Origin: a virus | Taxonomy: Duplodnaviria; Caudoviricetes | Virus record (IMG/VR): IMGVR_UViG_3300050119_000254 | Coordinates: 1-52,593 of that record | Reading direction: 5' to 3' (one strand) | Length of the DNA: 52,593 nt | Part shown: in pieces, positions 1 through 52,593 of the stretch | Position numbering within the stretch: position 1 is the first letter of the stretch | How the letters are laid out: each line of letters starts with the position of its first letter | Notes under the pieces: model-generated | The model's input: the letters and a program-made list of their open reading frames with translations, nothing else | Told to the model about the DNA's origin: nothing | Database searches by the model: none | Program-made: the position numbers and the translations under genes

Positions 1-15
1 AAGACGACACAGGAC

Positions 16-44
16 TTGACAAAAGTTTGCAGTTGTGTTAAATT
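16..44 (+). promoter_or_regulatory. sigma70-type promoter
   Basis: TTGACA(16-21), 17 bp spacer, TAAATT(39-44) with TG extended -10. Confidence 0.6.
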
Positions 45-141
45 TGGTCATCAAACAGCAACGCAACATTCATTTAAACGACAATCAAACCAACCACAAA
101 TCTATGAAGACCAAATCCACCACTGCTGAACTGAACCATTT

Positions 142-495
142 ATGAACCCAAAAGATTTCTCAAAATTGGTTGAAATGGGTGAACCGTCGCCCCAGGAGAA
201 GCCGGACGTGCTCGTGATGGCATGTAACCCCGATGACAGGAGCTACGACCTGTCGGTGGACGTGCGCGGGCGATTGGATGGGAGCACAGTCACTTCTCTG
301 GCAGATGTGGAATTGGAATTTCGCGGCGACTCTTACTGGGCATTCAAAACTAAGGCTTTCCAGGAAACAGGGAGAGTTATTGTGCGCCAGGATGATGACG
401 ACGGTGAAGAAGATATCACGGACGCGTTGCTCGCGACTATTCAGGCGGCGCGCGGGAAGTTCCGCGCAAGAGTGCCGACGAAGTGGAGACCTTGA
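142..495 (+). CDS. hypothetical protein with putative capsid-targeting leader MNPKDFSKLVE
   Basis: ORF; N-terminus matches the M-x-P-x-x-F-x-x-L-[LIV]-E leader found at five other sites. Confidence 0.6.
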   Translation: MNPKDFSKLVEMGEPSPQEKPDVLVMACNPDDRSYDLSVDVRGRLDGSTVTSLADVELEFRGDSYWAFKTKAFQETGRVIVRQDDDDGEEDITDALLATIQAARGKFRARVPTKWRP

Positions 496-1126
496 CCGGC
501 ATTCAAAACTAAGGGTGGAAAGTTCAGGGTCAGCACGCCCCACGGAACCAAGGCGAAGCACACCACGAAGGCCAAGGCGAAGAAACAGAAGAAGCTCCTC
601 AACGCGGTCGATCACAGTTGGAAGCCAAAGGCAGAGGCGCTAATTAGGGAGGTCGGGATCTTGGAAGCCGAGAACGTGGTGTTGATGGGCGACAAGATTG
701 TCACGGTGGATGAGCTTCTTCAGGCTCGCAAGGAGCAGCGCCGCAACAAATGGGCGCGTGAGCGCGGTGAAGATCCAGGACCGGACCCAATGTGGTGGAG
801 CGAGAAGCCTAGAATGATGACGACGGATGAACTAGCCGCCGAGATGCGGAATGGGGCTGACCTTGAGCCGGTGCGGTCGAACCAATCTTACGGCGGCGCT
901 GGTCACGGGTCACGGACCGCCACTATGGAGCGGCCTAAGGCGCCCTCTGGAGTTCCCAGAGGCTCCCAGCAGGCTGCAGAAGCTCAAGGGGAAGGCTTTC
1001 CGGGCCGCCGCCTATGTGGGAGCGGCGGGGGCCGCCTATGGAGTCGTTCACCACCTCACCAATAGTAATATGACACCGATTTTGTTCAACCAGTTGCTGG
1101 AGGCTGTAGCATTCATCAGGAGATGA
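496..1126 (+). pseudogene. in-frame continuation of ORF 142 past a single TGA; probable frameshift near 943
   Basis: Frame of 142 continues PAFKTKGGKFRVSTPHGTKAKHTTKAKAKKQKKLLNAVDHSWKP into ORF 661; an alternative frame after ~943 gives LEFPEA...AAAYVGAAGAAYG. Confidence 0.4.
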
Positions 1127-1407
1127 CAACTATCGCCAAGCCCAACGCTCTCAACGCCATCGTGTCCGTGTCTCCAGATCTCCAAGCCATCGTTGGCACG
1201 AAGCCCATCAGCCGAGGCGAGATCACCAAGAGACTATGGGCCTACATTAAGGGCGCCAACCCAGCCAAGGTGCAGCTTCAGAACCCAGACAAAAAGACTG
1301 AGATTATCCCGGACGCGGCGCTTCTAAAAGTGTTTGGCGGGAAGAAGAAAGTCGGGATGATGGAGATTCCGAAATTCGTCAACCTTCACATCGTCAAGCC
1401 AGTGTGA
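1123..1407 (+). CDS. SWIB/MDM2 domain protein
   Basis: VSPDLQAIVG..ISRGEITKRLWAYIK...LQNPDKKTEIIPDAALLKVFGG, the typical SWIB pattern. Confidence 0.9.
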   Translation: MTTIAKPNALNAIVSVSPDLQAIVGTKPISRGEITKRLWAYIKGANPAKVQLQNPDKKTEIIPDAALLKVFGGKKKVGMMEIPKFVNLHIVKPV

Positions 1408-1528
1408 GCTTCCGTGAATTCGACAAACGGTATCGGTACGCGCTCGCTTACTCGGCATTTTGTCCGTTCAAGCTGGCGCTCCTGCTACCGACCCGGTGCA
1501 GGCTCTCGCAGCCCTGTCGTCACTAACA

Positions 1529-2152
1529 TCATTGAACGTAGGACTGCGGCACTGGACTGATCGGACCCGGCGATACGGGTGGCGTCCTCCACTCTGGCGG
1601 CAGCCATATTGGTAACCCGAGGTTGGTCACCATGGTTTGCACGGCCACTTGGGTGGCCAGTATCCACCCGATCGTAGCCGCTAACGTAGCTGGCACGACA
1701 TATTCGTAACCATCCGGGGGGGCTCCCGCCACCGCGTTGACGATCGGGTCCCACTGGTAACCTTCACCACCCCTCGGCGGGTGCGACATCTGATGGAACT
1801 CTTTGGCTGTCCAGTGGGCGGTTTGAGCTTCCGTGATCCCGGCGGCGAACGATGGATTGAACGGAATTGCCACGTAACCCTTAGCGTGATTGAACGGACC
1901 TTCACCGGAGATTTCAAACGTCGACGATTTTATATAGTACTCGGTCTCCAGCAATTTGAGCGTGACCGACAGATAACACTCTCCGATAATGCACTGGGCC
2001 ACCAACCGGTCGGTGTCACCGCCGCTGATCGATTGATTGGCTAGCACCTCGTTTAGTTCGACGAAAAATCTGGCGACCGGTATGTAGTCGAACTCCTTTG
2101 TGGAATAATAATGCGGATCGAGGACTCCGTCAGGATTTGCTGCTATGCTCAA
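1529..2152 (-). CDS. hypothetical protein
   Basis: 207 aa ORF; CTAAATA motif lies 5 nt before the TTG start. Confidence 0.65.
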   Translation of the reverse strand: MSIAANPDGVLDPHYYSTKEFDYIPVARFFVELNEVLANQSISGGDTDRLVAQCIIGECYLSVTLKLLETEYYIKSSTFEISGEGPFNHAKGYVAIPFNPSFAAGITEAQTAHWTAKEFHQMSHPPRGGEGYQWDPIVNAVAGAPPDGYEYVVPATLAATIGWILATQVAVQTMVTNLGLPIWLPPEWRTPPVSPGPISPVPQSYVQ

Positions 2153-2157
2153 GCCGA

Positions 2158-2195
2158 TATTTAGCGCGCTTGATTTCAGCTCAATCCACTAAATA
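2158..2195. promoter_or_regulatory. divergent pair of CTAAATA putative late-promoter motifs
   Basis: CTAAATA on minus (2158-2164) and plus (2189-2195), upstream of divergent ORFs. Confidence 0.45.
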
Positions 2196-2209
2196 TGTGA
2201 CAGCACCCA

Positions 2210-2572
2210 ATGCAAATCACGCGCACTTTTAACAAGCTTATCGGAGTTTCAGCCGCCACAGTGTTCGAGCTCGTCGGCCAGAACGCCAATGGGTTTGCAA
2301 TCCGATTGGAGAACCAGGACCCGGCCAACACGATGGTCTACAAATTCCAGTCCAGCCTGGACGGGGTGACCTGGACCGATCTGCCGTTGCCGATTGGAGG
2401 AGGTGGAACCGCGATCACGTTTGCGCTGCTCCCGGCCACTAATCAGCTCATTAATATCATGCAGACGGGCCGGATTCAAATGGTGGCGAGCGGCGATCTC
2501 CAAGCCAGCTTGTCGATCAGCACGTTCTATCCTTCCGCGATCGACGCAACGCCACTCCAAATCCTCGGATAA
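2210..2572 (+). CDS. hypothetical beta-rich, possibly virion protein
   Basis: 120 aa ORF; YKFQSSLDGVTWTDL segment. Confidence 0.6.
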   Translation: MQITRTFNKLIGVSAATVFELVGQNANGFAIRLENQDPANTMVYKFQSSLDGVTWTDLPLPIGGGGTAITFALLPATNQLINIMQTGRIQMVASGDLQASLSISTFYPSAIDATPLQILG

Positions 2573-3204
2573 TGCGACGCTTTCATAACAACACGATCGG
2601 TGAAAAGCTAGCCCGCGACTCGGCTGATCTGGTTCAGCAGATTGGGAAGATCGACGCCCAGCAATATGCGCCAGAGTTCCAGTCCGCTGATCCTGAGGAA
2701 GTGATTCAGCACGATAAGTTTGTGGCGGCGCTGGAATCCAAGTATGACATCACGATTCACCGATGGGAGCCGGTGCGTGAGGGATTGATCGTCTACCTGG
2801 ACGCTGAAAACACTGTCCAGCTCACCACCCAGATGGATGGGGGGCACGAGCCATCCGACCAGGAGTCGACGCCCAACGATGAGTTTGCGCAATGGTGTGA
2901 GGAGCAGGGATACCTGATCCTGCGCCGTGGGATGCCGGAGGACATCGAGTTCGGAGGGTTCCCAGTTTCGACCAGCAGGTGGGTGTTCGTTTACGCGCCC
3001 GTGGAAGTGGGTGGCGACGGATGGTGCGATCCGAACTCCAACGATAAGATCGACGGAGCCAGAGTCGCTGATATGGAGAAGCGCACCAATGAGCTGATCA
3101 AGGGAATTAAGAAGCTGCACATCGGCGACCAGACTAACGACGGCGTCCTGCAGAAAGTCGCCAAGACGCTGGGCGTGTCGGTCAAGAAATGGGACCGAGT
3201 TTAG
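2572..3204 (+). CDS. hypothetical acidic protein
   Basis: 210 aa ORF coupled to the upstream gene (TAATG overlap). Confidence 0.7.
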   Translation: MRRFHNNTIGEKLARDSADLVQQIGKIDAQQYAPEFQSADPEEVIQHDKFVAALESKYDITIHRWEPVREGLIVYLDAENTVQLTTQMDGGHEPSDQESTPNDEFAQWCEEQGYLILRRGMPEDIEFGGFPVSTSRWVFVYAPVEVGGDGWCDPNSNDKIDGARVADMEKRTNELIKGIKKLHIGDQTNDGVLQKVAKTLGVSVKKWDRV

Positions 3205-3221
3205 TCTGCTAAGTATTGGCG

Positions 3222-5552
3222 ATGAACGTCGCCCACTATTACGCGCCCAGAATTCGCCGCCGTGCACGGGACCGGAGGATCGCTGATCAAAAGGAAGCTG
3301 TTCAGGAGGTTCAAGCGGAGGAGTCGCTGATCATTCAACCGGAGTGGCAGTTCTTTGTTCACGGCAAACCGGCCACAATTCAGATCAACGAGAGCTACCA
3401 AGTAGCCGGTAGGCAGCTACCGACGATGTTGGGCGAGTGCTCGATGCCGGTCGCCGTCGTCCTGCAACGATTCGGTGACTTGTCCGGCCAGCTACCATGG
3501 TTGAATGAAGAGGTGTCTAGCTGGGTGCGCGAGTCAAGCATGCAGGTATACTTGAATCCGGACCATCCAGATCATATCTGGGCGATGGAGAGCTTGCACG
3601 ACTGCCTGATCCAACATGGGTGGACTAACACTGTGCAAGAAAGCTTCAAATGGAGAAGCTTCAAATGGAGATTGGACGAGCCTGCCGATGATTATTATTA
3701 CTGTAACTATAAGCAATATATTGTCACCGTGTGCAAGTCCAGAGTATGTGATAGGTGGATATTGTGTGTAAGTTTATGTGATCGTCGTTGTACGCGGATA
3801 AGCCCCACAATCGTGGATGACTTGGTTTTCGACACTTTAGAGGACGCGCAACAGTCAGCCGAGGCAACCATTTTAGCGGATGAGTCAGACCGGCGCGATG
3901 CACGTAAGATATCCACCGATCAAGCTGATCTTCCGGAGTCGTTGCAGGAGGCGCGCTGGGCCAGCATGGGACGCAGTTGGACAACGCAGATAGGTAATTG
4001 TGGCCTTTGGGTTAGTCCTGCGGACAGTTTATCACGCGCCGGTGAAGAAGGAGCGAAAGGCTGGCGCTGGACCTTATATCAAGGGCATGATCATCGGTGG
4101 ACTGACGACGCACGAACTGGCATTGAACCGACTGTTGATCAAGCTAAGGAAGCCGCCGTTATGGCGTATCGTCAGATGGGTCAGGACGCCACTTCACGCC
4201 TCGATCTTCTGGAAGCTGTGCAGCTATCGTGGAGGAAGGAAGATGATGAATGGAGAGGCTTCAACAGCCGGTACACCGCCTACATCAGGAAAATTGATGG
4301 AGGCTACATCGACCATCCCGGCATGCAGTGGAAATGGTCACTATTTCGCGCCAGAATCGAAACGTTGATCGAGCAGAACTTTGCTAGAACTTTTGATGAT
4401 GCTAAGGCCGCCGTGATGGCGTCGATCAACGCTGATGCATGGGTGCGCAGCCCTAATCATCCTGATATTGATGATCTTCCGGAATCCACTAGCTGGAACT
4501 GGCTCGGCTTCTCCGATGCTGGATTTTGTGGACACGATAAGAGGTTCAAGTTTATAGCTTATGTGGACCAGGTTATCGGCACAAGCCACCCGGAGTTCGG
4601 AAGATGGAAGTGGTCTGCCAGCTCCCATGACGAGTCGATGTTTGGGGAGGGATATTGTGATAACAGTAGGGAAGCTAAAAAAGCGGTGGAAGCATTTGTT
4701 CGAGATTGTTCGAAGAGTGGAGGGGATCTTGACCTTCCGGAGTCGCAGCAGCCCATCCAGGCGCTCAGCGAGGTATCTTTCCGCCGTCTCATGCAATATA
4801 CGCAGGCCAATGGGCGATATAAGGCGGGCGGAATGCGCCGCGTGGCTGGGAAGTGGATTTACGACCCCACCGTGGCGGGCCGGATCGAGAATTCCCGGTT
4901 CGTCCTGACCAATCCGCCGCGCATCAGGATCGATACTGACGGCTACGCGATCATCAATTACTCGTTCAAGTCCCGATCCGACCGATGCACCTCCGGATTA
5001 AGAGCGCGCGGTTACGTCAAGTTCATCACCGGCGACAAGCGCGCTAAATATCAATTCGGCCAGAAGGTAATGGTGGGCTGCAGCTGTGCCGATTTTAAAT
5101 ATCGTCAGGCATTCGTGCTATCGAAGATGGGGGCGTCACATACTCCTACTGGGGCTGGAGGCGAAGCTACCAACACTCCACCGGTGATCACGAACCCACA
5201 TATGCTACCGTCACTGTGCAAGCACGGCGTCGCGGTAGCTGCTTTTGTGACGAAGAATGTGAAGGATTTTGAGCAGCAAGTTCGGGATATGAAGCGCCAG
5301 TCGAAGGTTGAACCTATTGCTCCCGGTAAGTCTCCAATCGTGAAACCTGATGATAAGGTCAGCAAACCGGAAATTACTCCAAAGCCTAGCAAGCCTAAAG
5401 ACAAGAACAAGAAACCGTTGAACGTGCCGGACGTTGATAAGAAGGTCATGGATCGCAAGGCAAGAGAGGCGGCGGAGCCGCCCGGTGGCGAGGAGTCAGA
5501 GGCCACCCCACGGGATAAAGATAGAGACGGACAAAGCGATAGCGGTCGGTAA
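3222..5552 (+). CDS. modular DLPES polyprotein: four Trp-rich modules, SWIM-like Zn finger, Lys/Pro tail
   Basis: DLPES x3 plus DLLEA; CSCADF...LCKH motif; CTAAGTA 6 nt before ATG. Confidence 0.75.
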   Translation: MNVAHYYAPRIRRRARDRRIADQKEAVQEVQAEESLIIQPEWQFFVHGKPATIQINESYQVAGRQLPTMLGECSMPVAVVLQRFGDLSGQLPWLNEEVSSWVRESSMQVYLNPDHPDHIWAMESLHDCLIQHGWTNTVQESFKWRSFKWRLDEPADDYYYCNYKQYIVTVCKSRVCDRWILCVSLCDRRCTRISPTIVDDLVFDTLEDAQQSAEATILADESDRRDARKISTDQADLPESLQEARWASMGRSWTTQIGNCGLWVSPADSLSRAGEEGAKGWRWTLYQGHDHRWTDDARTGIEPTVDQAKEAAVMAYRQMGQDATSRLDLLEAVQLSWRKEDDEWRGFNSRYTAYIRKIDGGYIDHPGMQWKWSLFRARIETLIEQNFARTFDDAKAAVMASINADAWVRSPNHPDIDDLPESTSWNWLGFSDAGFCGHDKRFKFIAYVDQVIGTSHPEFGRWKWSASSHDESMFGEGYCDNSREAKKAVEAFVRDCSKSGGDLDLPESQQPIQALSEVSFRRLMQYTQANGRYKAGGMRRVAGKWIYDPTVAGRIENSRFVLTNPPRIRIDTDGYAIINYSFKSRSDRCTSGLRARGYVKFITGDKRAKYQFGQKVMVGCSCADFKYRQAFVLSKMGASHTPTGAGGEATNTPPVITNPHMLPSLCKHGVAVAAFVTKNVKDFEQQVRDMKRQSKVEPIAPGKSPIVKPDDKVSKPEITPKPSKPKDKNKKPLNVPDVDKKVMDRKAREAAEPPGGEESEATPRDKDRDGQSDSGR

Positions 5553-5565
5553 CATTCATTCCGTC

Positions 5566-7071
5566 ATGTTGGTGTTACCTCGAAACTGCACGGTGTGCAA
5601 ACTTTCATTTATGCCGTCAGGTCCAAGAGCTGGCGCACTGAAACGGTGCGACAGTTGCCGGACATATTCAAAGAGAAAGTGGCAGGAGAATGGCGACAAA
5701 TATAAGTGTCGCAACAATTTGGAGCGCGCGGAGCATAGCAGATTGAGAATGGTAAGGGCTAGAATACGAAATGAGCAGTTGCTTCTCGCAACATATGGGG
5801 TCGACGGCAGTTATGTGTGCCCATGCGGTTTCAGATCTCCGATCAAGCGCCAGTTTTCGTTTCATCATGTTGACCCGTCAATTAAAACGTGTGAGATCAC
5901 GCGTAAATTGCGTGCATTGAGCTTCAGCATAGACCTACTCGAATCCGAGGGCGTCATAATGAAGTGTGAGAACTGCCACCGAGTGGAACACGGTAACGGC
6001 GGGGCAAAGAGGACTATGTGGAAGCGCCTTCAAGACGCTGGGGTAGATCTAATATGCTGCATGTGCGAGGGCAGATTCGACCCGTGCGTTTACGACTTCC
6101 ACCATCTGGGCAACAAGCGTTTCAACGTCAGTCAGACTAATTGGAAGCTTGATAATATGTTACCAGAGCTGCGGAAATGCGTGATCGTGTGTGCCAGGTG
6201 CCATCGAGCCATCGATGCTGGAGTGCCTTGCCCATCAACGTTGACCGTAGGACAGCAGATCGATCAGCGACGAGTTGTATGCCATCAACGCAAGGTTCGC
6301 AACGCTGATGAACCAGCCAGCAGGTTGACGCATCCGCAGCTATTTGATAGGCCATTGGGTGACTTCATGCTGCAAAAGGAGCCTTATTCGACAGAGCTTA
6401 AGGAGTTCATCGAGCGCCGCGATTGGACCCAGCGAGTGGGCAACACCCCAAGATGGTGCTTCACAGCCCGGATTGATGGTGTGTTAGCCGGTGTCATCAT
6501 GATTGGTCAACCGCCCGGCCACACGACTTTGTTCAAGAACGACGCGGATTATCACGACGCCCAAGCCGTTATTCAGCGTGGGGCGTCCGCGTCGTTTGGT
6601 CACCGTAATCTCGGCTCCAAGCTGATCATGTGGTCGATTCGTTGGATGGTAAGGAACACCGAGAAGCGCACGTTTGTCGGATACGCGGACCCGGAAGCTG
6701 GTGAGCGTGGTCGAATCTATGCGGCTTGCAACTTCCGACACATCATTGGAGATTTCGGAGCTAAAATTTGCCTTCAACACCCAGACGTGAATGATGGTCA
6801 ACCATTCTCGCCATCATACTTGTACCACTGGCGGCGGATTAAGGAACATCTGATGCATTTGAGACTATGGAAAACCGAGTATTCGGTTGGTGGCGTCCCG
6901 AAGTCTCTGATGGAGCGCTGTCATCGACACAACAAACGGATTATGCATCAAGCCACAAGGGTTCGCACATCCTCGAAGAGGAAGTGGGTGCTGGTGGCGG
7001 CGCCCAACAAGCGTGAACTAAAGCGTCTGCAAAGCGAGCTGCTAGCATTGCGTCAAGATACCGTCCCGTAA
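5566..7071 (+). CDS. tandem HNH endonuclease domains fused to a Mom-like (GNAT) DNA-modification domain
   Basis: FHHVDP..CENCHR and DFHH..CARCHR; C-terminal WCFTAR..QRGAS..YADPEAGERGRIYAACNF. Confidence 0.75.
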   Translation: MLVLPRNCTVCKLSFMPSGPRAGALKRCDSCRTYSKRKWQENGDKYKCRNNLERAEHSRLRMVRARIRNEQLLLATYGVDGSYVCPCGFRSPIKRQFSFHHVDPSIKTCEITRKLRALSFSIDLLESEGVIMKCENCHRVEHGNGGAKRTMWKRLQDAGVDLICCMCEGRFDPCVYDFHHLGNKRFNVSQTNWKLDNMLPELRKCVIVCARCHRAIDAGVPCPSTLTVGQQIDQRRVVCHQRKVRNADEPASRLTHPQLFDRPLGDFMLQKEPYSTELKEFIERRDWTQRVGNTPRWCFTARIDGVLAGVIMIGQPPGHTTLFKNDADYHDAQAVIQRGASASFGHRNLGSKLIMWSIRWMVRNTEKRTFVGYADPEAGERGRIYAACNFRHIIGDFGAKICLQHPDVNDGQPFSPSYLYHWRRIKEHLMHLRLWKTEYSVGGVPKSLMERCHRHNKRIMHQATRVRTSSKRKWVLVAAPNKRELKRLQSELLALRQDTVP

Positions 7072-7659
7072 CCAGCCGTGCCAACCGCCTCGGCTATGGA
7101 GGATTGATGGTGTGACGGTAATCCGGGGTGGCGTTCCGGTGACCTGCCATCCCTGGCCTTTTGATGAGGTCGTGTCCATGTCCCATACTCCTCCAGGCGT
7201 TCGGCAGAATAAGTGTGGGAACGGACCAAGTTGGTCTCCGATATGACGTTGCAACAGGTAGATGGAGTCTGGCCCGTGACCCCACGGTTGTTCCCAGATT
7301 GAACCGACCGGCAACCTCATGAGAGCGACTGGCTCCGAGGCCAGATCTGAAGCGTCCCGATATAGCCAGTCGGTGTGGACCTGCCACTCATCGGAGTCAC
7401 TAAACGGTGTGCCGCAGTGTTCGCAAGCTTTGGGCCATCTGGGGTCGTTATGGTCCCACTCGTAGTGGCGGATTAAGACAATGCCATCGATTGGTTCCGG
7501 CACGATGTCGTCCAAATGCTGTTGGGCGTCGCAATATAAAGTATATCCGAGCCTATCAGGAGACTTCGGACATTTACGAGTATCCGATGACACGTAGCGG
7601 CGCAGATAGCGACGGATCTGGCCGGTTGCCACGTAATATCGGCAAGTGATGGGTTCCAT
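7042..7659 (-). CDS. hypothetical protein with DUF6527-like C-terminus
   Basis: CEHC motif; ends PRITVTPSIL..WHGWLRDG. Confidence 0.6.
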   Translation of the reverse strand: MEPITCRYYVATGQIRRYLRRYVSSDTRKCPKSPDRLGYTLYCDAQQHLDDIVPEPIDGIVLIRHYEWDHNDPRWPKACEHCGTPFSDSDEWQVHTDWLYRDASDLASEPVALMRLPVGSIWEQPWGHGPDSIYLLQRHIGDQLGPFPHLFCRTPGGVWDMDTTSSKGQGWQVTGTPPRITVTPSILHSRGGWHGWLRDGILTQC

Positions 7660-7675
7660 CACTAGATATAGGGCG

Positions 7676-8281
7676 ATGTTGCACGCCACACAGCCTTCAC
7701 TTCAATCGTTTCGCGACGCCTTCTGCCTCGGTGATCCATTGAGCTCCAATCTTTGGGCAGCATGCCGATGGCGCAAGGAGCCCAACGCCACGGCCTGCAA
7801 CTATACGGTTGTGATCTTCAATCTGTCCAACACTCTGAAGGCGCAATTCAAGCTGCAGAGTTCGCAAATTCCCTACGGGGACGAGGATAATATCGCCGAC
7901 ATCTCAATTCCAGTTGAATCCGTCAACGACACTTCATCTCCCAACGCTGTCACCTGGGCATGGCAGAAAGGATTGTTCAACAGTTCGTTCATCGATCTGC
8001 CCGTATACGTCAACGACAGTCTCAACACGACCGTCGACCTGTCGATCGTTCCGGGTGGACAAATCTCAATCAGCTTCACTAGCAACGCTCCGTTCATTCA
8101 GTGGGTGCCGCTGGCTAATTCAGGAGCGCGGTTGCAAGTGATCGCGGGCACGACCCAGCCGATCGCGGTCTGGAGTCATGAGGAAGTTCATCCGATGCCA
8201 CAAGATGCCAATGGTGGGTCGTTCCCGCTGGTGGGAATCTCGGTCTCGGAAGGCAATTCTGGCAACATGGACGACGCCTAA
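7676..8281 (+). CDS. hypothetical protein, possibly virion
   Basis: ORF with CTAGATA motif upstream. Confidence 0.6.
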   Translation: MLHATQPSLQSFRDAFCLGDPLSSNLWAACRWRKEPNATACNYTVVIFNLSNTLKAQFKLQSSQIPYGDEDNIADISIPVESVNDTSSPNAVTWAWQKGLFNSSFIDLPVYVNDSLNTTVDLSIVPGGQISISFTSNAPFIQWVPLANSGARLQVIAGTTQPIAVWSHEEVHPMPQDANGGSFPLVGISVSEGNSGNMDDA

Positions 8282-8291
8282 GAGATCTAAG

Positions 8292-9974
8292 ATGCGACCA
8301 TTCCCACATTGCAGCAGAGCGGTTGAGCTTCATTTCAAGCGTCGGAAAGTGATCGAGCGCGTCCGGCCAGCTATTCCGATTCCATCTGTGCATCTGACAT
8401 TGATGGAAGCTGATCTTGACCTTCCGACGTCTCCCCCAGATCAACCGCCAGCCCGCCCTATGTCGCCAAGCGATGGAGGCGATGGAGTCGGACAAATCAT
8501 CCGCCAATATAACACGATCTGGCTGTCGGCTAAAGAATATTTTGACGGCAAGGTCGATGATCTTGTTCATCTGCCCGCCGAGTCCAAGGACAAACTTTTG
8601 GCGCAGGCCGCGTCCGGGCTGATCGCCCAATATGAGCTCGACCCGTCCAAGGAGCCGAGCCGCGACCATATTCGTGACACCGCGCTGATGCTGGCCGACA
8701 AGATCGACGACCTTTACCAGGATCGTGGACCGGACGAGCAGAAGGAATATGCCAACCGGCTCGCCCAAGGGTTGCGGGAATTTCACAACCAGGTCGATCC
8801 AGGGAGCGAGGAGCCCGATGATGAACCAACCGACGACGCTCCCGAGAAGCCTGCCAAGCCCAAGGTATCCAAGGAACCCAAGCACGACTTCGACCGCGAC
8901 ATGGCTAGGGAGCTGCCGAACCGCCATCAAGGCGTGACGAGGCGGCGTCCGCAGGAATCAATTGACGAATCATTGAAGAGTAACTGCGCCGCAAATGGTG
9001 TGGACGTTGGGTTCTTGAATCAGTTAACCAGCGCCGTGTATCCGAGGGCGGGTAGACTTAATAGTCGCGTCTTTAATAAGCTGTTTAACGCCTACGCTGA
9101 AAGGATTGCCGGATGTTTTGCGCCAGAAGATAGTGAGGATACGTTGAAGCATCAATGTTTCGATTATTTACCGTTTTACCGTAAGGAAATTCGAGATAAC
9201 GACATTGCGTTGGGCGTAGCGCTAGCGATTGGGGATGATAAGGAAGATCAGGACGAAGTGTTGAGCATGTTGCGTGGAAGAAGTCCATGCAAGACCCTCA
9301 TCAACAGACTCCGGAAAATCTTGATCGTTGGGCTTGTATCGACGCCATCCGGCACGTCACCCAAGACGTTGATGGTGGCACGGGTTGGTGACTATGAAGG
9401 TATAATTCGCCAGCTTGATGCGCATTCAGTGAAGGACGGTGAAGAAGCTGGTCAATGGCGTTGGATAGTTATTAGTGAGAACGATTTCGACTTTGAACAG
9501 CGCGGCGTTGTCGATACCATGGATCAAGCTAAGGAGGCGGCGGAGGCGACCATTCGTCAGCACAATGCAAAATCCGGCAACAGCGCAGACCTGCCGGAAT
9601 CGATGGTAGATCGGCTGCTGGAGACCGACCCCACGTTGAGCATGAACTTTGTCCATTGCCCGGAGTGCGGGCTCAAGTGCCGCCGCTCCAATGGGAAGTG
9701 CTTGTGCAACCATTGTGGTCATCGATTCAATCACGTGATCGATGATGATCTTCCCGAGTCCACCCATTCGCGCAATGCCTTGGCGCCAGTTAAGGACGCA
9801 CTGATCGCTTACATCAAGCAGCACCCATATTCGGCGTTCACTCCTGAGAGCTTGGCGCACGCTACTGACCAGGACATCATCATGGTGCTGAGCGCGCTGC
9901 GATCATTGAAGCGCGAGGGAGCATTGCGAGTCCAGAAGCGCACTCGTCGCAATCTCTACGAGCTTCCATTATGA
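8292..9974 (+). CDS. modular DLPES polyprotein (acidic helical part, Trp-rich module, Zn ribbon, winged-HTH-like module)
   Basis: DLPESMVDRLLE, CPECG..CNHC, DLPES, then an HTH-like tail. Confidence 0.7.
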   Translation: MRPFPHCSRAVELHFKRRKVIERVRPAIPIPSVHLTLMEADLDLPTSPPDQPPARPMSPSDGGDGVGQIIRQYNTIWLSAKEYFDGKVDDLVHLPAESKDKLLAQAASGLIAQYELDPSKEPSRDHIRDTALMLADKIDDLYQDRGPDEQKEYANRLAQGLREFHNQVDPGSEEPDDEPTDDAPEKPAKPKVSKEPKHDFDRDMARELPNRHQGVTRRRPQESIDESLKSNCAANGVDVGFLNQLTSAVYPRAGRLNSRVFNKLFNAYAERIAGCFAPEDSEDTLKHQCFDYLPFYRKEIRDNDIALGVALAIGDDKEDQDEVLSMLRGRSPCKTLINRLRKILIVGLVSTPSGTSPKTLMVARVGDYEGIIRQLDAHSVKDGEEAGQWRWIVISENDFDFEQRGVVDTMDQAKEAAEATIRQHNAKSGNSADLPESMVDRLLETDPTLSMNFVHCPECGLKCRRSNGKCLCNHCGHRFNHVIDDDLPESTHSRNALAPVKDALIAYIKQHPYSAFTPESLAHATDQDIIMVLSALRSLKREGALRVQKRTRRNLYELPL

Positions 9975-10234
9975 CTGCCATGAGATATCTTGTTAACCTT
10001 TTTCTGATCTTCGTCGCGATCGTTTTGACGAGCTTGCGCATTAACTGGTGCCCGCATTTCGATCACTCGTGGCCAATTGTGTTCATGGCGGCGTCGCACG
10101 TCTTTGTCGGCGTCTGCGTCACCATGATGTTCTGGCCGAAGCTGCAACGCCATGAGCGTTTCTTCTACGCTCTGCTTTGGCTCGTGCCCGGATTGATCGA
10201 ATTTTGGGCGTTCAAGACCCTCCGACTTCCTTAA
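9971..10234 (+). CDS. small membrane protein
   Basis: three hydrophobic segments. Confidence 0.6.
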   Translation: MTAMRYLVNLFLIFVAIVLTSLRINWCPHFDHSWPIVFMAASHVFVGVCVTMMFWPKLQRHERFFYALLWLVPGLIEFWAFKTLRLP

Positions 10235-10236
10235 CG

Positions 10237-10707
10237 ATGATTACGCAATTACACCTATTGGGCTCCCTTCATGGTCGGTTTACCGAATCGCGACTGACCG
10301 CGATGGGGTTTCAGAAGCCAGTGATCCGCCGCGCCATCACGATCGGGTTGATGGAGACCAGTGGGGGCATCGTATCTAGCATCCCTCCAAGATTGCGAGC
10401 GGCCAAGTTGAAATTCGCGGGCGTCAGTGAGGATATGGGAACGTCAGACCTTCAGCCCGGCGCCACCGTGCAACGGGTTGTTGATGGCGTCATTAAGACG
10501 TTTCAAGTCGTCCGGCAGGAAGGTGGCGACTTGGTGCTGATCGACCCTGAAAACACTGGAGCAGGAGAGCAGCGGTGCACCCGTTCTGACATCTCGCCAG
10601 TGATTTCTGATCCGAACGAACCTGGGGATCCACCGACGCCAGATAGCTCCAATCAACCTAAGACGGCATTATCCGACCCCAAGCCTGGCCGGATGCCATA
10701 CGCTTAA
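10237..10707 (+). CDS. hypothetical protein
   Basis: ORF in operon context. Confidence 0.6.
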   Translation: MITQLHLLGSLHGRFTESRLTAMGFQKPVIRRAITIGLMETSGGIVSSIPPRLRAAKLKFAGVSEDMGTSDLQPGATVQRVVDGVIKTFQVVRQEGGDLVLIDPENTGAGEQRCTRSDISPVISDPNEPGDPPTPDSSNQPKTALSDPKPGRMPYA

Positions 10708-10711
10708 TCCC

Positions 10712-10978
10712 ATGTTACCAGGAGATCAAATCATTCAAGCATCAGCCAGCTTCGGCGGGCGCGGGTTCTCAGCTATTTCGGACACCGACGTGCATGGGGG
10801 ATCATATTACGCAATCAAAGCGGTTGGCGGCGATGTGGTGATCGATTCCGCCGTGTTACCTGCCAACTGTGACGGCAGCATCGACGGATGGACAATCAGC
10901 AATGGCGACTGCATCCTGGCCCCAAGCATCGCTGACTTGCAACTGTCGAGCGGTAAGGCTTTAGCGTACAAGCTATGA
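10712..10978 (+). CDS. small putative virion protein
   Basis: 88 aa; ATGA-coupled to the downstream fibre-like gene. Confidence 0.55.
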   Translation: MLPGDQIIQASASFGGRGFSAISDTDVHGGSYYAIKAVGGDVVIDSAVLPANCDGSIDGWTISNGDCILAPSIADLQLSSGKALAYKL

Positions 10979-12666
10979 TAGGAATGGGTATAGGTGTGGG
11001 CTTTGGCGGTAAAGTGTCTTCTGCAGCGCCGCCGCCGACTAATCCAGTTTCCGGCTCAATACTTTACCAGCTTCCCGACGTTCTATCATCTGGATTGGTT
11101 TCCTCGTATCTAGATCAAAGCAGTAGCGGTAATACAGGCACGGCATCCGGCGGCCAGAGGCCAACGGCGAACCTTCTGGATCTCAATGGAAAGACGACCG
11201 TTTCTTTCAACGGCTCAAATTATCTCACCCTCACGGACGAAATAAATCTCACAGAGGGAACCGTTCATTGCTTCGTCAATACCCTCTCGTCGGAAGCCTC
11301 TGCGGTTTTTGGCTATGGAGGCGAGCCTGGACCTTACTGGTTTTTGTTGTTCATGACGGATGGGAATATTTATATCGGAAATGGTGTGACGCAGAACACA
11401 TGGCAATATACGGCTACGGGTGAATGGTTGATTGTGACTGTCGTTGCAACGACGACGCAGCAAAACATCTTCATCAACGGTGTGTATCTTGGACCGGGAA
11501 CTCAGGCATCTAACCCAATGGGCGGGATCGCAAGCATATTTGATATAGGTTACGGGAACACCAGATTCTTCACCGGGAAGATGGGAATCAACCTATTTTA
11601 CAATACCCCGCTTTCGAACGCTGATCGACAGACGAACGAAGCTTTCTATTCTGGATATTACGCGCAGACGCTAGGGAATCAATGCTTAGCTACAGGGAAC
11701 TCTCTCGTGTTTGGCGTCAATTCCACTGGCAATCAAAATTTCCCTGACATCGCCAGTATCGCGCTCGGTTCAAGCTGGGTTAAAATTGCCAACCTTGGAA
11801 TCGCTGGCGAGACGACTCCGCAGATGATCACTGCTGCCCCAACGACAATCGATCCATTTTCTAATACCACACTGAGAAACAATATTTGTCTCGCGTGGGA
11901 ACTTATTAACGACGCGGTGGCCAATGTAAGTCAACCCGATCAAGTAGCTAATGTTGTCGGGCACATGGTCACTTACGGCACAGCGCGAAAGGCTGCCGGG
12001 TTCAAGGTGATTGTCGGTACGATGCTCTCGCAGGGTTATAATACCAATGTCACGGACACGATTCGAGGTGAGATCAATGCCGGGATACTAGATCCCACTC
12101 AAATCGGAGTTGCATGGGACGATGTCGCAGATATGTCGTGGAACCCAAATGTTGGAGGCAATGGCGCGTGGGAGAATACGAACTACTTCAGTTCCGTGGA
12201 CAAGATCCACATGACGAACTACGGCTACCAGTGCGCGGCGGTAATCTGGGGTTACTACGTGTCGAAGAACGCGATTCTGCCAGCCGCGTCCGAAAAGACG
12301 CTCATCGACTTCAACGGGCTGACTGTGTCAAGCTTCACCACAGGAGCGGCGGGAGACGCGATTGTTTTGCTTTCAAACGCCAGTCAACACTACTTTTGGT
12401 TCCAGACGGGAACTGAGCATGATCCAGGACTCACGGGAACTGGCGTGGAAGTGAGTCTTGTCGGTCTGACGACCGCTGCGCAAATCGCAGGCGCGATGGC
12501 AGCCACCATTCAAGGGTCGCTTTCTGGGCAATGGGCGGCTACGAACGTCAATGGTTCGGGAACGTTGACAGCGGTGCAAACGATAGATGTTGGGACTGGA
12601 AGCCACAAGCCAGCTTTTGCTTACAATTTTGGACCCGTGGTTTCAATTCTCAAGTACGGGCATTAA
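10975..12666 (+). CDS. LamG/ConA-like plus SGNH hydrolase protein (putative virion appendage/esterase)
   Basis: SFNGSNYL..IFINGV..YNTPLS LamG pattern; SGNH blocks GNSL, NLGIAG, ELIND, DKIH. Confidence 0.75.
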   Translation: MIGMGIGVGFGGKVSSAAPPPTNPVSGSILYQLPDVLSSGLVSSYLDQSSSGNTGTASGGQRPTANLLDLNGKTTVSFNGSNYLTLTDEINLTEGTVHCFVNTLSSEASAVFGYGGEPGPYWFLLFMTDGNIYIGNGVTQNTWQYTATGEWLIVTVVATTTQQNIFINGVYLGPGTQASNPMGGIASIFDIGYGNTRFFTGKMGINLFYNTPLSNADRQTNEAFYSGYYAQTLGNQCLATGNSLVFGVNSTGNQNFPDIASIALGSSWVKIANLGIAGETTPQMITAAPTTIDPFSNTTLRNNICLAWELINDAVANVSQPDQVANVVGHMVTYGTARKAAGFKVIVGTMLSQGYNTNVTDTIRGEINAGILDPTQIGVAWDDVADMSWNPNVGGNGAWENTNYFSSVDKIHMTNYGYQCAAVIWGYYVSKNAILPAASEKTLIDFNGLTVSSFTTGAAGDAIVLLSNASQHYFWFQTGTEHDPGLTGTGVEVSLVGLTTAAQIAGAMAATIQGSLSGQWAATNVNGSGTLTAVQTIDVGTGSHKPAFAYNFGPVVSILKYGH

Positions 12667-12690
12667 ACGCGATGCGCTCTAGTTATCGGA

Positions 12691-13431
12691 ATGGCACTTC
12701 CGATTTCCACTTGCTACGAAGGCGACAATTATCAGTTTCTAGCTCGGACCAGGGCGTTCATCACGGCGCTACCCGACATTTTCGAGCGTCTGCATGATCT
12801 CGATTTGGATCATTCCTATCGTGGGATGCAGAAGCTGAGGTTTGTGGAGCAGCTGGAGCTCGGGGCCGGGACGACCCATTTTTATAATGCCAAGAAGGAT
12901 ATGTTGTCAGTGTTCCCGATGGCGTTTAGCGCCGGTGGGCGGATCGATCTTACCCTCTACGAAGGGCTGGGACAGCGCCATTGGCAGACCGGGATGTCGT
13001 CGGCCCACAAGGTGACGTGGGCGAGGTGTCTGGTTAAGGCCGACCAGCACGTCGTGGACCGGATTGATGAAGCGCTCGCCAGCGCTGATGACGGTCAGTT
13101 TCTCGACATCGTCGGTCTCTTCCACTCGGCGACCGAGAAGCTGCAGGCCATCCATATCGTCAACGCGATGGTGCGCAACTCGATGTCGATCACCCAGTTC
13201 GCCAACATGAGCGTGCGTGACTACCCGGCCACCAAAGATTTCTGCGCTGGCGACCGGCCCTACTCACTGATCCCACTGCTGAGCGCTTACGCAGCCCGTT
13301 GCGTCCGCCGGTATCCGGAAGCCTTCGCTCAGTATTGTGCGCGCTCAGGCCACCTTCCAGTTTCCGAGACGTCAACGGAGGCCGCGTTCGTGAGGCTGTT
13401 CAAATCGGTGACGCTGAGCGACCATGCGTAA
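12691..13431 (+). CDS. hypothetical protein
   Basis: 246 aa ORF; CTAGTTA 5 nt before ATG. Confidence 0.65.
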   Translation: MALPISTCYEGDNYQFLARTRAFITALPDIFERLHDLDLDHSYRGMQKLRFVEQLELGAGTTHFYNAKKDMLSVFPMAFSAGGRIDLTLYEGLGQRHWQTGMSSAHKVTWARCLVKADQHVVDRIDEALASADDGQFLDIVGLFHSATEKLQAIHIVNAMVRNSMSITQFANMSVRDYPATKDFCAGDRPYSLIPLLSAYAARCVRRYPEAFAQYCARSGHLPVSETSTEAAFVRLFKSVTLSDHA

Positions 13432-14434
13432 GCTGAGATGGCGAAAGAACAGTAACGGTGGACTATGGACTGATTGGGCAACGGACAGATATCGTCGAAC
13501 CACAGAGTCCGATTACATATTTGTCATATCGAGAGACAACGCGGGGTGGTTGTGGCGTTGTTACAACGTTGTTGACGATACCATATTTTTCGGTACGGTG
13601 ACGATGCGCATTGCAGCGATCGAACAAGGCGAGAAGATGGCCGCACAGACGATTGGAGACAGCGATCAAGACCTCCCTGAGTCGCTGTTGGAAGCCAACG
13701 AATATCACGACGCTAGTGACCCCAAGTCGTTGACGCGCGCCACGGTTGGGTACGGTAACCGTCTTTTCAAGATCGAGCTCGGAATATATGGTAATGAGTT
13801 TCTGGTGGCGGGAGACTGTGCTGGTGATGCGATGGATGCGCTAATTGACTGGCTGGATGGTCATAACTCTCCGTGGGTGATGACGCCAGAACAAGAGGCA
13901 TCGCTCGATGACTGTGAGGGTGAGCACTATCTCAGTGGTGGTAATTACGGGAAACACTTGGATTGCGGTGCTGAGGAAGTATGGATTACACAGGTCCCGG
14001 CTAAGGATGCTTTCCTGACCCGTGAGGAACAGCGCGCGATCGCAAGGGCGAAAGCTGCGGAGCTCGATCTCCCAGAGTCATCGAAATGGTCCAAAAACTG
14101 GCTGTTCGATCTTGTCTATCGCAGCCTCGATGGCGTTAATCGAGAGTTATTAGCTGCTCGAATATCCGAGCAAGCTAAGTGGATCATTATTGCCGGGAAA
14201 GTGACAGGTAAAGGTTCCTTGCAAAACACAGTGGATCGAGACATTGGTTACCAACGAGCGGCTGAATGGGCGGGCCGCGATTGGGGTCGCATCATTACTA
14301 GGCTACAAGGATTGCGTGACGGTCGCAATTATCGTCCGGTCAGAATCGACCTCACGCCCGGTGTGGACTGGATGTCGGGAGGCCCGCAAGACCTTCCGGA
14401 ATCATTAGCTGACCAACTATTGGGGGCCAAATGA
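13424..14434 (+). CDS. three-module DLPES polyprotein with DLPESLADQLLG tail
   Basis: DLPES at 13670, 14066, 14390. Confidence 0.75.
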   Translation: MRKLRWRKNSNGGLWTDWATDRYRRTTESDYIFVISRDNAGWLWRCYNVVDDTIFFGTVTMRIAAIEQGEKMAAQTIGDSDQDLPESLLEANEYHDASDPKSLTRATVGYGNRLFKIELGIYGNEFLVAGDCAGDAMDALIDWLDGHNSPWVMTPEQEASLDDCEGEHYLSGGNYGKHLDCGAEEVWITQVPAKDAFLTREEQRAIARAKAAELDLPESSKWSKNWLFDLVYRSLDGVNRELLAARISEQAKWIIIAGKVTGKGSLQNTVDRDIGYQRAAEWAGRDWGRIITRLQGLRDGRNYRPVRIDLTPGVDWMSGGPQDLPESLADQLLGAK

Positions 14435-14778
14435 GCAGCGCCATCATCAGATTCCTGACGCAAAGGTCATCCATCCAGACCCGCAACCACCGCGACATCC
14501 TGGACCTGACCGGCACAGTGCCGCCGTCTACTCCACCGCCTCCGGGACCGCGACAGGTGTTGCTCACTCATTCACCGGGTCAGATCGACGTTCGAATCCT
14601 CTATCCGGACGGCCAATCTGAGATGATGTACCATGGTCCGGACCTGTTCCTGAAGCTCACCCAGAGAGGCTTACCTGCTTACAAGCTGGAGCGAGTCATC
14701 GATCATCTTTGGAACTTTTATCAAGTTTATGTGGACTGTGACGAGGAGCCGAGGCCACCAAAAATTCAGCTCGAATGA
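14431..14778 (+). CDS. hypothetical protein
   Basis: ATGA-coupled ORF. Confidence 0.65.
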   Translation: MSSAIIRFLTQRSSIQTRNHRDILDLTGTVPPSTPPPPGPRQVLLTHSPGQIDVRILYPDGQSEMMYHGPDLFLKLTQRGLPAYKLERVIDHLWNFYQVYVDCDEEPRPPKIQLE

Positions 14779-16043
14779 GAAACTGGCAAATCAACAGATT
14801 TGGTGAGTGGAAGTATCATTCGTCGAGCGGCATCCATCGCCAGTACCATGTTCACATATGGCGCGAAAAACAGTGGGTGTGGGAGGCGTCCCACAAAGTC
14901 GATAATTGTCACCATGTGATTGGTAGAGGACATTCAACTAACGTTGAGCTGGCTGCCCAAGAGGCTGAGAAATCGATCCGGACGCACGCTGCCACGCTTC
15001 AAGTGGATCAGGATCTTCCGGAATCTATGGGCGGTGAGGTGGTTCTTAAACCCGGTGACGTTATCTTGGTGCGAGGGATCTCCAGAACATATCGCGAGGT
15101 AGTCGATCATTGCGCCCATGATTTGGGAACCGTATACGCGCGCTGCACCGGGATAAGGGACCCTCGGTTACATGGTGGAGCATGGCCAATAAGCCAAGTG
15201 ATCGCTGTCAAGATCGACGGTCAGATGCGGCCCGTTAAATATGACGAAGATACTAGTAAGTTTTGGTGGATCGACAACGATCTTCCGGAGTCCACAACGT
15301 CATTGAATTGGAAGGAAGACCCAGATGGCGCGTGGAGCGCTCGCCTTGGCACCAAATACGAGGCAGCTATCAGGAAGAAATCTGACAAATGGGTGTGGGA
15401 TGTGACCTACAATCTTGGAATGTTTAGCTGTGAGCAATGTGGATACGGGGCGGAAGACACTATTGAACAAGCCAAGATGAAAGCTGCTGATACGATTCGC
15501 GGTGAAATTTCAAGCCGCCGCAGTGTCAGTCAAGATCTTCCAGAGTCCGCGCCGGAATGGGTGGACATGACCATCACCTCCCTGAACGTTGACGCTGACG
15601 GTAAATATCTTGGATTTTATCGAGGCGAGTTTACGTGGCCGCGTAATATTGGCAATCTGATCATTAAGGTCCCATCGATAACGTTTGACGGAGACATTTG
15701 GGTGGAGGGTGACATCGTGGCGGATGGTGACGTCAATGTGGCGGATAATGAGATCTCGGCAGGCGGCAACATCCTAGTGAAGGGCGACATCGTGGCGGGC
15801 GGCATCATAGCGAACGGCAACGTCTGGGCGAACGGCAAAATCGTAGTGGATGGTGGTAACATCAGCGTGGGAAAGGGAGGTAGCGTCCGATCACCACACA
15901 TCACGGCGTTACGCGTTTATACAAATTATGACCGACACGACGTCGTTGATGGTCAGATCGTGCGGAGATCTGGCGCTAGGACTGGACAAAAGTCTAGGGG
16001 CCAAGATCTTCCGGAATCATTGGCTGACCGGTTGCTCGGTTAA
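14775..16043 (+). CDS. four-module DLPES polyprotein (two Trp-rich, one SH3-like, one bactofilin-like beta-helix) with DLPESLADRLLG tail
   Basis: DLPES x4; GDI.V.G repeats in the last module. Confidence 0.75.
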   Translation: MRNWQINRFGEWKYHSSSGIHRQYHVHIWREKQWVWEASHKVDNCHHVIGRGHSTNVELAAQEAEKSIRTHAATLQVDQDLPESMGGEVVLKPGDVILVRGISRTYREVVDHCAHDLGTVYARCTGIRDPRLHGGAWPISQVIAVKIDGQMRPVKYDEDTSKFWWIDNDLPESTTSLNWKEDPDGAWSARLGTKYEAAIRKKSDKWVWDVTYNLGMFSCEQCGYGAEDTIEQAKMKAADTIRGEISSRRSVSQDLPESAPEWVDMTITSLNVDADGKYLGFYRGEFTWPRNIGNLIIKVPSITFDGDIWVEGDIVADGDVNVADNEISAGGNILVKGDIVAGGIIANGNVWANGKIVVDGGNISVGKGGSVRSPHITALRVYTNYDRHDVVDGQIVRRSGARTGQKSRGQDLPESLADRLLG

Positions 16044-16105
16044 CGGTCAATCGCCGTCGCTTTAGGTTGCCATTGTATTATGGTCGCTTTGCCACAGCTT
16101 TGCCA

Positions 16106-16112
16106 CTAAATA
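16106..16112 (+). promoter_or_regulatory. putative late promoter CTAAATA
   Basis: 7 nt upstream of the prohead protease ATG; resembles the T4 late promoter TATAAATA. Confidence 0.5.
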
Positions 16113-16119
16113 TCGAGGC

Positions 16120-18054
16120 ATGAAACCAGCAAAGCCTGCAGGATGGCAACCGTTGATTGAAGAGAAAATTTTTCGCCCCATTGGGGAGCCCGTGTTGGTG
16201 GAGTCCGCCGAGCTAGGTCGCAAGGTCTTGCGGCAGCATGGCGTCATCCAATCGTACACCCAGCGCAACCAGAATGGTCGGCTCTATCCGAAGAAGCTTT
16301 GGGAGGCGCTATTCAAGCCGGACAGCGACTTCATGGAACGGCTCCAGAGTCGCGCCATGGTCGGGCTTCTGGAGCATCCGGAGGACGGGATCACCAGGCT
16401 CGACCGAAGTCCTAGCCATCTGATGACGGAAGTCCATTTTGCCTCGCCCAAGGAGATCACGGAATCCCGCAAGTCCGACCCCAAGCACCCGTTGGAGGAA
16501 GGCGACATCATTGGGACGCTCGAAGTGATCGAAGGGACCCGTAACGGCGATGAGCTCAAGGCGCTCATCGAAGCCAAGGTTCAAATCGGCGTCAGTTCAC
16601 GAGGCGGCGGAACGCTCAAGGAGGATGGGGAGGGCCACACCGTCAACGAGGATTATGAATGCGAGACCTGGGACGTCGTGCAGTCGCCATCCGTCAGCCG
16701 CGCCATCCCGCGCAAGACCGAGGTCACTCATGAATCGGCTCCGGTCCCTCCCGTCCCACCAGTCGTGGAAGCTGTTCCGCCAACTCCTGCCCCGGTCGTG
16801 GAGTCCAAGGTTCCGGTCGCTCCAGTGGTCAAGCTTTTCTGCGAGAACGGCGCCGTCCGTTACGAGATCGTCGAGGATGCCACCGGCTCCCATGTCTACG
16901 ACCGCAAGGATGAGAAAAATCTTCACGACTGCGCCACTCCGGAACTGGCTCACCAATGGGTCATGGAAAACCTTAAGGCATCCGCTCCCGCCCAAGCATT
17001 ACCGCTCGCGCCTGTCGTCAAGCCTTCCACGCCAGCTCCCTCGGTTCCACTTCAAGAATCAACCAACACCACTATTATGTCACATCGCGATAAGCTCCGC
17101 ACCCTCGACCTGGACGTCACCCGTCTCACTTCCACGCCCGTCAAGGGTTTGAAGCCATCGGCCAAGTCGTCCATGTTCGAATCTATCACCAGCCTCCGCG
17201 TCGAGATCGCGGGCGTCCTCAAGGAGGACTCGACCCTGCAGCCGATCGCCGACAAGCAGCTCAAAAGGCTCACCGAATACGAGGACGAGCTCGATGCCGA
17301 GCCGATTCCGGAGGGGCCTGTCTCCCACGAGGGTGACGGCGACTTCGAGGACTTTGATCACGCCGACGAAGGTGGTGGTGACGACGATGTGATGTGCCGG
17401 GCCGCCGCCAAGCTTCGGACCCTCGGTGACGAGGGGGATGAGGAAGCTGCCGGATTGGCCGATGAACTCGATGCCGTGTGCGGTGATGGTGATGAACCGC
17501 CCATGGATGACGTCCCACCGCCCGCCCCTGAGGGCGACGCTCCTCCGATGGAGTCGAAGCTCCGCAGCTTCATCAAGAGGATGAAGGGCAAGTACGTCAA
17601 GCTTGAGAGCGCTCATCGCCGCCTGACCGCCGCGACCGCCACGCTGTTGGAGCGCTACCGGACCGTCAAGAAGCACCTCACTGAGAACGGTGGGGGGCGT
17701 CCCGCCGACCAGCAGTCGATCGAGGAATATGAGAATGCTGCCCGCGACATTGCGGACCGCTATAACCGCCATATGATCGAGATGGGCAAACTGCTCATGC
17801 AGGCCAAGCAGCCTGGACTCTATGAGGCCAATGAGGACCGCTTCAAGCGCGTCCGCACCTGGAAGCAGTTCGGCGAGGTCTCCCAGCAGGTCGTGGCCAA
17901 GCGTCCGCTTCGCGAGGGCGTCCAGCCTCCGGTCAAGAAGCCAGCATCGAGCTCCTCCACCAATCCGCCGCCCGATCCGCCTCTCACGGAAACCGTCCAC
18001 CCGTCCGTCATGATGGCAACGCGCGCCCGCCACCGGTCCACCATTACGGGATAA
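16120..18054 (+). CDS. prohead protease (T4 gp21-like) fused to an acidic/coiled scaffold region
   Basis: NQNGRLYP, GLLEHP, GVSSRGGG, WDVVQSPS motifs; directly upstream of the capsid gene. Confidence 0.9.
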   Translation: MKPAKPAGWQPLIEEKIFRPIGEPVLVESAELGRKVLRQHGVIQSYTQRNQNGRLYPKKLWEALFKPDSDFMERLQSRAMVGLLEHPEDGITRLDRSPSHLMTEVHFASPKEITESRKSDPKHPLEEGDIIGTLEVIEGTRNGDELKALIEAKVQIGVSSRGGGTLKEDGEGHTVNEDYECETWDVVQSPSVSRAIPRKTEVTHESAPVPPVPPVVEAVPPTPAPVVESKVPVAPVVKLFCENGAVRYEIVEDATGSHVYDRKDEKNLHDCATPELAHQWVMENLKASAPAQALPLAPVVKPSTPAPSVPLQESTNTTIMSHRDKLRTLDLDVTRLTSTPVKGLKPSAKSSMFESITSLRVEIAGVLKEDSTLQPIADKQLKRLTEYEDELDAEPIPEGPVSHEGDGDFEDFDHADEGGGDDDVMCRAAAKLRTLGDEGDEEAAGLADELDAVCGDGDEPPMDDVPPPAPEGDAPPMESKLRSFIKRMKGKYVKLESAHRRLTAATATLLERYRTVKKHLTENGGGRPADQQSIEEYENAARDIADRYNRHMIEMGKLLMQAKQPGLYEANEDRFKRVRTWKQFGEVSQQVVAKRPLREGVQPPVKKPASSSSTNPPPDPPLTETVHPSVMMATRARHRSTITG

Positions 18055-18102
18055 ACCATCGGACCACCTACTCACCACCAACCACCTCTCACCATCAAGC
18101 AT

Positions 18103-19563
18103 ATGAACGGAATCTCCTCAAATCAACTCGCCGAAACCTTCGTCCGGGGCACTCGGCTGGCCGAAACCAGCATGGGCATCGGCGTCAAGGATAGTCTCAT
18201 CGAGGCCAAGGGCTGGAAGGAGATGGTGGCCGGGATCAAGGACGACAAGAAGCGGGCTCTCTGCGCCATCATGTTGGAGAACTACCGCAAGTACCGCAAA
18301 GGGCTTGATGAGGCGACCAGCACCCTGCAGGTCGGCAACTTCGATAAATGGGCGTTCCCGATCATCTCGATCGTCAGTGAGAACCTGATCGCTCAGGACC
18401 TGGTCAGCGTTCAACCGCTGGAGGGTCCCTCAGGATTGGTGTTCTTCATGAACTTCACGGCGGGCCAGTCCAAGGGCAACGTCCAACGCGGCGCCAAGAT
18501 CTGGGATGCCCGCACCGGCCATGCGGAGCGCTTCCTCGACAGCAGCGACCGGGTTCCCAATGAGCCAATTGTGTGCACGACTGGAGACCTGAGCAGTGGA
18601 GCGGCGATCAGCCTCGCCTATGCGCCAGTGGTTCCCGGCACGGTCTCGGTCGCCATCGGCACGTCAGTCCTGCGCGATGATGGAAACGGCAACCTGGTCG
18701 TGGTCTCAGGGCCAGCAGGCGGCGCCGGAATTGACGTGGGCGACATCGACTACCCGACCGGGTTGATCAGCTTCACGACCGCTGAGAACACGGCCACGGT
18801 CGCCGAGTTCAGCTACAATTACAATCCCGAGCTCAACCCCGAGGCCCAGCAGGTCGACTTTGAGATTCAGTCCAGCCCCATCTACGCTCAGGAACGGAAA
18901 CTGCGCGGGCGCTGGTCCACTGAGGCCGCTCAGGCCCTGGAAGCGCTTCACCAGATCAACGCCGAGGACGTAGTCTCAACCGCGATCACCAACCATCTGC
19001 AATGGGAAATCGACCGCGAGATCATCGAGGACCTCCGCAGGCAGGCCGGAGCCGGTCTGGTCCGTTGGTCCGCCCAGATCCCGGCGACCAGTTACATTTC
19101 GTACACCGAGCACAAACTGTCGTTCATCGACGCATTGGTGACCGGAAGTAACTTCATCTACCGGGCGACCAACCGGGCAAAGGCTAACTGGGTCCTGGCG
19201 GGCATGCAAGCGACCAACATCCTGGAGACCCTTCCCCAGTTCGAGCCCCATGGTGGCGCCGATACCGAAGTGGAGGGCGTGAGCATGCTCGGCACGATCG
19301 GTCGCACCAAGGTCTACAGCGATCCTCACTACAATGTCGACGAGGCCCTGATGGGATACAAGGGCAACGACTTCGTTCGCACCGGCTACATCTTCGCGCC
19401 TTGGATCTTGCTCTACTCCACGATGCTCATCACACTGGATGACTTCATCGCCCGCAAGGGGTTTGCTAGTCAGTACGGGAAGAAGCTCGTCAATTCGAAG
19501 TTCTATTGCAAATTGCAACTCAGCGGTTTCTCGGCGGAGTTTGGCAGCCTCGCCGGTACGTAA
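18103..19563 (+). CDS. major capsid protein (T4 gp23-like)
   Basis: LIAQDLVSVQPLEGPSGLVF, RKLRGRWSTEAAQAL, EIDREII, GYIFAPW. Confidence 0.95.
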   Translation: MNGISSNQLAETFVRGTRLAETSMGIGVKDSLIEAKGWKEMVAGIKDDKKRALCAIMLENYRKYRKGLDEATSTLQVGNFDKWAFPIISIVSENLIAQDLVSVQPLEGPSGLVFFMNFTAGQSKGNVQRGAKIWDARTGHAERFLDSSDRVPNEPIVCTTGDLSSGAAISLAYAPVVPGTVSVAIGTSVLRDDGNGNLVVVSGPAGGAGIDVGDIDYPTGLISFTTAENTATVAEFSYNYNPELNPEAQQVDFEIQSSPIYAQERKLRGRWSTEAAQALEALHQINAEDVVSTAITNHLQWEIDREIIEDLRRQAGAGLVRWSAQIPATSYISYTEHKLSFIDALVTGSNFIYRATNRAKANWVLAGMQATNILETLPQFEPHGGADTEVEGVSMLGTIGRTKVYSDPHYNVDEALMGYKGNDFVRTGYIFAPWILLYSTMLITLDDFIARKGFASQYGKKLVNSKFYCKLQLSGFSAEFGSLAGT

Positions 19564-19589
19564 GCAATCGTCTCCGGTATTTCCATCAC

Positions 19590-19621
19590 GGTCGGGCCGA
19601 CTCGCAAGGGTCGGCCCGACC
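19590..19621. terminator. GC-rich hairpin between convergent genes
   Basis: GGTCGGGCCGACTC-GCAA-GGGTCGGCCCGACC; no clear U-tract. Confidence 0.65.
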
Positions 19622-19625
19622 TGTA

Positions 19626-20507
19626 TCAGCTAATCCGTAGTGGATATGGCAGTGGCTTGGTTAGATCCAATTGATGGATGCAAACTCCGTGCACATGCTT
19701 ACTATGATTACAGTTGGCACATAGACATTGGAACAGTCCGGCGTCGTTGCCATCTCGCGCAATCGTTCGATACAACTTACCGCCCCGTAATCCGTTCTCG
19801 CTACGCCCTTCGCCGAATATATGATCGACGTTCAATCGTGTGAATCCGTCTTCCCCACAACACACGCATTTATTTCCAAGTGCAGCGAGTGCAGCCACTC
19901 TGGATATGCGATAGTCTTTGTGCACTCCCTTACCAACCCACTCTAGCGTAATGAGTTTGTGTTGCTGACAATTGCGACACATCGTTTGGAGATTATCGGG
20001 GAAACCGGACTTCACTAACATGTGATAATTGTTGCCGCTAAATCGGCGACCGTTGGTACGTGCTTTTCGCTCTATTGCGCCATCGCTGTCGATATGATCG
20101 AGCGTTAAGAATTCCACCGGTAAAACCTTATCGCAACCAACACAGGTGCGACCATAATGATCAAACACTGTGGATATATGCAGTTCGCGCCGCGCCCGTA
20201 CGCACTTTCGTTGTGCGGCTAATTGTCTTTGGTGCCGTTCTTCCTTTGTTAGTTTGGGAGGCAGTGGATGTAACAACCGATAAGTAGCATGTCGAGCCTT
20301 CTCGGCAGCCAAACGTTGCTCTCGGTGCTCCTGATAGTATTTCCCTTGCGTCGCTTGCTTCTTGGCCTTTACCTCTGGCTTAGCGCCTTGCTTGCGAGCG
20401 GACTCACGGCGAGCTACAGGGTTGGCAGCATAACGGGCACGGGCCTGAGCCTTGATCGTCTCATGGTGCTCGGCGCGATACTGACGCATATATTCGGCTG
20501 TTGCCAT
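19626..20507 (-). CDS. HNH-type homing endonuclease (two HNH units)
   Basis: CVGC..LTLDHI..QTMCRNC and CVCC..NVDHI..QCLCANCN. Confidence 0.85.
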   Translation of the reverse strand: MATAEYMRQYRAEHHETIKAQARARYAANPVARRESARKQGAKPEVKAKKQATQGKYYQEHREQRLAAEKARHATYRLLHPLPPKLTKEERHQRQLAAQRKCVRARRELHISTVFDHYGRTCVGCDKVLPVEFLTLDHIDSDGAIERKARTNGRRFSGNNYHMLVKSGFPDNLQTMCRNCQQHKLITLEWVGKGVHKDYRISRVAALAALGNKCVCCGEDGFTRLNVDHIFGEGRSENGLRGGKLYRTIARDGNDAGLFQCLCANCNHSKHVHGVCIHQLDLTKPLPYPLRIS

Positions 20508-20556
20508 ACTAAAAAAGAACGTAAGAACATTTCATAGTCGCCGCATTCTTTTATAT

Positions 20557-21396
20557 ATGATATTAACACCAGAACAACGAGAACACCGTCGCGCCACCAG
20601 ACAGGAGCGTCGCCGACTTAACAGAGAGGCCAACAACGAAGCGCATCAAAAATTGCTTCAAAGAGGTGGTCGATATATGGAGTTACACGGCAGCAAGTAT
20701 ATCGGTAGATATGTGAAGGGTAGTAAACATTGGCGCGATGAGAACGTTGAGTGGGTGAATTTCCGCAACTCTGTGCTGGAATTGCGAAAAAAGTATTTGT
20801 GTTTGGCCCAATACGGCGGTAAATGCGTCGGGTGCGGAGAAACCCACCCGTATCGGCTGACGTTCGACCATGTTAACGACGATGGGGCCGACGAACGACG
20901 GAAGGGTGTCAAGATATACCCATGGTTGATCAGGAACAATTTCCCCAAGGATATTATCCAATGCTTATGCTGGAATTGTCAGCAGTTCAAGAGACCGCGC
21001 CAGGAGGGTACATATTTTGATATGTTACATCGGGGAATGGTAACAGCGCTTGGTGGCAAGTGCGTTACTTGCGGAATTGATAACTTAAGGCTCCTAACCG
21101 TGGATCATCTTGATGGTGGCGGAAAGCAACACATGCGGACGATCGGCGCAAGACGCCTCTATAACGAAGTGATCAAACATATTGCGGATGGAAAATCTGG
21201 CGTCTATGCGGCCAAGTGCATATCTTGCAACAGCGCGTCCGGCATCATCAGGGTGCGCTACCCAACTATGAAGGAGCGGTTTGAGAAATATCGGGAACAC
21301 TTGAACCCGGAAGATATTCTACTGATGGAACGGGATATATTGGCCGCTGAGCTACTCACCGCCTACCATCATGACGTTACTCAAGAGAGGCGATAA
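20557..21396 (+). CDS. HNH-type homing endonuclease (two HNH units)
   Basis: YGGKCVGC..LTFDHV..QCLCWNC and LGGKCVTC..LTVDHL..CISCN. Confidence 0.85.
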   Translation: MILTPEQREHRRATRQERRRLNREANNEAHQKLLQRGGRYMELHGSKYIGRYVKGSKHWRDENVEWVNFRNSVLELRKKYLCLAQYGGKCVGCGETHPYRLTFDHVNDDGADERRKGVKIYPWLIRNNFPKDIIQCLCWNCQQFKRPRQEGTYFDMLHRGMVTALGGKCVTCGIDNLRLLTVDHLDGGGKQHMRTIGARRLYNEVIKHIADGKSGVYAAKCISCNSASGIIRVRYPTMKERFEKYREHLNPEDILLMERDILAAELLTAYHHDVTQERR

Positions 21397-21664
21397 ACCA
21401 CGCCACCACTATCGCGCTTCGTGGGAGATGTCGTCGGGAGAATTCGATGACTTAGCGTTTGGGATAATAAAGCATGACTTTACATTGTATGTTAATCTGG
21501 TTCGCGATACGTTTATCTGGTGCGTGTTTGATCAGGGATCATTTCCGTTATTCGAAGGGTCTAGTCGCACTATGCGAGGCGCTAAAAAGGCTGCCGAGTA
21601 CGCAGTTTCACGAGTGTTGTGCGCACGGAGGCGTAACATCGGCGGTTTCGACCTGCCCGTATGA
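21371..21664 (+). CDS. stand-alone Trp-rich module ending FDLPV
   Basis: W...FIWCV...GSSRTMRGAKKAAE pattern shared with the polyprotein modules. Confidence 0.65.
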   Translation: MTLLKRGDKPRHHYRASWEMSSGEFDDLAFGIIKHDFTLYVNLVRDTFIWCVFDQGSFPLFEGSSRTMRGAKKAAEYAVSRVLCARRRNIGGFDLPV

Positions 21665-21876
21665 GTGATCCGATCCAGCGCGGGTATCAGGGTGTAATCT
21701 GGTTGAACGATCACGGTGTCAATGTTGTGGTCACGAACGTTAGAAAGGTTGTGTCGCTCAATATGACGCTGCACCGGTACACGGTCGTGGATGGTCAGAA
21801 CAGTCATGTGACCAGCATCGTATTCGCGAGGCGTCAACGATCACGGAAGGGATTGGAAGATCTTGACCTGCCATGA
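21661..21876 (+). CDS. small paralog 1 (RGY.G...VNV.V...Y.V.DGQ.S.V.SIV family), ends DLDLP
   Basis: similar to the next two ORFs; ATGA coupling. Confidence 0.7.
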   Translation: MSDPIQRGYQGVIWLNDHGVNVVVTNVRKVVSLNMTLHRYTVVDGQNSHVTSIVFARRQRSRKGLEDLDLP

Positions 21877-22127
21877 GCATGGAGCATCATCTTGGAATCA
21901 GTCGTGGATACCGGGGCCGTGCCAGACGTGACGATTCCATGGGTGCGGTCGTTAACGTGACGGTGCTGCGAGTTTGCCGGACATCGACGTTTATGTATCG
22001 GCCATACTTGGTCGGGGACGGTCAAACCAGTCACTGGGTCAGCATCGTGTTTGAACGCTGTCGGAGTCGGCACAGGTTCGATCGGGCAGCCATGGGATCG
22101 TTTAATGATCTCGACCTACCTGTATGA
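21873..22127 (+). CDS. small paralog 2, ends DLDLPV
   Basis: similar to the flanking ORFs. Confidence 0.7.
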   Translation: MSMEHHLGISRGYRGRARRDDSMGAVVNVTVLRVCRTSTFMYRPYLVGDGQTSHWVSIVFERCRSRHRFDRAAMGSFNDLDLPV

Positions 22128-22345
22128 TCGATCCCGCTGAAATTAAGCGCGGGTATCGGGGCCGGGTAAGGCTCGCTTCCGGCAAGATCCTGAATGTTGT
22201 GGTGACGAAGGTGGGGCGCAGTCCTCCCAATGCTATGTTGGCCAGATACGTTCAATACACGGTCGTGGACGGGCAGAGCAGCTACGTCACCAGCATCGTT
22301 GATCCCCGTCGATGTGATTCGGTGGATGAGGACTTGCCTGATTGA
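22124..22345 (+). CDS. small paralog 3, ends EDLPD
   Basis: similar to the upstream ORFs. Confidence 0.7.
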   Translation: MIDPAEIKRGYRGRVRLASGKILNVVVTKVGRSPPNAMLARYVQYTVVDGQSSYVTSIVDPRRCDSVDEDLPD

Positions 22346-22359
22346 CGCTACTTATTGTG

Positions 22360-22675
22360 ATGAAAGCTTTGCGATATCATGTGAAACCTGGCGACAAGGG
22401 TCCGTTCTATGCTTATTCGGAAGACTTTATCGGCGCGCTGGTGGGACCTTTTACCACTTTGGAAGAAGCTTCATCGGCACGTGAGAAGGATGCAAGCCTA
22501 TACCGATTACGGGGACGACTTCCTTGGTGTGGTGACGCCGAGCCATCCAGAGTTCGAAGAGCTTAAAGATAATGGGTTGGGGATCATCTCGCCTGAACGG
22601 GATAGAAACATGAATAAGTCCAAGCTTGATGCGTCGGACTTGCCGGAATCACTGGCCGATCGATTGCTCGGATAA
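22360..22675 (+). pseudogene. frameshifted single-module protein with DLPESLADRLLG tail
   Basis: MKALRYH..GPFTTLEEA joins HRHVRRMQAY..DLPESLADRLLG if one base near 22471 is removed. Confidence 0.6.
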
Positions 22676-22725
22676 CGATCCACGTTGGGCTTGGGATAGA
22701 CGGTGGAGGCGTTTGACCTTCCTGA

Positions 22726-22754
22726 TTGACAGCCACCAAGCTGTCCGGTATCAT
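22726..22754 (+). promoter_or_regulatory. sigma70-type promoter
   Basis: TTGACA-17 bp-TATCAT upstream of the RNA ligase. Confidence 0.7.
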
Positions 22755-22764
22755 TCATTGTCCT

Positions 22765-23787
22765 ATGAGCACTTTTAAAGTCACGGTCGAACAGATTACC
22801 ACGTCAGTCCATCACCCGAACGCGGACCGCTTGAGCTTGTGCGGGCTCGCCGGGCTGTCGTTCCAGTTCGTGACGATGCGGGATCAATTCAAGCCGGGCG
22901 ACCTTGTCGTCTATTACCCGGTCGACTCGATCCTCCCCACGTTCCTGATCGAGCGAATGGGGTTGGTGGGCAAGCTGGCGGGCGCGGAGCGCAATCGCGT
23001 CAAGACCGTGCGGCTGCGCGACGCCATTTCGCAAGGATTGGTCGAGCCAGCGTCGATGATCGGGCCGGACCTACAGATCGGCGCTGACGTGACTGAGCTG
23101 CTTGGCGTCACCAAATGGGAGCCGGATCTGGTCTCGGTCAAGAACGCCACATTGGTCCCGATCGGCACGATTGGCTTATCGCCATACGATATCGAGGGCG
23201 CGGAGCGCTATCAGGATGTGGTCGAGCAATTGCTGGACGTGCGCGTGCAAGTGACCGAGAAGCTGGAGGGTAGCAACCTGTCGGTGACGGCGCGTCTGGG
23301 CGAGCCCACGTTGGTCGGGATGCGCAACAAACTATTGATCGAGGATGCCGGTAAGCAGCATCCGATGTGCGAGGCCGCTCGGCGGCAGGGGTTGATTATA
23401 GCTGCCGAAAGTCTTCGCAACTGCTACACGGAGCAGACGACCGTTTACGGTGAATATTTGGGGCCGGGCGTGCAGTCCAACATCTACCGGATGACCGAGC
23501 GCGAGATTCGCTGCTTTGACGTCCGAGTAGGTGACCGGTTTCTGGACTGTGAGCGCGACTGGCCGCCGAATTTCCGGTGGGTGCCGGTGCTGGCCGAGAA
23601 CGTGACGTTGAGGGAATTCCTGGACGGGCGCACCGTTCAGCAGGCTAGCAACGGTGCGTCGCTGCTCGGCGGCGTGCGACGGGAGGGCATTGTGATCAAG
23701 CCAATGATTGAGATGCGGCACCCCACGTTGGGGCGATTGATCATTAAGCAGCGCAGTCCTGAGTATCTGGCCAACTCTGATCTCTAA
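22765..23787 (+). CDS. RNA ligase, DRB0094/Rnl2-like with N-terminal OB fold
   Basis: HPNADRL, VKTVRLR..ISQGL, TEKLEGSN, YGEYLGPGVQ.N.Y, REGIVIKP. Confidence 0.9.
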   Translation: MSTFKVTVEQITTSVHHPNADRLSLCGLAGLSFQFVTMRDQFKPGDLVVYYPVDSILPTFLIERMGLVGKLAGAERNRVKTVRLRDAISQGLVEPASMIGPDLQIGADVTELLGVTKWEPDLVSVKNATLVPIGTIGLSPYDIEGAERYQDVVEQLLDVRVQVTEKLEGSNLSVTARLGEPTLVGMRNKLLIEDAGKQHPMCEAARRQGLIIAAESLRNCYTEQTTVYGEYLGPGVQSNIYRMTEREIRCFDVRVGDRFLDCERDWPPNFRWVPVLAENVTLREFLDGRTVQQASNGASLLGGVRREGIVIKPMIEMRHPTLGRLIIKQRSPEYLANSDL

Positions 23788-23912
23788 TGACAATCTTCTT
23801 CCCTGACAATTGTTCGGACCAGTATATGATAGATTGGCTAATCGCGCGCGGCTTCATCCGAGCTCGAATTAAGATCGACTGGAACTACCGGGTAGTTGAG
23901 ATATACCTGTAA

Positions 23913-24716
23913 ATGGATCATCCCCATTGTCATCAGCGTCGCATCCGGGACTCTCTGGAAGCTCAGGACCGGATAGAGCACCCCGAGCTCTTTGATCGCC
24001 CGATCCAAGACTACCTGCTTGCGCATGAGCGGCATTCCGCTGACATCGGACACCATATCTCCAAGTACGAATGGATCGGCACGGTCGGGACGTTTCCGAG
24101 ATGGTGCTTCACCGCAAGATTGGACGGAGTCATTGGCGGGGCCGTGTTGCTCAATCTCCCCAATGCGTTCTCGAAGCTGCTTGGTGACGGCACCAAGCCG
24201 ATGGAGTGCCTGATCCAGCGCGGCGCCTCGGCCTCGTTCGGCCACCCGCATCTGGCCAGTAAGCTGATCATGTGGTCGATCCGATGGATGGTGGCGAACA
24301 CCGATAAGCGAATCTTTTACGGGTACTCAGACGAGCGGGCGGGGGAGCGTGGCATCATCTACTCGGCCTGCAACTTTCAATGCTTGGGAGGAGGGTTCGG
24401 GGCAGCCGCCATGTATCGTCACCACACCTGGTCGGCTGGTAAGGAGTTCTGCGCCCATTCACTGCGCAGGACTGGAGTGCTCAAAAAATGGATGAAGGAG
24501 CGCGGGATGCCGTGGCTCCCCGAGTACGCGCTGCCTAACGGGTTCAAGAACTTGGCAACCTTACCTGTCTCGATTAAGGAGGCGTGGTACCGGTGGGGCG
24601 ATGCGATCGTCAAGGAGTCCGAGAAGATTAAGATCCCCACCAAGGTCAAATGGGTGATGGTGCTGGGCCGGGACCGCCGTGAGACTAAGCAGTTACGGGC
24701 ACGGATGAAGCTATGA
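23913..24716 (+). CDS. Mom-like adenine-modification (GNAT) protein
   Basis: YEWIG, QRGASASFGHPHLASKLI, YSDERAGERGIIYSACNF. Confidence 0.75.
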   Translation: MDHPHCHQRRIRDSLEAQDRIEHPELFDRPIQDYLLAHERHSADIGHHISKYEWIGTVGTFPRWCFTARLDGVIGGAVLLNLPNAFSKLLGDGTKPMECLIQRGASASFGHPHLASKLIMWSIRWMVANTDKRIFYGYSDERAGERGIIYSACNFQCLGGGFGAAAMYRHHTWSAGKEFCAHSLRRTGVLKKWMKERGMPWLPEYALPNGFKNLATLPVSIKEAWYRWGDAIVKESEKIKIPTKVKWVMVLGRDRRETKQLRARMKL

Positions 24717-24748
24717 ACGTTGCCGTTCGACAACCTTGGCTTTCGCCA

Positions 24749-25080
24749 TCAGCTTGTAGATATATTGGTAATTTCCCTGCGATGCTTCAACAATCGGTCG
24801 ATATAATCGCCTTGATCATCGTGCAGCGGGAAGTTGAGCACCGCCTCCAAACGGCGGATGAGCACAGGGTGTCTGAGCTGACGCAATGCCTTGCCTTCAA
24901 TTTGACGAACGCGTTCGGCCCCAATCCCACGCTTCTCTCCAGCGTCAGTTTGTCTCCGTAGAACCCGCAACGGTCGAAGATTACGGAACGTTCGCGCTCA
25001 TCCAGGGACATCACCACATCCTCCACTTCATGGATAGTTTCTTGCTCGGAGATGATTTCGAAAGGCGATGGGTAAGTCAT
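24749..25080 (-). pseudogene. stand-alone sigma70 region 4 protein, frameshifted
   Basis: LDERERSVI..G....LTLE continues in another frame as GIGAERVRQIEGKALRQLRHP. Confidence 0.75.
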
Positions 25081-25086
25081 GTCGCG

Positions 25087-25116
25087 ACTTTAGCAACATA
25101 ATCGATCGTTTGTCAA
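25087..25116 (-). promoter_or_regulatory. sigma70-type promoter, leaderless spacing
   Basis: TTGACA-18 bp-TAAAGT, 6 nt to ATG 25080. Confidence 0.6.
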
Positions 25117-25119
25117 GTT

Positions 25120-25818
25120 TCATTGCCCCCAATAATCGTCGCACCCATAATGCATTGACCCGAGAAACATGTTCTTCATCTCTGGGAAGCTCCCCGGAAC
25201 GCCATCCGGAAAAAGGTTGCCGAAGTTGTGCGCGCCGATCGCGTCAATCCATGCCTTATATCTCAACCACCTTTCCAGGATATTGCCGTCCTCGGGCCGC
25301 AGACTGTCTTCGTTGATGATGCAAGCATATCGCATGAAAACGAAGCCAAGACGGTGGCGGTAAATGGATGGATGACGGAAGTGCGGCATTTTATCGAAAC
25401 AGCTTACATAGTTTGCCTTGGCGACGGTCAGGACGCTGGTGACGCGCGCCTCTCGGAGCGGCACTATCCTGATCAGGTAACATCGGATCATATGGAGCAC
25501 AAACTCTCGAACTTCCTGCGCGGAGACTGGCATGGTAGTGTCGATAATCCGCACTGGCACCGTTCCTAGGCCCCACGGCACTCCGTGAGGATGGTAGATG
25601 AACCGATGTACATGTTTCCGCCCTGTCGATCTCCCTCGCTCTGTGATGGTCCCATAGAGATATCCACCCGCCCAAAAGTCGTGGGCTTCATATCTGACGT
25701 CAAAAATATCTTCAGCTTGATGCGGCTTCTTAAACGGCTCAGAAAATGTTGCCTTACCAACACGTTTAGGAAGCGCGAACGCTTCTACGGTATGATCGGT
25801 CAGTTGTCTCTCAGTCAT
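25120..25818 (-). CDS. hypothetical protein
   Basis: 232 aa ORF with its own promoter. Confidence 0.65.
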   Translation of the reverse strand: MTERQLTDHTVEAFALPKRVGKATFSEPFKKPHQAEDIFDVRYEAHDFWAGGYLYGTITERGRSTGRKHVHRFIYHPHGVPWGLGTVPVRIIDTTMPVSAQEVREFVLHMIRCYLIRIVPLREARVTSVLTVAKANYVSCFDKMPHFRHPSIYRHRLGFVFMRYACIINEDSLRPEDGNILERWLRYKAWIDAIGAHNFGNLFPDGVPGSFPEMKNMFLGSMHYGCDDYWGQ

Positions 25819-25824
25819 AGGTTG

Positions 25825-25853
25825 ATGTTAGCATCGCGTTCGGCGTTCGTCAA
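25825..25853 (-). promoter_or_regulatory. sigma70-type promoter, leaderless spacing
   Basis: TTGACG-17 bp-TAACAT, 6 nt to ATG 25818. Confidence 0.65.
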
Positions 25854-25865
25854 GCTCTACATTCG

Positions 25866-26592
25866 TTGGCCGTGAACATCGCCGTGTTATTCGATGGGGC
25901 CGGGTTATCGAGACTTGGACTCGAACTCTCGGGTCATATTTGCACCGGGATTGAACTCGATCCGGTTGCTCACTATCTGTCGGGATTCGTCGGCTCTGGG
26001 AACTGTCAGCTGGGTGACGCCACCAAGTTCGACGTTTCCGGGTTCGATGCCGTCTGGGCCAGCCCGCCCTGTCAGAAGCGCAGCGGAGCCATTAAGGATC
26101 GGTTTCACAAGACCGGCGTCCGCCGCCCAGAGTTTGCCGAGGATCACCTAGCATGGTCGTTGAAGATCGAGGCTCCCGTGCTCTGGGTCGAGAACCATTC
26201 AAGGGAGTCGCGGCAACGAGTGGGGGACTGCCTACAACGCTGCGCAGTTTCTGGAGGTTCCAATCCAGTGTCGCAACCGGATCGTGGGCGGACATTACCG
26301 GGCGCCTGCAGTTTTCCGCCCATATCGGCGCTCCTATGGACCGATCTGCCCCACTATTTCAGCGACTGAGTATAAGGGATGCGCGTCCGATCGGCTGCGA
26401 GCGTCCCGGTTCTATGGCCGCAAGCTGACTGTGGACGAATGCGCCTACCACCAAGGGTTCACGATCCCAGATGGGTGGCGGAAGCCGATGTTCGGGTTGT
26501 CGCCCGCGCAATGGCTATACCGTCTCTACAACGCGATCGGCAACGGCGTTGAGGTCAACATGGCTAAGGCGTTCGGCTGGGCGTATCGCTAA
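25866..26592 (+). pseudogene. C5 cytosine DNA methyltransferase, frameshifted near 26195
   Basis: LFDGAG, WASPPCQ, WVEN, then in another frame NAAQF..PIQCRNR, RKLTVDEC..QGF, IGNGV. Confidence 0.85.
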
Positions 26593-26641
26593 TCTCCATA
26601 GCATGGTCACAATGGATGGGCATTAAGCGCTAAGTATCTGG

Positions 26642-27088
26642 ATGCCAGATGCGTTAGTTGAAGTCACCTTAGACATTTTGCTGATCGATGATCAGGAGCC
26701 TATTCACCAGGCGCTTAAGGCCGTCTTTACGTTCCCGCCGCCGCTGACTTACCGGCTCCATAGCGCCTTCTCAATCGAGGAAGGGATTAAGATGGCGACA
26801 TTCATGCAGCCGCACGTCATCTTGCTGGATCTCCACTTTCCGATTGAATCTCCCGATATGGAGGGCGCCCTAGCAGCCATTCCGGGACTGTCTCAGCATG
26901 GGGCCGTGATTCCGTTCACCGGCTACGAGACTCAGAAGCTCTGGGGGCGCGCCATCTCACTAGGCGCCGTTGACTTTTTGTCCAAGGAAATATTGCGTGA
27001 TCCCAACGATCGCAAGCTGCTCATCCATGCGATCACCAACGCAACGTTTCTGCACGACGCTCGACAACAGTCATGTCAACGCCCCTAA
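26642..27088 (+). CDS. single-domain response regulator (receiver)
   Basis: LLIDD, ILLDL, FTG, GAVDFLSK. Confidence 0.85.
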   Translation: MPDALVEVTLDILLIDDQEPIHQALKAVFTFPPPLTYRLHSAFSIEEGIKMATFMQPHVILLDLHFPIESPDMEGALAAIPGLSQHGAVIPFTGYETQKLWGRAISLGAVDFLSKEILRDPNDRKLLIHAITNATFLHDARQQSCQRP

Positions 27089-27582
27089 GTGAACAACAGA
27101 AAGAATTTCTTGGACTCGCCGCGCAATATGTTTTCTCTGGTCATGGAATGCTGTTGCTGCCGCCGCCTTCTCCACCACCTAGGCCGTCGTCCTCTCGTAT
27201 AGCGATCTTCACCGCCGTGGTGCTCTGCATCACCGCGATTGTAGCTCCCACTTGTTCGTTCATCTGGTACCTGGCCTACAAGGAGCGAGACTTCGCGGAC
27301 GCTCGCCGGGACATCAACGACATTCGGGCCAACGACGTCGCTGGGCTCCGGGCCTCCGTCACGCTGCTGAAGTCCAACGCGGTCATGCATGAGAAGCAAA
27401 TTCAGTGGTTGCGCGCCACTGCCGGGAACCCGGATAACAAGTGGACGTTGAGCATGGAGACGTTTACGCTGGATTACCTGTGTCAGCAGAACGGATTGAA
27501 GCCTTTTGACCTCAAGCGCATCCACGAGAACTTGATGCAGGACTTTCCGCACACGGAGTTTCCGGAAGCGTTGGATCAATAG
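27073..27582 (+). CDS. single-TM membrane protein with coiled coil
   Basis: hydrophobic stretch IAIFTAVVLCITAIVAP. Confidence 0.6.
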   Translation: MSTPLSEQQKEFLGLAAQYVFSGHGMLLLPPPSPPPRPSSSRIAIFTAVVLCITAIVAPTCSFIWYLAYKERDFADARRDINDIRANDVAGLRASVTLLKSNAVMHEKQIQWLRATAGNPDNKWTLSMETFTLDYLCQQNGLKPFDLKRIHENLMQDFPHTEFPEALDQ

Positions 27583-28834
27583 CGTATCCGCTAGTTTTGG
27601 CCGACAGATCGAAGTTCCGTTCGATGAAATCAATCACCTCCTGATGGTCGATGGAGCGCGGGAACACGATGTTGGGACCATGCTGATCTAAGTAAATGGC
27701 CTTAAGGTTGCCGAATTGTTTGAGTCCCGATGAAGTGCTGGCGCCGCACTCGTGAGACCCGCACTCAAACTCTCGTTGCGACTTGATTGGAACGTCGTCC
27801 GGGTGATCGGATATCAGCGGACAATGGAAGTGGACCACGCAGTCAAATCCGGGATGATCGTGGAAGACCATGCGCTGCGACTGGCCGCCCACTGATGGTT
27901 TGGCTCCATAAGCGATGACGGTATCCGGTCCGTCTGTGCGCACCAATACCATCCCGACTTCGTTGAGGCGGTTGAAGTTCGATTTACGGATCGAGGTCAG
28001 GAATGAACTTTCATCAAGCTGCACTGCGAAATGTCCGACCGTCGCGCCCTTGAACGGCTTGTAAGCGTTTCTGGCGATGCAATGATCAACAACTGTACGA
28101 AGCGACTCTGGAACGAGATCGGACTTCCATGGAATTGGCTCTCCGCTCACTACCGTGGAGCGGGTAAACGTCAGGTGCGATCGAAGCAGCGCCATTTGCA
28201 CGAGCCCGCGCAGCGCCTCATCTCTGTTCGCGGTGTCGTGATAGACGGCTTCCTCGGGTGTCACCACCATGTTTTGGCGGCTGAGCGCATCATTGACCAT
28301 CACCAGATTGGAACTAGACTCCTTGAGCAACCGCAAACCGGCGTTGAACATCTGCGCGCCCGTGGCTCCGCAGGTCGTCTTGAACGACGCCAGTGTGATG
28401 TCCTTGCGATTTTTCCGGATTAAGGAGACGATCTTGGGGGCCGGTTCCAAATAGACCGAATATTGACCACCGCCTCGGGTGTTGAGCCGTGGCGCATATT
28501 TGCCAGTCTCCATCGACATTTGAATGTCACCCTCAGTAAGGTTGGGGGTGAAGTCGGTGACCGCTGCCGTGAAGAACACGATCTTGGCTCTCTGGTCTTC
28601 GACCATGGCCTCCACTGCTACAGTCAAATCTTGGTTGGTGACAACGTGGGAGTGCACTGGGTCAGCCATTTTGGTCAGGATCAATCTCACATCGAGCGCC
28701 GAGGTTTGCTTCCCGCACTCTTCCGCGATCCGGCGGGCCGTCGTTCCGAAGGCTGGGGCGGTCAGCGCCAGATGGTTGACGATCGGCATTATAGTGCCGC
28801 CACCGAAAATATAGATAAGCTTGTTCATGCTCAT
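27512..28834 (-). CDS. CoaB/DFP-like ligase domain fused to class II aldolase/adducin-like domain
   Basis: GGGT, AAVTDF, FKTT, VMVND; C-terminal HFHCP and ECGS. Confidence 0.7.
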   Translation of the reverse strand: MSMNKLIYIFGGGTIMPIVNHLALTAPAFGTTARRIAEECGKQTSALDVRLILTKMADPVHSHVVTNQDLTVAVEAMVEDQRAKIVFFTAAVTDFTPNLTEGDIQMSMETGKYAPRLNTRGGGQYSVYLEPAPKIVSLIRKNRKDITLASFKTTCGATGAQMFNAGLRLLKESSSNLVMVNDALSRQNMVVTPEEAVYHDTANRDEALRGLVQMALLRSHLTFTRSTVVSGEPIPWKSDLVPESLRTVVDHCIARNAYKPFKGATVGHFAVQLDESSFLTSIRKSNFNRLNEVGMVLVRTDGPDTVIAYGAKPSVGGQSQRMVFHDHPGFDCVVHFHCPLISDHPDDVPIKSQREFECGSHECGASTSSGLKQFGNLKAIYLDQHGPNIVFPRSIDHQEVIDFIERNFDLSAKTSGYAIDPTLPETPCAESPASSSRGCA

Positions 28835-28882
28835 AGGTTAGCGTCACTACTGGCGTCTGTCAATTCTGGCATTCGGAGACGG

Positions 28883-29581
28883 ATGAAGCTATGGTACATT
28901 CACCCGGAGTCAAACTGCGTCGTCGCCAGTGAGCCGACGGATGGTGATGGATGCTTGGTCGAGCTGGGACCGTGCGTCACAGGCAGGAGAGCGGAGATCT
29001 TGTCACTGCTGCGAAACAATAAGATAGATCCGAGGCAGTTTACCGGAATCCCGTCGCAAGCTTATGCTGGGATTGGATCGCGGCAAACGCCTGACTGGGT
29101 GCTGGAGCGGATGGAAACGGTGGCAGAATTCTTAGCCGCATCTGGATGGACGCTCAGGAGTGGTGGCGCTGAGGGAGCTGACACAGCGTTTGAACGTGGC
29201 TGCATCAAGGGAGCCGGGAAGCGCGAAATCTTTCTGCCGTGGGCCGGGTTCAATGACAGCCGATCTTTTCTCCATACGATCCCGGCGGAGGCGTTCAAAC
29301 TGGCCGAACGATATCACCCATCATGGTTATCGCTCAAGCAGGGAGCGCAGAAATTGATGGCCAGAAATTGTCAACAGGTGCTGGGCTCCCACCTTAACGA
29401 CCCGGTTGAGTTCATCATCTGTTACACGGCGGGTGGGCGAGGTTCTGGCGGAACCGGCCAGGCGCTCAGGATCGCCGACGATCGTAACATTCCGGTGCTC
29501 GACATGGGCCAGTTTTGCTCGCTCAACGTGCTCGATAACGCGATCTGCAACTTCTTGCAACACTATGCGGTCGCATCCTAA
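28883..29581 (+). CDS. SLOG/DprA-like nucleotide-binding protein
   Basis: YAGIGSR.TP, LRSGGAEGAD.AFE, ARN..QVLG, GGTGQA. Confidence 0.8.
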   Translation: MKLWYIHPESNCVVASEPTDGDGCLVELGPCVTGRRAEILSLLRNNKIDPRQFTGIPSQAYAGIGSRQTPDWVLERMETVAEFLAASGWTLRSGGAEGADTAFERGCIKGAGKREIFLPWAGFNDSRSFLHTIPAEAFKLAERYHPSWLSLKQGAQKLMARNCQQVLGSHLNDPVEFIICYTAGGRGSGGTGQALRIADDRNIPVLDMGQFCSLNVLDNAICNFLQHYAVAS

Positions 29582-29589
29582 GTATCCGG

Positions 29590-30135
29590 GTGAACCCATT
29601 CGATTTCGCTCAATTACTGGAATCCGGTGACAAGTCATATAGTTGCACAATGTTAATGATGCCGGAAGAGGTTTGCCGGATCATCCAGCAAGTTCAGGAC
29701 GATATTGACGAAGATGATCTTGCTGGCGACGGGTTGGAGACGGAATATCACACGACAATCATGTACGGAACGCATACCGACGACCTTGACGAGATCAAGG
29801 AGGCACTGCGGTCAACCGGCATTAAGGAAGTAAGGTTCAAGATCGGCGACCTGACCAGCTTTCCGCCGTCCGTTTACTCGGATGGCGCTTCGGTCCTCAA
29901 ATATGACGTGGAGAGCGACGACCTGAACGAGCTCCACGAAGCTCTGGCCAAGCTTAAGTGCACGGAATCGTTTAAAAATTATCACGCGCATTGTACAGTC
30001 GCGTATGTCGATAGTGGTGTGGTCGACCGTTACACCGGCAAACCTTTCCCGAAGCGCAGGGAGTTGACATCCGATCAAGTTATGTTTTCAACGTCCGACC
30101 GCAAAAAGACGACGTTCAAGCTGTCCGACCCATGA
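29590..30135 (+). CDS. 2H phosphodiesterase, Acb1/T4 gp57B-like, with putative capsid-targeting leader
   Basis: two HxT motifs (YHTTIMYG, AHCTVAY); leader MNPFDFAQLLE. Confidence 0.75.
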   Translation: MNPFDFAQLLESGDKSYSCTMLMMPEEVCRIIQQVQDDIDEDDLAGDGLETEYHTTIMYGTHTDDLDEIKEALRSTGIKEVRFKIGDLTSFPPSVYSDGASVLKYDVESDDLNELHEALAKLKCTESFKNYHAHCTVAYVDSGVVDRYTGKPFPKRRELTSDQVMFSTSDRKKTTFKLSDP

Positions 30136-30656
30136 CGCCTGCGACCTATGCGGAATTGTTGGAGGACAAGATCCGGATCATCCATTACTCAGATGAGATG
30201 TTCGATGACGACGAAGAAATGGACGACGACTGGAAATATGAGGCCAGGCAATCGATCGGTGAGCAAGTTACATGCTGCTTTCATTCGAACGATCTACGGT
30301 GGGTGAACAATATGGATATCGGGATGCTGGCCTTGGGTCGGGACCCAGACGAATATTGGGACCCGTTCGTGGCCGGGTGCACAGTCTATCGGGAATACCA
30401 GGACCCAGATAGTAACGAGCATGTCTACAGTTTTGACATCGCGGTTCGCAAGAGCCATCAGAGAGGCACGATCGGGTGGAGCCTAGTTAAGGCATCGATC
30501 CAGGAGGCGAGATCGCTGGAATGTGACGTCATCAAGCTTTATGTCATCAACCCGTTGATGTACAAGATGCTGACGAAAATGTTCGGGTTCCGGGACGAGG
30601 AAGAGCCTCCGGATGCCCGCAACGGGTTCCGAGCCCATGTAGTGCTCTATCTATAA
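30132..30656 (+). CDS. GNAT acetyltransferase with putative capsid-targeting leader
   Basis: FDIAVRKSHQRGTIGWSLV acetyl-CoA motif; leader MTPATYAELLE. Confidence 0.75.
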   Translation: MTPATYAELLEDKIRIIHYSDEMFDDDEEMDDDWKYEARQSIGEQVTCCFHSNDLRWVNNMDIGMLALGRDPDEYWDPFVAGCTVYREYQDPDSNEHVYSFDIAVRKSHQRGTIGWSLVKASIQEARSLECDVIKLYVINPLMYKMLTKMFGFRDEEEPPDARNGFRAHVVLYL

Positions 30657-30658
30657 GG

Positions 30659-30904
30659 ATGAGCCCGACCGACTTTGATCAACTGCTGGAGGATCGACCA
30701 GGAACAACCACGCTCGACAATTTGTCACCGGCGGGGCAACGGCAGGTGCTCAAGATGGTGCAGGACTATCTGGCCACCCATCCGATCCCGGAGTCCGGCA
30801 ACCCAGACTTTACCGAGCTGGCCCGTCAGACTGGATTAACTGACCAGTCGCTGATCGAGGTGCTCAATCAGGTGGCCAGCCGTCGTCAACCTGTTCACGC
30901 GTAA
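30659..30904 (+). CDS. small HTH-like protein with putative capsid-targeting leader
   Basis: leader MSPTDFDQLLE; FTELARQTGLT. Confidence 0.6.
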   Translation: MSPTDFDQLLEDRPGTTTLDNLSPAGQRQVLKMVQDYLATHPIPESGNPDFTELARQTGLTDQSLIEVLNQVASRRQPVHA

Positions 30905-30929
30905 TCACATGCTTTTACTGATCATCATC

Positions 30930-32179
30930 AAACTAGAAACAAATCATTGATGTGCCGAGGTCGTCAAATCATATACATTCTTTAGGCCAGTGATCGCAGC
31001 ATTCAAATATCGGCTCTACCTCAATGTTGATCAGCGCATCGCGCTGGCCCAGCACTTTGGCTGTGTCCGGTGGGTGTACAACTGGGCGCTCGCTAAGAAG
31101 TCCACCGCATGGAAAGACGAAAAGAAAACGATTTCACGGTTCGATCTCAGTGCCGAGCTACCAAAATTGAAGCGTGCCGAAGGCACGGAGTGGCTGGGCG
31201 AGGTCACCGCCCAATGCCTCCAGCAGTCGTTACGGTGCCTTGATCAGGCATACCAACACTTCTTCAAGGACGGTCGTGGGTTTCCGAAGTTCAAGCGCAA
31301 AGATGGTTGCCAATCGTGCCAGTTCCCCCAAGGCGTGAAGACTGATTTTGAAGATGATCGATTGACGTTCCCACACATCGGTTCGGTGAGAGCAGTGTTC
31401 GACCGCCGGTTTCATGGCAAGATCAAGACCACAACGGTCTCAAAGACATCCACTGGTAAGTACTTCGCATCGATCACCGTTGACACCGGTGTGGACGTTC
31501 CCGAAACGGAGCCGTACTCGATGCATTCATCCGTGGGCGTCGATCTTGGTCTCACACACTTTGCCACGCTCTCCACCGGAGAGAAAATCGACAATCCACG
31601 TCTAGCGCGCAAGGCCAAGCAGGCGTTGGCACGCGCCCAACGTCGTTTATCTCGTTGTAAGGCCGGTTCCAAGAACCGCGCGAAGCGGAAGCTGAGGGTG
31701 GCGCGCATTAGTGAGCGCGTCGTTAATCAGCGACAAGACTTTCTTCATCAGTTATCCACGAGGTTGATTCGCGAGAATCAAGCGATCTGCCTTGAGACGC
31801 TCAGCGTCGAGAACATGAAGAAGAACCGTTGCCTCGCGTTTAGCGTGAGCGACGTGGGCTGGTCCACTTTTGTGGACCTATTGAAGTACAAAGCCATCAA
31901 ATACGGTAAAACCATATTGAGAATTGGACGGTTCGAGCCGTCGTCCAAACAGTGCTCATGCGGTGTCGTGAACCACGAACTGACGCTCCGCGATAGAACA
32001 TGGACGTGCAGGTCATGTGATGTCACGCACGATCGTGACGTGCTGGCGGCCCAGAACATACGCCGAATGGCGTTCGACAACTTAGTAGGGCAGGATATGC
32101 CCGAACTTAACGCCTGCCGAGATTCCGCCATAGCGGGGTCGATGAAACAGGAAGTATCAAACCAGACCAGATACAAATC
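30930..32179 (+). mobile_element. tnpB-only (IS1341-like) element flanked by ATCATC(ATC) direct repeats
   Basis: no tnpA; ATCATCATC at 30921-30929 and 32177-32185. Confidence 0.75.
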
Positions 32180-32273
32180 ATCATCGTTTGTTGCGGCGGC
32201 CACGGGCTGTGGCGCGGATGGGGTTATGGTAATGGTGGGTTGCTGGGTTTGCTGCTCATTGTGCTGCTTCTGA
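30990..32273 (+). CDS. tnpB: TnpB RNA-guided endonuclease
   Basis: AFKYRLY HTH, GVDLG, ICLETL, Zn finger CSC..CRSC, HDRD.LAA.NI; RuvC D-E-D intact. Confidence 0.95.
   Translation: MIAAFKYRLYLNVDQRIALAQHFGCVRWVYNWALAKKSTAWKDEKKTISRFDLSAELPKLKRAEGTEWLGEVTAQCLQQSLRCLDQAYQHFFKDGRGFPKFKRKDGCQSCQFPQGVKTDFEDDRLTFPHIGSVRAVFDRRFHGKIKTTTVSKTSTGKYFASITVDTGVDVPETEPYSMHSSVGVDLGLTHFATLSTGEKIDNPRLARKAKQALARAQRRLSRCKAGSKNRAKRKLRVARISERVVNQRQDFLHQLSTRLIRENQAICLETLSVENMKKNRCLAFSVSDVGWSTFVDLLKYKAIKYGKTILRIGRFEPSSKQCSCGVVNHELTLRDRTWTCRSCDVTHDRDVLAAQNIRRMAFDNLVGQDMPELNACRDSAIAGSMKQEVSNQTRYKSSSFVAAATGCGADGVMVMVGCWVCCSLCCF
32082..32179 (+). ncRNA. putative omega/reRNA 3' scaffold (5' boundary unknown)
   Basis: overlaps the tnpB 3' end; near-identical copy at 49007-49099 with a compensatory stem change. 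Confidence 0.65.
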
Positions 32274-32295
32274 TGATGCTTTTGCGCCACTAATC

Positions 32296-32890
32296 ATGCC
32301 AGATATCAACGATAATCATCAAGATCCTACCGAATTGACGACAAGGTTGATTCGGCGCGAGATGGCGTCTCATCAACAGATTATCGAGACTCGCCTCAAC
32401 GGGATGGACAAGGCGACTGAGCTTCTCAACGCCAACGTCACGCGCGTCCCCACTGAGACCGATAAAGCCATTTCTCATCTTAAGGAGCTCCATGATGAAA
32501 AATTTTGGAAGCGTGCAGAAGCAATTTGCGGAGCGAGATGTGAGGACTGATCAGGCGGCTATTGCGACCAAGATCGCGGTGGATGCTGCCCTTCAGGCCC
32601 AGAAGGAGGCCGCTGGCGCTCAGAATGAGAGCAACTCGGCAGCGATCACGAAAAGTGAGGCGGCATCGGCCAAGCAGATGGACGGCATCCAGGCATTATT
32701 GCAGAGTGAATCCAAGGCCACGGGAGAAAAGTTTGATGACATTAAGACGACTATCGCCAGCCTGGACACCCGGCTCACGGCGCTGGCCTCACATGGTAAA
32801 GGGGCGACCGATAACATGGCCTGGATTTTGGTCATCATCATGGCGGCCATTGCCCTGTCCAGTTTGGCTGTTAACTTCTTTCGTCACTAG
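32296..32890 (+). pseudogene. coiled-coil protein with C-terminal TM, frameshift at AAAAATTTT (~32503)
   Basis: HDEKF continues as GSVQKQFAERD if one T is removed. Confidence 0.65.
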
Positions 32891-32911
32891 GCGTCGAGCA
32901 TTCGTGGATGG

Positions 32912-33325
32912 GTGCAAGATTCGTCAGAACAATACTTCCGCAGGCTTGAGCGACTTAGGGTGGCTATGAAGGCCGCCATGGGGTCTCTGGTGGGTCCCAA
33001 CAACCCGATCGCCGAGCTGATCGACCTATTCGGGTACGAGTTGACGCTCAAGTTCCTGTTCTCGTTCGGTGGTCAGGTCATCCATGTCCCGAAGCTATCC
33101 CAGATCACCGAGATGCTGCCGACCGCCCAGGCGGCCTTGGACGTTGACGAGAAAGTGATGCCGATGCAGGCCGCCGTCCAGCACTACTCGGTCAGGGTCC
33201 GGGACGTTCAAGCGGCCCTGGAGATGTTGCGGCGCGACCGGGAGATCCGGACCAAGCTGTCAGTTCAGCAGGCATCATTGCTCAAGGAGTCTGGACTGAT
33301 GGATCTGGTGGGGCCGCCAACTTAA
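32912..33325 (+). CDS. Mor-like transcription regulator
   Basis: ELIDLFGYELTLKFL..FGGQVIHVPK followed by an HTH-like segment. Confidence 0.55.
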   Translation: MQDSSEQYFRRLERLRVAMKAAMGSLVGPNNPIAELIDLFGYELTLKFLFSFGGQVIHVPKLSQITEMLPTAQAALDVDEKVMPMQAAVQHYSVRVRDVQAALEMLRRDREIRTKLSVQQASLLKESGLMDLVGPPT

Positions 33326-33489
33326 CGCTTGAGCTTCCTAGCTTTCCCGGAGTCGCGCCGGATCGCCATTAGGTCCAGCGTCCTGCTCCGATTGTTGGCT
33401 GACATGTTGTAGCCGTCCATCCTGAGCTTGATGGCGTCCAACTCCTCCACCGTGGCAGCCGCCTTGATCGCTTTCTGGGTTCTGGTCAC
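33322..33489 (-). CDS. small basic protein, paralog of the adjacent ORF (not in the ORF track)
   Basis: MTRTQKAIKAAATVEELDAIK..NRSRTLDLMAIRR; CTAAGTA 5 nt before GTG. Confidence 0.65.
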   Translation of the reverse strand: MTRTQKAIKAAATVEELDAIKLRMDGYNMSANNRSRTLDLMAIRRDSGKARKLKR

Positions 33490-33497
33490 CCAGATAC

Positions 33498-33716
33498 TTA
33501 GCCGATGACCGGTTTGCGGAGCCCGGACTTAGAGATCTTAACCTTCTTGTCGGCAGGTCTGCTGCGATTAACCTGAGTGCGTCGGACTGCGATCAGGTTG
33601 AGAGCCCGCTCCCGATTCTTGGGCGTCATCCCGGCGCGGCCCTCGATCTCCTGTTTGATGCCATCCAATTCTTCGCCGCTGGTGGCGTCCTTGATTGATT
33701 GTTCGGTTCTGGTCAT
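33498..33716 (-). CDS. small basic protein
   Basis: MTRTEQSIKDATSGEELDGIK..NRERALNLIAVRR. Confidence 0.65.
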   Translation of the reverse strand: MTRTEQSIKDATSGEELDGIKQEIEGRAGMTPKNRERALNLIAVRRTQVNRSRPADKKVKISKSGLRKPVIG

Positions 33717-34339
33717 ATGATTGCTTTCCTGGTTGTAAATCGTCTCGGCTGCTCGATACTGATCCCACCAGTCCGCAGGCCGGTAGTCAATCGTTCGCGC
33801 ACATTTAGTGCTATTACACGACACGACACACACAGCGGTTGGATGTTCTCGACCATGTTCTCACCCAGTAACTCCAGTGGGACTACGTGGTCGATCGTGA
33901 TCTTGGGTGGGATCATGCAGCACCGGAGACATTGGCCACCTGATATCAATAAAATAAATGTTCCACTGGTCCTTGGTCAGAGAATTGGGAAGCCGACGCT
34001 TTGCAGCGCGACGTTTAGCATGTGTGACTGCCTTGCTACGACGCCTTCGCTCCCTATATTCAGCGTCTTCTGCTAACCTTTGCTTAAGTCTAGTCGCACT
34101 GGTAACATAGTCTTGTTTCTTCTGCTCCGGAGTCCGTTTAGCGCGTCGTGCAATGCATTGTTCGGAGTGCCAACCAGGTTGACGAGATTTGAGTAATGAT
34201 TGGGCGAACTGGAAACATTGGTCGCATTGCAACCACATATTGTGCCCATGTTTGACTTATGTTTAATTGTTCGCAGTGCATCTGGATGTGCATCAGCCCA
34301 CCGTTTGTTACACTCTTTATCTTTTTCGTACCGGGTCAC
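33717..34339 (-). pseudogene. HNH endonuclease with about three frameshifts
   Basis: pieces in different frames: RRAAK..LTKDQW / CLRC..TIDHVVPL..NIQPLC / SCNSTK. Confidence 0.75.
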
Positions 34340-34344
34340 TGACT

Positions 34345-35361
34345 TTACTTTTTCTTCAGGGCGGCTAGCTTAGCCTTCATCTTTTCGATGTCGGCATCAT
34401 ATTTGGCGAACAGTTCGGCGTCGTGCGCCAGCTTTTCGTTGGCCTTCTGCAGCTCTACTTCCGGGTCGGGAGCTCCGTTTTGCCGTTCCCGATATTTGAT
34501 CGCCATCTTCTTGAGATCGACCCGGTAATTCTCTTCCTGTTTGCCAGACTCGTCCCACGCATCTTGATCGATGAATGATTCGACCTTCTCCCGTACTATC
34601 TGGACAAGCGCTCGTGGTTCGACGCCGTCCAGCTCGTAGGAATCATCTCCATATTGTTCCTGAAACTTTTTGAACCTGGCGTCGGTTTGCTTGGCCGGGT
34701 TCGAAGGGATGTTCATAGACTGGACCTGATCCATGTTGAGCGCCACCGTGTGCACGTTGACGTCACCACGGACAAACATGGTAGTGCGTTCAGCCACGTC
34801 ACGTCTCATGTCAAAGCCCGATGGATCAGCGTCGCCTAGGTACACGATGTGTAGTTCCTTGCCATTTTCCGCGTGGTGGCGCATCCTCATGCCGGTCTCG
34901 TAAAACGTGGAACTGCTGCAATACCCCTTGTTGGCTGCAAATGGGACGTCGAGTTCCCGGCACAGTGGCACCAGAATGCCCTCAAGAGCCTGCTTCTCAA
35001 CTTGAACGCAGACAAAGCAGCTCTGGTTCTCCCACCGGTCGACTCGAAAGCTGGCTGCCGCTGACTCCACAATATCGGCAGGGGAATCCCAGTGAGGGTT
35101 GATCCGAGTGGACCGTCCACGGTCTTTAATCGCGTCCCAATCGATCAGCCCAGCGAGACGGGCGTCGCTGATCAGGCTTCCAAGATTATTGTAAGATTTT
35201 TGGCTGTTGGGGAACAGGTTAGCAACGACGCATTGGTAGTACAGCTGTCGCAGCGTCAGGTCGAAGCCATCCGCCTGGTAGGCGACGATGATGGCTTCGC
35301 AGCGGGCGATGAGCTCCAGCGACTTGGTCGTGAACTTGCGGGCAATGAAGAATTCTTTCAT
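34345..35361 (-). CDS. Topo VI-A/Spo11-like wHTH plus TOPRIM protein
   Basis: LTLRQLYYQ, VEKQAL, GYCS, YLGDADPSG. Confidence 0.75.
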   Translation of the reverse strand: MKEFFIARKFTTKSLELIARCEAIIVAYQADGFDLTLRQLYYQCVVANLFPNSQKSYNNLGSLISDARLAGLIDWDAIKDRGRSTRINPHWDSPADIVESAAASFRVDRWENQSCFVCVQVEKQALEGILVPLCRELDVPFAANKGYCSSSTFYETGMRMRHHAENGKELHIVYLGDADPSGFDMRRDVAERTTMFVRGDVNVHTVALNMDQVQSMNIPSNPAKQTDARFKKFQEQYGDDSYELDGVEPRALVQIVREKVESFIDQDAWDESGKQEENYRVDLKKMAIKYRERQNGAPDPEVELQKANEKLAHDAELFAKYDADIEKMKAKLAALKKK

Positions 35362-35484
35362 AGAGTGGTGAGTGGGATCAAACCGTAGTAGATGAGCATT
35401 GGAATGCGTTCGATGAAATCGTTGACGTGCATTTCCTGGAGAGCGTTGCGCACCTCCTCGTCTGGTTTATGGCTCAAGTTCATA

Positions 35485-35706
35485 TTAAGCGAACTCCACT
35501 TTGGGAGCGTAGAATCGAATAAGGTCATGCCACTTATCGTCCTCGTCCTTCGGGATGTCGTTTTCACGCATGAAATGCTTGACTGCCTCCATTTCGGCGT
35601 CGTGGGACCGGGTCGCCCGGTGCTCACCAGTCACCGAGGTGAAGCCAAACATTTCAACGGAATAGTGATAAACGTGGGAGTGGGCGGAGTATTTGGAGTT
35701 GATCAT
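35485..35706 (-). CDS. hypothetical protein
   Basis: small ORF in the minus-strand operon. Confidence 0.5.
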   Translation of the reverse strand: MINSKYSAHSHVYHYSVEMFGFTSVTGEHRATRSHDAEMEAVKHFMRENDIPKDEDDKWHDLIRFYAPKVEFA

Positions 35707-35715
35707 GCCACATTA

Positions 35716-35928
35716 TTAGCAGGTAGGCTTGCGTTTGTCAAGTTTTATGCGCCCACAGGTGGGCGTTGGCTCATCCCGATAGTCGATCGGAGCCATTTGC
35801 TCGCGGGCTCCATCCGCGTCGAACCACCACCAGCGACCGATAATGTCAAACTGCCCCTTGGGAAAGCACGCGTGGGTCGACGCGACCAACGTCAATCCGA
35901 CAACAGCCGACGTCCAGATGGTGCTCAA
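35716..35928 (-). CDS. hypothetical protein
   Basis: small ORF in the minus-strand operon. Confidence 0.45.
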   Translation of the reverse strand: MSTIWTSAVVGLTLVASTHACFPKGQFDIIGRWWWFDADGAREQMAPIDYRDEPTPTCGRIKLDKRKPTC

Positions 35929-36416
35929 TACGATTTGGTGAATCCGCGACGATGTCGGGAAGGTTCCACTTCGTCCTCGCCGTTGGATTCTTGAACGGCG
36001 TCGGCTGCTCTCTTCTCATTGGCGGCCTCCTCGAACGCCTTCTCGACCATGGCCAACTCGTCACCCTCTTGCTTGGGGAGGCGGCAGAGCACCCCCATCG
36101 GGGTTTCATCCAGCTTGTACATGATCGCCTCAGCGGCGCCGTTGGGAATCCTGGACGCAGCATGGACCATATAGATGACGATGTCACCGAGCTTGATGTC
36201 GACGCATTCGCTGCCGACTGAGATGACTTCTCCAATCCGGTACTTTTTGTCCACCATGTCGGTGCTGTCGCTTTCCGGGAGCAGCAACCCTTCCTTGGTC
36301 TTCGGGCTGCAATAATGGTTGGTGTCCTTGACGATGAACGATTGGCGGATCGCCACAGGCACGCCGAGCGGGATGAGGATGAGCTTATTGGTTGGTGGGA
36401 CGAGGTCTGGCTTCAT
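35925..36416 (-). CDS. GroES-like co-chaperonin
   Basis: KTKEGLLLPE mobile loop, GEVISVG, IKLGDIVIY. Confidence 0.75.
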   Translation of the reverse strand: MKPDLVPPTNKLILIPLGVPVAIRQSFIVKDTNHYCSPKTKEGLLLPESDSTDMVDKKYRIGEVISVGSECVDIKLGDIVIYMVHAASRIPNGAAEAIMYKLDETPMGVLCRLPKQEGDELAMVEKAFEEAANEKRAADAVQESNGEDEVEPSRHRRGFTKSY

Positions 36417-36837
36417 GCAAAAAAGAACGCAACCGCCATCGGATAACGGCGCAGGATAGCGCCAACATTATCATGGATCGGGTTACCCACTTCTTGTTCA
36501 GTTTCTGGGCGTTTCCCAGAATTGCATCAGCAAGCTCACCGGAATGGGAGTCACACCACTCCGGCCCCATCGCGTCCATCTTAGCGGCTAACGCCTTGCA
36601 AGCGCATGCTGTGGTGGGTTCGCTCATCCACGATAACAGCTTGGTCAGCTCAGTCCCAACGCCGCCGACTTGGGGAACTTGCTGGGCCGCGCTGGATGCC
36701 GTCACCTGGTGGGAGCACTCAAAATCTGCATCCGGTATTAGACCTTGTTGGACGAACGTCTCCCGGAACGCTCGGTCGGTCCGGCAGGCCACGCAGTGCG
36801 CCCGGCTCAGGCAATGGATTCCAAGGTTCCCGGTCAT
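36385..36837 (-). CDS. Cys-rich hypothetical protein
   Basis: HC..CR, GVGTEL..LL, CAC..MD..G..WC. Confidence 0.65.
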   Translation of the reverse strand: MTGNLGIHCLSRAHCVACRTDRAFRETFVQQGLIPDADFECSHQVTASSAAQQVPQVGGVGTELTKLLSWMSEPTTACACKALAAKMDAMGPEWCDSHSGELADAILGNAQKLNKKWVTRSMIMLALSCAVIRWRLRSFLHEARPRPTNQ

Positions 36838-38303
36838 GGGATTGAAACGGTGGCGTTACCGCCGCCATACAGGCTGGTCAGCGGATTGGTCGGTGGACAC
36901 GCCACAACGTTAGTCATGGACGTTCCTAGTGGCGCTCCGGAATTAACGGCAAACACGACAGCGTTGCCAAACGGGTCCGCAAAGTCTAGCGACACTATCG
37001 GTGACCATATTGCCATCCCGTCGACGATCGCACATGAAGCTCCAACCCCAAACACTCCTGATTGAATAATGGTAGGTGTTCCACTGCATCCGGGGTCTTG
37101 ATAGGATGTGATCGTGTATGAACCAACGTTTGAAGGCGCTGAGAAGTCGCTCCCGTTCCAGGTCAGCGATATGGCACCGTTTAGCCCGGAAAACGAGAAG
37201 GTGTACTGGCCTTGGCACCCGCACGATACTATTCCGGATAGCACGACCGTTACGGCGCCGCTGGTCGGACACATGTTCGTGGTCGTGGTCAGGCAGTGTG
37301 CTAATGGTTGGCTGGCCGGTGGGGGCGTCGGCGTCCCGTTGCCCTGCGCCATGGCCACGTAGAGTGGGGCGTTAGGGTCGCTGGGGAGCGTTACTGGCGC
37401 GGTCGCTGACCCATTAGTCAGCGACACAGTTTGCTGCTCGGCGACCGTCTGAGTGTTGCCCACTAAGATTGATAGCGTGGCGGACGTTGATCCGGGCATC
37501 GCTAAATCGGCGGTGACGACTTGTCCTGGCGCGTATAGGAGGGGCCGCACTGCAATCTCCTGTGTTATTGCGGGGGCAGACGGACCCGGTAGACAAGTGA
37601 ACGCTTGGCCGACAGCGCCGGTCACGGTTGCTGACACGGTTTCCGGGTCCGATGACGTGCAGGTTGTGGCATCCAACAGACTGGTTAATGCCAAGATAGG
37701 CTGTTGGTCCCCTAGAAACGGGGTTAAGCTCAGGGGGTTGCCGGTCAACGTTGAGGCGTTACCGAGTGCGTATCCATATACTGCTTTACCTGAGATCGAC
37801 CGTGGAATTAACCAGCTCGCGTAAGTGAGCCCGGATAATGCAGCGCAACCGTCGTAATTGAATGATTCTCCGGAGATGGTTAAGAGCGCCTCTGCCAGAT
37901 ATTGGAGCGCCCTCAGCGCCGCACAGGCTACCGGAAAGCTCTCCCAAGTGGCTCCGATGGCCAAGACGCCCATGACGGTGATCGCGGTAAGATCAATCAC
38001 CGTTACTGCTGGAGTCACGTAGTAGCCAGCGAGCGCCCGAATGGCGGTATGGACTTGTTGTGCCAATCCGTTACGGTCGGCAGGCGACGCCTCAATCGCC
38101 AGCGCGGTCAGTAGGTCGTTATAGTGATCCCTATCCGCTGCCGGATAGGCGGCAATCGATAGTATGGGAGGAGTTAGTCCGACTGCTAGATATCGCTGCC
38201 TCAGCGCGCACAATAACTCACCCAGTACGTTGCCATATGGGTTGGATGGCCACTCCAGCGTTCGCTTCTGCTGGCGCTGTAGTGGGAACGCGGCTCCTGG
38301 CAT
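36834..38303 (-). CDS. putative virion/tail-associated protein
   Basis: 489 aa, Thr/Ser/Gly-rich beta composition. Confidence 0.55.
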   Translation of the reverse strand: MPGAAFPLQRQQKRTLEWPSNPYGNVLGELLCALRQRYLAVGLTPPILSIAAYPAADRDHYNDLLTALAIEASPADRNGLAQQVHTAIRALAGYYVTPAVTVIDLTAITVMGVLAIGATWESFPVACAALRALQYLAEALLTISGESFNYDGCAALSGLTYASWLIPRSISGKAVYGYALGNASTLTGNPLSLTPFLGDQQPILALTSLLDATTCTSSDPETVSATVTGAVGQAFTCLPGPSAPAITQEIAVRPLLYAPGQVVTADLAMPGSTSATLSILVGNTQTVAEQQTVSLTNGSATAPVTLPSDPNAPLYVAMAQGNGTPTPPPASQPLAHCLTTTTNMCPTSGAVTVVLSGIVSCGCQGQYTFSFSGLNGAISLTWNGSDFSAPSNVGSYTITSYQDPGCSGTPTIIQSGVFGVGASCAIVDGMAIWSPIVSLDFADPFGNAVVFAVNSGAPLGTSMTNVVACPPTNPLTSLYGGGNATVSIP

Positions 38304-38304
38304 T

Positions 38305-38601
38305 TTAATTTAGTAAACGGTTGACCAGCGATTCCGGGAGATCCTGATCAGTTGATGTCGGTTGCACTGGTTTACCATCAACGATTTCACAACGGCGACC
38401 ACGGATGTAACAACGCTTGGTGGTGATGCTTCCTCCCACCCTGATGGTGAATTGCGCCCTGACCTCACCCTCTGCCCTGATGGCGCCCTTGAACCTTATC
38501 CGGGCGACCTCAATGGTCAGGTTATTGAGGTCCGCTGGTAATGTACCGGTATAGTAACATTGGGCGTTGACGTCTTTGGCGGTGATGGTGAGATCGGACA
38601 T
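38305..38601 (-). CDS. stand-alone beta-helix module with DLPESLVNRLLN tail
   Basis: paralog of the last module of 14775-16043. Confidence 0.7.
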   Translation of the reverse strand: MSDLTITAKDVNAQCYYTGTLPADLNNLTIEVARIRFKGAIRAEGEVRAQFTIRVGGSITTKRCYIRGRRCEIVDGKPVQPTSTDQDLPESLVNRLLN

Positions 38602-38923
38602 ATTTACCGTGACCGCCTTGCGGCGCCGGGCGGAGGCGTCTGGGGTCTGTTAGTGGGCCTCATCGCAGGCTTAGCATCATAAGTCAGTTGGCCGATGAGC
38701 GGACGCGATGAGTCCAGCTTGGTGTGGACGCCCATGATTCTGTGCTTTTTCATTATTACCAGTATTCCTGGAAGTACCAAGTCGGAAAAGGACGCATCTC
38801 GAAGTGATCATGTGCAACGCGCTCATGAAGCACTTTACCATTCGATAGCTTGACAGTTGCCGTAGAGCAACCACACAAGATGCTGCAAGCTACGATGATA
38901 ACCGATTTCATATAAAGAAATAG

Positions 38924-39029
38924 TGTGGCGGGCGGGGATCGAACCCGCGCGAGTGAAGTGGCTTATGTTCCACCCATTAATCGGCAGCAGCCGCGCCGCC
39001 CATTGCGTTTACCATTACGCCACCGCCAC
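38924..39029 (-). tRNA. atypical tRNA-like RNA (anticodon not assignable)
   Basis: acceptor stem GTGGCGG/CCGCCAC, D arm GCGT-AATGGTAA-ACGC, T arm GCGGG-TTCGATC-CCCGC; ~55 nt non-canonical middle. Confidence 0.65.
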
Positions 39030-39033
39030 CTAA

Positions 39034-39546
39034 TTACTTGATGCTCGTTCCTTCAACGCCGCGCGCCAATCTTTCTTTGGTGCGGCGATGTAAGCATTCC
39101 AGCGCTTTCTCCAGATGATCGAGGGCTTCGGCGTTGTCGGCGCACGCATATTGACCGGCTTGGAACCCGCGCAGCCGGTCGATGTTGACGGCCAGAAGCG
39201 CCTCGCCACTGATTCCGTTCACACCGTGTTCGTTGATTGGACCGTTTTGGAAATAGATCTCGCAAAGCGCGCAGGATCGTTGCCATGATCCTACGGCGTT
39301 CAGAAGTTTATCTGCCACTTGGCTGGCCTCTTCTGAGGAAAACTCTCCTGTCGGTCTGGGACTCCAGCACATGCTGGCCTCTCCGATCGACGTAAAGATG
39401 AGGGTTTTGAGATCGTCAACCGGCGTCTGGTGGGTTGGGACGATTTGGTAGCTGTGGCAGGCGCCACCATGTCCGGGTTCATCCAGCACCAAGATGTCGA
39501 GGGCGTCGTTGAGTCCGTTTAGTTTATGGTCGTGTAATGTTCTCAT
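39034..39546 (-). CDS. tad1: Tad1-like anti-Thoeris/CBASS signal sponge with internal insertion
   Basis: G.GGA.H.Y, FQNGP..E.GVNG, DRL.GFQAG.Y.C..NA.AL.HLE.AL..L..R...R..RGVEGT. Confidence 0.85.
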   Translation of the reverse strand: MRTLHDHKLNGLNDALDILVLDEPGHGGACHSYQIVPTHQTPVDDLKTLIFTSIGEASMCWSPRPTGEFSSEEASQVADKLLNAVGSWQRSCALCEIYFQNGPINEHGVNGISGEALLAVNIDRLRGFQAGQYACADNAEALDHLEKALECLHRRTKERLARGVEGTSIK

Positions 39547-39833
39547 GGGTCAGATTTCTTGTATTCGTGCGTTGAGTCGGCGCCATAAAGGGCGGCATAT
39601 TCTTGTTCGGTGATTTTGGTCCACACGTCGTTAGCCCGTGACCGCTTGAAGTAACACCTTGGCAGCGGCCCCGATTTGGGGATGGTAATGCCACGCATCG
39701 TCATCGAATCGCGCGCCTTGATGAAAGCGACAAGATCGAAAAGCGCCACCCAAATGAACTGCAAAAGGGCGCAGCAATACAAAACCATCACCGATATCGA
39801 GACACCGATTCCGATGATAAGGTTAGTGTTCAT
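39543..39833 (-). CDS. small membrane protein
   Basis: N-terminal hydrophobic helix. Confidence 0.55.
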   Translation of the reverse strand: MNTNLIIGIGVSISVMVLYCCALLQFIWVALFDLVAFIKARDSMTMRGITIPKSGPLPRCYFKRSRANDVWTKITEQEYAALYGADSTHEYKKSDP

Positions 39834-41119
39834 GCGGCCTTGGCGGGTGGCAACAGTGATTTTCTGGGGCTGTCGCTAGCCATTACAATCTTAGGGCCAG
39901 CGAAGTCGGTGTCCTCCACGTCCTCGATGTCTTCGGCGCCCTCCTCCATCATCACAGCCTTGGTCCACCTGTCCATATGCGATTTAACGACGTCCGGATT
40001 CTCAGCCAGGAACATCGGCCATTCGTGGCGAGCAAACGACACCTTGTCGGGAGGACCGGACGGCGTTACTGGGTTTGGCACCTCCATGAAGTAACGACCG
40101 CCCGCGACCTTGAACGCCTTGACGACCTTGTTGAGATGTTCGAACGTTCCCCAGATGTCGGACAGTCCGGACCGGCTACCCATCTTGGGGGCGAACAGCA
40201 CCGGCAGGACGATGCGGCGAAGCGGCGGGGCCAGCTTATTCTTGATAGTCTTGAACGCGACCTTAAGCCCATCAGGTGGCAGCGGATTGTCGTCGTCGGC
40301 GGCATTGGGTTTGAAGTAGAACGAGCCAGCCGGTGACGTCTTGATCCGGTAATCGGCCCAGAACTTGAGCGCTTCGCCGCCCGGAGACTCATCGTCGACG
40401 AACGATGGCTGATTCATCTGATGGCGGATCTGGTTCAGGATCATCAGGAACGTGTTAGTGCATTGCAGCACTGGCTTGAGCTTTCTGAACGTCCTGGAGA
40501 GCAGCCGGGCAATCGCGGCCCTGGACGCCACCTCGTCGAGCCCCTTGTCCATCTCCTCCTTGGTCTCCAACCCGGCCAGCGAGTCAACGACGATGAAGAT
40601 CGGGGTGTTGGGCGCCGTCGCCGCAACATCCTCGACCATCGATATGACCTTGCCAAACAGCCGCTCAGCGTATGGTGACCATTCCCACGACATCCGTCCG
40701 CTCTTGAACACCGGCACCCGGCATCGCTTCTTTTCGTCCACGGCCTGCTCCTGGTCGAAGTAGAACCCAATCCCGGTCGGGAAGGTGTTCAGGAACGTCT
40801 CCAAGCAGGTCTGGGCGAATTCGCTTTTGGCCGTCTTGTTGGGGCCGTAGACTTCGCAGACGCGACCGCTTCCGAACCCCCCGTTACCCAAGATGGCGTC
40901 CATGAGCCGGAGCCCGGTCGGGAACCACATCTTGGGTTCGGTGAAGTTCTTGTTGTCGGGATCACCGTAGATGAAGCTCATGTCGCCTTCCTTGACGTCG
41001 ACGTGGCGGTCCCGGATGGTGCGCAGCAGGGCTTCCGCCGAGAGTTTTGCGGCTCCCGGCTTGGGTTTGACGGGAGCAATCTTGACCGGCTTCGGCCCGG
41101 GCTTTGATGTCGTTGTCAT
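39830..41119 (-). CDS. RecA/UvsX-like recombinase
   Basis: PTG...D..LG.GG...GR..EVYGPNKTAKS, VVDSL, LNQIR, PGGEALKF, KNKLAPP. Confidence 0.92.
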   Translation of the reverse strand: MTTTSKPGPKPVKIAPVKPKPGAAKLSAEALLRTIRDRHVDVKEGDMSFIYGDPDNKNFTEPKMWFPTGLRLMDAILGNGGFGSGRVCEVYGPNKTAKSEFAQTCLETFLNTFPTGIGFYFDQEQAVDEKKRCRVPVFKSGRMSWEWSPYAERLFGKVISMVEDVAATAPNTPIFIVVDSLAGLETKEEMDKGLDEVASRAAIARLLSRTFRKLKPVLQCTNTFLMILNQIRHQMNQPSFVDDESPGGEALKFWADYRIKTSPAGSFYFKPNAADDDNPLPPDGLKVAFKTIKNKLAPPLRRIVLPVLFAPKMGSRSGLSDIWGTFEHLNKVVKAFKVAGGRYFMEVPNPVTPSGPPDKVSFARHEWPMFLAENPDVVKSHMDRWTKAVMMEEGAEDIEDVEDTDFAGPKIVMASDSPRKSLLPPAKAA

Positions 41120-41123
41120 CTGG

Positions 41124-42458
41124 TTAGACGTCGACCGATTGGATTTTCTTCAGGCGCTCCATCAGCGGATTGCTAGGGACCGACTGCGGGTCATCACATC
41201 CGGTAGCTTCATCCAGCACGATCGCCTCAGCTTCCTCGCCGGTCTCGGCTAGATTTTCGTCGACGCCCGGATCGATAGCTTCTTCCTTGGCGGGAGCAGG
41301 CTTTGAGCTCGGGCGTGCAACCATTTTCTTGACCGCGTTGTCGGGCGTCGGCGTCCGACCAATCAAGCTGACACGGGCCTTGGGCTGAGCATCAGCGGTC
41401 TCTGACTGACCGACTTTAACCACTTCAGCTCCTTTGATCTGGTCGTCTGGATGAGTTGAGCCTGACGGTACACGGGTGGCTGCGCCGGTCGGCCTTTGAA
41501 CAGTTGGCCGCGTGGACGTGGATTCTGCAACGGGCGCAGTTTGCTGGCGGCGAGCTGGCGGTGTGATGATGCGTTTAGCTGGTGGGTTAGCGGGCGCCCC
41601 TTGGCGATCACCCCCACCTCCGCGACGGTGCGTTTGATCGAAATCATCGTCATTGTCGCCGAGATTACGTTGGGCGCCGTCCTCAGGCTCTCCGCGCAGC
41701 ACCGTCTCGACCATGGCGTCGTAAGCGATCTTAAGCTTATCGTAATCCTCGAAGTCGACGCCCGCTTCCAGATCGTTGATGGATGCGATGGCGTCCTCAA
41801 TTTGCTGATCGGTGTCGCCAATCGACGATTGCCGCAGGTCGATGCGAGTATCATAGGACGAGAACCCGCGCACTTTCTTGCGCGTGATCAGGAAGTCCCA
41901 CCCTTCATATCCATCCAGCACAGCGTCACCATGGTTGGCGTAGTAGCTTTCGATGACGCTGAACACCGTCTTGGGAGCGCTGAACTTCCGAACGATCCGG
42001 CTTTCCTCCTCGCGACTAATCACGTTCAGCGCGTAACTGACCCGGAACAAACAGTTCTTAATGACGGCTTCCGCCGTTTCGATCTCGGCCCGGCACGCTT
42101 TGCTGGGGGACGCCTTCATCTCGGCCTTGAGCTTGGATTCGATCCCGCGCCACTCCTCCAACCCCTCGCAGAACGGACATGGCTGCTTGAGCCCTTTCGC
42201 TGGGCAGTCATACGGCATCCTGCCGCGCGGTCCCTGAACCCAGTGTTGCGCCTGCGGGACATACCACTTCTTGCCGGACCGTCCGAACGTTCCGGGCAGC
42301 ACCCGGACAGCGTGCGGCATTCCATCCTCTGGGACCTTGAACGTCGGGGTCCCGCTTCCCTCACTGAAGTTTGCTTTGTCCTCAGCCATTTCGGCGGCCA
42401 ATTCTGGGTCGATTTCCGCCCGCTCTTGCTTGATGATGATTTTGCGATGTTGTTCCAT
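41124..42458 (-). CDS. single-stranded DNA-binding protein (T4 gp32-like)
   Basis: VRVLP, H..CP....CPFCE, NV, G.DF, SYD; adjacent to recA. Confidence 0.8.
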   Translation of the reverse strand: MEQHRKIIIKQERAEIDPELAAEMAEDKANFSEGSGTPTFKVPEDGMPHAVRVLPGTFGRSGKKWYVPQAQHWVQGPRGRMPYDCPAKGLKQPCPFCEGLEEWRGIESKLKAEMKASPSKACRAEIETAEAVIKNCLFRVSYALNVISREEESRIVRKFSAPKTVFSVIESYYANHGDAVLDGYEGWDFLITRKKVRGFSSYDTRIDLRQSSIGDTDQQIEDAIASINDLEAGVDFEDYDKLKIAYDAMVETVLRGEPEDGAQRNLGDNDDDFDQTHRRGGGGDRQGAPANPPAKRIITPPARRQQTAPVAESTSTRPTVQRPTGAATRVPSGSTHPDDQIKGAEVVKVGQSETADAQPKARVSLIGRTPTPDNAVKKMVARPSSKPAPAKEEAIDPGVDENLAETGEEAEAIVLDEATGCDDPQSVPSNPLMERLKKIQSVDV

Positions 42459-42576
42459 ATCTGGTTTAGTTTAAATGTTCGGCAGATCCGCGATGGTGGC
42501 TGCTCAACGGCAGACGGATATTAGCTGCGTAACAATCAGAAAGAACGCTGATGCGTCCCGAAGATGTTGCCATCCT

Positions 42577-43056
42577 TTAATCGAGGCGTTGCAGCATCCT
42601 TGGCATTTCAGCCCGAGCGTTGGCCCCAATGCCGACGATCATGTCCTGCTTGCTGGTAAACGCTTTTAACGCCGACTTGATGATGGCGGCTTTGAGCGCC
42701 GCCGCCGCCGCCATGTCCTCAAGATGTTGATAATCCTCATCCAGCTCAATCGCGCTTTTAATCGCGTCCACGGTGGGCTTGGGCTTGGCGTCGGCGTTCA
42801 GCCGGGTGTAATGGAAGTATAATTGAGCATGCTTGCGCGACACCGCCTTATCGAGCGCCGAGGAATCGGCCTCCGCGACCGCGCACGCATATCCGATCGT
42901 GGCTAGCCAGGCCGCATAGGTCTCATACTCACCAGCGATGTTGTCAGAATCCATCGGAAGCAGTAGCGAGAACGGGATCGGATGGCCGTCCGGCGTGGTC
43001 AGCTGCGGTAAATCGTCCGGGCTGGGCAGGAAATGTCGGTTGATGGCGTCGCTCAT
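42577..43056 (-). CDS. UvsY-like recombination mediator
   Basis: helical; KPTVDAIKS.I..DEDY..AF..K..M; gene context. Confidence 0.6.
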   Translation of the reverse strand: MSDAINRHFLPSPDDLPQLTTPDGHPIPFSLLLPMDSDNIAGEYETYAAWLATIGYACAVAEADSSALDKAVSRKHAQLYFHYTRLNADAKPKPTVDAIKSAIELDEDYQHLEDMAAAAALKAAIIKSALKAFTSKQDMIVGIGANARAEMPRMLQRLD

Positions 43057-43067
43057 GGGTCGAAATT

Positions 43068-43337
43068 CTAAGGTAGCTCAAGATCCTTGACTGAGGACAC
43101 GAACTCTTGCTCGATATCCTGCGCCAGCGCCGCTTGCGGCCTGTTCTTCATCCGCTCCTTGAACATCGATAGGACTTTGGCGATAGAGGATTTCACATCC
43201 TCTGGGTGCGTTTGTCCGAGATCGGCGGCCACAACCTGCCACAGCGACATTGAATACAGCTTTATATGGAGCCCTAAAGCTTCGCGCTCCATGTCTTCGA
43301 GAGTGTCTTGACACGATTTGAAGATGTCGTTGCCCAT
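43068..43337 (-). CDS. hypothetical protein ending DLELP
   Basis: ORF in operon. Confidence 0.55.
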   Translation of the reverse strand: MGNDIFKSCQDTLEDMEREALGLHIKLYSMSLWQVVAADLGQTHPEDVKSSIAKVLSMFKERMKNRPQAALAQDIEQEFVSSVKDLELP

Positions 43338-43340
43338 GGT

Positions 43341-43742
43341 TTACTTTCGTTTACAATGATCCATATGAGCGTCGGCGGCATGGAAGTGCTTGGTCGGATG
43401 CGGGTCTAGCTCGAATGCCAGCAGACAGTAGTTGGCAGCGTCGACCAAGTATTCAGTGTTACCGGTGTCCTGGTAACACTGGATCTTGGCTCCAAGCGCC
43501 TTCACTAGGTCCCATTGCTGGCCCTTGGTGACTTCTTTACGCTGCTCCTCAATCGTGCCATAGCGGAGCGCTCCCATGAGCAGCCGGTTCCTCATTAACT
43601 GTTCAAACGCCTTGGACCATTGGATGCGCTCCAGTTTTGGAAGGTCGGCAGCCGTGAACTTCGACTTCTGGGCCATCGCTAACCCGGCGCGCTGATGTAA
43701 CCTATCGCGAAGGATGTCGTGGATGTTGGGAGGGTGTTTCAT
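43341..43742 (-). CDS. phage hypothetical protein
   Basis: NRLLMGALRYG..YQDTGNTEYLVDAANY. Confidence 0.65.
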   Translation of the reverse strand: MKHPPNIHDILRDRLHQRAGLAMAQKSKFTAADLPKLERIQWSKAFEQLMRNRLLMGALRYGTIEEQRKEVTKGQQWDLVKALGAKIQCYQDTGNTEYLVDAANYCLLAFELDPHPTKHFHAADAHMDHCKRK

Positions 43743-43744
43743 CG

Positions 43745-45343
43745 TTACCAGATTATCGAGTCATTGAACCATTTGGGAGCCAGATCACCGCTCCTTGACC
43801 ATAGGTTCGACAAACCGGCGTCAAGAATAAAGGTGTCGCAATAGTCTTGATCATGACGGACCGACCGCCCGCACCCTTGGATAATGGTCTTGACAGCCTG
43901 CCACCCATACCACTCCTGATCATCTTCCATTCGGGCCTTCGTCCAAGGGTCCCCTAGGTATGCGTAAGGAATCTTGGGCCAAATGGTGAACCTGGAAAGA
44001 TCATCGTAGAGATCAAGCCCCTCGGTCATCGACGGGCTCAACAGCACGGTCGGACGATCTGAGTGAAGATGTTCATCGATCAACGCCTGGCGATCCGATT
44101 CTGGGCGTTGCACGAGCAGCCGGTCGCTATATCGCATCAGACGATCGGCCAACTGCTTAGTGAGAGCGAAACTATGTGAATGAATCACTCCGCGTTGATC
44201 CTTGTAGGAGTCTAAGATTTTGGCGATTCGGTTGACCATCGGCTCTAACGACGTTGCTAGGTTGTTACGATCCATTTTGGCGACCGGGCAATATCGGACC
44301 CTCCGGTTCTCAATCGGGAATGGGCTGCCCATCGCGATCCGGTGACAGTCGTCATCACCGATTCCCATCCATTTCGACATCTGGCGGACTGGCGGCATGG
44401 TGGCGCTGGTCATCCAGATTCGCTTGCCGAGCGGCTTCACGAACTGTTCGAATAAGTCGTTGGCGTAGAGTGGCCTGCACCGGAACCCAGCTTTGTTGCG
44501 GGCTTGATCAACCTCATTCAGCGAGAAGATCCAGACCTCGGACCGGTGATAGGATTGCAGGAAGTAGTCAACGTTGCGGACCACGTTGTGGAGCGTGATA
44601 AACTGCCGGGCGGCCTGCTGATCAGTTCCGTCGCTCATTTCATCAGCCAGCTGACTGAGCTTTACCTCGGCGGGTGGCAACATGTCCTCCAGAAACGTTG
44701 CCGCTTCCTCGATCGACTCCGGCCAGCTTTCATGATAGTCGACCAGCTTGGTGATCTCGCCAGTGATATGGGCTTCCGCCGCGTCGATCAGCGCCCCCTC
44801 TGTGTAATGCCCTTCGTCGAAGGCCAGCACATTGTGGAGCGGGTTGAATCCGTCACTCCGTAAGGCGGCGAAAAAGTAAGCATAGTTGGTAATGCCGATC
44901 CGACTCTCTAAAAATTTACGCTTGGCCCACTTATATTCGCAATTTTGATTTCGGCATTTTACGGCGGAGCCAGACTGGCAATCGGCCCCACGAAATGCTG
45001 TGCACGGATAGTTGGCTGAGCCTTTAAGCACTGGAAAGTCTGGCCAGTCGCGCGCAAGTTGATCTTGGAGAAGCTTTTGAGGCGTTAGTAAGATGCCGGA
45101 ATGCTTGGAGGCTACTGCGACATTTATCGCTGATTTCCCCGTTCCACACGGTAAGTCACATAAAACAATCTGAGGAGGTTCCGGAAGCGCGTCGACGCGG
45201 TCCATTTCCCGTAGCACTGTTAGCTGTTGCGGCCTCGGCGAAGAGCGAAAGTTCCAGTGGGACTCATAGGTCCCCGGCTTGGTGCGGAACTCCGGTGGCA
45301 GATCCAGTCCGTGCTCCTGGACGTCTTCGTCGTAATCGGTCAT
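43745..45343 (-). CDS. DinG/XPD-family SF2 helicase
   Basis: PCGTGKS, Fe-S-type Cys cluster, DEGH, SAT, EGLD, QGCGRSVRH. Confidence 0.92.
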   Translation of the reverse strand: MTDYDEDVQEHGLDLPPEFRTKPGTYESHWNFRSSPRPQQLTVLREMDRVDALPEPPQIVLCDLPCGTGKSAINVAVASKHSGILLTPQKLLQDQLARDWPDFPVLKGSANYPCTAFRGADCQSGSAVKCRNQNCEYKWAKRKFLESRIGITNYAYFFAALRSDGFNPLHNVLAFDEGHYTEGALIDAAEAHITGEITKLVDYHESWPESIEEAATFLEDMLPPAEVKLSQLADEMSDGTDQQAARQFITLHNVVRNVDYFLQSYHRSEVWIFSLNEVDQARNKAGFRCRPLYANDLFEQFVKPLGKRIWMTSATMPPVRQMSKWMGIGDDDCHRIAMGSPFPIENRRVRYCPVAKMDRNNLATSLEPMVNRIAKILDSYKDQRGVIHSHSFALTKQLADRLMRYSDRLLVQRPESDRQALIDEHLHSDRPTVLLSPSMTEGLDLYDDLSRFTIWPKIPYAYLGDPWTKARMEDDQEWYGWQAVKTIIQGCGRSVRHDQDYCDTFILDAGLSNLWSRSGDLAPKWFNDSIIW

Positions 45344-45377
45344 GGATTGACGAACGCTGGCGGGCTCTGGGGCGTTG

Positions 45378-45707
45378 CTATCGGGCCTCGTGCTTGCGAC
45401 CTGGGGCCAGCATGCTGGTCAGAATGATGCGGGTCTGGTCCATCATGTCGGCGAGCGCTAGGAAGCTCAGCAGATAGGAGATGAACCGGTAGGTCATCAA
45501 GATCAGGTGCAGCAGGATCGAGCAAATGGCCACGAACATGCTGACTAACATTGACTCAGTGACCGGTAGCTTAAGGCCAAAAACTGAATATAGGAACATC
45601 AGCATCGCTAACAGGCATCCTCCCGTCGATATCACAAGTTCGACGCCGACAAACAGTCGGGCATTCAAAGTGGTGGGAACTGGCGCAGGCATTGTCGGAG
45701 TGTCCAT
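45378..45707 (-). CDS. membrane protein
   Basis: two hydrophobic helices. Confidence 0.6.
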   Translation of the reverse strand: MDTPTMPAPVPTTLNARLFVGVELVISTGGCLLAMLMFLYSVFGLKLPVTESMLVSMFVAICSILLHLILMTYRFISYLLSFLALADMMDQTRIILTSMLAPGRKHEAR

Positions 45708-45746
45708 ATCTGAACGAATGCTGTTCGCACAAGACGGTGTCGCTTA

Positions 45747-45775
45747 TTGACGGACGATTTGTCACATGATAAAAC
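45747..45775 (+). promoter_or_regulatory. sigma70-type promoter, leaderless spacing
   Basis: TTGACG-17 bp-TAAAAC, 6 nt to ATG 45782. Confidence 0.5.
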
Positions 45776-45781
45776 TTGATT

Positions 45782-46436
45782 ATGAGGGTATACAACAAGG
45801 TCATCATATTAACGCGCACACGATTGAAATGTCCGCGCTGCGGCGCCAAAAATCTGTATCCAGTGTGAAACGGAAGATGGTGAAAAGCTGTGCAACATCG
45901 ATAGGTGCGTTCACGAATGTTTGATGCCCCCGTCCCCACCCTTATCCGCGCTGCCGCGCCGTAACCCACCTCCGCTCAACCCGGCATTAGAGTCGATGCG
46001 GTATCAAGGCAACGGGATGAGCGCCAATCTCGCTGATCGAAATGAATACGGATCGGTTTTTGTGCCAAGGCTGAAGCGATGGATGAAAGTGCCATATCAT
46101 GGTCGCCACTCATTGAACAGGGCTGAATATTTGGCCAGAGCCAATGCCCTCCCGTACACGGTTGAGTATCTTCGTAAATTGAAGCAAGTTCACACCAGTA
46201 AAATCAACCCATTGTGCGCCTGGCGACTGCCGTTGAACCTATCTGAGAAGCACCGGGTCGGTTTCCTTAACGCTCTCGACGCCGCAGCGGTTCCGGCCAC
46301 GTTTGAATATATAGTCGAGGCTATGAGACTCGACGCAGACGGGTGCGGACTGCAAAGGCTTGGTCGCCCCAAAGCAGTTAATAAGACTGTCATCGCAGCA
46401 ATCCGTGAGCTGCTCGATGAACTTGGCATCGAGTAG
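45782..46436 (+). pseudogene. Zn-ribbon hypothetical protein, frameshift near 45860
   Basis: CPRCGAKNLY joins QCETEDGEKLCNIDRC and ORF 45921 if one base is removed. Confidence 0.55.
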
Positions 46437-46519
46437 GTTGCAATCTATCTATGTTGACAGTGCGCGCAATCCGATAGTAGGTTGCAATCTATCTATGTTG
46501 ACAGTGCGCGCAATCCGAT
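46432..46519 (+). repeat. perfect 44-bp tandem duplication containing TTGACA
   Basis: AGTAGGTTGCAATCTATCTATGTTGACAGTGCGCGCAATCCGAT x2. Confidence 0.95.
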
Positions 46520-46521
46520 AT

Positions 46522-46842
46522 ATGAGCCCCGAGAAATTCAACACCCTGATCGAGACAAAACCTGAGCATATTAAGGCGCTCGTTGGTTGTGTTGACAAGT
46601 ATTTACACGACGCTGGTCAAAGCGTTGGTGAAGTGCTTGGTGATCCGGGCTGTCCGTTGCGGGATGCATATGATGCGGTTAAGATCGGAAGAGGCACAGA
46701 GGCGATTGGCAAAGAGCTTGCGTCATATCTTGATAGCGTGGCCTATGATTCTGGGCAATCTTATGAAGAGTGCTATAGCCGGGCAGTTATTCGAGCTTTG
46801 GCCGCGTTCGGATACAAAGATGATCAAGACGATCAGGACTAG
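46522..46842 (+). CDS. hypothetical protein with putative capsid-targeting leader MSPEKFNTLIE
   Basis: the leader motif points to ATG 46522 as the start. Confidence 0.65.
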   Translation: MSPEKFNTLIETKPEHIKALVGCVDKYLHDAGQSVGEVLGDPGCPLRDAYDAVKIGRGTEAIGKELASYLDSVAYDSGQSYEECYSRAVIRALAAFGYKDDQDDQD

Positions 46843-47105
46843 CCGATGAACGTCGTGGTGGAGCATGGCGTTGCCGCTCCACCCATGCTCGCTTGATCTC
46901 CGGCCCGGCAGGCAGGCTTACCTGCGAAGTTGACAGAGGGGCTGGCTGTCACCATTTTATCGGTGCATGATGGAACGGTAGTGGCAGCCACCCAGTCCCC
47001 AAGCCGCATTGCCAGCGCGCCGTCAATGAACACGCTGAAGTTGGTAGTCTGGAACGCGGCTCCGCCCGCCGAGTCATCCAACAGTCTCATGGCCCCGCCA
47101 GCCAT
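46839..47105 (-). CDS. PAAR-type baseplate spike tip (gp5.4-like)
   Basis: VFIDG..AMRLGD, SV..AGKPACRAGD. Confidence 0.85.
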   Translation of the reverse strand: MAGGAMRLLDDSAGGAAFQTTNFSVFIDGALAMRLGDWVAATTVPSCTDKMVTASPSVNFAGKPACRAGDQASMGGAATPCSTTTFIG

Positions 47106-47312
47106 TACCGGGTCCCCTTCTGCGCCTTGAGCTGCTCGGCCAGCCGTTGATGGTAGTCGAACATATTAGGCAGCGAAGTGCGCTCCAAATGTTCGAGCGA
47201 GTAACCGTGGCTAAGCGTGCACAGCTGGCTGACCATCTGGCGGTGGGTTGAGTGGCGCGACCTTAGGGCTGGTAGCGGGGTCCGGTCGTCTAGACCGGTT
47301 TCCACGAAAAAA
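47105..47312 (-). CDS. short ORF or frameshift extension of the hub/chaperone gene
   Basis: open frame overlapping the 3' end of 47211-48065 from a T6 run: FFVETGL..MVSQLCTLSHGYSLEHLE. Confidence 0.5.
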
Positions 47313-48065
47313 GTCGCCGACGATCGGGATGGATCGGTCGTAGGCGAACCCGCACTTGTCGCAGCTAATCCACCAGGTGTAATCGATCCCGCACGATTGG
47401 TCCTCGACCGCCTCACTGAACGCCACCATATTGGGACCCACCAACATTCTCATATACTGCTCGGCCTCGTCAATGTTAACGATGTCGGTGAAGTTGACCG
47501 ACGCCAGATGGTGAGCCATTCTGCGCACATAGGCGACCGACGCCTCCGACACCGCTCCGCCAGCGCTGCGCAGATCGCGGATGAACTTGTTGACCGCCCC
47601 GTCCTCGTTCACCGTGATGAGCTTAAGTCCAACCTTGTCGCCGCCGTTGGGAAGCGTGACCTCCATGGCGGGGGGATTCAACCGGCTCCAGACCTTCACA
47701 GGCAGCTGCTCAGGGACCTTGATGTTAATGGTCTCCGTGACGTCGCAGTTGGGACACTGGCAACGGAACGTGTAGGTTTCCCCATAGGTCAGAGCTCGGG
47801 CCACCGCCAAGATCAGAAACTGGTCAGCCACGACTAGCTCTCCAACGTTGAAGCCGGGCGGCAGCTTGGCCACCCTGCCGGTGATGAACTTACGCTTGTC
47901 GTGGGACGTGGAGTTACCCATCAGATAGCCCTCAGTCTCCAAGCTGAACGGCTCCACCGTCACGGTCTCGGGGAAGTCCGGATGAAGCTTCAGATAAGGT
48001 AATCCGACGCTGGGGAGCCACACCTCCATCGGCAGGGCAGGGACTGTGCTGATGTTTGATTTCAT
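47211..48065 (-). CDS. baseplate hub / tail assembly chaperone (T4 gp26-like)
   Basis: LPS.G..Y, D..IL..AR..TYG, CPNC, CDKCG, DFF. Confidence 0.7.
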   Translation of the reverse strand: MKSNISTVPALPMEVWLPSVGLPYLKLHPDFPETVTVEPFSLETEGYLMGNSTSHDKRKFITGRVAKLPPGFNVGELVVADQFLILAVARALTYGETYTFRCQCPNCDVTETINIKVPEQLPVKVWSRLNPPAMEVTLPNGGDKVGLKLITVNEDGAVNKFIRDLRSAGGAVSEASVAYVRRMAHHLASVNFTDIVNIDEAEQYMRMLVGPNMVAFSEAVEDQSCGIDYTWWISCDKCGFAYDRSIPIVGDFFRGNRSRRPDPATSPKVAPLNPPPDGQPAVHA

Positions 48066-48075
48066 CCGTTGGTAG

Positions 48076-48687
48076 TTAGTGTCCAGCCTGCTGCGTCATG
48101 TATTTGAACAACGCTTTTTTGTTGACGAACGTGTTGCCGTCGTAGCGGATGCGGTTGTTGCCGAGCACGACCGCTGCCTTAGCGGATGTGGCGCGCTTGA
48201 ACCACATTTCCATATTTTCACCAGGTTGTAGCGCGGCGTTGAACCCAGTATCGGGCTTTTGGGCATCAGCTTGCTTGGTCTGAGCCTCGGCCAAGAGCAC
48301 GGTATCGACCGGAGGGTGGGTGGCCGAGACCGTCACGTCTGGAGCGTGTTGGAGCGGTGGCTTCTTGACGCCCGTGGACGTGATTGGAGTGTCGAACTCG
48401 CCGCCGGTGCGTGGAGGCTCCAATGGGGTCCGCGCGCGCTGGTCAACCTTCTTGTTCCAGTCTTTGAAGTGCGCATGCTTCGGATTATCTTCGAAGATAA
48501 ATCCAATTGTTTGCATCCGCACTTCCTCATCGAGCTCCTCCTGCCCAGCCGGGACGAGGTGGCCAGCGGCGTCGACGATCGGCTGTCCCGGATCAAGCGT
48601 GATGGGCGCCGAGCGCCCACTTCTGAGCGGAAACTGCACTGGATATGGGTTAAAATTGGCGTACCCTAAACGACGACCTTGCTTCAT
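48076..48687 (-). CDS. hypothetical protein
   Basis: 203 aa ORF. Confidence 0.6.
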   Translation of the reverse strand: MKQGRRLGYANFNPYPVQFPLRSGRSAPITLDPGQPIVDAAGHLVPAGQEELDEEVRMQTIGFIFEDNPKHAHFKDWNKKVDQRARTPLEPPRTGGEFDTPITSTGVKKPPLQHAPDVTVSATHPPVDTVLLAEAQTKQADAQKPDTGFNAALQPGENMEMWFKRATSAKAAVVLGNNRIRYDGNTFVNKKALFKYMTQQAGH

Positions 48688-48725
48688 GGTATAATAGTTG
48701 GTTGTTGGTCGAAAGAATGCAACGC

Positions 48726-49518
48726 CTAAATTTCGTAATCAGGATCGGGCCACACAACGTCCGGAATCTTTAGTGGGGACCGGCGACACGACCCGCAGGC
48801 GCCGCATGGCTTGCCAACTTCCAGAGGCCGTTCACAGCTGAACGTCAGAATGGCCAGTTCGCCCAAATCGTCGGCGATCTCCTGTTTGGACGTCTTGAGG
48901 AGTGGGAATGCCAGCTTGGGCAGCGTTGCACCGCAGATCCCTTGCAACGCCTCCCACACCTTGCGGATGTCGTCGATATAGGATACGGCATCGTCGTTTA
49001 TCACATGATTTGTCTCTGGTTTGAGACTTCCTGCTTCATCGACCCCGCTATGGCGGAATCTCGGCAGGCGTTAAGTTCGGGCGAATCCCGCCCTACTAAA
49101 AAATATCTAGCATTATCAGCGATAATGTTACCCTCAATTACAACGCGCGCCTAGATGTTGCAACGAGATTGTATCGTATACAACCTTAAGAGAAGCCGGT
49201 CACATATCCGATGGCCAACTGGTCATAACCATCGGGTAAGAACACTCCGGCCAGCATCCACACCGGAACCTGAGCAAGGTCCACCAATAATCTGGCGTTG
49301 CCAAAGGCCCCGAACGAGATCAACTCTTGGCGATAGGTAAAATGATATGGTTTGAAGTGCGCCAGCAATTTGTTGATGGCGGCTCGCTCGCTTTCCAATC
49401 TGTGTGGGGGAGCCGAATATTCGACATAGTAAGCCGACACCTCATCTCCACCTCTTAACAGCTTCTGGATCAGATAGGTTGAATCAAGTCCTCCACTCCA
49501 CAGCACGGCGGTCTTCAT
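48726..49518 (-). pseudogene. queC: QueC-like PP-loop ATPase interrupted by a 199-bp insertion
   Basis: LWSGGLDST; C-terminal SC..P....CGACGSC; GYV|INDDAVSY fuses in frame when the insert is removed. Confidence 0.8.
49007..49199 (-). mobile_element. non-coding mini-element carrying the TnpB element 3' end, flanked by 6-bp ATGTGA repeats
   Basis: 49007-49099 matches 32082-32179; TCACAT at 49001-49006 and 49200-49205. Confidence 0.85.
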
Positions 49519-49533
49519 GCTGGGCAAGAATGC

Positions 49534-49947
49534 TCAAGCTTGCAAATACTGGTGGATCGGGAACCCACAATATTCAGCTTGTTGTAGGAATAGCATCCGG
49601 CGCCTGCACTGATAGGAAGCATCTTGATCGTCGTCCTTGAGCGTTCCGACGAACCCCTCAACGTCCGCAGGCCAGCTTTCCGGTCGTTCGACCATCCGGG
49701 CTGGAATTGGTCGACATCCAGCCAAGGCGACCTGGACCGACATCAGGAGGGTCGATCCCCAAATGTGACGTGATAATGTTCGGCAATGTTGGACCATTGA
49801 CCGGATCGTCGCGTCAACCTCCTCGTAGGCTAGATCGGCCTCCCGCCAGTCCTCGGCCAGCAAGTGGCACAGCCTCCATGCCGCTCCAGCATTGTAGGGC
49901 TGCCCATACATGGATTGGGCATGATGCCAGGCAGCTAAACTATCCAA
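49534..49947 (-). CDS. hypothetical protein
   Basis: 137 aa ORF. Confidence 0.5.
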   Translation of the reverse strand: MDSLAAWHHAQSMYGQPYNAGAAWRLCHLLAEDWREADLAYEEVDATIRSMVQHCRTLSRHIWGSTLLMSVQVALAGCRPIPARMVERPESWPADVEGFVGTLKDDDQDASYQCRRRMLFLQQAEYCGFPIHQYLQA

Positions 49948-49950
49948 GCT

Positions 49951-50124
49951 TTACTCTTCGAGCCGCTGCACCGACTCCAGCAAAGGCGTCGGTTTGGCAG
50001 TGCTCTCCGTGATGACCTGTTGGATGGCAGCGTCAGCGGCAGCCTTGGTCGGGTAAGATTGAGATCCATGACGATGCTTGGATTGCTTGTCGCGGATTAT
50101 CCATTCGTTAGTGTTGTTGCTCAT
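49951..50124 (-). CDS. small hypothetical protein
   Basis: MSNNTNEWII..YPTKAAADAAI..VITES..LLES. Confidence 0.5.
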   Translation of the reverse strand: MSNNTNEWIIRDKQSKHRHGSQSYPTKAAADAAIQQVITESTAKPTPLLESVQRLEE

Positions 50125-50848
50125 GTTGAAAAAGAACGCAAAAGTAAAGAAGCCTGCTAAGAAGAAGCAGAAGCCTAAGATTCCCGTTAATCTGCCCAAG
50201 CCTCCCAAGTCGCCGAACTGGCAGAAAATGGGCGCGGGATCATCAGCGGCCCATCTGCATAAGGCGGCGGAAAAAGAAGTTCAGAAGGTAGCAGCTACTC
50301 CGCTCCCGCCCGTTACCATATCAATGGTGCAGCAGTCGATCAGACCGGGCACATGGCCAGCGCTGTCGAGTCCGTCGCTGAGCATGTTAGATGAGGCGGT
50401 TAGCTTCGTCGCCGAAGGAAAGCCCGTTTCGAAGGAGTTCTTAGGATCACTGCGGCGCATGCTGTCGTCGATGGAAGAGAGGATGGAGCTCATCAACGTG
50501 ACGTTCCAGCACCATCAGGCGCACCGGCTGCGCAAGATCCATGGGGCGTTGGAGCAACTGGAGGCGATCGTGTTCAACCCCGAGCAGATCGAACGACTGG
50601 AGCCTGACCAGCAGATTAAGCTGATTCAGCTCCTTTACAGTGAGTCCGGGGCCATCACCAAGAGCATGGCAGCTTCCTCCGACATCCCGAATTCCGAAGC
50701 GATTGACGCCTCGGTTGATCCGGCCCAGATCCAGGCCCATGAAGTGGCCAAGAAGGCGGCTGGTAATATGCCAGCCAAGACCCGGAGGGCGCTACGCGAC
50801 ACCTTAGCTAAACTGGTGCAAACATCACGTAAGAGCATCAAAGTTTAA
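50123..50848 (+). CDS. hypothetical helical protein with Lys-rich N-terminus
   Basis: long ORF. Confidence 0.65.
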   Translation: MLKKNAKVKKPAKKKQKPKIPVNLPKPPKSPNWQKMGAGSSAAHLHKAAEKEVQKVAATPLPPVTISMVQQSIRPGTWPALSSPSLSMLDEAVSFVAEGKPVSKEFLGSLRRMLSSMEERMELINVTFQHHQAHRLRKIHGALEQLEAIVFNPEQIERLEPDQQIKLIQLLYSESGAITKSMAASSDIPNSEAIDASVDPAQIQAHEVAKKAAGNMPAKTRRALRDTLAKLVQTSRKSIKV

Positions 50849-50849
50849 G

Positions 50850-51149
50850 ATGTTTGAGGAATTCAACACTTTCGCATCGCAGTGGACGACGCCAGACGGC
50901 CAGAAGCCAGAAGTCAACGCCGATTGCGCACATTTTATGCAAGAACAAATCAAAGTAATGTCACAAACTTGGAACATCAGTCTCACTCAACCGCAGGACG
51001 AATCCAAAGGTCGCAAGTGGGCTCTCAACCGTGAGATTACGGTTTGCGCCGAAGACGTTCACGGCGCCATCAAGATCGCGGAGCGTGAGTATCCGGATGG
51101 CATCATCCATAAGGTGCAGCGCGCCCAATCAATTCACTTCTTCTCCTAG
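50850..51149 (+). CDS. hypothetical protein
   Basis: ORF in operon. Confidence 0.5.
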   Translation: MFEEFNTFASQWTTPDGQKPEVNADCAHFMQEQIKVMSQTWNISLTQPQDESKGRKWALNREITVCAEDVHGAIKIAEREYPDGIIHKVQRAQSIHFFS

Positions 51150-51157
51150 GTATCACC

Positions 51158-51901
51158 ATGTCACTTCTTGATGAGAACTACACCTTAGACGCCCTTCGTA
51201 GCTTCATTCTCAAGCGCCTAGGTGGCGCGATCTGGCGGATTGAGGGCAGCGACCAGGGTAACACCGATAACATCGACCAATCGATCTCGATCGCCTTGCA
51301 CGCCTATTCGCGCCGGGTGCCGTTACAAGTGTTCACCTCGTTCCCGACCACTTCGGCCAAGACCAGCTACGACATCAAGAGGATGTGCCGACGACTGCAC
51401 GACAAGACCATCTATACGGTGGGCCGGGTCGATTTCGTGACGGCCAGCTTAGTGGTGTCGCCGTTCACGGCCAGTCTCGTTGGCGTGGCTCCATTATTGA
51501 ACATGGAAGGGCAGGACTTCGACATGTTCTTGACATGGCGCAAGACATTTCAGCGCGTGACTGGCATTGAGCCTAAATGGCTCTGGGAGGAGGATGAGCA
51601 GATGCTCCGAATCTATAACCCAGTGCACAATTCAGTGGCAGGTGTGTTGGTCATGTGCAGTCGTGATTTCGATCATGTTCGGTTGCTACACAAGGATTGG
51701 TTGCGAAGAGCAGCGTTGGCTAACGCCAAGGAACAGCTCGGCATCCATCGCGGCAAATTCGGCGGCGCTCTTCCTGGTCCGGGCGGCACTAGCCTAACTT
51801 TGGACGCTACCAAAATGATTGACGATGCGCGCGCCGAACTGGAGAAACTTAACGAAGAATTGTTTAAGTTTCAAACGAAGGCAGTTCCACTCTGGGATTG
51901 A
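51158..51901 (+). CDS. neck/head-completion protein (T4 gp13-like)
   Basis: I..RLG, W.RR.ALA..K..LG..RGKF....PGPGG..TL.A...DDA..E.EKL. Confidence 0.8.
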   Translation: MSLLDENYTLDALRSFILKRLGGAIWRIEGSDQGNTDNIDQSISIALHAYSRRVPLQVFTSFPTTSAKTSYDIKRMCRRLHDKTIYTVGRVDFVTASLVVSPFTASLVGVAPLLNMEGQDFDMFLTWRKTFQRVTGIEPKWLWEEDEQMLRIYNPVHNSVAGVLVMCSRDFDHVRLLHKDWLRRAALANAKEQLGIHRGKFGGALPGPGGTSLTLDATKMIDDARAELEKLNEELFKFQTKAVPLWD

Positions 51902-52473
51902 AACATTCGTTCTGATGTGAAGATATGTAAACATTGTGGCTCGAGCTTTAAGCCCCACTCAGGTGGAGTTTGGAAGTTCTGCACAAGATTGTGTCGCATA
52001 CGTGCTGCTGAGATTGTTCGAAGGCAGCGGCAAACAATTACTAGACGTTGTAGATATTGCAACGGGAGTGTCACAGGTGATACTCAGATGTGTGAGCCAT
52101 GTCTAATTAGGTGGCGTGAATATGGCAGGACGAAGCGTATCAAGTTGAAGCTTGATGTGATTGAGGCATATGGTGGAGTATGTGCGTGTTGTGGCGATGC
52201 GCACCATGAGTTTTTAACTATTGATCATATTGACGGTCGGGGAGCAGCACATCGACTTGAACTTAGCAAAGGCAAAAAGAGCAACTATGGTACGGTGTCG
52301 TTTTACATATGGTTGCGCAAGAATGGGTTCCCTAAGGACAACTTTCGACTTTTGTGTTTCAACTGTAATTGTGCACGTAGCACTTGTGGGTATTGTCCAC
52401 ACGAAGTGGAACAAGTGAGTCGGGTAGGGCTCACCATATGCGCCGGGGATTGAAACATTCGTTCTGGTGTGAA
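51894..52473 (+). repeat. 28-bp direct repeats flanking an HNH gene
   Basis: GGGATTGAAACATTCGTTCTG[A/G]TGTGAA at 51894-51921 and 52446-52473. Confidence 0.9.
51917..52453 (+). CDS. HNH-type homing endonuclease
   Basis: AYGGVCACCG..FLTIDHI.G..GFP..FRLLCFNCN. Confidence 0.85.
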   Translation: MKICKHCGSSFKPHSGGVWKFCTRLCRIRAAEIVRRQRQTITRRCRYCNGSVTGDTQMCEPCLIRWREYGRTKRIKLKLDVIEAYGGVCACCGDAHHEFLTIDHIDGRGAAHRLELSKGKKSNYGTVSFYIWLRKNGFPKDNFRLLCFNCNCARSTCGYCPHEVEQVSRVGLTICAGD

Positions 52474-52593
52474 CCCGAACGCTAAACCGGTAAGCCTTGT
52501 AGATTTGCCGAAGTTCGGCAGCTTGACCGTCATTGACGATCGGGAGACGATGCTGTCGACGGATAGTGTGATGGTGCGGTGCGATTGCGGAGT
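52469..52593 (+). CDS. partial ORF, N-terminus typical of HNH/AP2 endonucleases
   Basis: KFGSLTVI...VRCDCG; runs off the window. Confidence 0.55.
   Translation, partial: MNPNAKPVSLVDLPKFGSLTVIDDRETMLSTDSVMVRCDCG

What the first reader, a model, noticed from the sequence alone, without database searches (positions are those of the whole stretch)
3222..16043. DLPES-delimited polyproteins: candidate protease-released cargo cassettes next to the head genes
Seen: four large ORFs upstream of the prohead protease and capsid genes (3222, 8292, 13424, 14775) contain 12 exact DLPES motifs, and two more occur at 22637 and 38329(-). Each motif sits at a boundary between modules of mostly ~60-160 aa (Trp-rich, Zn ribbon, HTH-like, SH3-like, beta-helix, SWIM). 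Codons vary (GAT/GAC, CTT/CTC/CTG/TTG, CCG/CCC/CCT/CCA, GAA/GAG), so selection acts on the peptide. Known: T4 gp21 cleaves after Glu in [LI]-x-E and processes internal head proteins. Inference: LPE|S is a standardised cleavage linker, so the polyproteins are packaged and cut into many small ejected effectors. I do not know of a description of such a system.
Basis: partly seen in the sequence, partly recalled or inferred. Interest (0 to 1): 0.92.

Follow-up and report, generated by a model that had tools for sequence, protein, structure and literature searches.

The report
Phage cargo polyproteins with DLPES junctions
An uncultured T4-like phage joins small protein modules with an invariant Asp-Leu-Pro-Glu-Ser junction that fits the cutting rule of its own head protease, so the chains are probably cut into separate capsid-carried proteins, though no cut has been measured.

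Summary
Observation confirmed: 14 in-frame DLPES (0.07 expected by shuffling), 12 of them in four ORFs upstream of a gp21-type (S77) prohead protease and a gp23-type capsid gene. Best reading (0.6): DLPE|S is that protease's cleavage site. Support: [LIM]-x-E sites are conserved across relatives in the capsid propeptide and at the protease's own C-terminus, which reads D-L-x-E-S in 4 of 8. The matching linker of protein A reads DLEES or EMQES in relatives. Stand-alone homologues of modules start or stop within a few residues of a junction. A coupled mini-gene array ends DLPV*/DLPD*, and the next gene starts Met-Ser. A confident model of one module leaves DLPE in a floppy tail. A second viral contig (G001, T4-type portal) and two metagenomic proteins carry the same junction. 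Packaging, ejection and effector roles are only inferred. The polyproteins lack the N-terminal leader seen on six other ORFs, eight related contigs have no DLPES, and silent positions are biased (CTT, CCG), so the junction may also spread as DNA. This is a new variant of the T4 internal-protein and polyvalent-protein themes. Earlier unchecked notes of this scan describe similar systems with other junction peptides on other phage DNA.

The parts
3222..5552 (+). Polyprotein A (776 aa from the ATG at 3222): conserved N-domain with a Trp-rich module, DLPES, two Trp-rich modules split by DLLEA, DLPES, Trp-rich module, DLPES, conserved SWIM-like C-domain (A4)
   Evidence: the ends are homologous to single long proteins of L004/L005/L006, with the Trp-rich modules as inserts
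3927..3941 (+). DLPES junction 1 (A)
4203..4217 (+). Degenerate junction DLLEA between Trp-rich modules W2 and W3 of A
4473..4487 (+). DLPES junction 2 (A)
4731..4745 (+). DLPES junction 3 (A), in front of the conserved A4 domain; the homologous linker reads DLEES (L004) and EMQES (L005/L006)
8403..9974 (+). Polyprotein B (start uncertain: 8178, 8292 or 8403): conserved part with a Trp-rich module, DLPES followed by MVDRLL, Zn-ribbon-like 53-aa module, DLPES, 71-aa basic module
9588..9602 (+). DLPES junction 4 (B), the internal copy of the DLPES-[LM]xxRLL form
9747..9761 (+). DLPES junction 5 (B)
13424..14434 (+). Polyprotein C (336 aa), three modules plus tail; no homologue in relatives; overlaps the conserved genes on both sides
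13670..13684 (+). DLPES junction 6 (C)
14066..14080 (+). DLPES junction 7 (C)
14390..14404 (+). DLPES junction 8 (C), followed by the tail LADQLLGAK and stop
14775..16043 (+). Polyprotein D (422 aa): Trp-rich, SH3-like?, Trp-rich, beta-helix, tail; no homologue in relatives near the capsid gene
15012..15026 (+). DLPES junction 9 (D)
15279..15293 (+). DLPES junction 10 (D)
15534..15548 (+). DLPES junction 11 (D); a stand-alone G001 homologue of the next module starts 4 residues after it
16005..16019 (+). DLPES junction 12 (D), followed by the tail LADRLLG and stop
16120..18054 (+). Prohead protease (gp21/S77 type, residues about 1-205) fused to a scaffold-like region; H86, S159/S160 and D185 invariant; 16 [LIM]-x-E-small/acidic sites; conserved L-x-E at 26-28 and 622-624
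18103..19563 (+). Major capsid protein (Gp23 family); its N-terminal propeptide carries three [LIM]-x-E sites conserved across relatives
21371..22345 (+). Four overlapping or coupled mini-genes ending FDLPV*, DLDLP*, DLDLPV* and DEDLPD*. The first is a stand-alone Trp-rich module. Two of the three following genes start Met-Ser
22409..22675 (+). Small protein E (88 aa) ending DLPES-LADRLLG*
22637..22651 (+). DLPES junction 13 (E)
38305..38601 (-). Small protein F (98 aa) ending DLPES-LVNRLLN*, coupled to the 489-aa ORF downstream, in the replication gene block; homologous to a G001 gene with the same tail
38329..38343 (-). DLPES junction 14 (F)
29590..30904 (+). Context: three coupled genes with the N-terminal leader M-x-P-x-x-[FY]-x-x-L-L-E (2H/Acb1-like phosphoesterase, GNAT, small protein). 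Other leaders lie at 142, 46522 and, as a remnant, about 1070

Best explanation
DLPE|S is a cleavage site for the phage's own gp21-type prohead protease: Leu at P3, Glu at P1, Ser at P1'. Proteins A to D are made late, together with the head genes, as chains of small independently folding modules of 6-30 kDa. They are taken into the prohead and cut at each junction, leaving free small proteins inside the capsid, as T4 does with its internal proteins and Alt. On five proteins the site is followed by a short amphipathic stretch (S-L-x-[DN]-[RQ]-L-L). Four times this forms the C-terminus, so it would be removed like a C-terminal propeptide and may serve as the targeting or docking element. Shown here: the motif, its statistics, its position at module boundaries, the protease family, the clade's conserved [LIM]-x-E sites, and the same junction in other DNA. 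Inferred: the cut itself, the packaging, the ejection, and any effector role.
For: (1) There are 14 DLPES against 0.07 expected, all in frame in ORFs. (2) The protease belongs to S77/S80 and aligns with T4 gp21 5JBL; H86, S159/S160 and D185 are invariant in 8 of 8 aligned sequences. Proteases of this family cut after Glu; SPN3US gp245 cuts A-x-E with Ser preferred at P1' (passages of PMC10052503; PMC5694885). In the T4 CTS the processing determinants are residues 8 and 10, that is P3 and P1 (passage of PMC9026906). (3) Sites are conserved across relatives. In the capsid propeptide L-A-E is present in 7 of 8, [LI]-x-E-A in 8 of 8 and [LM]-x-E-small in 8 of 8. At the protease C-terminus [LI]-x-E-[STA] is present in 8 of 8 with an invariant Glu624, and 4 of 8 read D-L-x-E-S. 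DL.E[ST] occurs 9 times against about 1.3 expected in L004-L007. (4) The linker before the conserved A4 domain reads DLEES in L004 and EMQES in L005/L006, within 3 residues of the window's DLPES. (5) Independent genes mark the boundaries. The stand-alone Trp-rich gene stops at DLPV*. G001's 171-aa homologue of module D4 (36.5% over 178 aa, 1e-17) starts 4 residues after the junction. A4-only homologues exist: P0019 starts 10 residues after it, and P0018 has a 43-aa leader ending L-L-E. Coupled mini-genes end DLPV*, DLP* and DLPD*, and 2 of the 3 next genes start Met-Ser. (6) AF2 of module D3 with 9 paralogues gives pLDDT 88.5: five strands and a helix to residue 79, with the last block, which holds DLPE, at pLDDT 51. 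The 8 residues upstream of the sites are 71% polar against 58% in the background, p 0.0012. (7) The same junction occurs elsewhere. G001 has 13 pattern hits against 0 in the control, and a 722-aa chain with 5 DLPES lies between Baseplate_J and a T4-type portal. P0006 has 5 DLPE[SA] and P0016 has 4 [LP/LD]LPE[SA]. Across these lineages P3, P1 and P1' stay fixed while P4 varies. (8) C and D overlap conserved head-cluster genes on the same strand. Six other ORFs carry an 11-residue N-terminal leader ending L-[LIV]-E, like a T4 CTS.
Against: No cleavage, packaging or ejection was measured. None of the 8 related contigs that encode a homologous protease has a DLPES near the capsid gene, so the protease does not need this exact peptide, and the invariance of Asp (P4), Pro (P2) and Ser (P1') is unexplained. 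None of the clade-conserved sites has Pro at P2. A to D lack the N-terminal leader. Gene F lies among replication genes. Silent positions in the motif are biased (CTT 9 of 14, p 2e-5), which points to a DNA-level process as well. Only one module was modelled with confidence; the whole-D model is poor (pLDDT 41). Cutting the Trp-rich modules at the motif before aligning them makes that one boundary argument partly circular. G000 and G001 are both fragments and could belong to one lineage.
Confidence: 0.6

Rival explanations
1. The chains are cut at DLPE|S by the prohead protease, but the modules are not delivered effectors. They are core or scaffold filler or long propeptides, chopped so that they can be cleared or simply left inert, like T4 gp22/gp67/gp68 or the long propeptides of SPN3US.
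For: The protease-scaffold protein itself holds 16 [LIM]-x-E sites. SPN3US propeptides are cut at several sites to help clearance (passages of PMC5694885 and PMC10052503). Most modules have no recognisable enzymatic family. The most repeated module is a small, mostly acidic domain (pI about 5), unlike the basic T4 internal proteins (their basic character is recalled).
Against: The modules are folded domains of 6-30 kDa, not short peptides. Stand-alone genes for the same modules are kept. C and D are lineage-specific inserts absent from relatives, which is odd for an assembly scaffold. The top fold match of the Trp-rich module is a small inhibitory subunit (6d7k_H, Z 9.1, rmsd 1.9 A over 67 residues); immunity and anti-CRISPR proteins follow at Z 5-6, which is only a common arrangement.
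Confidence: 0.13
2. DLPES(-LxxRLL) is a short docking motif that binds a hub protein, such as a scaffold, portal, clamp or host factor, and is not cleaved.
For: Asp, Pro and Ser are invariant beyond what [LIM]-x-E cutting needs. Four proteins carry the extended form at their very C-terminus, one of them in the replication block. Stand-alone genes end in DLPx, as if the end itself were recognised. A relative uses LADRLL near an N-terminus (L008:3394).
Against: Nine of 14 sites lack the LxxRLL part. The residues kept across lineages are P3, P1 and P1', the cleavage determinants. The motif always lies between modules, up to four per chain, which suits separation better than docking. The split mini-genes reproduce the products that a cut would give.
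Confidence: 0.12
3. The junction is cut by a protease other than the prohead protease, from the host or from the unsequenced part of the phage genome.
For: Both records are fragments (G001 is estimated 31% complete). Relatives with a homologous protease lack DLPES. Pro at P2 is not seen in the conserved sites. Another metagenomic protein, P0012, uses a junction without Glu (RMLFNP four times, ending PRMMF*), so other junction codes exist.
Against: No other peptidase family was hit among the window ORFs scanned. The junction fits the S77 rule exactly. D-L-x-E-S is the protease's own C-terminal site in 4 of 8 relatives.
Confidence: 0.07
4. The repeat is primarily a DNA element, a recombination joint or protein-binding palindrome (CTTCCGGA, GANTC), and the peptide is incidental.
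For: CTT 9 of 14, CCG 10 of 14 and no AGY Ser. All 7 CTTCCGGA in the window lie in motifs. G001 shows CTT 7 of 12 against 15%.
Against: All 14 copies share one reading frame with their ORF and one peptide, while all 15-mers differ. The peptide is kept in proteins under 50% identical (P0006, P0013). There are no intergenic copies.
Confidence: 0.05

Closest known systems
T4 internal proteins IPI, IPII, IPIII and Alt: capsid targeting sequence plus gp21 processing (PMC9026906 and PMC5694885, passages read)
   Same: A gp21-type protease next to a gp23-type capsid gene; cutting after Glu with a hydrophobic P3; small proteins carried in the head; a removable targeting peptide. Alt is also trimmed at its C-terminus, a precedent for the DLPES-LADRLLG tail. 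Six other ORFs of this genome carry an 11-residue N-terminal leader ending L-[LIV]-E.
   Different: T4 cargo proteins are single proteins with one N-terminal CTS. Here up to five modules share one chain, the junction is an invariant pentapeptide, the chains have no N-terminal leader, and the putative signal is C-terminal.
Multiply cleaved head, inner-body and ejection proteins of phiKZ, 201phi2-1 and SPN3US (S80 proteases gp175 and gp245; PMC10052503 and PMC5694885, passages read)
   Same: A related protease (Pfam S80 hit 2e-6); many cuts per protein, all after Glu; Ser preferred at P1' in SPN3US; C-terminal self-processing of the protease.
   Different: Those motifs are loose (A/S/G-x-E), and most reported cuts remove or fragment N-terminal propeptides rather than separating a row of independent folded modules. 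No sequence homology of the substrates was found.
Polyvalent proteins of phages and conjugative elements (Iyer et al. 2017, PMC5512222; abstract and passages read)
   Same: Many unrelated domains in one polypeptide, encoded near virion genes and predicted to be packaged and delivered. The authors draw the analogy to viral polyproteins. G001 encodes a Kinase-PolyVal domain nearby.
   Different: In that class release is ascribed to embedded peptidase domains. Here no peptidase lies in the chains, the cutter would be the trans-acting head protease, the junction is standardised, and none of the catalogued polyvalent domains was hit in A to D.
Polyproteins of RNA viruses (analogy only)
   Same: One translation product with repeated consensus sites read by the virus's own protease.
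   Different: A different virus world, protease fold and purpose; here the chains would be virion cargo, not the replication machinery.

Membership tests
T4-type capsid-targeted, gp21-processed internal proteins | The phage encodes a gp21-type (S77) prohead protease with a His/Ser/Asp triad | tested here: met
   Pfam S77 8e-10 and S80 2e-6; phrog_207 2e-26; 5JBL 5e-5 with SSRG and WDVV aligned; H86, S159/S160 and D185 invariant in 8 of 8. The identity of the T4 triad residues is taken from a passage of PMC5694885.
T4-type capsid-targeted, gp21-processed internal proteins | A processing site with a hydrophobic P3 and Glu at P1 | tested here: met
   14 of 14 junctions have Leu at P3 and Glu at P1. 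This is a match of sequence only; the cut itself was not testable.
T4-type capsid-targeted, gp21-processed internal proteins | An N-terminal capsid targeting sequence of about 10 residues | tested here: not met
   A to F start without the leader. The leader M-x-P-x-x-[FY]-x-x-L-[LIV]-E is on six other ORFs. A C-terminal substitute (S-L-x-[DN]-[RQ]-L-L) is proposed, not shown.
T4-type capsid-targeted, gp21-processed internal proteins | Presence in the virion and delivery into the host | not testable with these tools
   Uncultured phage; no proteome.
Polyvalent proteins (Iyer et al. 2017) | Two to fifteen domains in one polypeptide of a phage, in a virion-gene context | tested here: met
   A has 5-6 modules, B 3, C 3 and D 4; they sit upstream of the protease and capsid genes on the same strand.
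Polyvalent proteins (Iyer et al. 2017) | Domains from the catalogued conflict repertoire, and an embedded peptidase for release | tested here: not met
   No such Pfam family in A to D at E 0.01, nor in 10 separate modules at E 1.
phiKZ-like (S80) processed head proteins | The motif S/A/G-x-E and homology to inner-body proteins | tested here: not met
   P3 is Leu in 14 of 14. PHROGs gave no inner-body family.
DUF1508 / YegP (for the Trp-rich module) | A match to the family profile | tested here: inconclusive
   The module profile reaches DUF1508-repeat proteins P0007-P0009 at whole-library E 9e-7 to 5e-5, of which P0007 and P0009 were confirmed as PF07411. Pfam does not hit the window's modules, and no YegP structure appeared among the rows listed.

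The most novel reading that the evidence does not exclude
DLPES is a dual-purpose standard junction. As a peptide it is the optimal site of the head protease, so any module placed between two junctions is loaded as part of a chain and released as a free protein with a uniform ...DLPE carboxyl end and a Ser amino end. The coupled mini-genes reproduce the same ends genetically (DLPV*/DLPD*, then Met-Ser). As DNA, its partly fixed 14-mer (GAY-CTT-CCG-GAR-TC) acts as a recombination joint at which modules are duplicated, swapped between chains or split into separate genes. Together this makes a plug-and-play cargo system, and the uniform DLPx end may itself be a retention or ejection tag.
Probability: 0.2. 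Interest if true: 0.85.

Novelty: new variant of a known kind. Interest (0 to 1): 0.66.

Why it matters
If the junction is cut as proposed, this phage lineage has turned the T4 way of loading proteins into the head into a modular format. Many small proteins would be made as one chain, loaded together and freed by the protease that matures the capsid. That would explain how T4-like phages can gain and lose injected proteins quickly. It would give a five-residue rule for predicting virion cargo from sequence alone in uncultured phages. It would also offer a natural design for loading several foreign proteins into T4-type capsids. Finally, it would make a specific prediction testable with recombinant proteins alone: the protease at 16120 cuts after Glu in DLPES.

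Tried and rejected
Chance was rejected.

A purely structural repeat belonging to the Trp-rich module was rejected. Seven of 14 junctions follow other module types, and other lineages keep the module but change or lack the junction: P0012 has RMLFNP, and P0015 and P0017 have no DLPE.

The pure DNA-element reading is judged unlikely (one frame, no intergenic copy) but is not excluded as a second layer.

Protein D has no homologue of similar length among 5.8 billion clusters (self only).

The single-sequence AF2 model of D was too poor to judge linkers (pLDDT 41); I use it only for secondary-structure hints.

Foldseek against the PDB gave no match at E 0.001 for the Trp-rich module. VIA-wide gave one outstanding row (6d7k_H) and otherwise common small alpha/beta arrangements.

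Complex prediction of the protease domain (residues 1-215, 8-row alignment) with the last 40 residues of D returned 'no answer' (ipSAE 0.00 in both runs, controls not run). This is neither for nor against binding.

P0006 was found in neither viral nor metagenome contigs. P0012 was found in neither viral nor genome contigs. P0013 was missed in metagenome contigs and found in viral contigs.

Pattern scans of viral contigs for the tail or for DQDLPESL found no further multi-copy record besides G001. The single hits in L011, L013 and L015 (a D-F-P-E-S word) and in L018, L019 and L021 (no motif was found in L020) look like chance.

The L003 and L008 homologues of A4 were left out of the linker comparison, because the ORF around the tblastn hit is only 50 codons there. 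L001 is the same contig as L002.

Supplementary files of the papers (for example Table S6 of PMC10052503) were not seen; they may list further cleavage sites that bear on P2 and P4 preferences.

The explicit T4 consensus 'L/I-x-E' and the basic nature of T4 internal proteins are recalled, not read here.

Full report
OBSERVATION. The window is the whole record held for this virus: 52,593 bp, one contig, 55% G+C. Six-frame translation gives 14 exact DLPES. One ends the 88-aa ORF 22409-22675 (E) and one ends the 98-aa ORF 38305-38601 on the minus strand (F). DLPES is the commonest pentapeptide in all six frames. 200 shuffles gave a mean of 0.07 and at most 2. Five copies have the longer form DLPES-[LM]-x-[DN]-[RQ]-L-L: four at C-termini (C, D, E, F) and one inside B. 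All 14 DNA 15-mers differ, but the silent positions are biased. CTT is used 9 of 14 times against 14% of Leu codons genome-wide (p 2e-5), CCG 10 of 14 against 39% (p 0.014), and AGY Ser 0 of 14 against 32% (p 0.004).

CONTEXT. The ORF at 16120-18054 is a gp21-type prohead protease fused to a long scaffold-like region. It hits Pfam Peptidase_S77 at 8e-10, S80 at 2e-6, phrog_207 at 2e-26 and the T4 gp21 structure 5JBL at 5e-5. The ORF at 18103-19563 is a Gp23-family capsid protein (2.5e-48). Elsewhere the record has RecA/UvsX-like, gp32-like, helicase, topoisomerase, RNA ligase, HNH, Mom-like and TnpB genes. No portal, terminase or tail set was found, so it is probably a fragment of a larger T4-like genome. 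Genes from 2210 to 19563 lie on one strand. C and D overlap their conserved neighbours.

WHAT THE PROTEASE OF THIS CLADE CUTS. Eight related viral contigs were fetched through the capsid protein: seven at 54-73% identity (L002-L008) and one distant at 30% (L009). Protease, capsid and junction alignments below use the window plus L002-L008. In the capsid N-terminal propeptide three sites are conserved: L-A-E in 7 of 8 sequences, [LI]-x-E-A in 8 of 8 and [LM]-x-E-[ATSN] in 8 of 8. In the protease alignment, His86, Ser159/160 and Asp185 are invariant. So are Leu26-x-Glu28 and Glu624, which is the P1 of an [LI]-x-E-[STA] site about 20 residues from the C-terminus. At that site 4 of 8 sequences read D-L-x-E-S: DLKES, DLAES twice and DLNES. 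C-terminal self-processing is known for gp21, gp175 and gp245, and all these enzymes cut after Glu. SPN3US gp245 prefers Ser at P1'. In the T4 targeting sequence the processing determinants are residues 8 and 10, that is P3 and P1 (passages read in PMC5694885, PMC10052503 and PMC9026906). DLPE|S therefore fits the family rule, and D-L-x-E-S is this clade's own recurrent site. DL.E[ST] occurs 9 times in L004-L007 against about 1.3 expected.

JUNCTIONS ARE MODULE BOUNDARIES. Nine Trp-rich modules align (A1). Seven junctions follow such a module and seven follow other modules. With the nine paralogues as its alignment, AF2 models module D3 at pLDDT 88.5: five strands and a helix ending at residue 79, with the last block, which holds DLPE, at pLDDT 51. 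The eight residues upstream of the sites are more polar than the background of the same proteins (0.71 against 0.58, p 0.0012). Evidence that does not depend on how I cut the modules is as follows.

(i) A free-standing Trp-rich gene (21371-21664) stops at F-D-L-P-V-stop.

(ii) It heads an array of four coupled mini-genes ending DLPV*, DLDLP*, DLDLPV* and DEDLPD*, and two of the three following genes start Met-Ser. After removal of the Met these genes would yield the same kinds of ends as a cut at DLPE|S.

(iii) Protein A's two ends are homologous to single long proteins of L004, L005 and L006. The Trp-rich modules are inserts, and the linker in front of the conserved C-domain reads DLEES (L004) and EMQES (L005/L006), within three residues of the window's DLPES.

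(iv) C-domain-only homologues exist: P0019 starts 10 residues after the junction, and P0018 has a 43-residue leader ending L-L-E.

(v) C and D have no homologue in the relatives. They sit between conserved genes as lineage-specific inserts.

THE SAME JUNCTION ELSEWHERE. A profile of the nine modules, searched against 1.84 billion representatives, found 17 proteins at E up to 0.001. Five are the window's own. Among the rest, P0006 has five DLPE[SA] between modules, and P0013 has three and ends DLPES-LLD. P0016 has four [LP/LD]-L-P-E-[SA]. P0012 has four RMLFNP junctions and ends PRMMF-stop. P0017 has I-x-E-[AT] between modules. P0007-P0009 are DUF1508-type repeat proteins, with P0007 and P0009 confirmed by Pfam.

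P0013 lies on a second viral contig, G001 (45,433 bp, estimated 31% complete). The junction pattern hits it 13 times, against 0 for the reversed control. DLPES is the commonest pentapeptide of locus L010, with 10 copies. A 722-aa chain with five DLPES and one DLPEV sits between a Baseplate_J gene and a T4-type portal (PF07230, 3e-23). G001 also has the tails (DLPES-LADRLL..., DLPES-LSDRLL...), genes ending DLPD* and DLPI*, and a 171-aa gene homologous to module D4 (36.5% over 178 aa, 1e-17) that starts four residues after D's third junction. Across these lineages P3, P1 and P1' are kept while P4 varies. That is the pattern expected of a cleavage site.

WHAT IS NOT SHOWN. Nothing here measures cleavage, packaging or ejection. 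None of the eight related contigs has a DLPES near the capsid gene, so the exact pentapeptide is not required by the protease family. The invariance of Asp, Pro and Ser is unexplained, and none of the conserved sites has Pro at P2. A to F lack the N-terminal leader M-x-P-x-x-[FY]-x-x-L-[LIV]-E. That leader marks six other ORFs, among them a 2H/Acb1-like phosphoesterase and a GNAT. F sits among replication genes. The codon bias suggests that the junction also propagates as DNA. Module functions are unknown. The Trp-rich module's best structural match is the small inhibitory subunit MmoD (6d7k_H, Z 9.1, rmsd 1.9 A over 67 residues), and the next rows (Z 5-6) are only common arrangements.

COMPARISON AND NOVELTY. 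The mechanism proposed is the T4 one: capsid-targeted proteins trimmed by gp21, and Alt trimmed at both ends. It also resembles the multi-site processing of phiKZ and SPN3US head proteins, and the idea of packaged multi-domain polyvalent proteins (PMC5512222). It differs in three ways: up to five or six independent modules per chain, one invariant junction peptide read in trans by the head protease, and genetic equivalents of the cut in split mini-genes. Four literature searches found no description of such standard-junction chains; the library lacks most subscription journals. Earlier unchecked notes of this scan report similar polyproteins with other junction peptides in other uncultured T4-like phages. 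This is therefore one more member of a class that the scan keeps meeting. It is distinguished here by the exact pentapeptide, the C-terminal tail and the DLPx-stop mini-genes.

VERDICT. The cleavage-junction reading is the best explanation, with confidence 0.6. The cargo and effector part is plausible but unproven. It is a new variant of a known kind, with interest 0.66.

Noticed in passing
window 21371-22345 (+): Four overlapping or coupled mini-genes end FDLPV*, DLDLP*, DLDLPV* and DEDLPD*. Three are paralogues (RGYRGR...VVDGQ.SH). Two of the three downstream genes begin Met-Ser. A remnant ...FDLPD* lies at about 22709-22729.
   Followed up: partly
window 142, 29590, 30132, 30659, 46522 (+); remnant about 1070-1126: Shared 11-residue N-terminal leader M-x-P-x-x-[FY]-x-x-L-[LIV]-E on otherwise unrelated ORFs, including a 2H/Acb1-like phosphoesterase (PF13563 7.5e-7, Acb1 2.7e-5) and a GNAT (3e-7). 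It looks like a T4-type capsid targeting sequence.
   Followed up: partly
all 14 DLPES sites of the window; G001 sites: Silent positions are biased: CTT 9 of 14 (genome 14%), CCG 10 of 14, no AGY Ser. All 7 CTTCCGGA of the window lie in motifs. G001 has CTT 7 of 12 against 15%. Cause unknown.
   Followed up: partly
L010 (G001) about 5638-5803 (+): Right after, and overlapping, the end of the T4-type portal gene, another frame reads ...MINIDQDLPES-LADRLLDIQ*. This is either a frameshifted portal C-terminus or a 20-codon mini-ORF made of the tail alone.
   Followed up: no
L010 (G001) 17945-18877 (+) and 15849-17522 (+): A Kinase-PolyVal domain protein (PF18762, 2e-27) and a 557-aa ORF with a weak intein-splicing hit (1e-4, below cut-off).
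   Followed up: no
protein P0012 (metagenome, 462 aa): Trp-rich modules separated four times by RMLFNP, with the protein ending PRMMF*. This is a second junction code without Glu; its genomic context could not be fetched.
   Followed up: partly
window 30990-32273 (+): TnpB/OrfB_IS605 gene (PF01385 7e-31, with TNB and HTH domains) inside the phage record.
   Followed up: no
window 5434-7071 (+): HNH endonuclease units fused to a Mom-like domain (phrog_2255 2e-18; PF25680 1.6e-6).
   Followed up: no
window 27512-28834 (-) and 22726-23787 (+): A DFP-like domain fused to a class II aldolase-like domain, and an RNA ligase with a PHA02142 OB domain.
   Followed up: no
whole window: GATC occurs 419 times against about 199 in shuffles, and TCCGGA 33 times against about 15.
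   Followed up: no
L008:3394 (+): A relative has LADRLL near the N-terminus of a 194-codon ORF (M-K-K-N-I-T-L-A-D-R-L-L-T-E). This is the same hexapeptide as the window's C-terminal tail, used at the other end.
   Followed up: no

Follow-up and report, generated by a model that had tools for sequence, protein, structure and literature searches.

A conserved C-terminal tail behind a repeated DLPES motif, probably a removable loading tag in a T4-type phage

Evaluating a window of 52,593 nucleotides (the whole stretch of viral DNA analysed, a fragment of a T4-type phage), we found that four proteins end in a short shared tail directly after the pentapeptide DLPES, and we interpret this tail as probably a removable loading (capsid-targeting) tag that sits at the C-terminal instead of the usual N-terminal end. 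The best explanation overall, namely that DLPE|S would be cut by the phage's own prohead protease and that the tail would be an excisable docking tag, is one we hold with about even confidence. Its parts carry their own weight: cleavage at DLPE|S is likely, a docking role for the tail stands close to an even chance or just short of it, and packaging of the proteins with DLPES or the tail is presumed from sequence. Established are the motif, how enriched and how conserved it is, where it lies (module borders and termini), and the protease and capsid families.

DLPES sites, modules and the prohead protease

A sequence-only reading of the window had reported four terminal tails and one internal copy; all five are present, and the pattern proved wider, with 14 in-frame DLPES copies in six ORFs (Table 1), each preceded by a module. 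DLPES is the commonest pentapeptide of the window's six-frame translation, while the mean over sixty second-order Markov simulations was 0.1 copies and the maximum 2. Twelve copies fall within 3.9–16.0 kb, immediately ahead of the protease and capsid genes and on their strand. Four of the 14 lie within 16 residues of a C-terminus, compared with 4.1% of positions in the same six ORFs (binomial P = 0.002).

Both polyproteins are composed of small modules, and the gene for polyprotein 1 is inserted amid genes conserved in relatives. Polyprotein 2 runs from a beta3-alpha module through a small beta-rich and a second beta3-alpha module to a beta-solenoid, the last assigned from weak Bactofilin/FapA matches and alignments A2 and A3. 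The protein of ORF 8178–9974 has an N-terminal domain homologous to leader-bearing proteins of relatives and C-terminal modules found in this phage only; against relatives of 172–275 residues the match spans only 102–216 residues, all before residue 270 as judged by eye. Its internal copy at 9588 has candidate Glu-X bonds to either side, one at LPE|S and one at LLE|T, and these predicted cuts would release an 8-residue peptide.

The gp21-like protease-scaffold gene directly downstream of the two polyproteins matches Peptidase_S77 (E 8.1e-10, 39 bits against a cutoff of 27), Peptidase_S80 and PHROG 207 (head maturation protease). Its motifs HPEDG and GVSSRG are invariant in 8/8 relatives, and it has a conserved C-terminal tail of its own after LTE|T (alignment A1). 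The capsid protein matches Gp23 (E 2.5e-48), and its N-terminal region holds [LM]-x-E sites in all eight aligned relatives. In the description of T4 in PMC9026906, gp21 cuts after L/I-x-E, and for the related SPN3US protease PMC10052503 describes a preference for Ser at P1'. Because L-P-E|S agrees with the gp21 rule, DLPES most likely marks predicted protease cuts between cargo modules, and the earlier proposal that the tail is removed by cleavage at LPE gains comparative support from this fit and from the position of the gp21-like gene. Among eight loci of relatives with capsid proteins 54–73% identical, no in-frame DLPES run was found near the head genes; taken together they yielded a single exact DLPES plus four further [DE][LIVM]PE[SG] strings, with at most two at any locus. 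Shorter sites such as PVTE|A serve in these relatives, so that a strict five-residue consensus is not required by this protease family.

Table 1. Positions of tails, DLPES-bearing proteins, head genes and leaders in the window
Feature	Position	Strand	Details
Tail SLADQLLGAK, DLPESLADQLLGAK then stop	14390–14434 (stop 14432–14434)	+	End of three-module polyprotein, ORF 13424–14434
Tail SLADRLLG, DLPESLADRLLG then stop	16005–16043 (stop 16041–16043)	+	End of four-module polyprotein, ORF 14775–16043
Tail SLADRLLG, DLPESLADRLLG then stop	22637–22675 (stop 22673–22675)	+	Small ORF, start uncertain; one DLPES in 22409–22675
Tail SLVNRLLN, DLPESLVNRLLN then stop	38343 down to 38305	-	End of 98-residue beta-solenoid protein, ORF 38305–38601; one DLPES
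Internal copy DLPE|SMVDRLLE|T, DLPESMVDRLLE	9588–9623	+	In ORF 8178–9974
778-aa protein	3216–5552	+	Three DLPES (3927, 4473, 4731) between N-terminal modules and C-terminal domain kept in relatives
DLPES protein	8178–9974	+	Two DLPES (9588, 9747)
Polyprotein 1, 336 aa, three modules	13424–14434	+	Three DLPES (13670, 14066, and 14390 before the tail)
Polyprotein 2, 422 aa, four modules	14775–16043	+	Four DLPES, one after each module (15012, 15279, 15534, 16005)
Prohead protease (Peptidase_S77/S80) fused to scaffold	16120–18054	+	Presumed cutter of DLPE|S
Major capsid protein, T4 Gp23 family	18103–19563	+	
Leader MNPKDFSKLVE	142–174	+	N-terminal; ORF 142–495
Leader MTPATYAELLE	30132–30164	+	N-terminal; GNAT acetyltransferase, ORF 30132–30656
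Leader MSPTDFDQLLE (contains FDQLLE)	30659–30691	+	N-terminal; ORF 30659–30904
Leader MSPEKFNTLIE	46522–46554	+	N-terminal; 106 codons to stop at 46842
Leader-like 18-codon ORF MTPILFNQLLEAVAFIRR (contains FNQLLE)	1070–1126	+	Without mature part; overlaps start of SWIB gene 1123–1407

Conservation of the tail and its likeness to leaders

The consensus SL[AV][DN][RQ]LL[GN] and a stop codon follow four of the 14 DLPES copies, including that of the small ORF ending at 22675 (candidate starts at 22409, at an ATG at 22490, or by frameshift from ORF 22357–22563). L[AV][DN][RQ]LL is common to these four sites; at the ten internal sites the downstream residues are unrelated, save for the copy at 9588 (SMVDRLLE). 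Synonymous codons differ among the four tails (e.g., TTA GCT GAC CAA CTA TTG versus CTG GCC GAT CGA TTG CTC), which therefore places conservation and selection at the peptide level and rules out a recent DNA duplication. The tail helix has only low confidence in each of the two structure models. A codon-restricted scan with the tail's DNA pattern placed it at a terminus at 1/6 viral, 0/13 metagenome and 0/9 genome-contig loci, with no further terminal copies.

The tail is conserved in homologues: in alignment A3, of solenoid homologues 44–67% identical to P0003, the invariant columns include DLPES, the L that follows it and RLL, and the same columns are invariant in solenoid homologues 46% identical to the window's 98-aa protein (alignment A2). 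The tail persists in paralogues just 44–49% identical. P0003 itself is a 67%-identical orthologue from a separate 5.9-kb contig, in which a whole extra module with its own DLPES is inserted between DLPES and the tail, the tail still being the extreme C-terminus; confidence in its structure model falls at residue 134, just before DLPES at 139–143. This architecture looks like cassette insertion at the DLPES joint. The sequence-only reading's idea of growth by module accretion is favoured by P0003 and by the phage-specific modules of ORF 8178–9974, while the loss of a stop codon that it invoked is not what the alignment shows.

A second tail-rich contig, G001, is probably the same phage as the window (tetranucleotide correlation 0.97, GC 0.549 versus 0.550, a 146-bp element 99.3% identical) and hence no independent witness, so that independent support rests on P0003, the sister phages G003 and G005, and the more distant relative G006. 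Each sister phage has four copies of [ST]LA[DE]R[LI]L, two N-terminal and two internal after E|S; of the N-terminal copies one is followed by x-E|A and the other, 9 residues on, by V-T-E|T. In G006, one InPase protein bears I[FL]RSL[FL] twice, in its N-terminal leader and in its C-terminal tail; there is no other terminal match among the 53 ORFs. Leaders in this lineage read M-[NTS]-P-x-x-[FY]-x-x-L-[LIV]-E|, and in the window the four proteins with a leader are all different from the four with a tail. These patterns lend comparative support to the suggestion that one docking helix may work at either end. The leader strings FDQLLE and FNQLLE with which the tail had been compared are both present, the latter not at the start of a long gene (its ORF is also the 3' end of ORF 851–1126); the resemblance holds for a hydrophobic-x-x-L-hydrophobic pattern and is limited to it, [DN]QLL occurring in only two of the five window leaders. 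The passengers are cargo-like: in the window a leader precedes a GNAT enzyme, and in G006 both tags flank an InPase domain; Iyer et al. (PMC5512222) list InPase as predicted to be virion-packaged.

Competing explanations

It is unlikely, if worth serious weight, that DLPE|S is a prohead protease site followed by mere P' residues or a remnant of cassette shuffling, with no docking, so that any recruitment would run through DLPES in the substrate groove of the scaffold-fused protease or through the modules. Two G001 proteins fit such an account in ending only 4 and 6 residues after DLPE (SLLD and SLLGLF); a C-terminal DLPES can thus occur without the LADRLL helix, an observation suggesting that the functional unit may be DLPES itself. 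The cassette insertion in P0003 fits as well, and Leu or Met at P2' of 9/14 sites means that the tail partly overlaps a general site preference. However, P3'–P7' (ADRLL) are kept only in the terminal and a few internal copies and not at the other nine internal window sites, LADRLL stands at N-termini in sister phages without any DLPES, and the synonymous divergence points to long-term purifying selection on the tail. Kept in paralogues, terminal in P0003 and N-terminal in sister phages, the tail is, on these comparisons, more than the downstream side of a cut site. That the repeat is instead a DNA-level recombination or regulatory element translated by chance is very improbable: CTTCCGGAR is read at 8/14 sites around the palindromic core TTCCGGAA and the junctions coincide with cassette exchange, yet all 14 copies belong to long ORFs, whose coding frame and strand they share, different codons are used for Asp, Leu, Pro, Glu and Ser (CTT/CTC/CTG/TTG; CCG/CCT/CCA/CCC), synonymous differences separate the tails, and the antisense reading DSGRS is a mirror count only.

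We consider it quite improbable that DLPES and the tail escape cleavage and act as a short linear motif, contacting either a hub protein (the portal, some other phage protein or a host factor) or, through the C-terminal amphipathic helix, the membrane, with multi-module proteins staying intact. The tail is moderately amphipathic (hydrophobic moment 0.33–0.58), the solenoid modules have a weak similarity to FapA, MinC_C and bactofilin, and close relatives lack DLPES, as expected of a motif tracking a host-specific partner. The motif nevertheless always comes with the Leu-x-Glu-small pattern of gp21-type sites and coincides exactly with the borders of modules, for the most part within the head-gene block. 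In the sister phages and in two of three internal copies, LADRLL has an [LI]-x-E|[AT] site of its own behind it, which fits excision. Membrane-targeting helices typically carry basic and aromatic residues; this helix is short, acidic or neutral, and has neither. Slightly less probable again is cleavage of DLPE|S in the cytoplasm by another protease, of the host or of an unseen phage gene, the products being early or anti-defence polyproteins rather than head cargo and the tail having some other role. The genome is indeed incomplete (window 52.6 kb, G001 rated 31% complete) and two of the 14 sites, at 22.6 and 38.3 kb, lie outside the head block amid replication genes, but no other protease family was detected in the 36 window ORFs and modules scanned with Pfam (20 also with PHROGs), the two polyprotein genes immediately precede the protease gene and have conserved head-module genes around them, and a six-site polyprotein adjoins the portal gene in G001.

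Known systems and a proposed loading route

In herpesviruses, of a related capsid lineage, the scaffold, an internal protein, is docked to the shell through a short C-terminal tail, which the maturation protease cuts off. A docking C-terminal peptide removed at maturation is likewise what we propose here, but the herpesvirus tail belongs to the scaffold, whereas SLADRLL is found on cargo proteins and the window scaffold's own conserved tail differs (LTE|TVHPSVMMATRARHR..., alignment A1). Encapsulin cargo-loading peptides are also short and C-terminal and load unrelated cargo into an HK97-fold shell; unlike the proposed tag, they have a different consensus, undergo no protease removal and serve a non-viral compartment.

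The closest frame is T4 itself, in which the internal proteins IPI–III and Alt carry capsid-targeting sequences removed by the prohead protease gp21 (MEROPS S77). PMC9026906 describes T4 leaders as directing proteins to the core and being removed afterwards. The window shares its capsid protein and protease families, T4-style leaders on at least four proteins, a short terminal peptide beside a Leu/Ile-x-Glu cut (PMC9026906), and a tag as the sole common feature of unrelated passengers (PMC3012670). It differs in that the tag is C-terminal, downstream of the cut, that the site is a fixed string D-L-P-E-S which also joins 2–4 unrelated modules per polypeptide, and that the protease is fused to the scaffold. 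Glu-specific prohead proteases do trim C-terminal pieces of some head proteins, as reported for T4 Alt and gp21 and for the SPN3US and phiKZ proteases, and the accounts in PMC9026906 and PMC10052503 assign these pieces no function or shared sequence; in SPN3US the protease alone is described with a C-terminal propeptide, 13 of 14 mapped cleavage sites removing N-terminal propeptides (PMC10052503). The window, in contrast, has one conserved C-terminal peptide on four unrelated proteins. Iyer et al. (2017, PMC5512222) describe polyvalent proteins of phages and conjugative elements, for which they predict packaging and injection; these similarly combine several unrelated domains per polypeptide, with genes amid late or structural genes and with recurring InPase and GNAT domains. 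Here the modules are small and mostly of no known family; what separates them is a fixed site on which a protease would act in trans, and the scanned ORFs and modules showed no embedded metallopeptidase or other processing domain.

Under the explanation we prefer, DLPE|S would link unrelated small modules into cargo polyproteins that enter the prohead and are then cut apart inside by the phage's own scaffold-fused, gp21-like protease. The 8–10 residues after the last site (S-L-[AV]-[DN]-[RQ]-L-L-[GN]) would form a short amphipathic helix that docks the uncut precursor to the assembling core, on the scaffold/protease or the inner capsid surface, and the final DLPE|S cut would remove it after docking. 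The tail would then be the C-terminal counterpart of the lineage's N-terminal capsid-targeting leaders, with a single Glu-X bond between tag and mature part, which follows an N-terminal tag and precedes a C-terminal one.

DLPES joints and the tails that follow them

Four genes had been described from the sequence alone as ending in a conserved tail, with a further copy internal, and each of the five was found in place (stops at 14434, 16043, 22675 and 38305 minus; internal copy at 9588). The pattern proved larger than that description, with 14 copies of DLPES, each in the frame of a long ORF. DLPES is the commonest pentapeptide of the window's six-frame translation, against an expected mean of 0.1 and a maximum of 2 in 60 second-order Markov simulations, and in 4 of its 14 copies the stop codon is at most 16 residues away (P = 0.002). 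All four terminal copies are followed by L-[AV]-[DN]-[RQ]-L-L (the C-terminal tag string in question being DLPESLADRLLG), and unrelated sequence follows nine of the ten internal copies, the exception being the copy at 9588. A DNA-level repeat was rejected because codons vary among the copies at Asp, Leu, Pro, Glu and Ser and throughout the tails, which points to selection on the peptide.

Splitting the six DLPES proteins at DLPE↓S (the arrow marks a candidate cut bond) yields discrete modules, two to four per polyprotein, each separated from its DLPES by about ten polar residues. A module of about 85 residues recurs, with three strands including a W-x-W hairpin followed by one long helix, and the others comprise small beta-rich modules, a zinc ribbon and two beta-solenoids. 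For P0003, a relative of the window's 98-residue solenoid protein, the structural model is confident for the solenoid up to residue 133 and confidence collapses at DLPES (139-143); the single-sequence model of the 422-residue polyprotein was poor (pLDDT 41) and offers secondary-structure hints only. The modules gave no significant family match in Pfam, PHROGs, one ESM Atlas query and one fold search against the PDB. Pfam in particular recognised neither a significant family nor a peptidase domain among nine window modules or ORFs and three polyproteins of G001 (a second tail-rich contig), and the solenoid protein of G001 matched only FapA, below cutoff (24.6 bits, cutoff 31).

The polyprotein genes adjoin the protease and capsid genes, and in G001 the portal gene; 12 of the 14 DLPES sites lie in a 3.9-16.0 kb block upstream of the protease, where two of the tail-bearing ORFs (ending at 14434 and 16043) sit as insertions in a run of genes that all relatives conserve in synteny. 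Relatives have comparable polyproteins, in which shorter Glu-X sites link small beta modules (e.g., QAPVTE↓A and PVRE↓A/S in locus L002). In the first DLPES ORF, the conserved C-terminal domain after the last DLPES has a Cys/His pattern that looks like a SWIM-type zinc finger, with no Pfam match, and is shared with proteins of 570-802 residues that open the head block in relatives. Around 22357-22675, the tail ORF overlaps a 68-codon ORF in a different frame, the first 45 residues of which resemble a strand-helix module, and a frameshift, genuine or an assembly artefact, may join the two.

Coordinates of the features discussed, in the window and in related contigs
Feature	Contig	Position	Match or remark
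Leader ORF	window	1070-1126	18 codons
SWIB/MDM2-domain gene	window	1123-1407	
DLPES ORF	window	3216-5552	SWIM-like domain at residues ~510-778
HNH and Mom-like ORF	window	5434-7071	PF25680, 28.3 bits; PHROGs 2255, 1384
DLPES ORF	window	8178-9974	internal tail copy
DLPES ORF	window	13424-14434	terminal tail
DLPES ORF	window	14775-16043	terminal tail; 422 aa
gp21-like prohead protease fused to scaffold	window	16120-18054	PF03420 Peptidase_S77, E 8.1e-10, 39 bits (cutoff 27)
Strand-helix insert	window	16800-17000	
Scaffold end, basic tail	window	17980-18054	
Gp23-family major capsid protein	window	18103-19563	PF07068 Gp23, E 2.5e-48
Overlapping ORF	window	22357-22563	68 codons
DLPES ORF	window	22409-22675	terminal tail
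TnpB gene	window	30990-32273	OrfB_IS605
Repeated element	window	49057-49202; 49005-49103; 32082-32185	~100-146 bp
DLPES ORF, solenoid protein	window	38305-38601, minus	terminal tail; 98 aa
Repeated element	G001	3524-3669; 20333-20436	~100-146 bp
Portal gene	G001 (L028)	1068-3173, minus	
Overlapping ORF	G001 (L028)	~21007-21123, minus	39 codons
InPase protein	G006 (L066)	7751-8989, minus	412 aa; Pfam E 3.2e-50
Polyprotein	L002	3598-5400	

Head genes and the candidate cut

The source record is exactly the 52.6-kb contig, which is a fragment of an uncultured T4-type phage. Beside the capsid and protease genes it carries UvsX, gp32, helicase, RNA ligase, topoisomerase and DprA-like genes, and its capsid protein is at most 34% identical to those of the nearest deposited phages, with seven IMG/VR contigs at 54-73% and an eighth at 30%. 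The protease domain also matches PF20034 Peptidase_S80 (27.5 bits, cutoff 23.4) and PHROG 207 (E 2.4e-26); it stands first in its ORF, ahead of a long acidic coiled stretch, a scaffold by its alignment with relatives. The His of HPEDG and the Ser-Ser of GVSSRG are invariant in 8 of 8 relatives and are the inferred catalytic residues. Also in 8 of 8 relatives, the capsid protein has [LM]-x-E sites in its N-terminal region before the conserved core, and the scaffold C-terminus has an L-x-E site ahead of a conserved basic tail.

T4 gp21 cuts after L/I-x-E (PMC9026906), and the related SPN3US protease cuts after A-x-E with Ser preferred at P1' (PMC10052503). All 14 copies of L-P-E↓S fit the L/I-x-E rule, and no other protease was seen among 36 window ORFs and modules searched with Pfam, 20 of them also with PHROGs; we therefore regard cleavage of DLPE↓S by the window's gp21-like protease as probable on these sequence grounds. 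The full five-residue consensus is fixed in the window's lineage and the joints of relatives are shorter: the surroundings of the head genes in the close relatives show no in-frame DLPES run, 8 loci together holding one exact copy and four looser [DE][LIVM]PE[SG] strings, at most two per locus.

Several smaller features of these genes were observed in passing. The basic tail at the scaffold end (LTE↓TVHPSVMMATRARHR...) is kept in 8 of 8 relatives, and the portal gene of G001 ends in a look-alike of it, MHE↓SVQTVTAMRAKSRNRS; such basic tails would form a second removable C-terminal class, and may be the ones that bind the capsid. In G001 the final ~55 bases of the portal gene are shared, in a different frame, with a 39-codon ORF (MNPSRL...DLPESLADRLLDIQ), and a frameshift into it could give the portal that tail. 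Between the protease and the coiled scaffold sits a small strand-helix insert, variable among relatives, that resembles the beta3-alpha modules of the polyproteins. Elsewhere, an HNH endonuclease region and a Mom-like DNA modification domain share one ORF.

Relatives that carry the joint and the tail

A scan of 1.84 billion representative proteins with an HMM of the window's solenoid protein (alignment A2) gave 179 matches at E <= 0.001 and only four below 1e-30, three of them from the window or G001 and the further one P0003. This protein, encoded on a 5.9-kb contig of its own, shares 67% identity with the window's 98-residue protein and was not found in viral contigs. P0003 has an extra module of ~100 residues with its own DLPES, placed between the first DLPES and the tail, and its tail is still at the extreme C-terminus (SLAERLLDGV). 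Across A2 (homologues 46% identical to the window's protein) and A3 (44-67% identical to P0003), the invariant columns include DLPES, the next Leu and RLL. On this comparison the tail would be more than the downstream half of a protease site. Inspection covered 12 of the 150 matches listed, and the 11 weaker small ones among them were generic beta-solenoids without DLPES or the tail. A word-index protein search with the solenoid module plus tail gave no match, and one with the whole 422-residue polyprotein (E <= 10) returned only itself.

Pattern scans of DNA in three public collections brought up no additional terminal copy and, though narrow, make the DLPES-tail system look rare. In viral contigs the tail pattern hit six loci, of which one was true, and the DQDLPESL pattern hit six, two being pieces of G001, three having one in-frame copy each and one having none. 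Among metagenome contigs 13 loci were hit (nine with one internal copy, four without an in-frame copy, no terminal copy) and among genome contigs nine (eight with one internal copy, one with none, no terminal copy). Because the patterns fixed Ser as TCN and allowed limited variation, many possible relatives will have been missed.

G001 has 12 DLPES copies and two variants; at 5 of these 14 sites a stop codon is no more than 12 residues away, so that the C-terminal peptides are 4-12 residues long. Its standing as an independent phage was rejected on composition, a shared element and complementary genes: GC content is 0.549 against 0.550 in the window, the tetranucleotide correlation between the two (0.97) compares with 0.94 between the window's halves, a 146-bp element is 99.3% identical, and G001 supplies the portal, terminase and sheath genes that complement those of the window, its portal sharing 45-49% identity with those encoded on contigs from the window's relatives. 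Sequence comparison almost certainly places G001 and the window in one phage or species. The shared element (~100-146 bp), with diverged copies in both contigs, matched no Rfam family above threshold; one window copy sits at the 3' end of the TnpB gene, so the element may be an IS605-type transposon end or guide-RNA region.

A possible removable label at either terminus

Leaders of the form M-[NTS]-P-x-x-[FY]-x-x-L-[LIV]-E open at least four window proteins, one of them a GNAT enzyme, as well as six proteins in L002 and five in a further locus, L007; in the window, leader proteins and tail proteins are different proteins. In the sister phages G003 and G005, [ST]LA[DE]R[LI]L occurs four times each, and G003 counts SLADR among its four most frequent pentapeptides. 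In each genome two of the copies are N-terminal, no more than ~20 residues in: ...HRSLADRLLAE↓A and ...NITLADRLLTE↓A have a candidate L-x-E cut directly after, and ...PNTLAERLLQ has V-T-E↓T nine residues later; the other two are internal, after a Glu-Ser bond. In G006, a more distant relative, an InPase protein starts MNPYEASLKSIFRSLFCE↓A and ends TSE↓SVSILRSLLESL, so that I[FL]RSL[FL] stands in both leader and tail, each next to a Glu-X bond, and these are the only terminal matches among the 53 ORFs of G006. These patterns fit a common rule in which a short hydrophobic-x-x-L-hydrophobic helix at a terminus or joint would be linked to its passenger by a single Glu-X bond. The sequence-only reading, in which one short docking helix may work at either end and be removed by cleavage at LPE, gains partial support from comparative evidence. 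In the window, an 18-codon ORF with a complete leader (MTPILFNQLLE...) overlaps at its end the SWIB/MDM2-domain gene in another frame, and could be a decayed leader, a frameshifted fusion or an assembly error.

Two proteins of G001 end in stubs of only 4 and 6 residues after DLPE, so DLPES itself may be the recruiting element, possibly through binding to the scaffold-fused protease. Of the three internal tail copies in the window and G001, two have an [LI]-x-E↓T site of their own after them (SMVDRLLE↓T, SLADQLIDE↓T) and could be excisable as peptides. Co-folding of the protease-scaffold (A1) with the 98-residue tail protein (A2), run without controls, gave a score of 0.00 and a mark of 0.32, which speaks neither for nor against binding.

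Among known systems, the closest in working would be T4 capsid targeting, in which internal proteins are brought to the core by leaders that are later cleaved off (PMC9026906; PMC3012670). The window shares with it a gp21-like protease in a head-gene block, a Gp23-family capsid protein with N-terminal L-x-E sites and the T4-style N-terminal tag of its four leader proteins. Whereas the T4 tag, of ~10 residues, is N-terminal and stops at the cut, the four window tails are C-terminal and follow it, and the apparent departures are this placement, the fixed connector and the multi-module architecture. In encapsulin cargo the loading peptide is C-terminal, binds the inner face of the shell and is not removed; the window tail has an invariant Glu-Ser site before it, which argues for removal. 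A herpesvirus-type scaffold carries its tail on the scaffold/protease precursor, whereas the SLADRLL tails are on non-scaffold proteins and the tail conserved at the end of the window scaffold, after an L-x-E site, is another one. Polyvalent proteins (Iyer et al. 2017) combine two to fifteen unrelated domains among structural and late genes, a range that takes in the window's two to four, but they have recognisable conflict or effector domains and often an embedded processing peptidase, which Pfam did not find in the window modules.

We tentatively propose, as a possibility well short of an expectation, that this lineage uses a position-independent, excisable label, in which hydrophobic-[DN]-[RQ]-L-L loads the prohead from either terminus and DLPES serves as site and connector. 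Loading from either terminus would require one Glu-X bond between helix and passenger; the DLPES joint would combine protease site and standard connector; and new cargo cassettes would be spliced between joint and terminal tag, as in P0003 relative to the window's 98-residue protein. The receptor might be the scaffold-fused protease itself, which would make substrate binding and cargo recruitment one step.

As covered in PMC3012670, PMC10052503 and PMC9026906, T4-type capsid targeting is described for N-terminal peptides only, and C-terminal processing of T4 Alt is reported in PMC9026906 with no function assigned in the text covered. A literature search for the string DLPESL gave only unrelated papers, and among the papers listed on phage polyproteins and prohead proteases none described such a system; supplementary tables may hold further cleavage sites. 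To this the locus adds a candidate C-terminal tag and evidence for use of either end. If the proposal is true, a conserved, removable C-terminal tag would mean that either terminus can carry the address, would suggest what C-terminal processing like that of Alt might be for, and would provide a second handle for loading phage heads with foreign proteins whose N-terminus must be kept free. The fixed DLPES connector, together with the module-gaining orthologue, illustrates concretely how phages may assemble and rearrange cargo polyproteins.

Follow-up and report, generated by a model that had tools for sequence, protein, structure and literature searches.

Pre-cut relatives of modules with predicted prohead-protease sites may be encoded by mini-genes ending in DLP in a T4-like phage

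In phage T4 the internal proteins and Alt are processed by gp21, an S77 protease encoded next to the gp23 capsid gene. Cutting follows L/I-x-E, that is, it falls after Glu with Leu or Ile at P3, and removes short terminal peptides from the cargo, with Alt processed at its C-terminus too (excerpts of PMC9026906). The stereotyped T4 element is an N-terminal 10-mer, the capsid-targeting sequence (CTS), and Asp in place of Glu at its last position (P1) blocks cutting while still allowing targeting (excerpts of PMC9026906). The S80 proteases of giant phages, phiKZ gp175 and SPN3US gp245, likewise cut many head and ejection proteins after Glu, and a preference for Ser at P1' is described for SPN3US gp245; they make multiple cuts per precursor, and the protease also trims off a C-terminal propeptide of its own. 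They differ from the system described here in their motif (A/S-x-E, with few other determinants) and in the removal of long N-terminal propeptides, and stand-alone pre-cut genes are not mentioned in these excerpts (PMC10052503).

The window analysed here (the whole stretch of 52,593 nucleotides of viral DNA) comes from an uncultured T4-like phage and is part of its genome; it encodes a capsid protein of the gp23 type and a prohead protease of the S77 type (Table 1). The protease matches Pfam Peptidase_S77 (8.1e-10; score 39, cut-off 27), Peptidase_S80 (2.2e-6) and phrog_207 (2.4e-26), and its residues H86 and S159 are invariant in nine sequences; an S77/S80 protease is encoded by the same phage as the candidate sites. 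Towards its C-terminus, 19-22 aa from the end, it carries an L/I-x-E site that is common to the window and seven relatives and reads D-L-x-E↓S (arrow, predicted cut) in four of the eight. The capsid protein has L/I-x-E sites at residues 9-11, 19-21, 32-34 and 68-70, all of them before the Pfam domain, and its candidate sites LAE↓T, LIE↓A and LDE↓A have neither Asp at P4 nor Pro at P2. The full DLPES therefore does not appear to be needed by the protease, and cleavage leaves the extra conservation of the joint described below unexplained.

Beside the protease and capsid genes, within the head-gene cluster, sit genes for multi-module proteins in which the pentapeptide DLPES recurs (14 copies in window ORFs). 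Together with one other record (G001) the window holds 30 internal DLPE sites, which separate the small modules of lineage-specific multi-module proteins; P1' is Ser in 26/30, P2' Leu in 18/30, P6 Asp in 14/30 and P5 Gln in 14/30. The joint of the lineage is D-x-D-L-P-E↓S-L-x-D-R-L-L, placed between modules or as a short C-terminal tail. Our initial annotation had read DLPE↓S as a cleavage site, and this prediction agrees with the S77-type protease that the phage encodes and also with the L/I-x-E rule of T4, which all 30 internal sites obey by construction. Set against T4, the stereotyped element is here C-terminal or internal, is far more constrained (D-x-D-L-P-E-S-L) and strings several modules together in one protein, and several genes end right at the predicted scissile position. 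A shared N-terminal 11-mer ending L-[LVI]-E, like the T4 CTS, is found in five other window genes; a motif scan for N-terminal capsid-targeting-like peptides of about 10 aa with an L/I-x-E end recovered these five and, in addition, the protease, whereas no mini-gene from mA to mD was among them. Encapsulins, which have an HK97-fold shell, use a short C-terminal cargo-loading peptide on otherwise unrelated cargo. By analogy the SLADRLL tail of the joint may work similarly, although the two have no sequence relation, the encapsulin peptides involve no protease step, and the mini-genes lack the tail altogether.

Table 1 Coordinates of the features discussed, as positions of the window
Feature	Position	Strand	Remarks
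778-aa protein	3216..5552	+	Three DLPES sites; only the 269 aa after the last site conserved in relatives
598-aa protein	8178..9974	+	Two DLPES sites near C-terminus; last module ends YELPL-stop
336-aa three-module protein	13424..14434	+	Sites 13670, 14066, 14390; ends DLPESLADQLLGAK-stop
422-aa four-module protein	14775..16043	+	Four DLPES sites; ends DLPESLADRLLG-stop
Prohead protease	16120..18054	+	S77/S80 domain ~25-205, fused to long scaffold-like C-terminal region
gp23-type major capsid protein	18103..19563	+	Pfam Gp23 2.5e-48 from residue 77
Mini-gene mA	21371..21664	+	97 aa, end GGFDLPV-stop
Mini-gene mB	21661..21876	+	71 aa, end EDLDLP-stop; ATGA overlap at both ends
Mini-gene mC	21873..22127	+	84 aa, end NDLDLPV-stop
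Mini-gene mD	22124..22345	+	73 aa, end DEDLPD-stop
mE, two overlapping ORFs	22360-22566 and 22409/22490-22675	+	Tandem repeat inside; second ORF ends DASDLPESLADRLLG-stop (full joint plus tail)
Frame TVEAFDLPD-stop	22700..22729	+	9 codons after a TAG stop; probable relic of a mini-gene 3' end
Sigma70-like promoter match	22726..22754	+	11/12 bases, consensus match alone; precedes RNA ligase gene (ATG 22765)
98-aa single-module protein	38305..38601	-	Ends DQDLPESLVNRLLN-stop
89-aa gene	43068..43337	-	Ends KDLELP-stop; ELP, possible variant ending

The initial annotation had pointed to four consecutive genes ending in DLP(x)-stop, and these are present at 21371-22345 (FDLPV-stop, DLDLP-stop, DLDLPV-stop and EDLPD-stop). 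It had also described all four as ATGA-coupled. Four-nucleotide stop/start overlaps of this kind, as in a translationally coupled operon, occur at the three junctions between them (21661, 21873 and 22124) but not upstream of mA, whose 5' end overlaps an HNH gene (20557-21396) by 26 nt in another way. The proposal that three of the genes are mutual paralogs holds for mB, mC and mD, which share 41-47% pairwise identity (BLASTP E 1e-10 to 6e-8) and 25 invariant alignment columns; mA belongs to a different family. Among the three paralogs dN/dS is 0.32, 0.22 and 0.27 over 67-69 codons and dS is saturated at about 2. These values mark mB, mC and mD as old paralogs under purifying selection, and as real protein-coding genes and not chance ORFs. 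PHROGs and Pfam gave no match for the mini-genes. Their N-termini read MTLLKRG, MSDPIQRG, MSMEHHLG and MIDPAEIK from mA to mD; the idea that the N-terminus mimics a P1' Ser after Met removal was dropped, an M-S start being found in two of the four window genes and in none of the G001 genes.

The stand-alone families were compared with the module families after removal of DLPx. By hhalign, mA resembles the F1 module family (P 0.003), mB-mD resemble the family of W14775_m4, W38305 and G37330 (P 0.003), and a trio of mini-genes in G001 resembles the G23182 modules (P 0.0018), with none of 100 column shuffles reaching the observed score in each case. The alignments are short (22-36 columns) and the hhalign probabilities low (10-15%); the other comparisons mostly gave P 0.1-0.8, with some at 0.01-0.08. 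Each stand-alone family thus shows a weak but significant similarity to one module family. Such a resemblance would also arise if the array were an evolutionary relic, in which a multi-module gene was split, or lost its tail, exactly at the joint and DLP is a functionless leftover; the layout of mA-mD plus mE mirrors that of the four-module gene, and the 9-codon AFDLPD-stop frame shows that such ends can be left behind. Against this stands the persistence of the tripeptide: D-L-P is invariant in mB, mC and mD although dS is saturated and their tails vary in length and sequence, and it is kept in all members of the G001 trio (27% identity) and in at least four further unrelated ORFs. A tripeptide that evolved neutrally would not outlast such divergence, and we consider the relic explanation improbable.

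A tally of C-terminal DLP showed enrichment over background in both records. Scored as DLP.?$ over six-frame ORFs of at least 40 aa, the ending closes 4/453 in the window, where 0.25 are expected from composition (Poisson P 1.3e-4), and 7/372 in G001 (0.20 expected, P 2.3e-9), in which DLP is the commonest C-terminal tripeptide; paralogs account for three of the four and three of the seven cases, so that the independent events number fewer than 11. The eight loci around related capsid genes (L001-L008) have the ending in 0/1390 ORFs. G001 has its own ATGA-coupled trio, with overlaps at 6882 and 7202, whose members end DLPE-stop, DLPI-stop and DLPI-stop, and its four further DLPx ORFs are of other sequence. 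Within the scope of the window paralogs and G001, then, homologs keep the ending. The suggestion that the acidic DLP terminus is a signal in itself gains from these data: old paralogs have kept the ending, small genes of unrelated sequence in a second record carry it too, and it is therefore probably functional. Position P6 is Asp in 8/12 of the terminal DLP class.

As had been proposed, the mini-gene products end where DLPE↓S-bounded modules are predicted to end. Across the 11 endings the last residue is Val (3), Ile (2), Asp (4), Glu (1) or absent (1). With such residues, or none, at P1 and nothing after it, the mini-gene ends are not cleavable sites. On balance, we favour the reading that the mini-genes encode pre-cut head-cargo modules whose DLP ending is selected for a function of its own. 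Multi-module precursors would be cut to release modules as small head-cargo proteins ending in DLPE; the mini-genes would be free-standing relatives of these modules, their frames stopping at the scissile position or one residue to either side of it, and their primary product would already resemble the processed form. The D-x-D-L-P(x)-COOH ending would be kept by selection on the peptide and could act as a handle, letting whatever reads the joint bind the module and leave it uncut. This last step is the weakest that we infer. The most likely reader would be the protease inside the prohead core, through its substrate groove, and the use would be prohead loading or modulation of the protease; docking to protease or prohead is accordingly offered as a lead guess for the role of the ending. 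Whether D-x-D-L-P-x-COOH amounts to a new capsid-loading or protease-docking tag, a product-like end parked uncut in the protease groove, is a more doubtful matter, and we put it forward only tentatively. The mini-genes lack SLADRLL and, if as in T4 the targeting part is the tail that is removed, their products may therefore not be packaged at all.

The same absence of the SLADRLL tail and of an N-terminal targeting-like motif would fit a life in the cytoplasm, where the acidic D-x-D-L-P-x-COOH could be a short linear motif that docks on a host or phage partner in the cell after release. It would then serve the cleaved modules and the stand-alone proteins alike, through a common partner or through protein stability, with mimicry of the bacterial SSB tail as a special case. 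The ending is conserved on unrelated small folds, and the tail is predicted to be disordered. AlphaFold2 gave mA (7-row alignment) five strands, a C-terminal helix at 68-90 and a loose tail (mean pLDDT 70.1; 51 over the last block, 91-97), and mD an all-beta core of four strands (mean pLDDT 57.2) with residues 59-73 below 50; these models are of low to moderate confidence, that of mD being too poor for a structure search. The C-terminal SSB hexapeptide, DDDIPF (excerpts of PMC5872125), resembles the ending in having an acidic run and then L/I-P-x, and in both cases these are the last residues of a flexible tail. Its terminal aromatic residue is nevertheless found in 0/11 endings, in which acidic residues and L-P are present, and the neighbours are head genes and not replication partners; the SSB mimicry suggested initially is not borne out. 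Against docking in general, the motif is identical to positions P6-P2 of the putative protease site, a coincidence if a separate partner were to read it. We regard this explanation as unlikely. When the mA model was compared with the PDB by Foldseek, nothing matched at E ≤0.001, and the best match, the small inhibitory subunit of methane monooxygenase (E 0.048), was uninformative. Atlas neighbours of mD are SH3-like small barrels, which may serve as a lead.

Constraint could also lie in the DNA or RNA, with GAYYTNCCN...TGA acting as a recombination joint for module shuffling, as an element of translational coupling or within a promoter. Three ATGA overlaps directly follow DLP codons, mE is flanked by two ends that match at 14/16 bases, and the 11/12 promoter match has TTGACA at 22726 as its -35 box. 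Yet all five DLP(E)(S) codons vary synonymously between copies (Asp GAT/GAC; Leu CTT/CTG/CTC/CTA/TTG/TTA; Pro all four), which places the constraint on the peptide. Some genes that end in DLPx-stop, namely mD and four G001 ORFs, are not followed by a coupled gene, and the ends of mA and mC share only what amino acids and overlap force. A nucleic-acid signal is therefore very improbable, and the earlier suggestion that DLP codons act as recombination joints is poorly supported; the TTGAC of the 9-codon remnant also lies within the -35 box. The near-identical ends themselves, GACTTGCCTGATTGAC (22331) and GACCTTCCTGATTGAC (22715), do flank mE at 22360-22675, but this region, initially taken for one gene, is possibly two. 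An apparent +1 frame change there may stem from a frameshift, from faulty assembly or from the presence of two genes.

The DLP system was found in only one other record, G001. A 146-bp element occurs in both records with 99.3% identity; they might belong to a single genome, or to two that are very closely related, and G001 is thus not a clearly independent lineage. A degenerate DNA pattern for DLPESL[AV][DN][RQ]LL gave six loci in viral contigs, of which one was real (G001), 13 in metagenome contigs, none with a second DLPES, and nine in bacterial genomes, none real. The DQDLPESL pattern gave seven loci, three in G001 and four by chance, while a family alignment scan returned G001 only, as did a search with 42 nt of the mobile element common to the two records. 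No relatives of mB-mD outside the window were present in 5.8e9 clustered proteins or 1.84e9 representatives. In one search the only family members among 23 candidates were their own three proteins; of seven matches in a second, three were again these proteins and four were long repeat proteins with 7-15 weak stretches, and the two inspected were both artefacts. Near-length searches recovered only themselves for mA and its module family, and only itself for the four-module protein in the 5.8e9-protein collection. By tblastn the four-module protein matched G001 but not L001-L008, and the three-module protein had no match in L001-L008. In the eight capsid relatives the 10 kb around the capsid gene are free of DLPES, and no L-x-E pentapeptide recurs. 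Among cultured phages the best capsid relative has only 34% identity, and 21000-24000 had no blastn match.

If the reading of the mini-genes as pre-cut modules holds, the way in which a T4-like head recognises, loads and trims its cargo could be read from sequence by a simple rule, and the lineage would offer a natural dissection of the protease site, in which the recognition half D-x-D-L-P is kept without the cut and the scissile half is E↓S. Short peptides would then suffice to test T4-type head targeting, and the motif would suggest a small tag with which phage heads could deliver proteins. Were the ending truly a tag, the phage could load pre-cut proteins, or regulate maturation with them, and the joint would let cargo domains swap between multi-module precursors and single genes. 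More immediately, the reading would give a starting point for the annotation of a group of small orphan genes.

Several smaller features border the array. No T4 late-promoter sequence (TATAAATA) occurs on the + strand of the window, and no terminator-like sites were found in 19400-24000. The end of the mE region has also been given as DLPESLADRLLG-stop. The orphan remnant AFDLPD reported at 22709-22729 exists as a frame, of merely nine codons; it is plausibly a relic gene end, and its TTGACA overlaps the -35 box of the promoter-like site. The minus-strand gene at 43068, listed initially with the DLP-type cases, does end in DLELP-stop, but its final tripeptide is ELP and not DLP.

The mini-gene array lies in one viral contig of 52,593 bases, used as the complete record. 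Its gene content marks it as a fragment of a T4-like myovirus: alongside a baseplate hub, a helicase, a UvsX-like recombinase and a gp32-like SSB there is a gp23-type major capsid protein (Pfam Gp23, 2.5e-48) and, directly upstream of the capsid gene, a 644-aa product with a prohead protease in its N-terminal portion (Peptidase_S77 8.1e-10, Peptidase_S80 2.2e-6, phrog_207 2.4e-26). The capsid protein is 34% identical to its nearest cultured relative and 54-73% to uncultured relatives. Two HNH endonuclease-like genes sit between the capsid gene and the array.

As the initial annotation described, four consecutive genes (mA to mD) end in DLP(x) before the stop codon, an observation strengthened by a second viral record, G001. 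ATGA coupling is present at all three internal junctions but not at the start of mA, where a 26-nt overlap with an HNH endonuclease gene takes its place. The proposed paralogy of three genes holds for mB, mC and mD, which share 41-47% identity and 25 invariant columns; mA is of a different family. Judging from pairwise dN/dS of 0.22-0.32 with dS near 2, mB-mD are real, old genes under selection. The mA model has five strands and a helix followed by a loose GGFDLPV tail (mean pLDDT 70), and the mD model (mean pLDDT 57) shows a core of four strands and drops under pLDDT 50 at residues 59-73, so the ending is predicted to lie on a flexible tail, in the manner of short linear motifs. Fold searches with these proteins returned no informative match. 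The minus-strand gene put forward as a further case ends in ELP, not DLP.

Directly after the array, mE comprises two ORFs that overlap, one in frame 0 and one in frame +1, and carry a tandem repeat (YAYSEDFIGALV... and YTDYGDDFLGVV...); the DLPESLADRLLG tail is reached by the second ORF only. This could reflect two genes, a +1 shift of frame or an error in the assembly. The near-identical DNA ends reported to flank mE are 16-mers matching at 14 of 16 positions. The orphan remnant is present as a frame of just 9 codons and, because it is unlikely by chance, is plausibly a relic gene end; its TTGACA, however, doubles as the -35 box in a promoter match (11 of 12) ahead of the RNA ligase gene.

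Window ORFs contain 14 copies of DLPES, the core of the joint between modules of multi-module proteins. All five codons differ synonymously between copies, so the constraint acts on the peptide, not the DNA. The pieces between sites measure 53 to 474 residues and are mostly small (about 50-160 aa), and four window proteins terminate in DLPESL[AV][DN][RQ]LL plus one to three residues. Across the window and G001 there are 30 internal DLPE sites, with consensus D-Q-D-L-P-E/S-L-x-D-R-L-L (slash, predicted cut) and Ser at P1' in 26; the upstream D-x-D-L-P is common to these and 12 terminal cases. In relatives with 54-73% identical capsids, the protease and the capsid protein are conserved together with 12691-13431, 14431-14778, the C-terminal 269 aa of 3216-5552 and the central part of 8178-9974. 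Missing from these relatives are the mini-genes, the added modules and both 13424-14434 and 14775-16043, and no DLPES was found within 10 kb of their capsid genes. By sequence comparison, the multi-module proteins are lineage-specific.

G001 (45,433 bases, estimated 31% complete) was retrieved with a degenerate pattern for the joint and its SLADRLL-like tail, and was the only true relative found; every other scan, whether of viral contigs, metagenome contigs or bacterial genomes, yielded chance matches only. It encodes several tail-bearing proteins, a 722-aa protein with six joints adjoining the portal gene, and seven DLPx ORFs, including an ATGA-coupled paralog trio ending DLPE, DLPI and DLPI, the first being exactly the predicted processed end. 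The records have few proteins in common and share a 99.3% identical 146-bp element; they could derive from separate regions of a single genome or from closely similar genomes. G001 is therefore safer as an extension of the tally than as proof of independent conservation. To date the joint system has been seen in two uncultured records. The tally of DLP endings set as a test exceeds expectation in both: among ORFs of at least 40 aa, DLP or DLPx ends 4 of 453 in the window (expected 0.25; Poisson P 1.3e-4) and 7 of 372 in G001 (expected 0.20; P 2.3e-9), with fewer independent cases because paralogs account for 3/4 and 3/7. Eight capsid-relative loci gave 0 of 1390.

Profiles were compared by hhalign after removing the DLPx ending. 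The mA profile matched a family with members in 3216-5552, 8178-9974, 14775-16043 and G001 (P 0.003, 34 columns), mB-mD the family that unites 38305-38601 with the fourth module of 14775-16043 and with G001 37330-37845 (P 0.003, 22 columns), and the G001 trio the modules of the six-joint protein (P 0.0018, 36 columns). No column shuffle in 100 reached the observed score for any of the three pairs; remaining pairings mostly had P 0.1-0.8, some 0.01-0.08. This weak but consistent signal suggests that the stand-alone families are homologous to module families.

The joint is a putative prohead-protease site. T4 gp21 is described as cutting after L/I-x-E, with C-terminal trimming of Alt too (PMC9026906), and the related SPN3US enzyme as cutting after Glu with Ser preferred at P1' (PMC10052503). 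The capsid protein carries LAE/T twice, LIE/A and LDE/A before its Pfam domain start (residue 77). In the protease-scaffold proteins, from the window as well as seven relatives, a conserved L/I-x-E site lies 19-22 residues ahead of the C-terminal end, reading D-L-x-E/S in 4/8; a basic C-terminal tail follows it. This suggests removal of a C-terminal propeptide, similar to that reported for giant-phage proteases. Five further window genes, RNA-ligase/2H-like and acetyltransferase-like proteins among them, begin with a common 11-mer of the form M-[NST]-P-x-x-[FY]-x-x-L-[LVI]-E (e.g. MNPKDFSKLVE, MTPATYAELLE), which resembles a capsid-targeting sequence of T4 together with the L/I-x-E site where it is cut. 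Because the capsid protein's candidate sites are without them, the protease would need neither Asp at P4 nor Pro at P2; cleavage alone does not account for the strictness of DLPES, which counts against the protease-site reading. In distant relatives a looser L-x-E/S-L ending (...LLESL and ...KLLESLVKTSERVFRRN) occurs at the same positions, in a head-cluster protein and a small gene right after the capsid gene.

Mini-gene ends equal the predicted processed module ends, as had been proposed. The claim that the ending itself is functional also gains support: the tripeptide is invariant in two paralog trios despite saturated synonymous divergence and variable linkers, and recurs on unrelated ORFs, so that passing from conservation to function is, on sequence grounds, sound. 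The specific functions suggested for it found no support. SSB-tail mimicry fails its defining test, with a terminal aromatic residue in 0 of 11 endings, and synonymous variation among copies contradicts a DNA-level role, such as that proposed for the DLP codons as recombination joints. The position after DLP varies freely (V, I, D or E, or no residue at all), and in coupled genes the ATGA overlap restricts the last codon to NNA. Since D-x-D-L-P is retained while the last residue is free, the mini-genes would keep the recognition half of the joint without the scissile half. We favour a mechanism in which whatever reads D-x-D-L-P in joints would bind the product-like ends as well; the protease groove in the prohead core is the likeliest candidate. 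T4 offers a relevant precedent, in that Asp replacing the P1 Glu is reported to stop cutting and still allow targeting (PMC9026906). However, T4 targeting information lies in the removed peptide, whereas the mini-genes have no SLADRLL tail, and they may therefore act in the cytoplasm instead. The system would be T4-type head-cargo processing in a new form.

Coordinates of features in the window, G001 and capsid-relative loci (L006, L007)
Feature	Record	Position	Strand	Detail
mA	window	21371-21664	+	GGFDLPV
mB	window	21661-21876	+	EDLDLP
mC	window	21873-22127	+	NDLDLPV
mD	window	22124-22345	+	DEDLPD
mE	window	22360-22675	+	
Remnant	window	22700-22729		TVEAFDLPD
ELP gene	window	43068-43337	-	
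DLPES ORF	window	3216-5552		three copies
DLPES ORF	window	8178-9974		two copies
DLPES ORF	window	13424-14434		three copies
DLPES ORF	window	14775-16043		four copies
DLPES ORF	window	22409-22675		one copy
DLPES ORF	window	38305-38601	-	one copy
11-mer carrier	window	142-495	+	
11-mer carrier	window	29590-30135	+	
11-mer carrier	window	30132-30656	+	
11-mer carrier	window	30659-30904	+	
11-mer carrier	window	46522 onward	+	
Protease-scaffold C-terminal site region	window	17917-18051		
Capsid gene	window	18103-19563		
HNH-like	window	19626-20507	-	
HNH-like	window	20557-21396	+	
HNH-like	window	5434-7071	+	Mom-like domain
HNH-like	window	51917-52453	+	
Mom-like domain	window	23913-24716		
TnpB-like ORF	window	30990-32273		
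tRNA match	window	38924-39029	-	
QueC-like halves	window	49186-49527, 48726-49004	-	
146-bp element	window	49057-49202		
146-bp element	G001 (L015)	3524-3669		
Shorter copy	window	32082-32185		
Shorter copy	G001 (L016)	333-432		
Portal gene	G001	21068-23173	-	
54-codon frame	G001	21012-21176	-	
Looser endings	L006	4213-5517, 11752-12033		
Looser endings	L007	4275-5531, 11729-12193		

The Rfam tRNA match scores 44.8 bits over 106 nt against a 71-position model, and an ARAGORN scan of the window found no tRNA; the match could represent a tRNA that is unusual or interrupted. The 54-codon frame of G001 ends DQDLPESLADRLLDIQ and, in a different reading frame, runs across the portal gene's 3' end; it could be a small gene in its own right or a portal tail displaced by a frameshift. 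The shorter window copy of the 146-bp element is at the 3' end of the TnpB-like ORF, and the full-length one lies between the halves of the QueC-like gene, so that this gene looks interrupted.

Follow-up and report, generated by a model that had tools for sequence, protein, structure and literature searches.

The window (the whole stretch of DNA analysed, 52,593 nt in length) contains a gene for a QueC-like PP-loop ATPase, interrupted by a 199-nt insert without genes of its own. We consider this insert, with a probability of roughly 70%, to be a PATE/MITE-like deletion derivative of an ISDra2-like, tnpB-only element family in T4-like peat phages. The mini element, as we call it, would consist of a left end (LE) of ~75-79 nt followed by the 3'-terminal ~120 nt of a tnpB element, and these would amount to the full omegaRNA scaffold. 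The features at this locus, in window positions, are:

49005..49203, minus strand: the 199-nt insert (mini element), its phase set by the RE end ...ACAAATCAT
49005..49124, minus strand: RE module of ~120 nt, the putative omegaRNA scaffold, from a covariance model match (68 bits, E 2.8e-14) and its fold
49125..49198, minus strand: LE module with the hairpin TTGTAT-acg-ATACAA; the same LE, 99% identical, lies at G001:3524-3669 in a second contig
49199..49203, minus strand: GTGAC, either a TAM-like pentamer bordering the insert on its left or the start of the LE itself; ATGAC is at the same place in the G001 copy (L180)
49000..49004, minus strand: GTGAT, a TAM-like pentamer directly 3' of the RE end, lying within the opening codons (GTG ATA) of the C-terminal QueC fragment
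49186..49527, minus strand: N-terminal fragment of the QueC-like gene, 113 aa, from its WSGGLDS motif, Pfam QueC (E 6e-4) and homologues
48726..49004, minus strand: C-terminal fragment of the QueC-like gene, 92 aa, with a GTG start at the junction, from Pfam QueC (E 9.4e-5) and alignment

The window is a 52.6-kb viral contig with a CheckV completeness of 23%. Its proteins matched the Pfam families of the Gp23 major capsid protein, prohead protease, gp32-like, RecA/UvsX-like and T4 baseplate proteins, and its source is, judged by its genes, a T4-like phage. The sequencing runs that best matched the window were peat metagenomes, and none of those listed was an RNA run. A degenerate RE pattern led to G001, a second T4-like contig (45.4 kb, portal Gp20) with a GC content of 54.9% vs 55.0% in the window; outside the elements, the two share no DNA. 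Profile searches for Y1 TnpA (PF01797, with controls positive in 6 of 14 genomes) and for serine recombinase (PF00239) found neither in these two phage contigs, which are fragments (23% and 31% complete).

On the minus strand, positions 49005-49099 aligned to the tnpB 3' end at 32082-32181 with 94% identity over 85 nt, or 89% over 100 columns when the loop indel is included, and six substitutions and one 5-nt indel were counted, in line with the "about six" and the 5-bp indel of the original prediction. Weaker DNA similarity reaches ~49130, across a hairpin that is present in both copies with different sequences (ACGCC/GGCGT vs CATTATC/GATAATG). A relic TnpB C-terminal frame, lacking a start, runs uninterrupted over 49 codons of the insert (..IIADNARYFLVGRDSPELNACRDSAIAGSMKQEVSNQRQIM-stop), where TnpB reads ..LAAQNIRRMAFDNLVGQDMPELNACRDS.. 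Because this frame is open and the DNA similarity extends to ~49130, ~120-135 nt of the insert come from the 3' end of a tnpB element, a length matching that of the ISDra2-type reRNA scaffold (~150 nt including the guide; PMC8612924), and the remaining ~75 nt are a different LE. The left ~100 nt had been described as unrelated to the tnpB left end and as containing hairpins; they indeed showed no match to that end, and the named hairpins were present in the fold. The insert contains no protein-coding gene, and no ORF of at least 40 aa was found on the element strand besides the relic frame. The earlier view of the insert as a non-coding derivative of the TnpB element family is thereby supported. 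The hairpins of its LE (TTGTAT/ATACAA) and RE (GTCTC/GAGAC) have unlike stems and, as ssDNA, fold no better than shuffles (z-scores -0.37 and -0.29). A third z-score in this end-folding test was -1.37, and the full-length tnpB element has an LE that does not fold (+1.59). No full-length element carrying the LE of the mini element was found, and the LE search of viral contigs matched only G001.

The RE module contains, in order, the hairpin CATTATC/GATAATG, SL1 (GGGCG/CGCCC), a long-range CCTG/CAGG helix, an inner hairpin, a terminal hairpin (GTCTC/GAGAC) and the tail AAATCAT. The compensatory change noted earlier in SL1 (GGGCA-ggata-TGCCC vs GGGCG-ggatt-CGCCC) was confirmed, and a second compensatory pair, absent from the original prediction, was found in the terminal stem (GTATC..GATAC vs GTCTC..GAGAC). 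Four of the six RE substitutions make up these two pairs, one falls in a loop, and one changes a C.A mismatch of the long-range helix to C-G; the 5-nt indel is located in the loop of the terminal stem. When six random substitutions were placed on the 97-nt RE with its 22 pairs, at least two compensatory pairs with no broken pair arose in 80 of 1,000,000 simulated trials.

This architecture was also found in more distant members of the family. From TnpB relatives at ≤52% identity, 22 distinct RE sequences were taken by regular expression; four with large insertions were left out, and the other 18 were aligned with the two window copies (20 sequences). The consensus fold includes SL1, a long-range CYTG/CARG helix, an inner hairpin, a terminal hairpin and the tail TARTTCAY, with double changes in 12 of 24 predicted pairs, and the flanks of the relatives diverge directly 3' of the tail. 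Both window copies match this architecture, and their ..AAATCAT aligns with the tail TARTTCAY, which places the RE ends at 49005 and 32181. For the insert, the end is fixed by this alignment together with three copies that diverge directly after TCAT. When the two phage contigs (98 kb together) were searched with a covariance model of the family, exactly four copies were identified: the mini element (68 bits), G001 at ~20.3 kb (60.4 bits), the tnpB RE (58.5 bits) and G001 at ~3.5 kb (40.6 bits). A weak model match at 50949-51070 (E 0.12) was taken as noise. Taken together, these data support the retention of the whole family-conserved omegaRNA scaffold in the insert under structural constraint.

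In Rfam, only a tRNA reached the gathering score, and nothing relevant appeared at E up to 10. The tRNA model was matched end to end (44.8 bits) over the 106 nt of 38924-39029 on the minus strand, ~35 nt longer than the 71-position model, and ARAGORN made no tRNA call there. The extra length may reflect an insertion or intron in a tRNA gene.

The full-length member of the family in the window lies 17 kb from the insert:

30952..32181, plus strand: tnpB-only element (variant A), with a short LE, tnpB and RE/omegaRNA at ~32060-32181 (model 58.5 bits)
30947..30951, plus strand: TTGAT, the sequence of the ISDra2 TAM, directly 5' of the LE of variant A
30927..30947, plus strand: degenerate remnant of an RE terminus (ATCAAACTAGAAACAAATCAT) abutting TTGAT, 90% identical over 20 nt

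Its TnpB (30990-32180) matched the Pfam families HTH_OrfB_IS605, OrfB_IS605 and Cas12f1-like_TNB (E 5e-18, 6e-31 and 1e-18, respectively) and the solved ISDra2 TnpB sequences (E 2.5e-73); its GVDLG, LE and HDRD motifs align with theirs. This TnpB is, as far as its sequence tells, intact and ISDra2-like, with the RuvC D-E-D residues present. The ORF (30990-32273, plus strand) has no stop within the element and runs 92 nt past the RE into the flank, giving 427 aa with a Cys/Gly-rich tail. A second copy of variant A, in the sequencing run X1, has the sequence in common from 30946 on and a different upstream flank. The 21-nt RE remnant to the left of TTGAT suggests a tandem insertion beside an older, mostly deleted element. 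An empty tnpB site, sought through the neighbouring GNAT gene, was not found. Among genome, viral and metagenome contigs, no TnpB relative exceeded 52% identity, and no close full-length copy with DNA was recovered. The phage-like metagenome contig L099 encodes a TnpB of 50% identity. There the RE ends ..ATAAGTCAT and the LE has only a few bases; the RE is followed by 45 nt that duplicate the beginning of the downstream gene and recur 106 nt on (1673-1717 and 1779-1823). Just upstream of the tnpB locus in the window, an ORF at 29590-30135 (plus strand) shows similarity to the 2'-5' RNA ligase and Acb1 (anti-CBASS) families.

The gene that received the mini element is split in two. QueC-family similarity is found in both halves, and the SGGxDS PP-loop is present as WSGGLDS in the N half. 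The Pfam matches are weak and cover the family ends, at 19.8 bits for the N half (under the 22-bit cut-off) and 22.4 bits for the C half. With the N half as tblastn query, 191 phage records were matched, labelled QueC-like or hypothetical and all below 60% identity. The insert supplies the final TGFS and the stop codon of the N fragment (49186-49527). Removal of the 199 nt had been said to restore the reading frame, and it does, with ..AIGYV joined to INDDAVSY; four homologues are uninterrupted at that point. These homologues (P0001-P0003 and the QueC-like protein of Salmonella phage heyday) read contiguously (G/A)Y-x-x-x-DD(A/D)-x-(S/G/H), and the Y-to-DD spacing is three residues in all four full-length sequences. 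Relatives of the N half were not found in viral contigs, blastn of the locus against phage records gave no match, and no empty QueC site was found at the DNA level. Separate X1 contigs enter the insert by 30 nt from either side, so both QueC/insert junctions are real, and among the joints listed for the reads of X1 and X2, none skips the 199 nt. The two halves may be the remains of a dead gene, or may be made as separate chains, with the GTG at the junction as the second start. The same phage encodes two proteins resembling the Mom family (DNA modification) at 5434-7071 and 23913-24716 on the plus strand.

Further copies of the element were found in G001, in protein records and in the X1 depth. 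The copy at G001:3524-3669 is 99% identical to insert positions 2-147 and lacks the 3' end; ..CTACGCA-ATGAC stands before it, and it breaks off after GCCTGCCGAGATT. The copy at G001:20333-20432 (L179) contains only the RE, with 91% identity, and is followed by CGTCCTGACCCG; its inner-hairpin sequence differs, and its terminal stem is half compensated (GTCTC/GATAC). A convergent phage gene of 191 aa takes its stop codon from the last bases of this RE-only copy (L179 2066-2068), and the element has therefore replaced the native 3' end of that gene. Among the three records added by protein searches, P0005 is a TnpB 88% identical to that of the window whose C-terminus encodes a mini-type RE, and P0125 is an internally deleted TnpB with an RE. 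P0124, on the same 46.5-kb contig as P0005, is a phage gene fused to ..MTSRASNWDLP-IADNARYFLVGRDSP..QRQII-stop. It matches a translated X1 contig that diverges from the window at 49124, exactly the RE module being in common. The loose end of X1 at 49124 had been taken for another tnpB variant (variant B), a reading that was dropped because P0124 joins a phage gene to a further RE copy. No uninterrupted homologue of the N-terminal part of P0124 was found by tblastn against the window and G001.

In X1, the word depth of the bin holding the insert was 53.1, vs 10.5 and 8.9 in the bins beside it, an excess of about five-fold; the tnpB bins had depths of 27-30 vs ~9-12. If the excess over the insert is confined to its 199 nt, it would correspond, as a rough inference, to ~140-fold depth. 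One X1 contig of phage-like depth (10.8) has the RE end joined directly to window position 38342 on the opposite strand. The 70 nt of window 38342-38412 (plus strand), inside the minus-strand ORF 38305-38601, recur in two other X1 contigs (A>G at 38377), in one of them directly beside the RE end. The joint points to a copy in a homologue or paralogue of this small ORF. Exact searches with an RE 26-mer in viral contigs and an RE 28-mer in metagenome contigs gave no matches, and a search of viral contigs with an LE 30-mer and the RE-terminal pattern matched only G001. Since the insert occurs in multiple copies, it is supported as mobile or recently mobile.

These observations bear on two other readings of what the insert is. 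It could be a decaying relic, that is, a dead fragment of a TnpB element in a dispensable QueC-like gene, with an RNA that TnpB does not use and with conservation that reflects recent copying. The split of the QueC-like gene and the lack of a promoter-like site would fit such a relic, as would G001, where one truncated copy and one LE-less copy indicate that family members decay, and the RE modules, whose copies are 97-99% alike and hence young. Against it, four of the six substitutions between the window copies are compensatory, the differing inner hairpin of the RE-only copy in G001 can still pair by our own reading, and the part retained in all copies is the scaffold rather than a random piece. 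We therefore regard the relic as unlikely. The other reading concerns RNA-level removal, in which the insert would act as an intron-like mini-IStron whose splicing restores the QueC mRNA. The insert does lie in sense orientation within the gene, its removal restores the frame, and IStrons are described in bioRxiv 10.1101/2023.11.20.567912 as group I introns combined with TnpB/omegaRNA ends. However, no intron or ribozyme family was matched at E up to 10 over 48850-49350, where the best Rfam matches were unrelated small RNAs (E 0.11-9.8, none at the gathering score). The left ~79 nt are also too short for a group I core. Splicing of this kind thus seems highly improbable, and we retain the gene-less deletion derivative as the preferred reading.

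The junctions of the mini element do not follow a simple pattern. The perfect 6-nt repeat ATGTGA reported to flank the insert was verified, as TCACAT on the plus strand at 49001-49006 and 49200-49205, and it overlaps the pentamers GTGAC (left) and GTGAT (right) that bracket the insert. The LE sequence common to the window and the truncated G001 copy starts at TGAC (49202), preceded by G vs A, and three RE copies end at TCAT (49005) in different contexts. Because the common LE starts at TGAC and the RE ends at TCAT, the element is at most 198 nt long vs the 199-nt gap in QueC, and at least 1 nt of the gap is therefore not element; if RTGAC is a TAM, the common element is 194 nt. RTGAC is found 5' of the LE in two defined and two loosely defined contexts, the latter being the ATGAC upstream of the RE-only G001 copy and of the P0124/X1 copy, with loosely defined left boundaries. 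An alternative TAM, the TAT of the left flank GGATAT, had been picked by eye from a related subfamily and was dropped, as the common sequence in the truncated G001 copy starts at TGAC. The bases right after TCAT differ among copies (G, C, C, T). Within 5 nt 3' of the RE, NTGAY is found in the mini element, the RE-only G001 copy (+5), the X1 joint (+3) and the remnant at 30947 (0); at the X1 joint it is, by comparison with the window, native target sequence. In variant A and P0125, the RE is not followed by NTGAY. Variant A looks canonical, with TTGAT directly before the LE and no repeat beyond AT. In PMC13565253, IS200/IS605 elements are described as making no target duplications. Of the atypical mechanism put forward in the original prediction, the repeat is real and canonical scarless IS200/IS605 insertion does not account for it neatly, whereas a true duplication is not proven by the one complete copy. 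The 6-nt repeat would reflect TAM-like pentamers on both sides, arising either from duplication of a target motif or from flank bases carried along.

One tentative reading, possible in our view, is a true non-canonical insertion next to NTGA(Y) with 4-6 nt duplicated, which could have come about through imprecise work of TnpA, through filling in of a staggered break, or through template switching or microhomology recombination by T4-like replication. The perfect repeat speaks for it, as do the common LE start at TGAC, with G vs A before it, and the RE end at TCAT in three contexts. The X1 joint adds to this, since it places the RE end at 38342 with a flank that begins TCCTGA, and the uninterrupted homologue in the window has GGAGA, which is not a TAM, before 38342; NTGAY within 5 nt of the RE in the four cases above points the same way. 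However, there is only one complete copy with both flanks, the left and right bases of the RE-only G001 copy form no clean repeat, variant A looks canonical (TTGAT|LE), and IS200/IS605 elements are described as duplication-free in PMC13565253. A canonical TnpA insertion with a trivial repeat appears somewhat unlikely, and could have occurred by two routes. The mobile unit could end 4-5 nt past TCAT at the TAM-like GTGA(T), having entered 3' of GTGA(C), in which case the restored gene would read GYVTNDD or GYVINDD, both in frame. Alternatively, the LE could begin at GTGAC with a polymorphic first base, the extra matches being due to chance. In keeping with a canonical insertion, every phase of the 199-nt unit restores the frame, the residue at that position being I, M, T or N in the homologues; the end of P0124 (..QRQII-stop) is what an RE likewise followed by N-TGA would give; and variant A has a proper TTGAT TAM. 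The variable bases after TCAT and the native target sequence in the X1 joint argue against it, and the second route requires the terminal base itself to be mismatched in a copy with 99% identity over the rest.

The scaffold of the mini element is conserved and the TnpB of the window is intact, which makes the use of a putative omegaRNA in trans by TnpB plausible. We infer that read-through transcription of the QueC-like gene would yield a precursor RNA; the promoter scan in and near the insert gave no promoter-like sites. A TnpB from elsewhere in the phage (30990-32180, or a close variant such as P0005) would trim and bind this RNA, and the guide would be the 16-20 nt after ...AAATCAT (GTGATAAACGACGATG...). 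In Karvelis et al. 2021 (PMC8612924), the ISDra2 reRNA is ~150 nt long with a 16-nt guide derived from the flank, and the TAM is TTGAT. By this anatomy, the guide is predicted as follows:

48989..49004, minus strand: predicted 16-nt guide of the mini omegaRNA

The predicted guide is unique in the window at up to three mismatches. The complex would cleave any copy of the locus that has lost the element by excision (GTGAC plus guide match), and recombination proteins of the phage would then restore the element by copying; the RecA/UvsX-like and gp32-like genes of the window count in favour of such a recombination-copying model. Movement to new sites would need recombination, or a transposase in trans, which was not found in the two phage contigs. 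The excision product (GTGAC + GTGATAAACG..) is TAM-like, and the intact gene reads GATAT + GTGATAAACG.., unlike TTGAT or RTGAC, so that a TnpB with an ISDra2-like TAM should cut only excision products. At this site, the system would hence provide restorative homing at most, provided that the TAM of the TnpB is ISDra2-like. The concept of homing between co-infecting phages is set out in PMC13565253. Neither is a guide-only element acted on in trans new as an idea, since Meers et al. 2023 (PMC10055086) already state for PATEs that they often encode omegaRNAs needing TnpB in trans.

A broader reading, speculative and in our view distinctly improbable, is that tnpB elements and omegaRNA-only satellites spread in these T4-like phages without TnpA, through template-switching repair near NTGA(Y). 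Breaks made by TnpB or by others and repaired in recombination-dependent replication would then leave TAM-flanked junctions. If this were true, each satellite would be an extra guide for one phage TnpB, and multi-locus RNA-guided homing or exclusion would operate in a lytic phage. Our preferred reading is narrower, and the mini element as it stands appears to be a well-documented but ordinary non-autonomous IS605-family element. If its RNA is used by the phage TnpB, one RNA-guided nuclease would be supplied by dispersed guide-only satellites in a lytic phage genome, which would parallel in phages the proposal made for PATEs of bacteria. Of greater interest is the junction anomaly: in most of the copies seen, a TAM-like motif follows the RE within a few bases, and the QueC site has the 6-nt repeat. 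The anomaly is real, and can be read as duplication, as carried flank bases or as chance. Upheld over many copies, it would imply that the DNA enters by a route other than textbook scarless peel-and-paste transposition.

Among known systems, PATEs as presented in PMC10055086 resemble the mini element most directly, since they have no ORF, are multi-copy, have an end module in common with full-length tnpB elements, and carry an omegaRNA scaffold for which TnpB would be needed in trans; a PATE with IStron ends is described in bioRxiv 10.1101/2023.11.20.567912. Unlike PATEs, the mini element resides in T4-like genomes of lytic type, has an LE unrelated to that of the co-resident tnpB element, weak end hairpins and a 6-nt repeat with TAM-like pentamers on both sides, and no TnpA was found in the two contigs. 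ISDra2 (PMC8612924; structures 8bf8, 8exa and 8h1j) is similar in its TnpB (E 2.5e-73, D-E-D motifs), in TTGAT before the full-length LE, and in a scaffold that overlaps the tnpB 3' end with the flank as guide. In contrast to ISDra2, no tnpA partner was found for the window family in the two contigs, and RTGAC, not TTGAT, stands before the mini lineage; the RE end ..AAATCAT aligns with ..TARTTCAY of the relatives. As in MITEs, a short internal-deletion derivative seemingly outnumbers its parent, the excess depth being greater for the insert than for tnpB, but the mini element is without terminal inverted repeats and has asymmetric LE and RE modules. The free-standing homing endonuclease genes of T-even phages (seg/mob), reviewed in PMC13565253, are likewise selfish, occur in a T4-like gene, turn the host gene into two ORFs, and would spread or persist by break-induced recombination. 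The mini element differs from them in that the RNA-guided nuclease is encoded elsewhere, and the insert would be the guide scaffold only.
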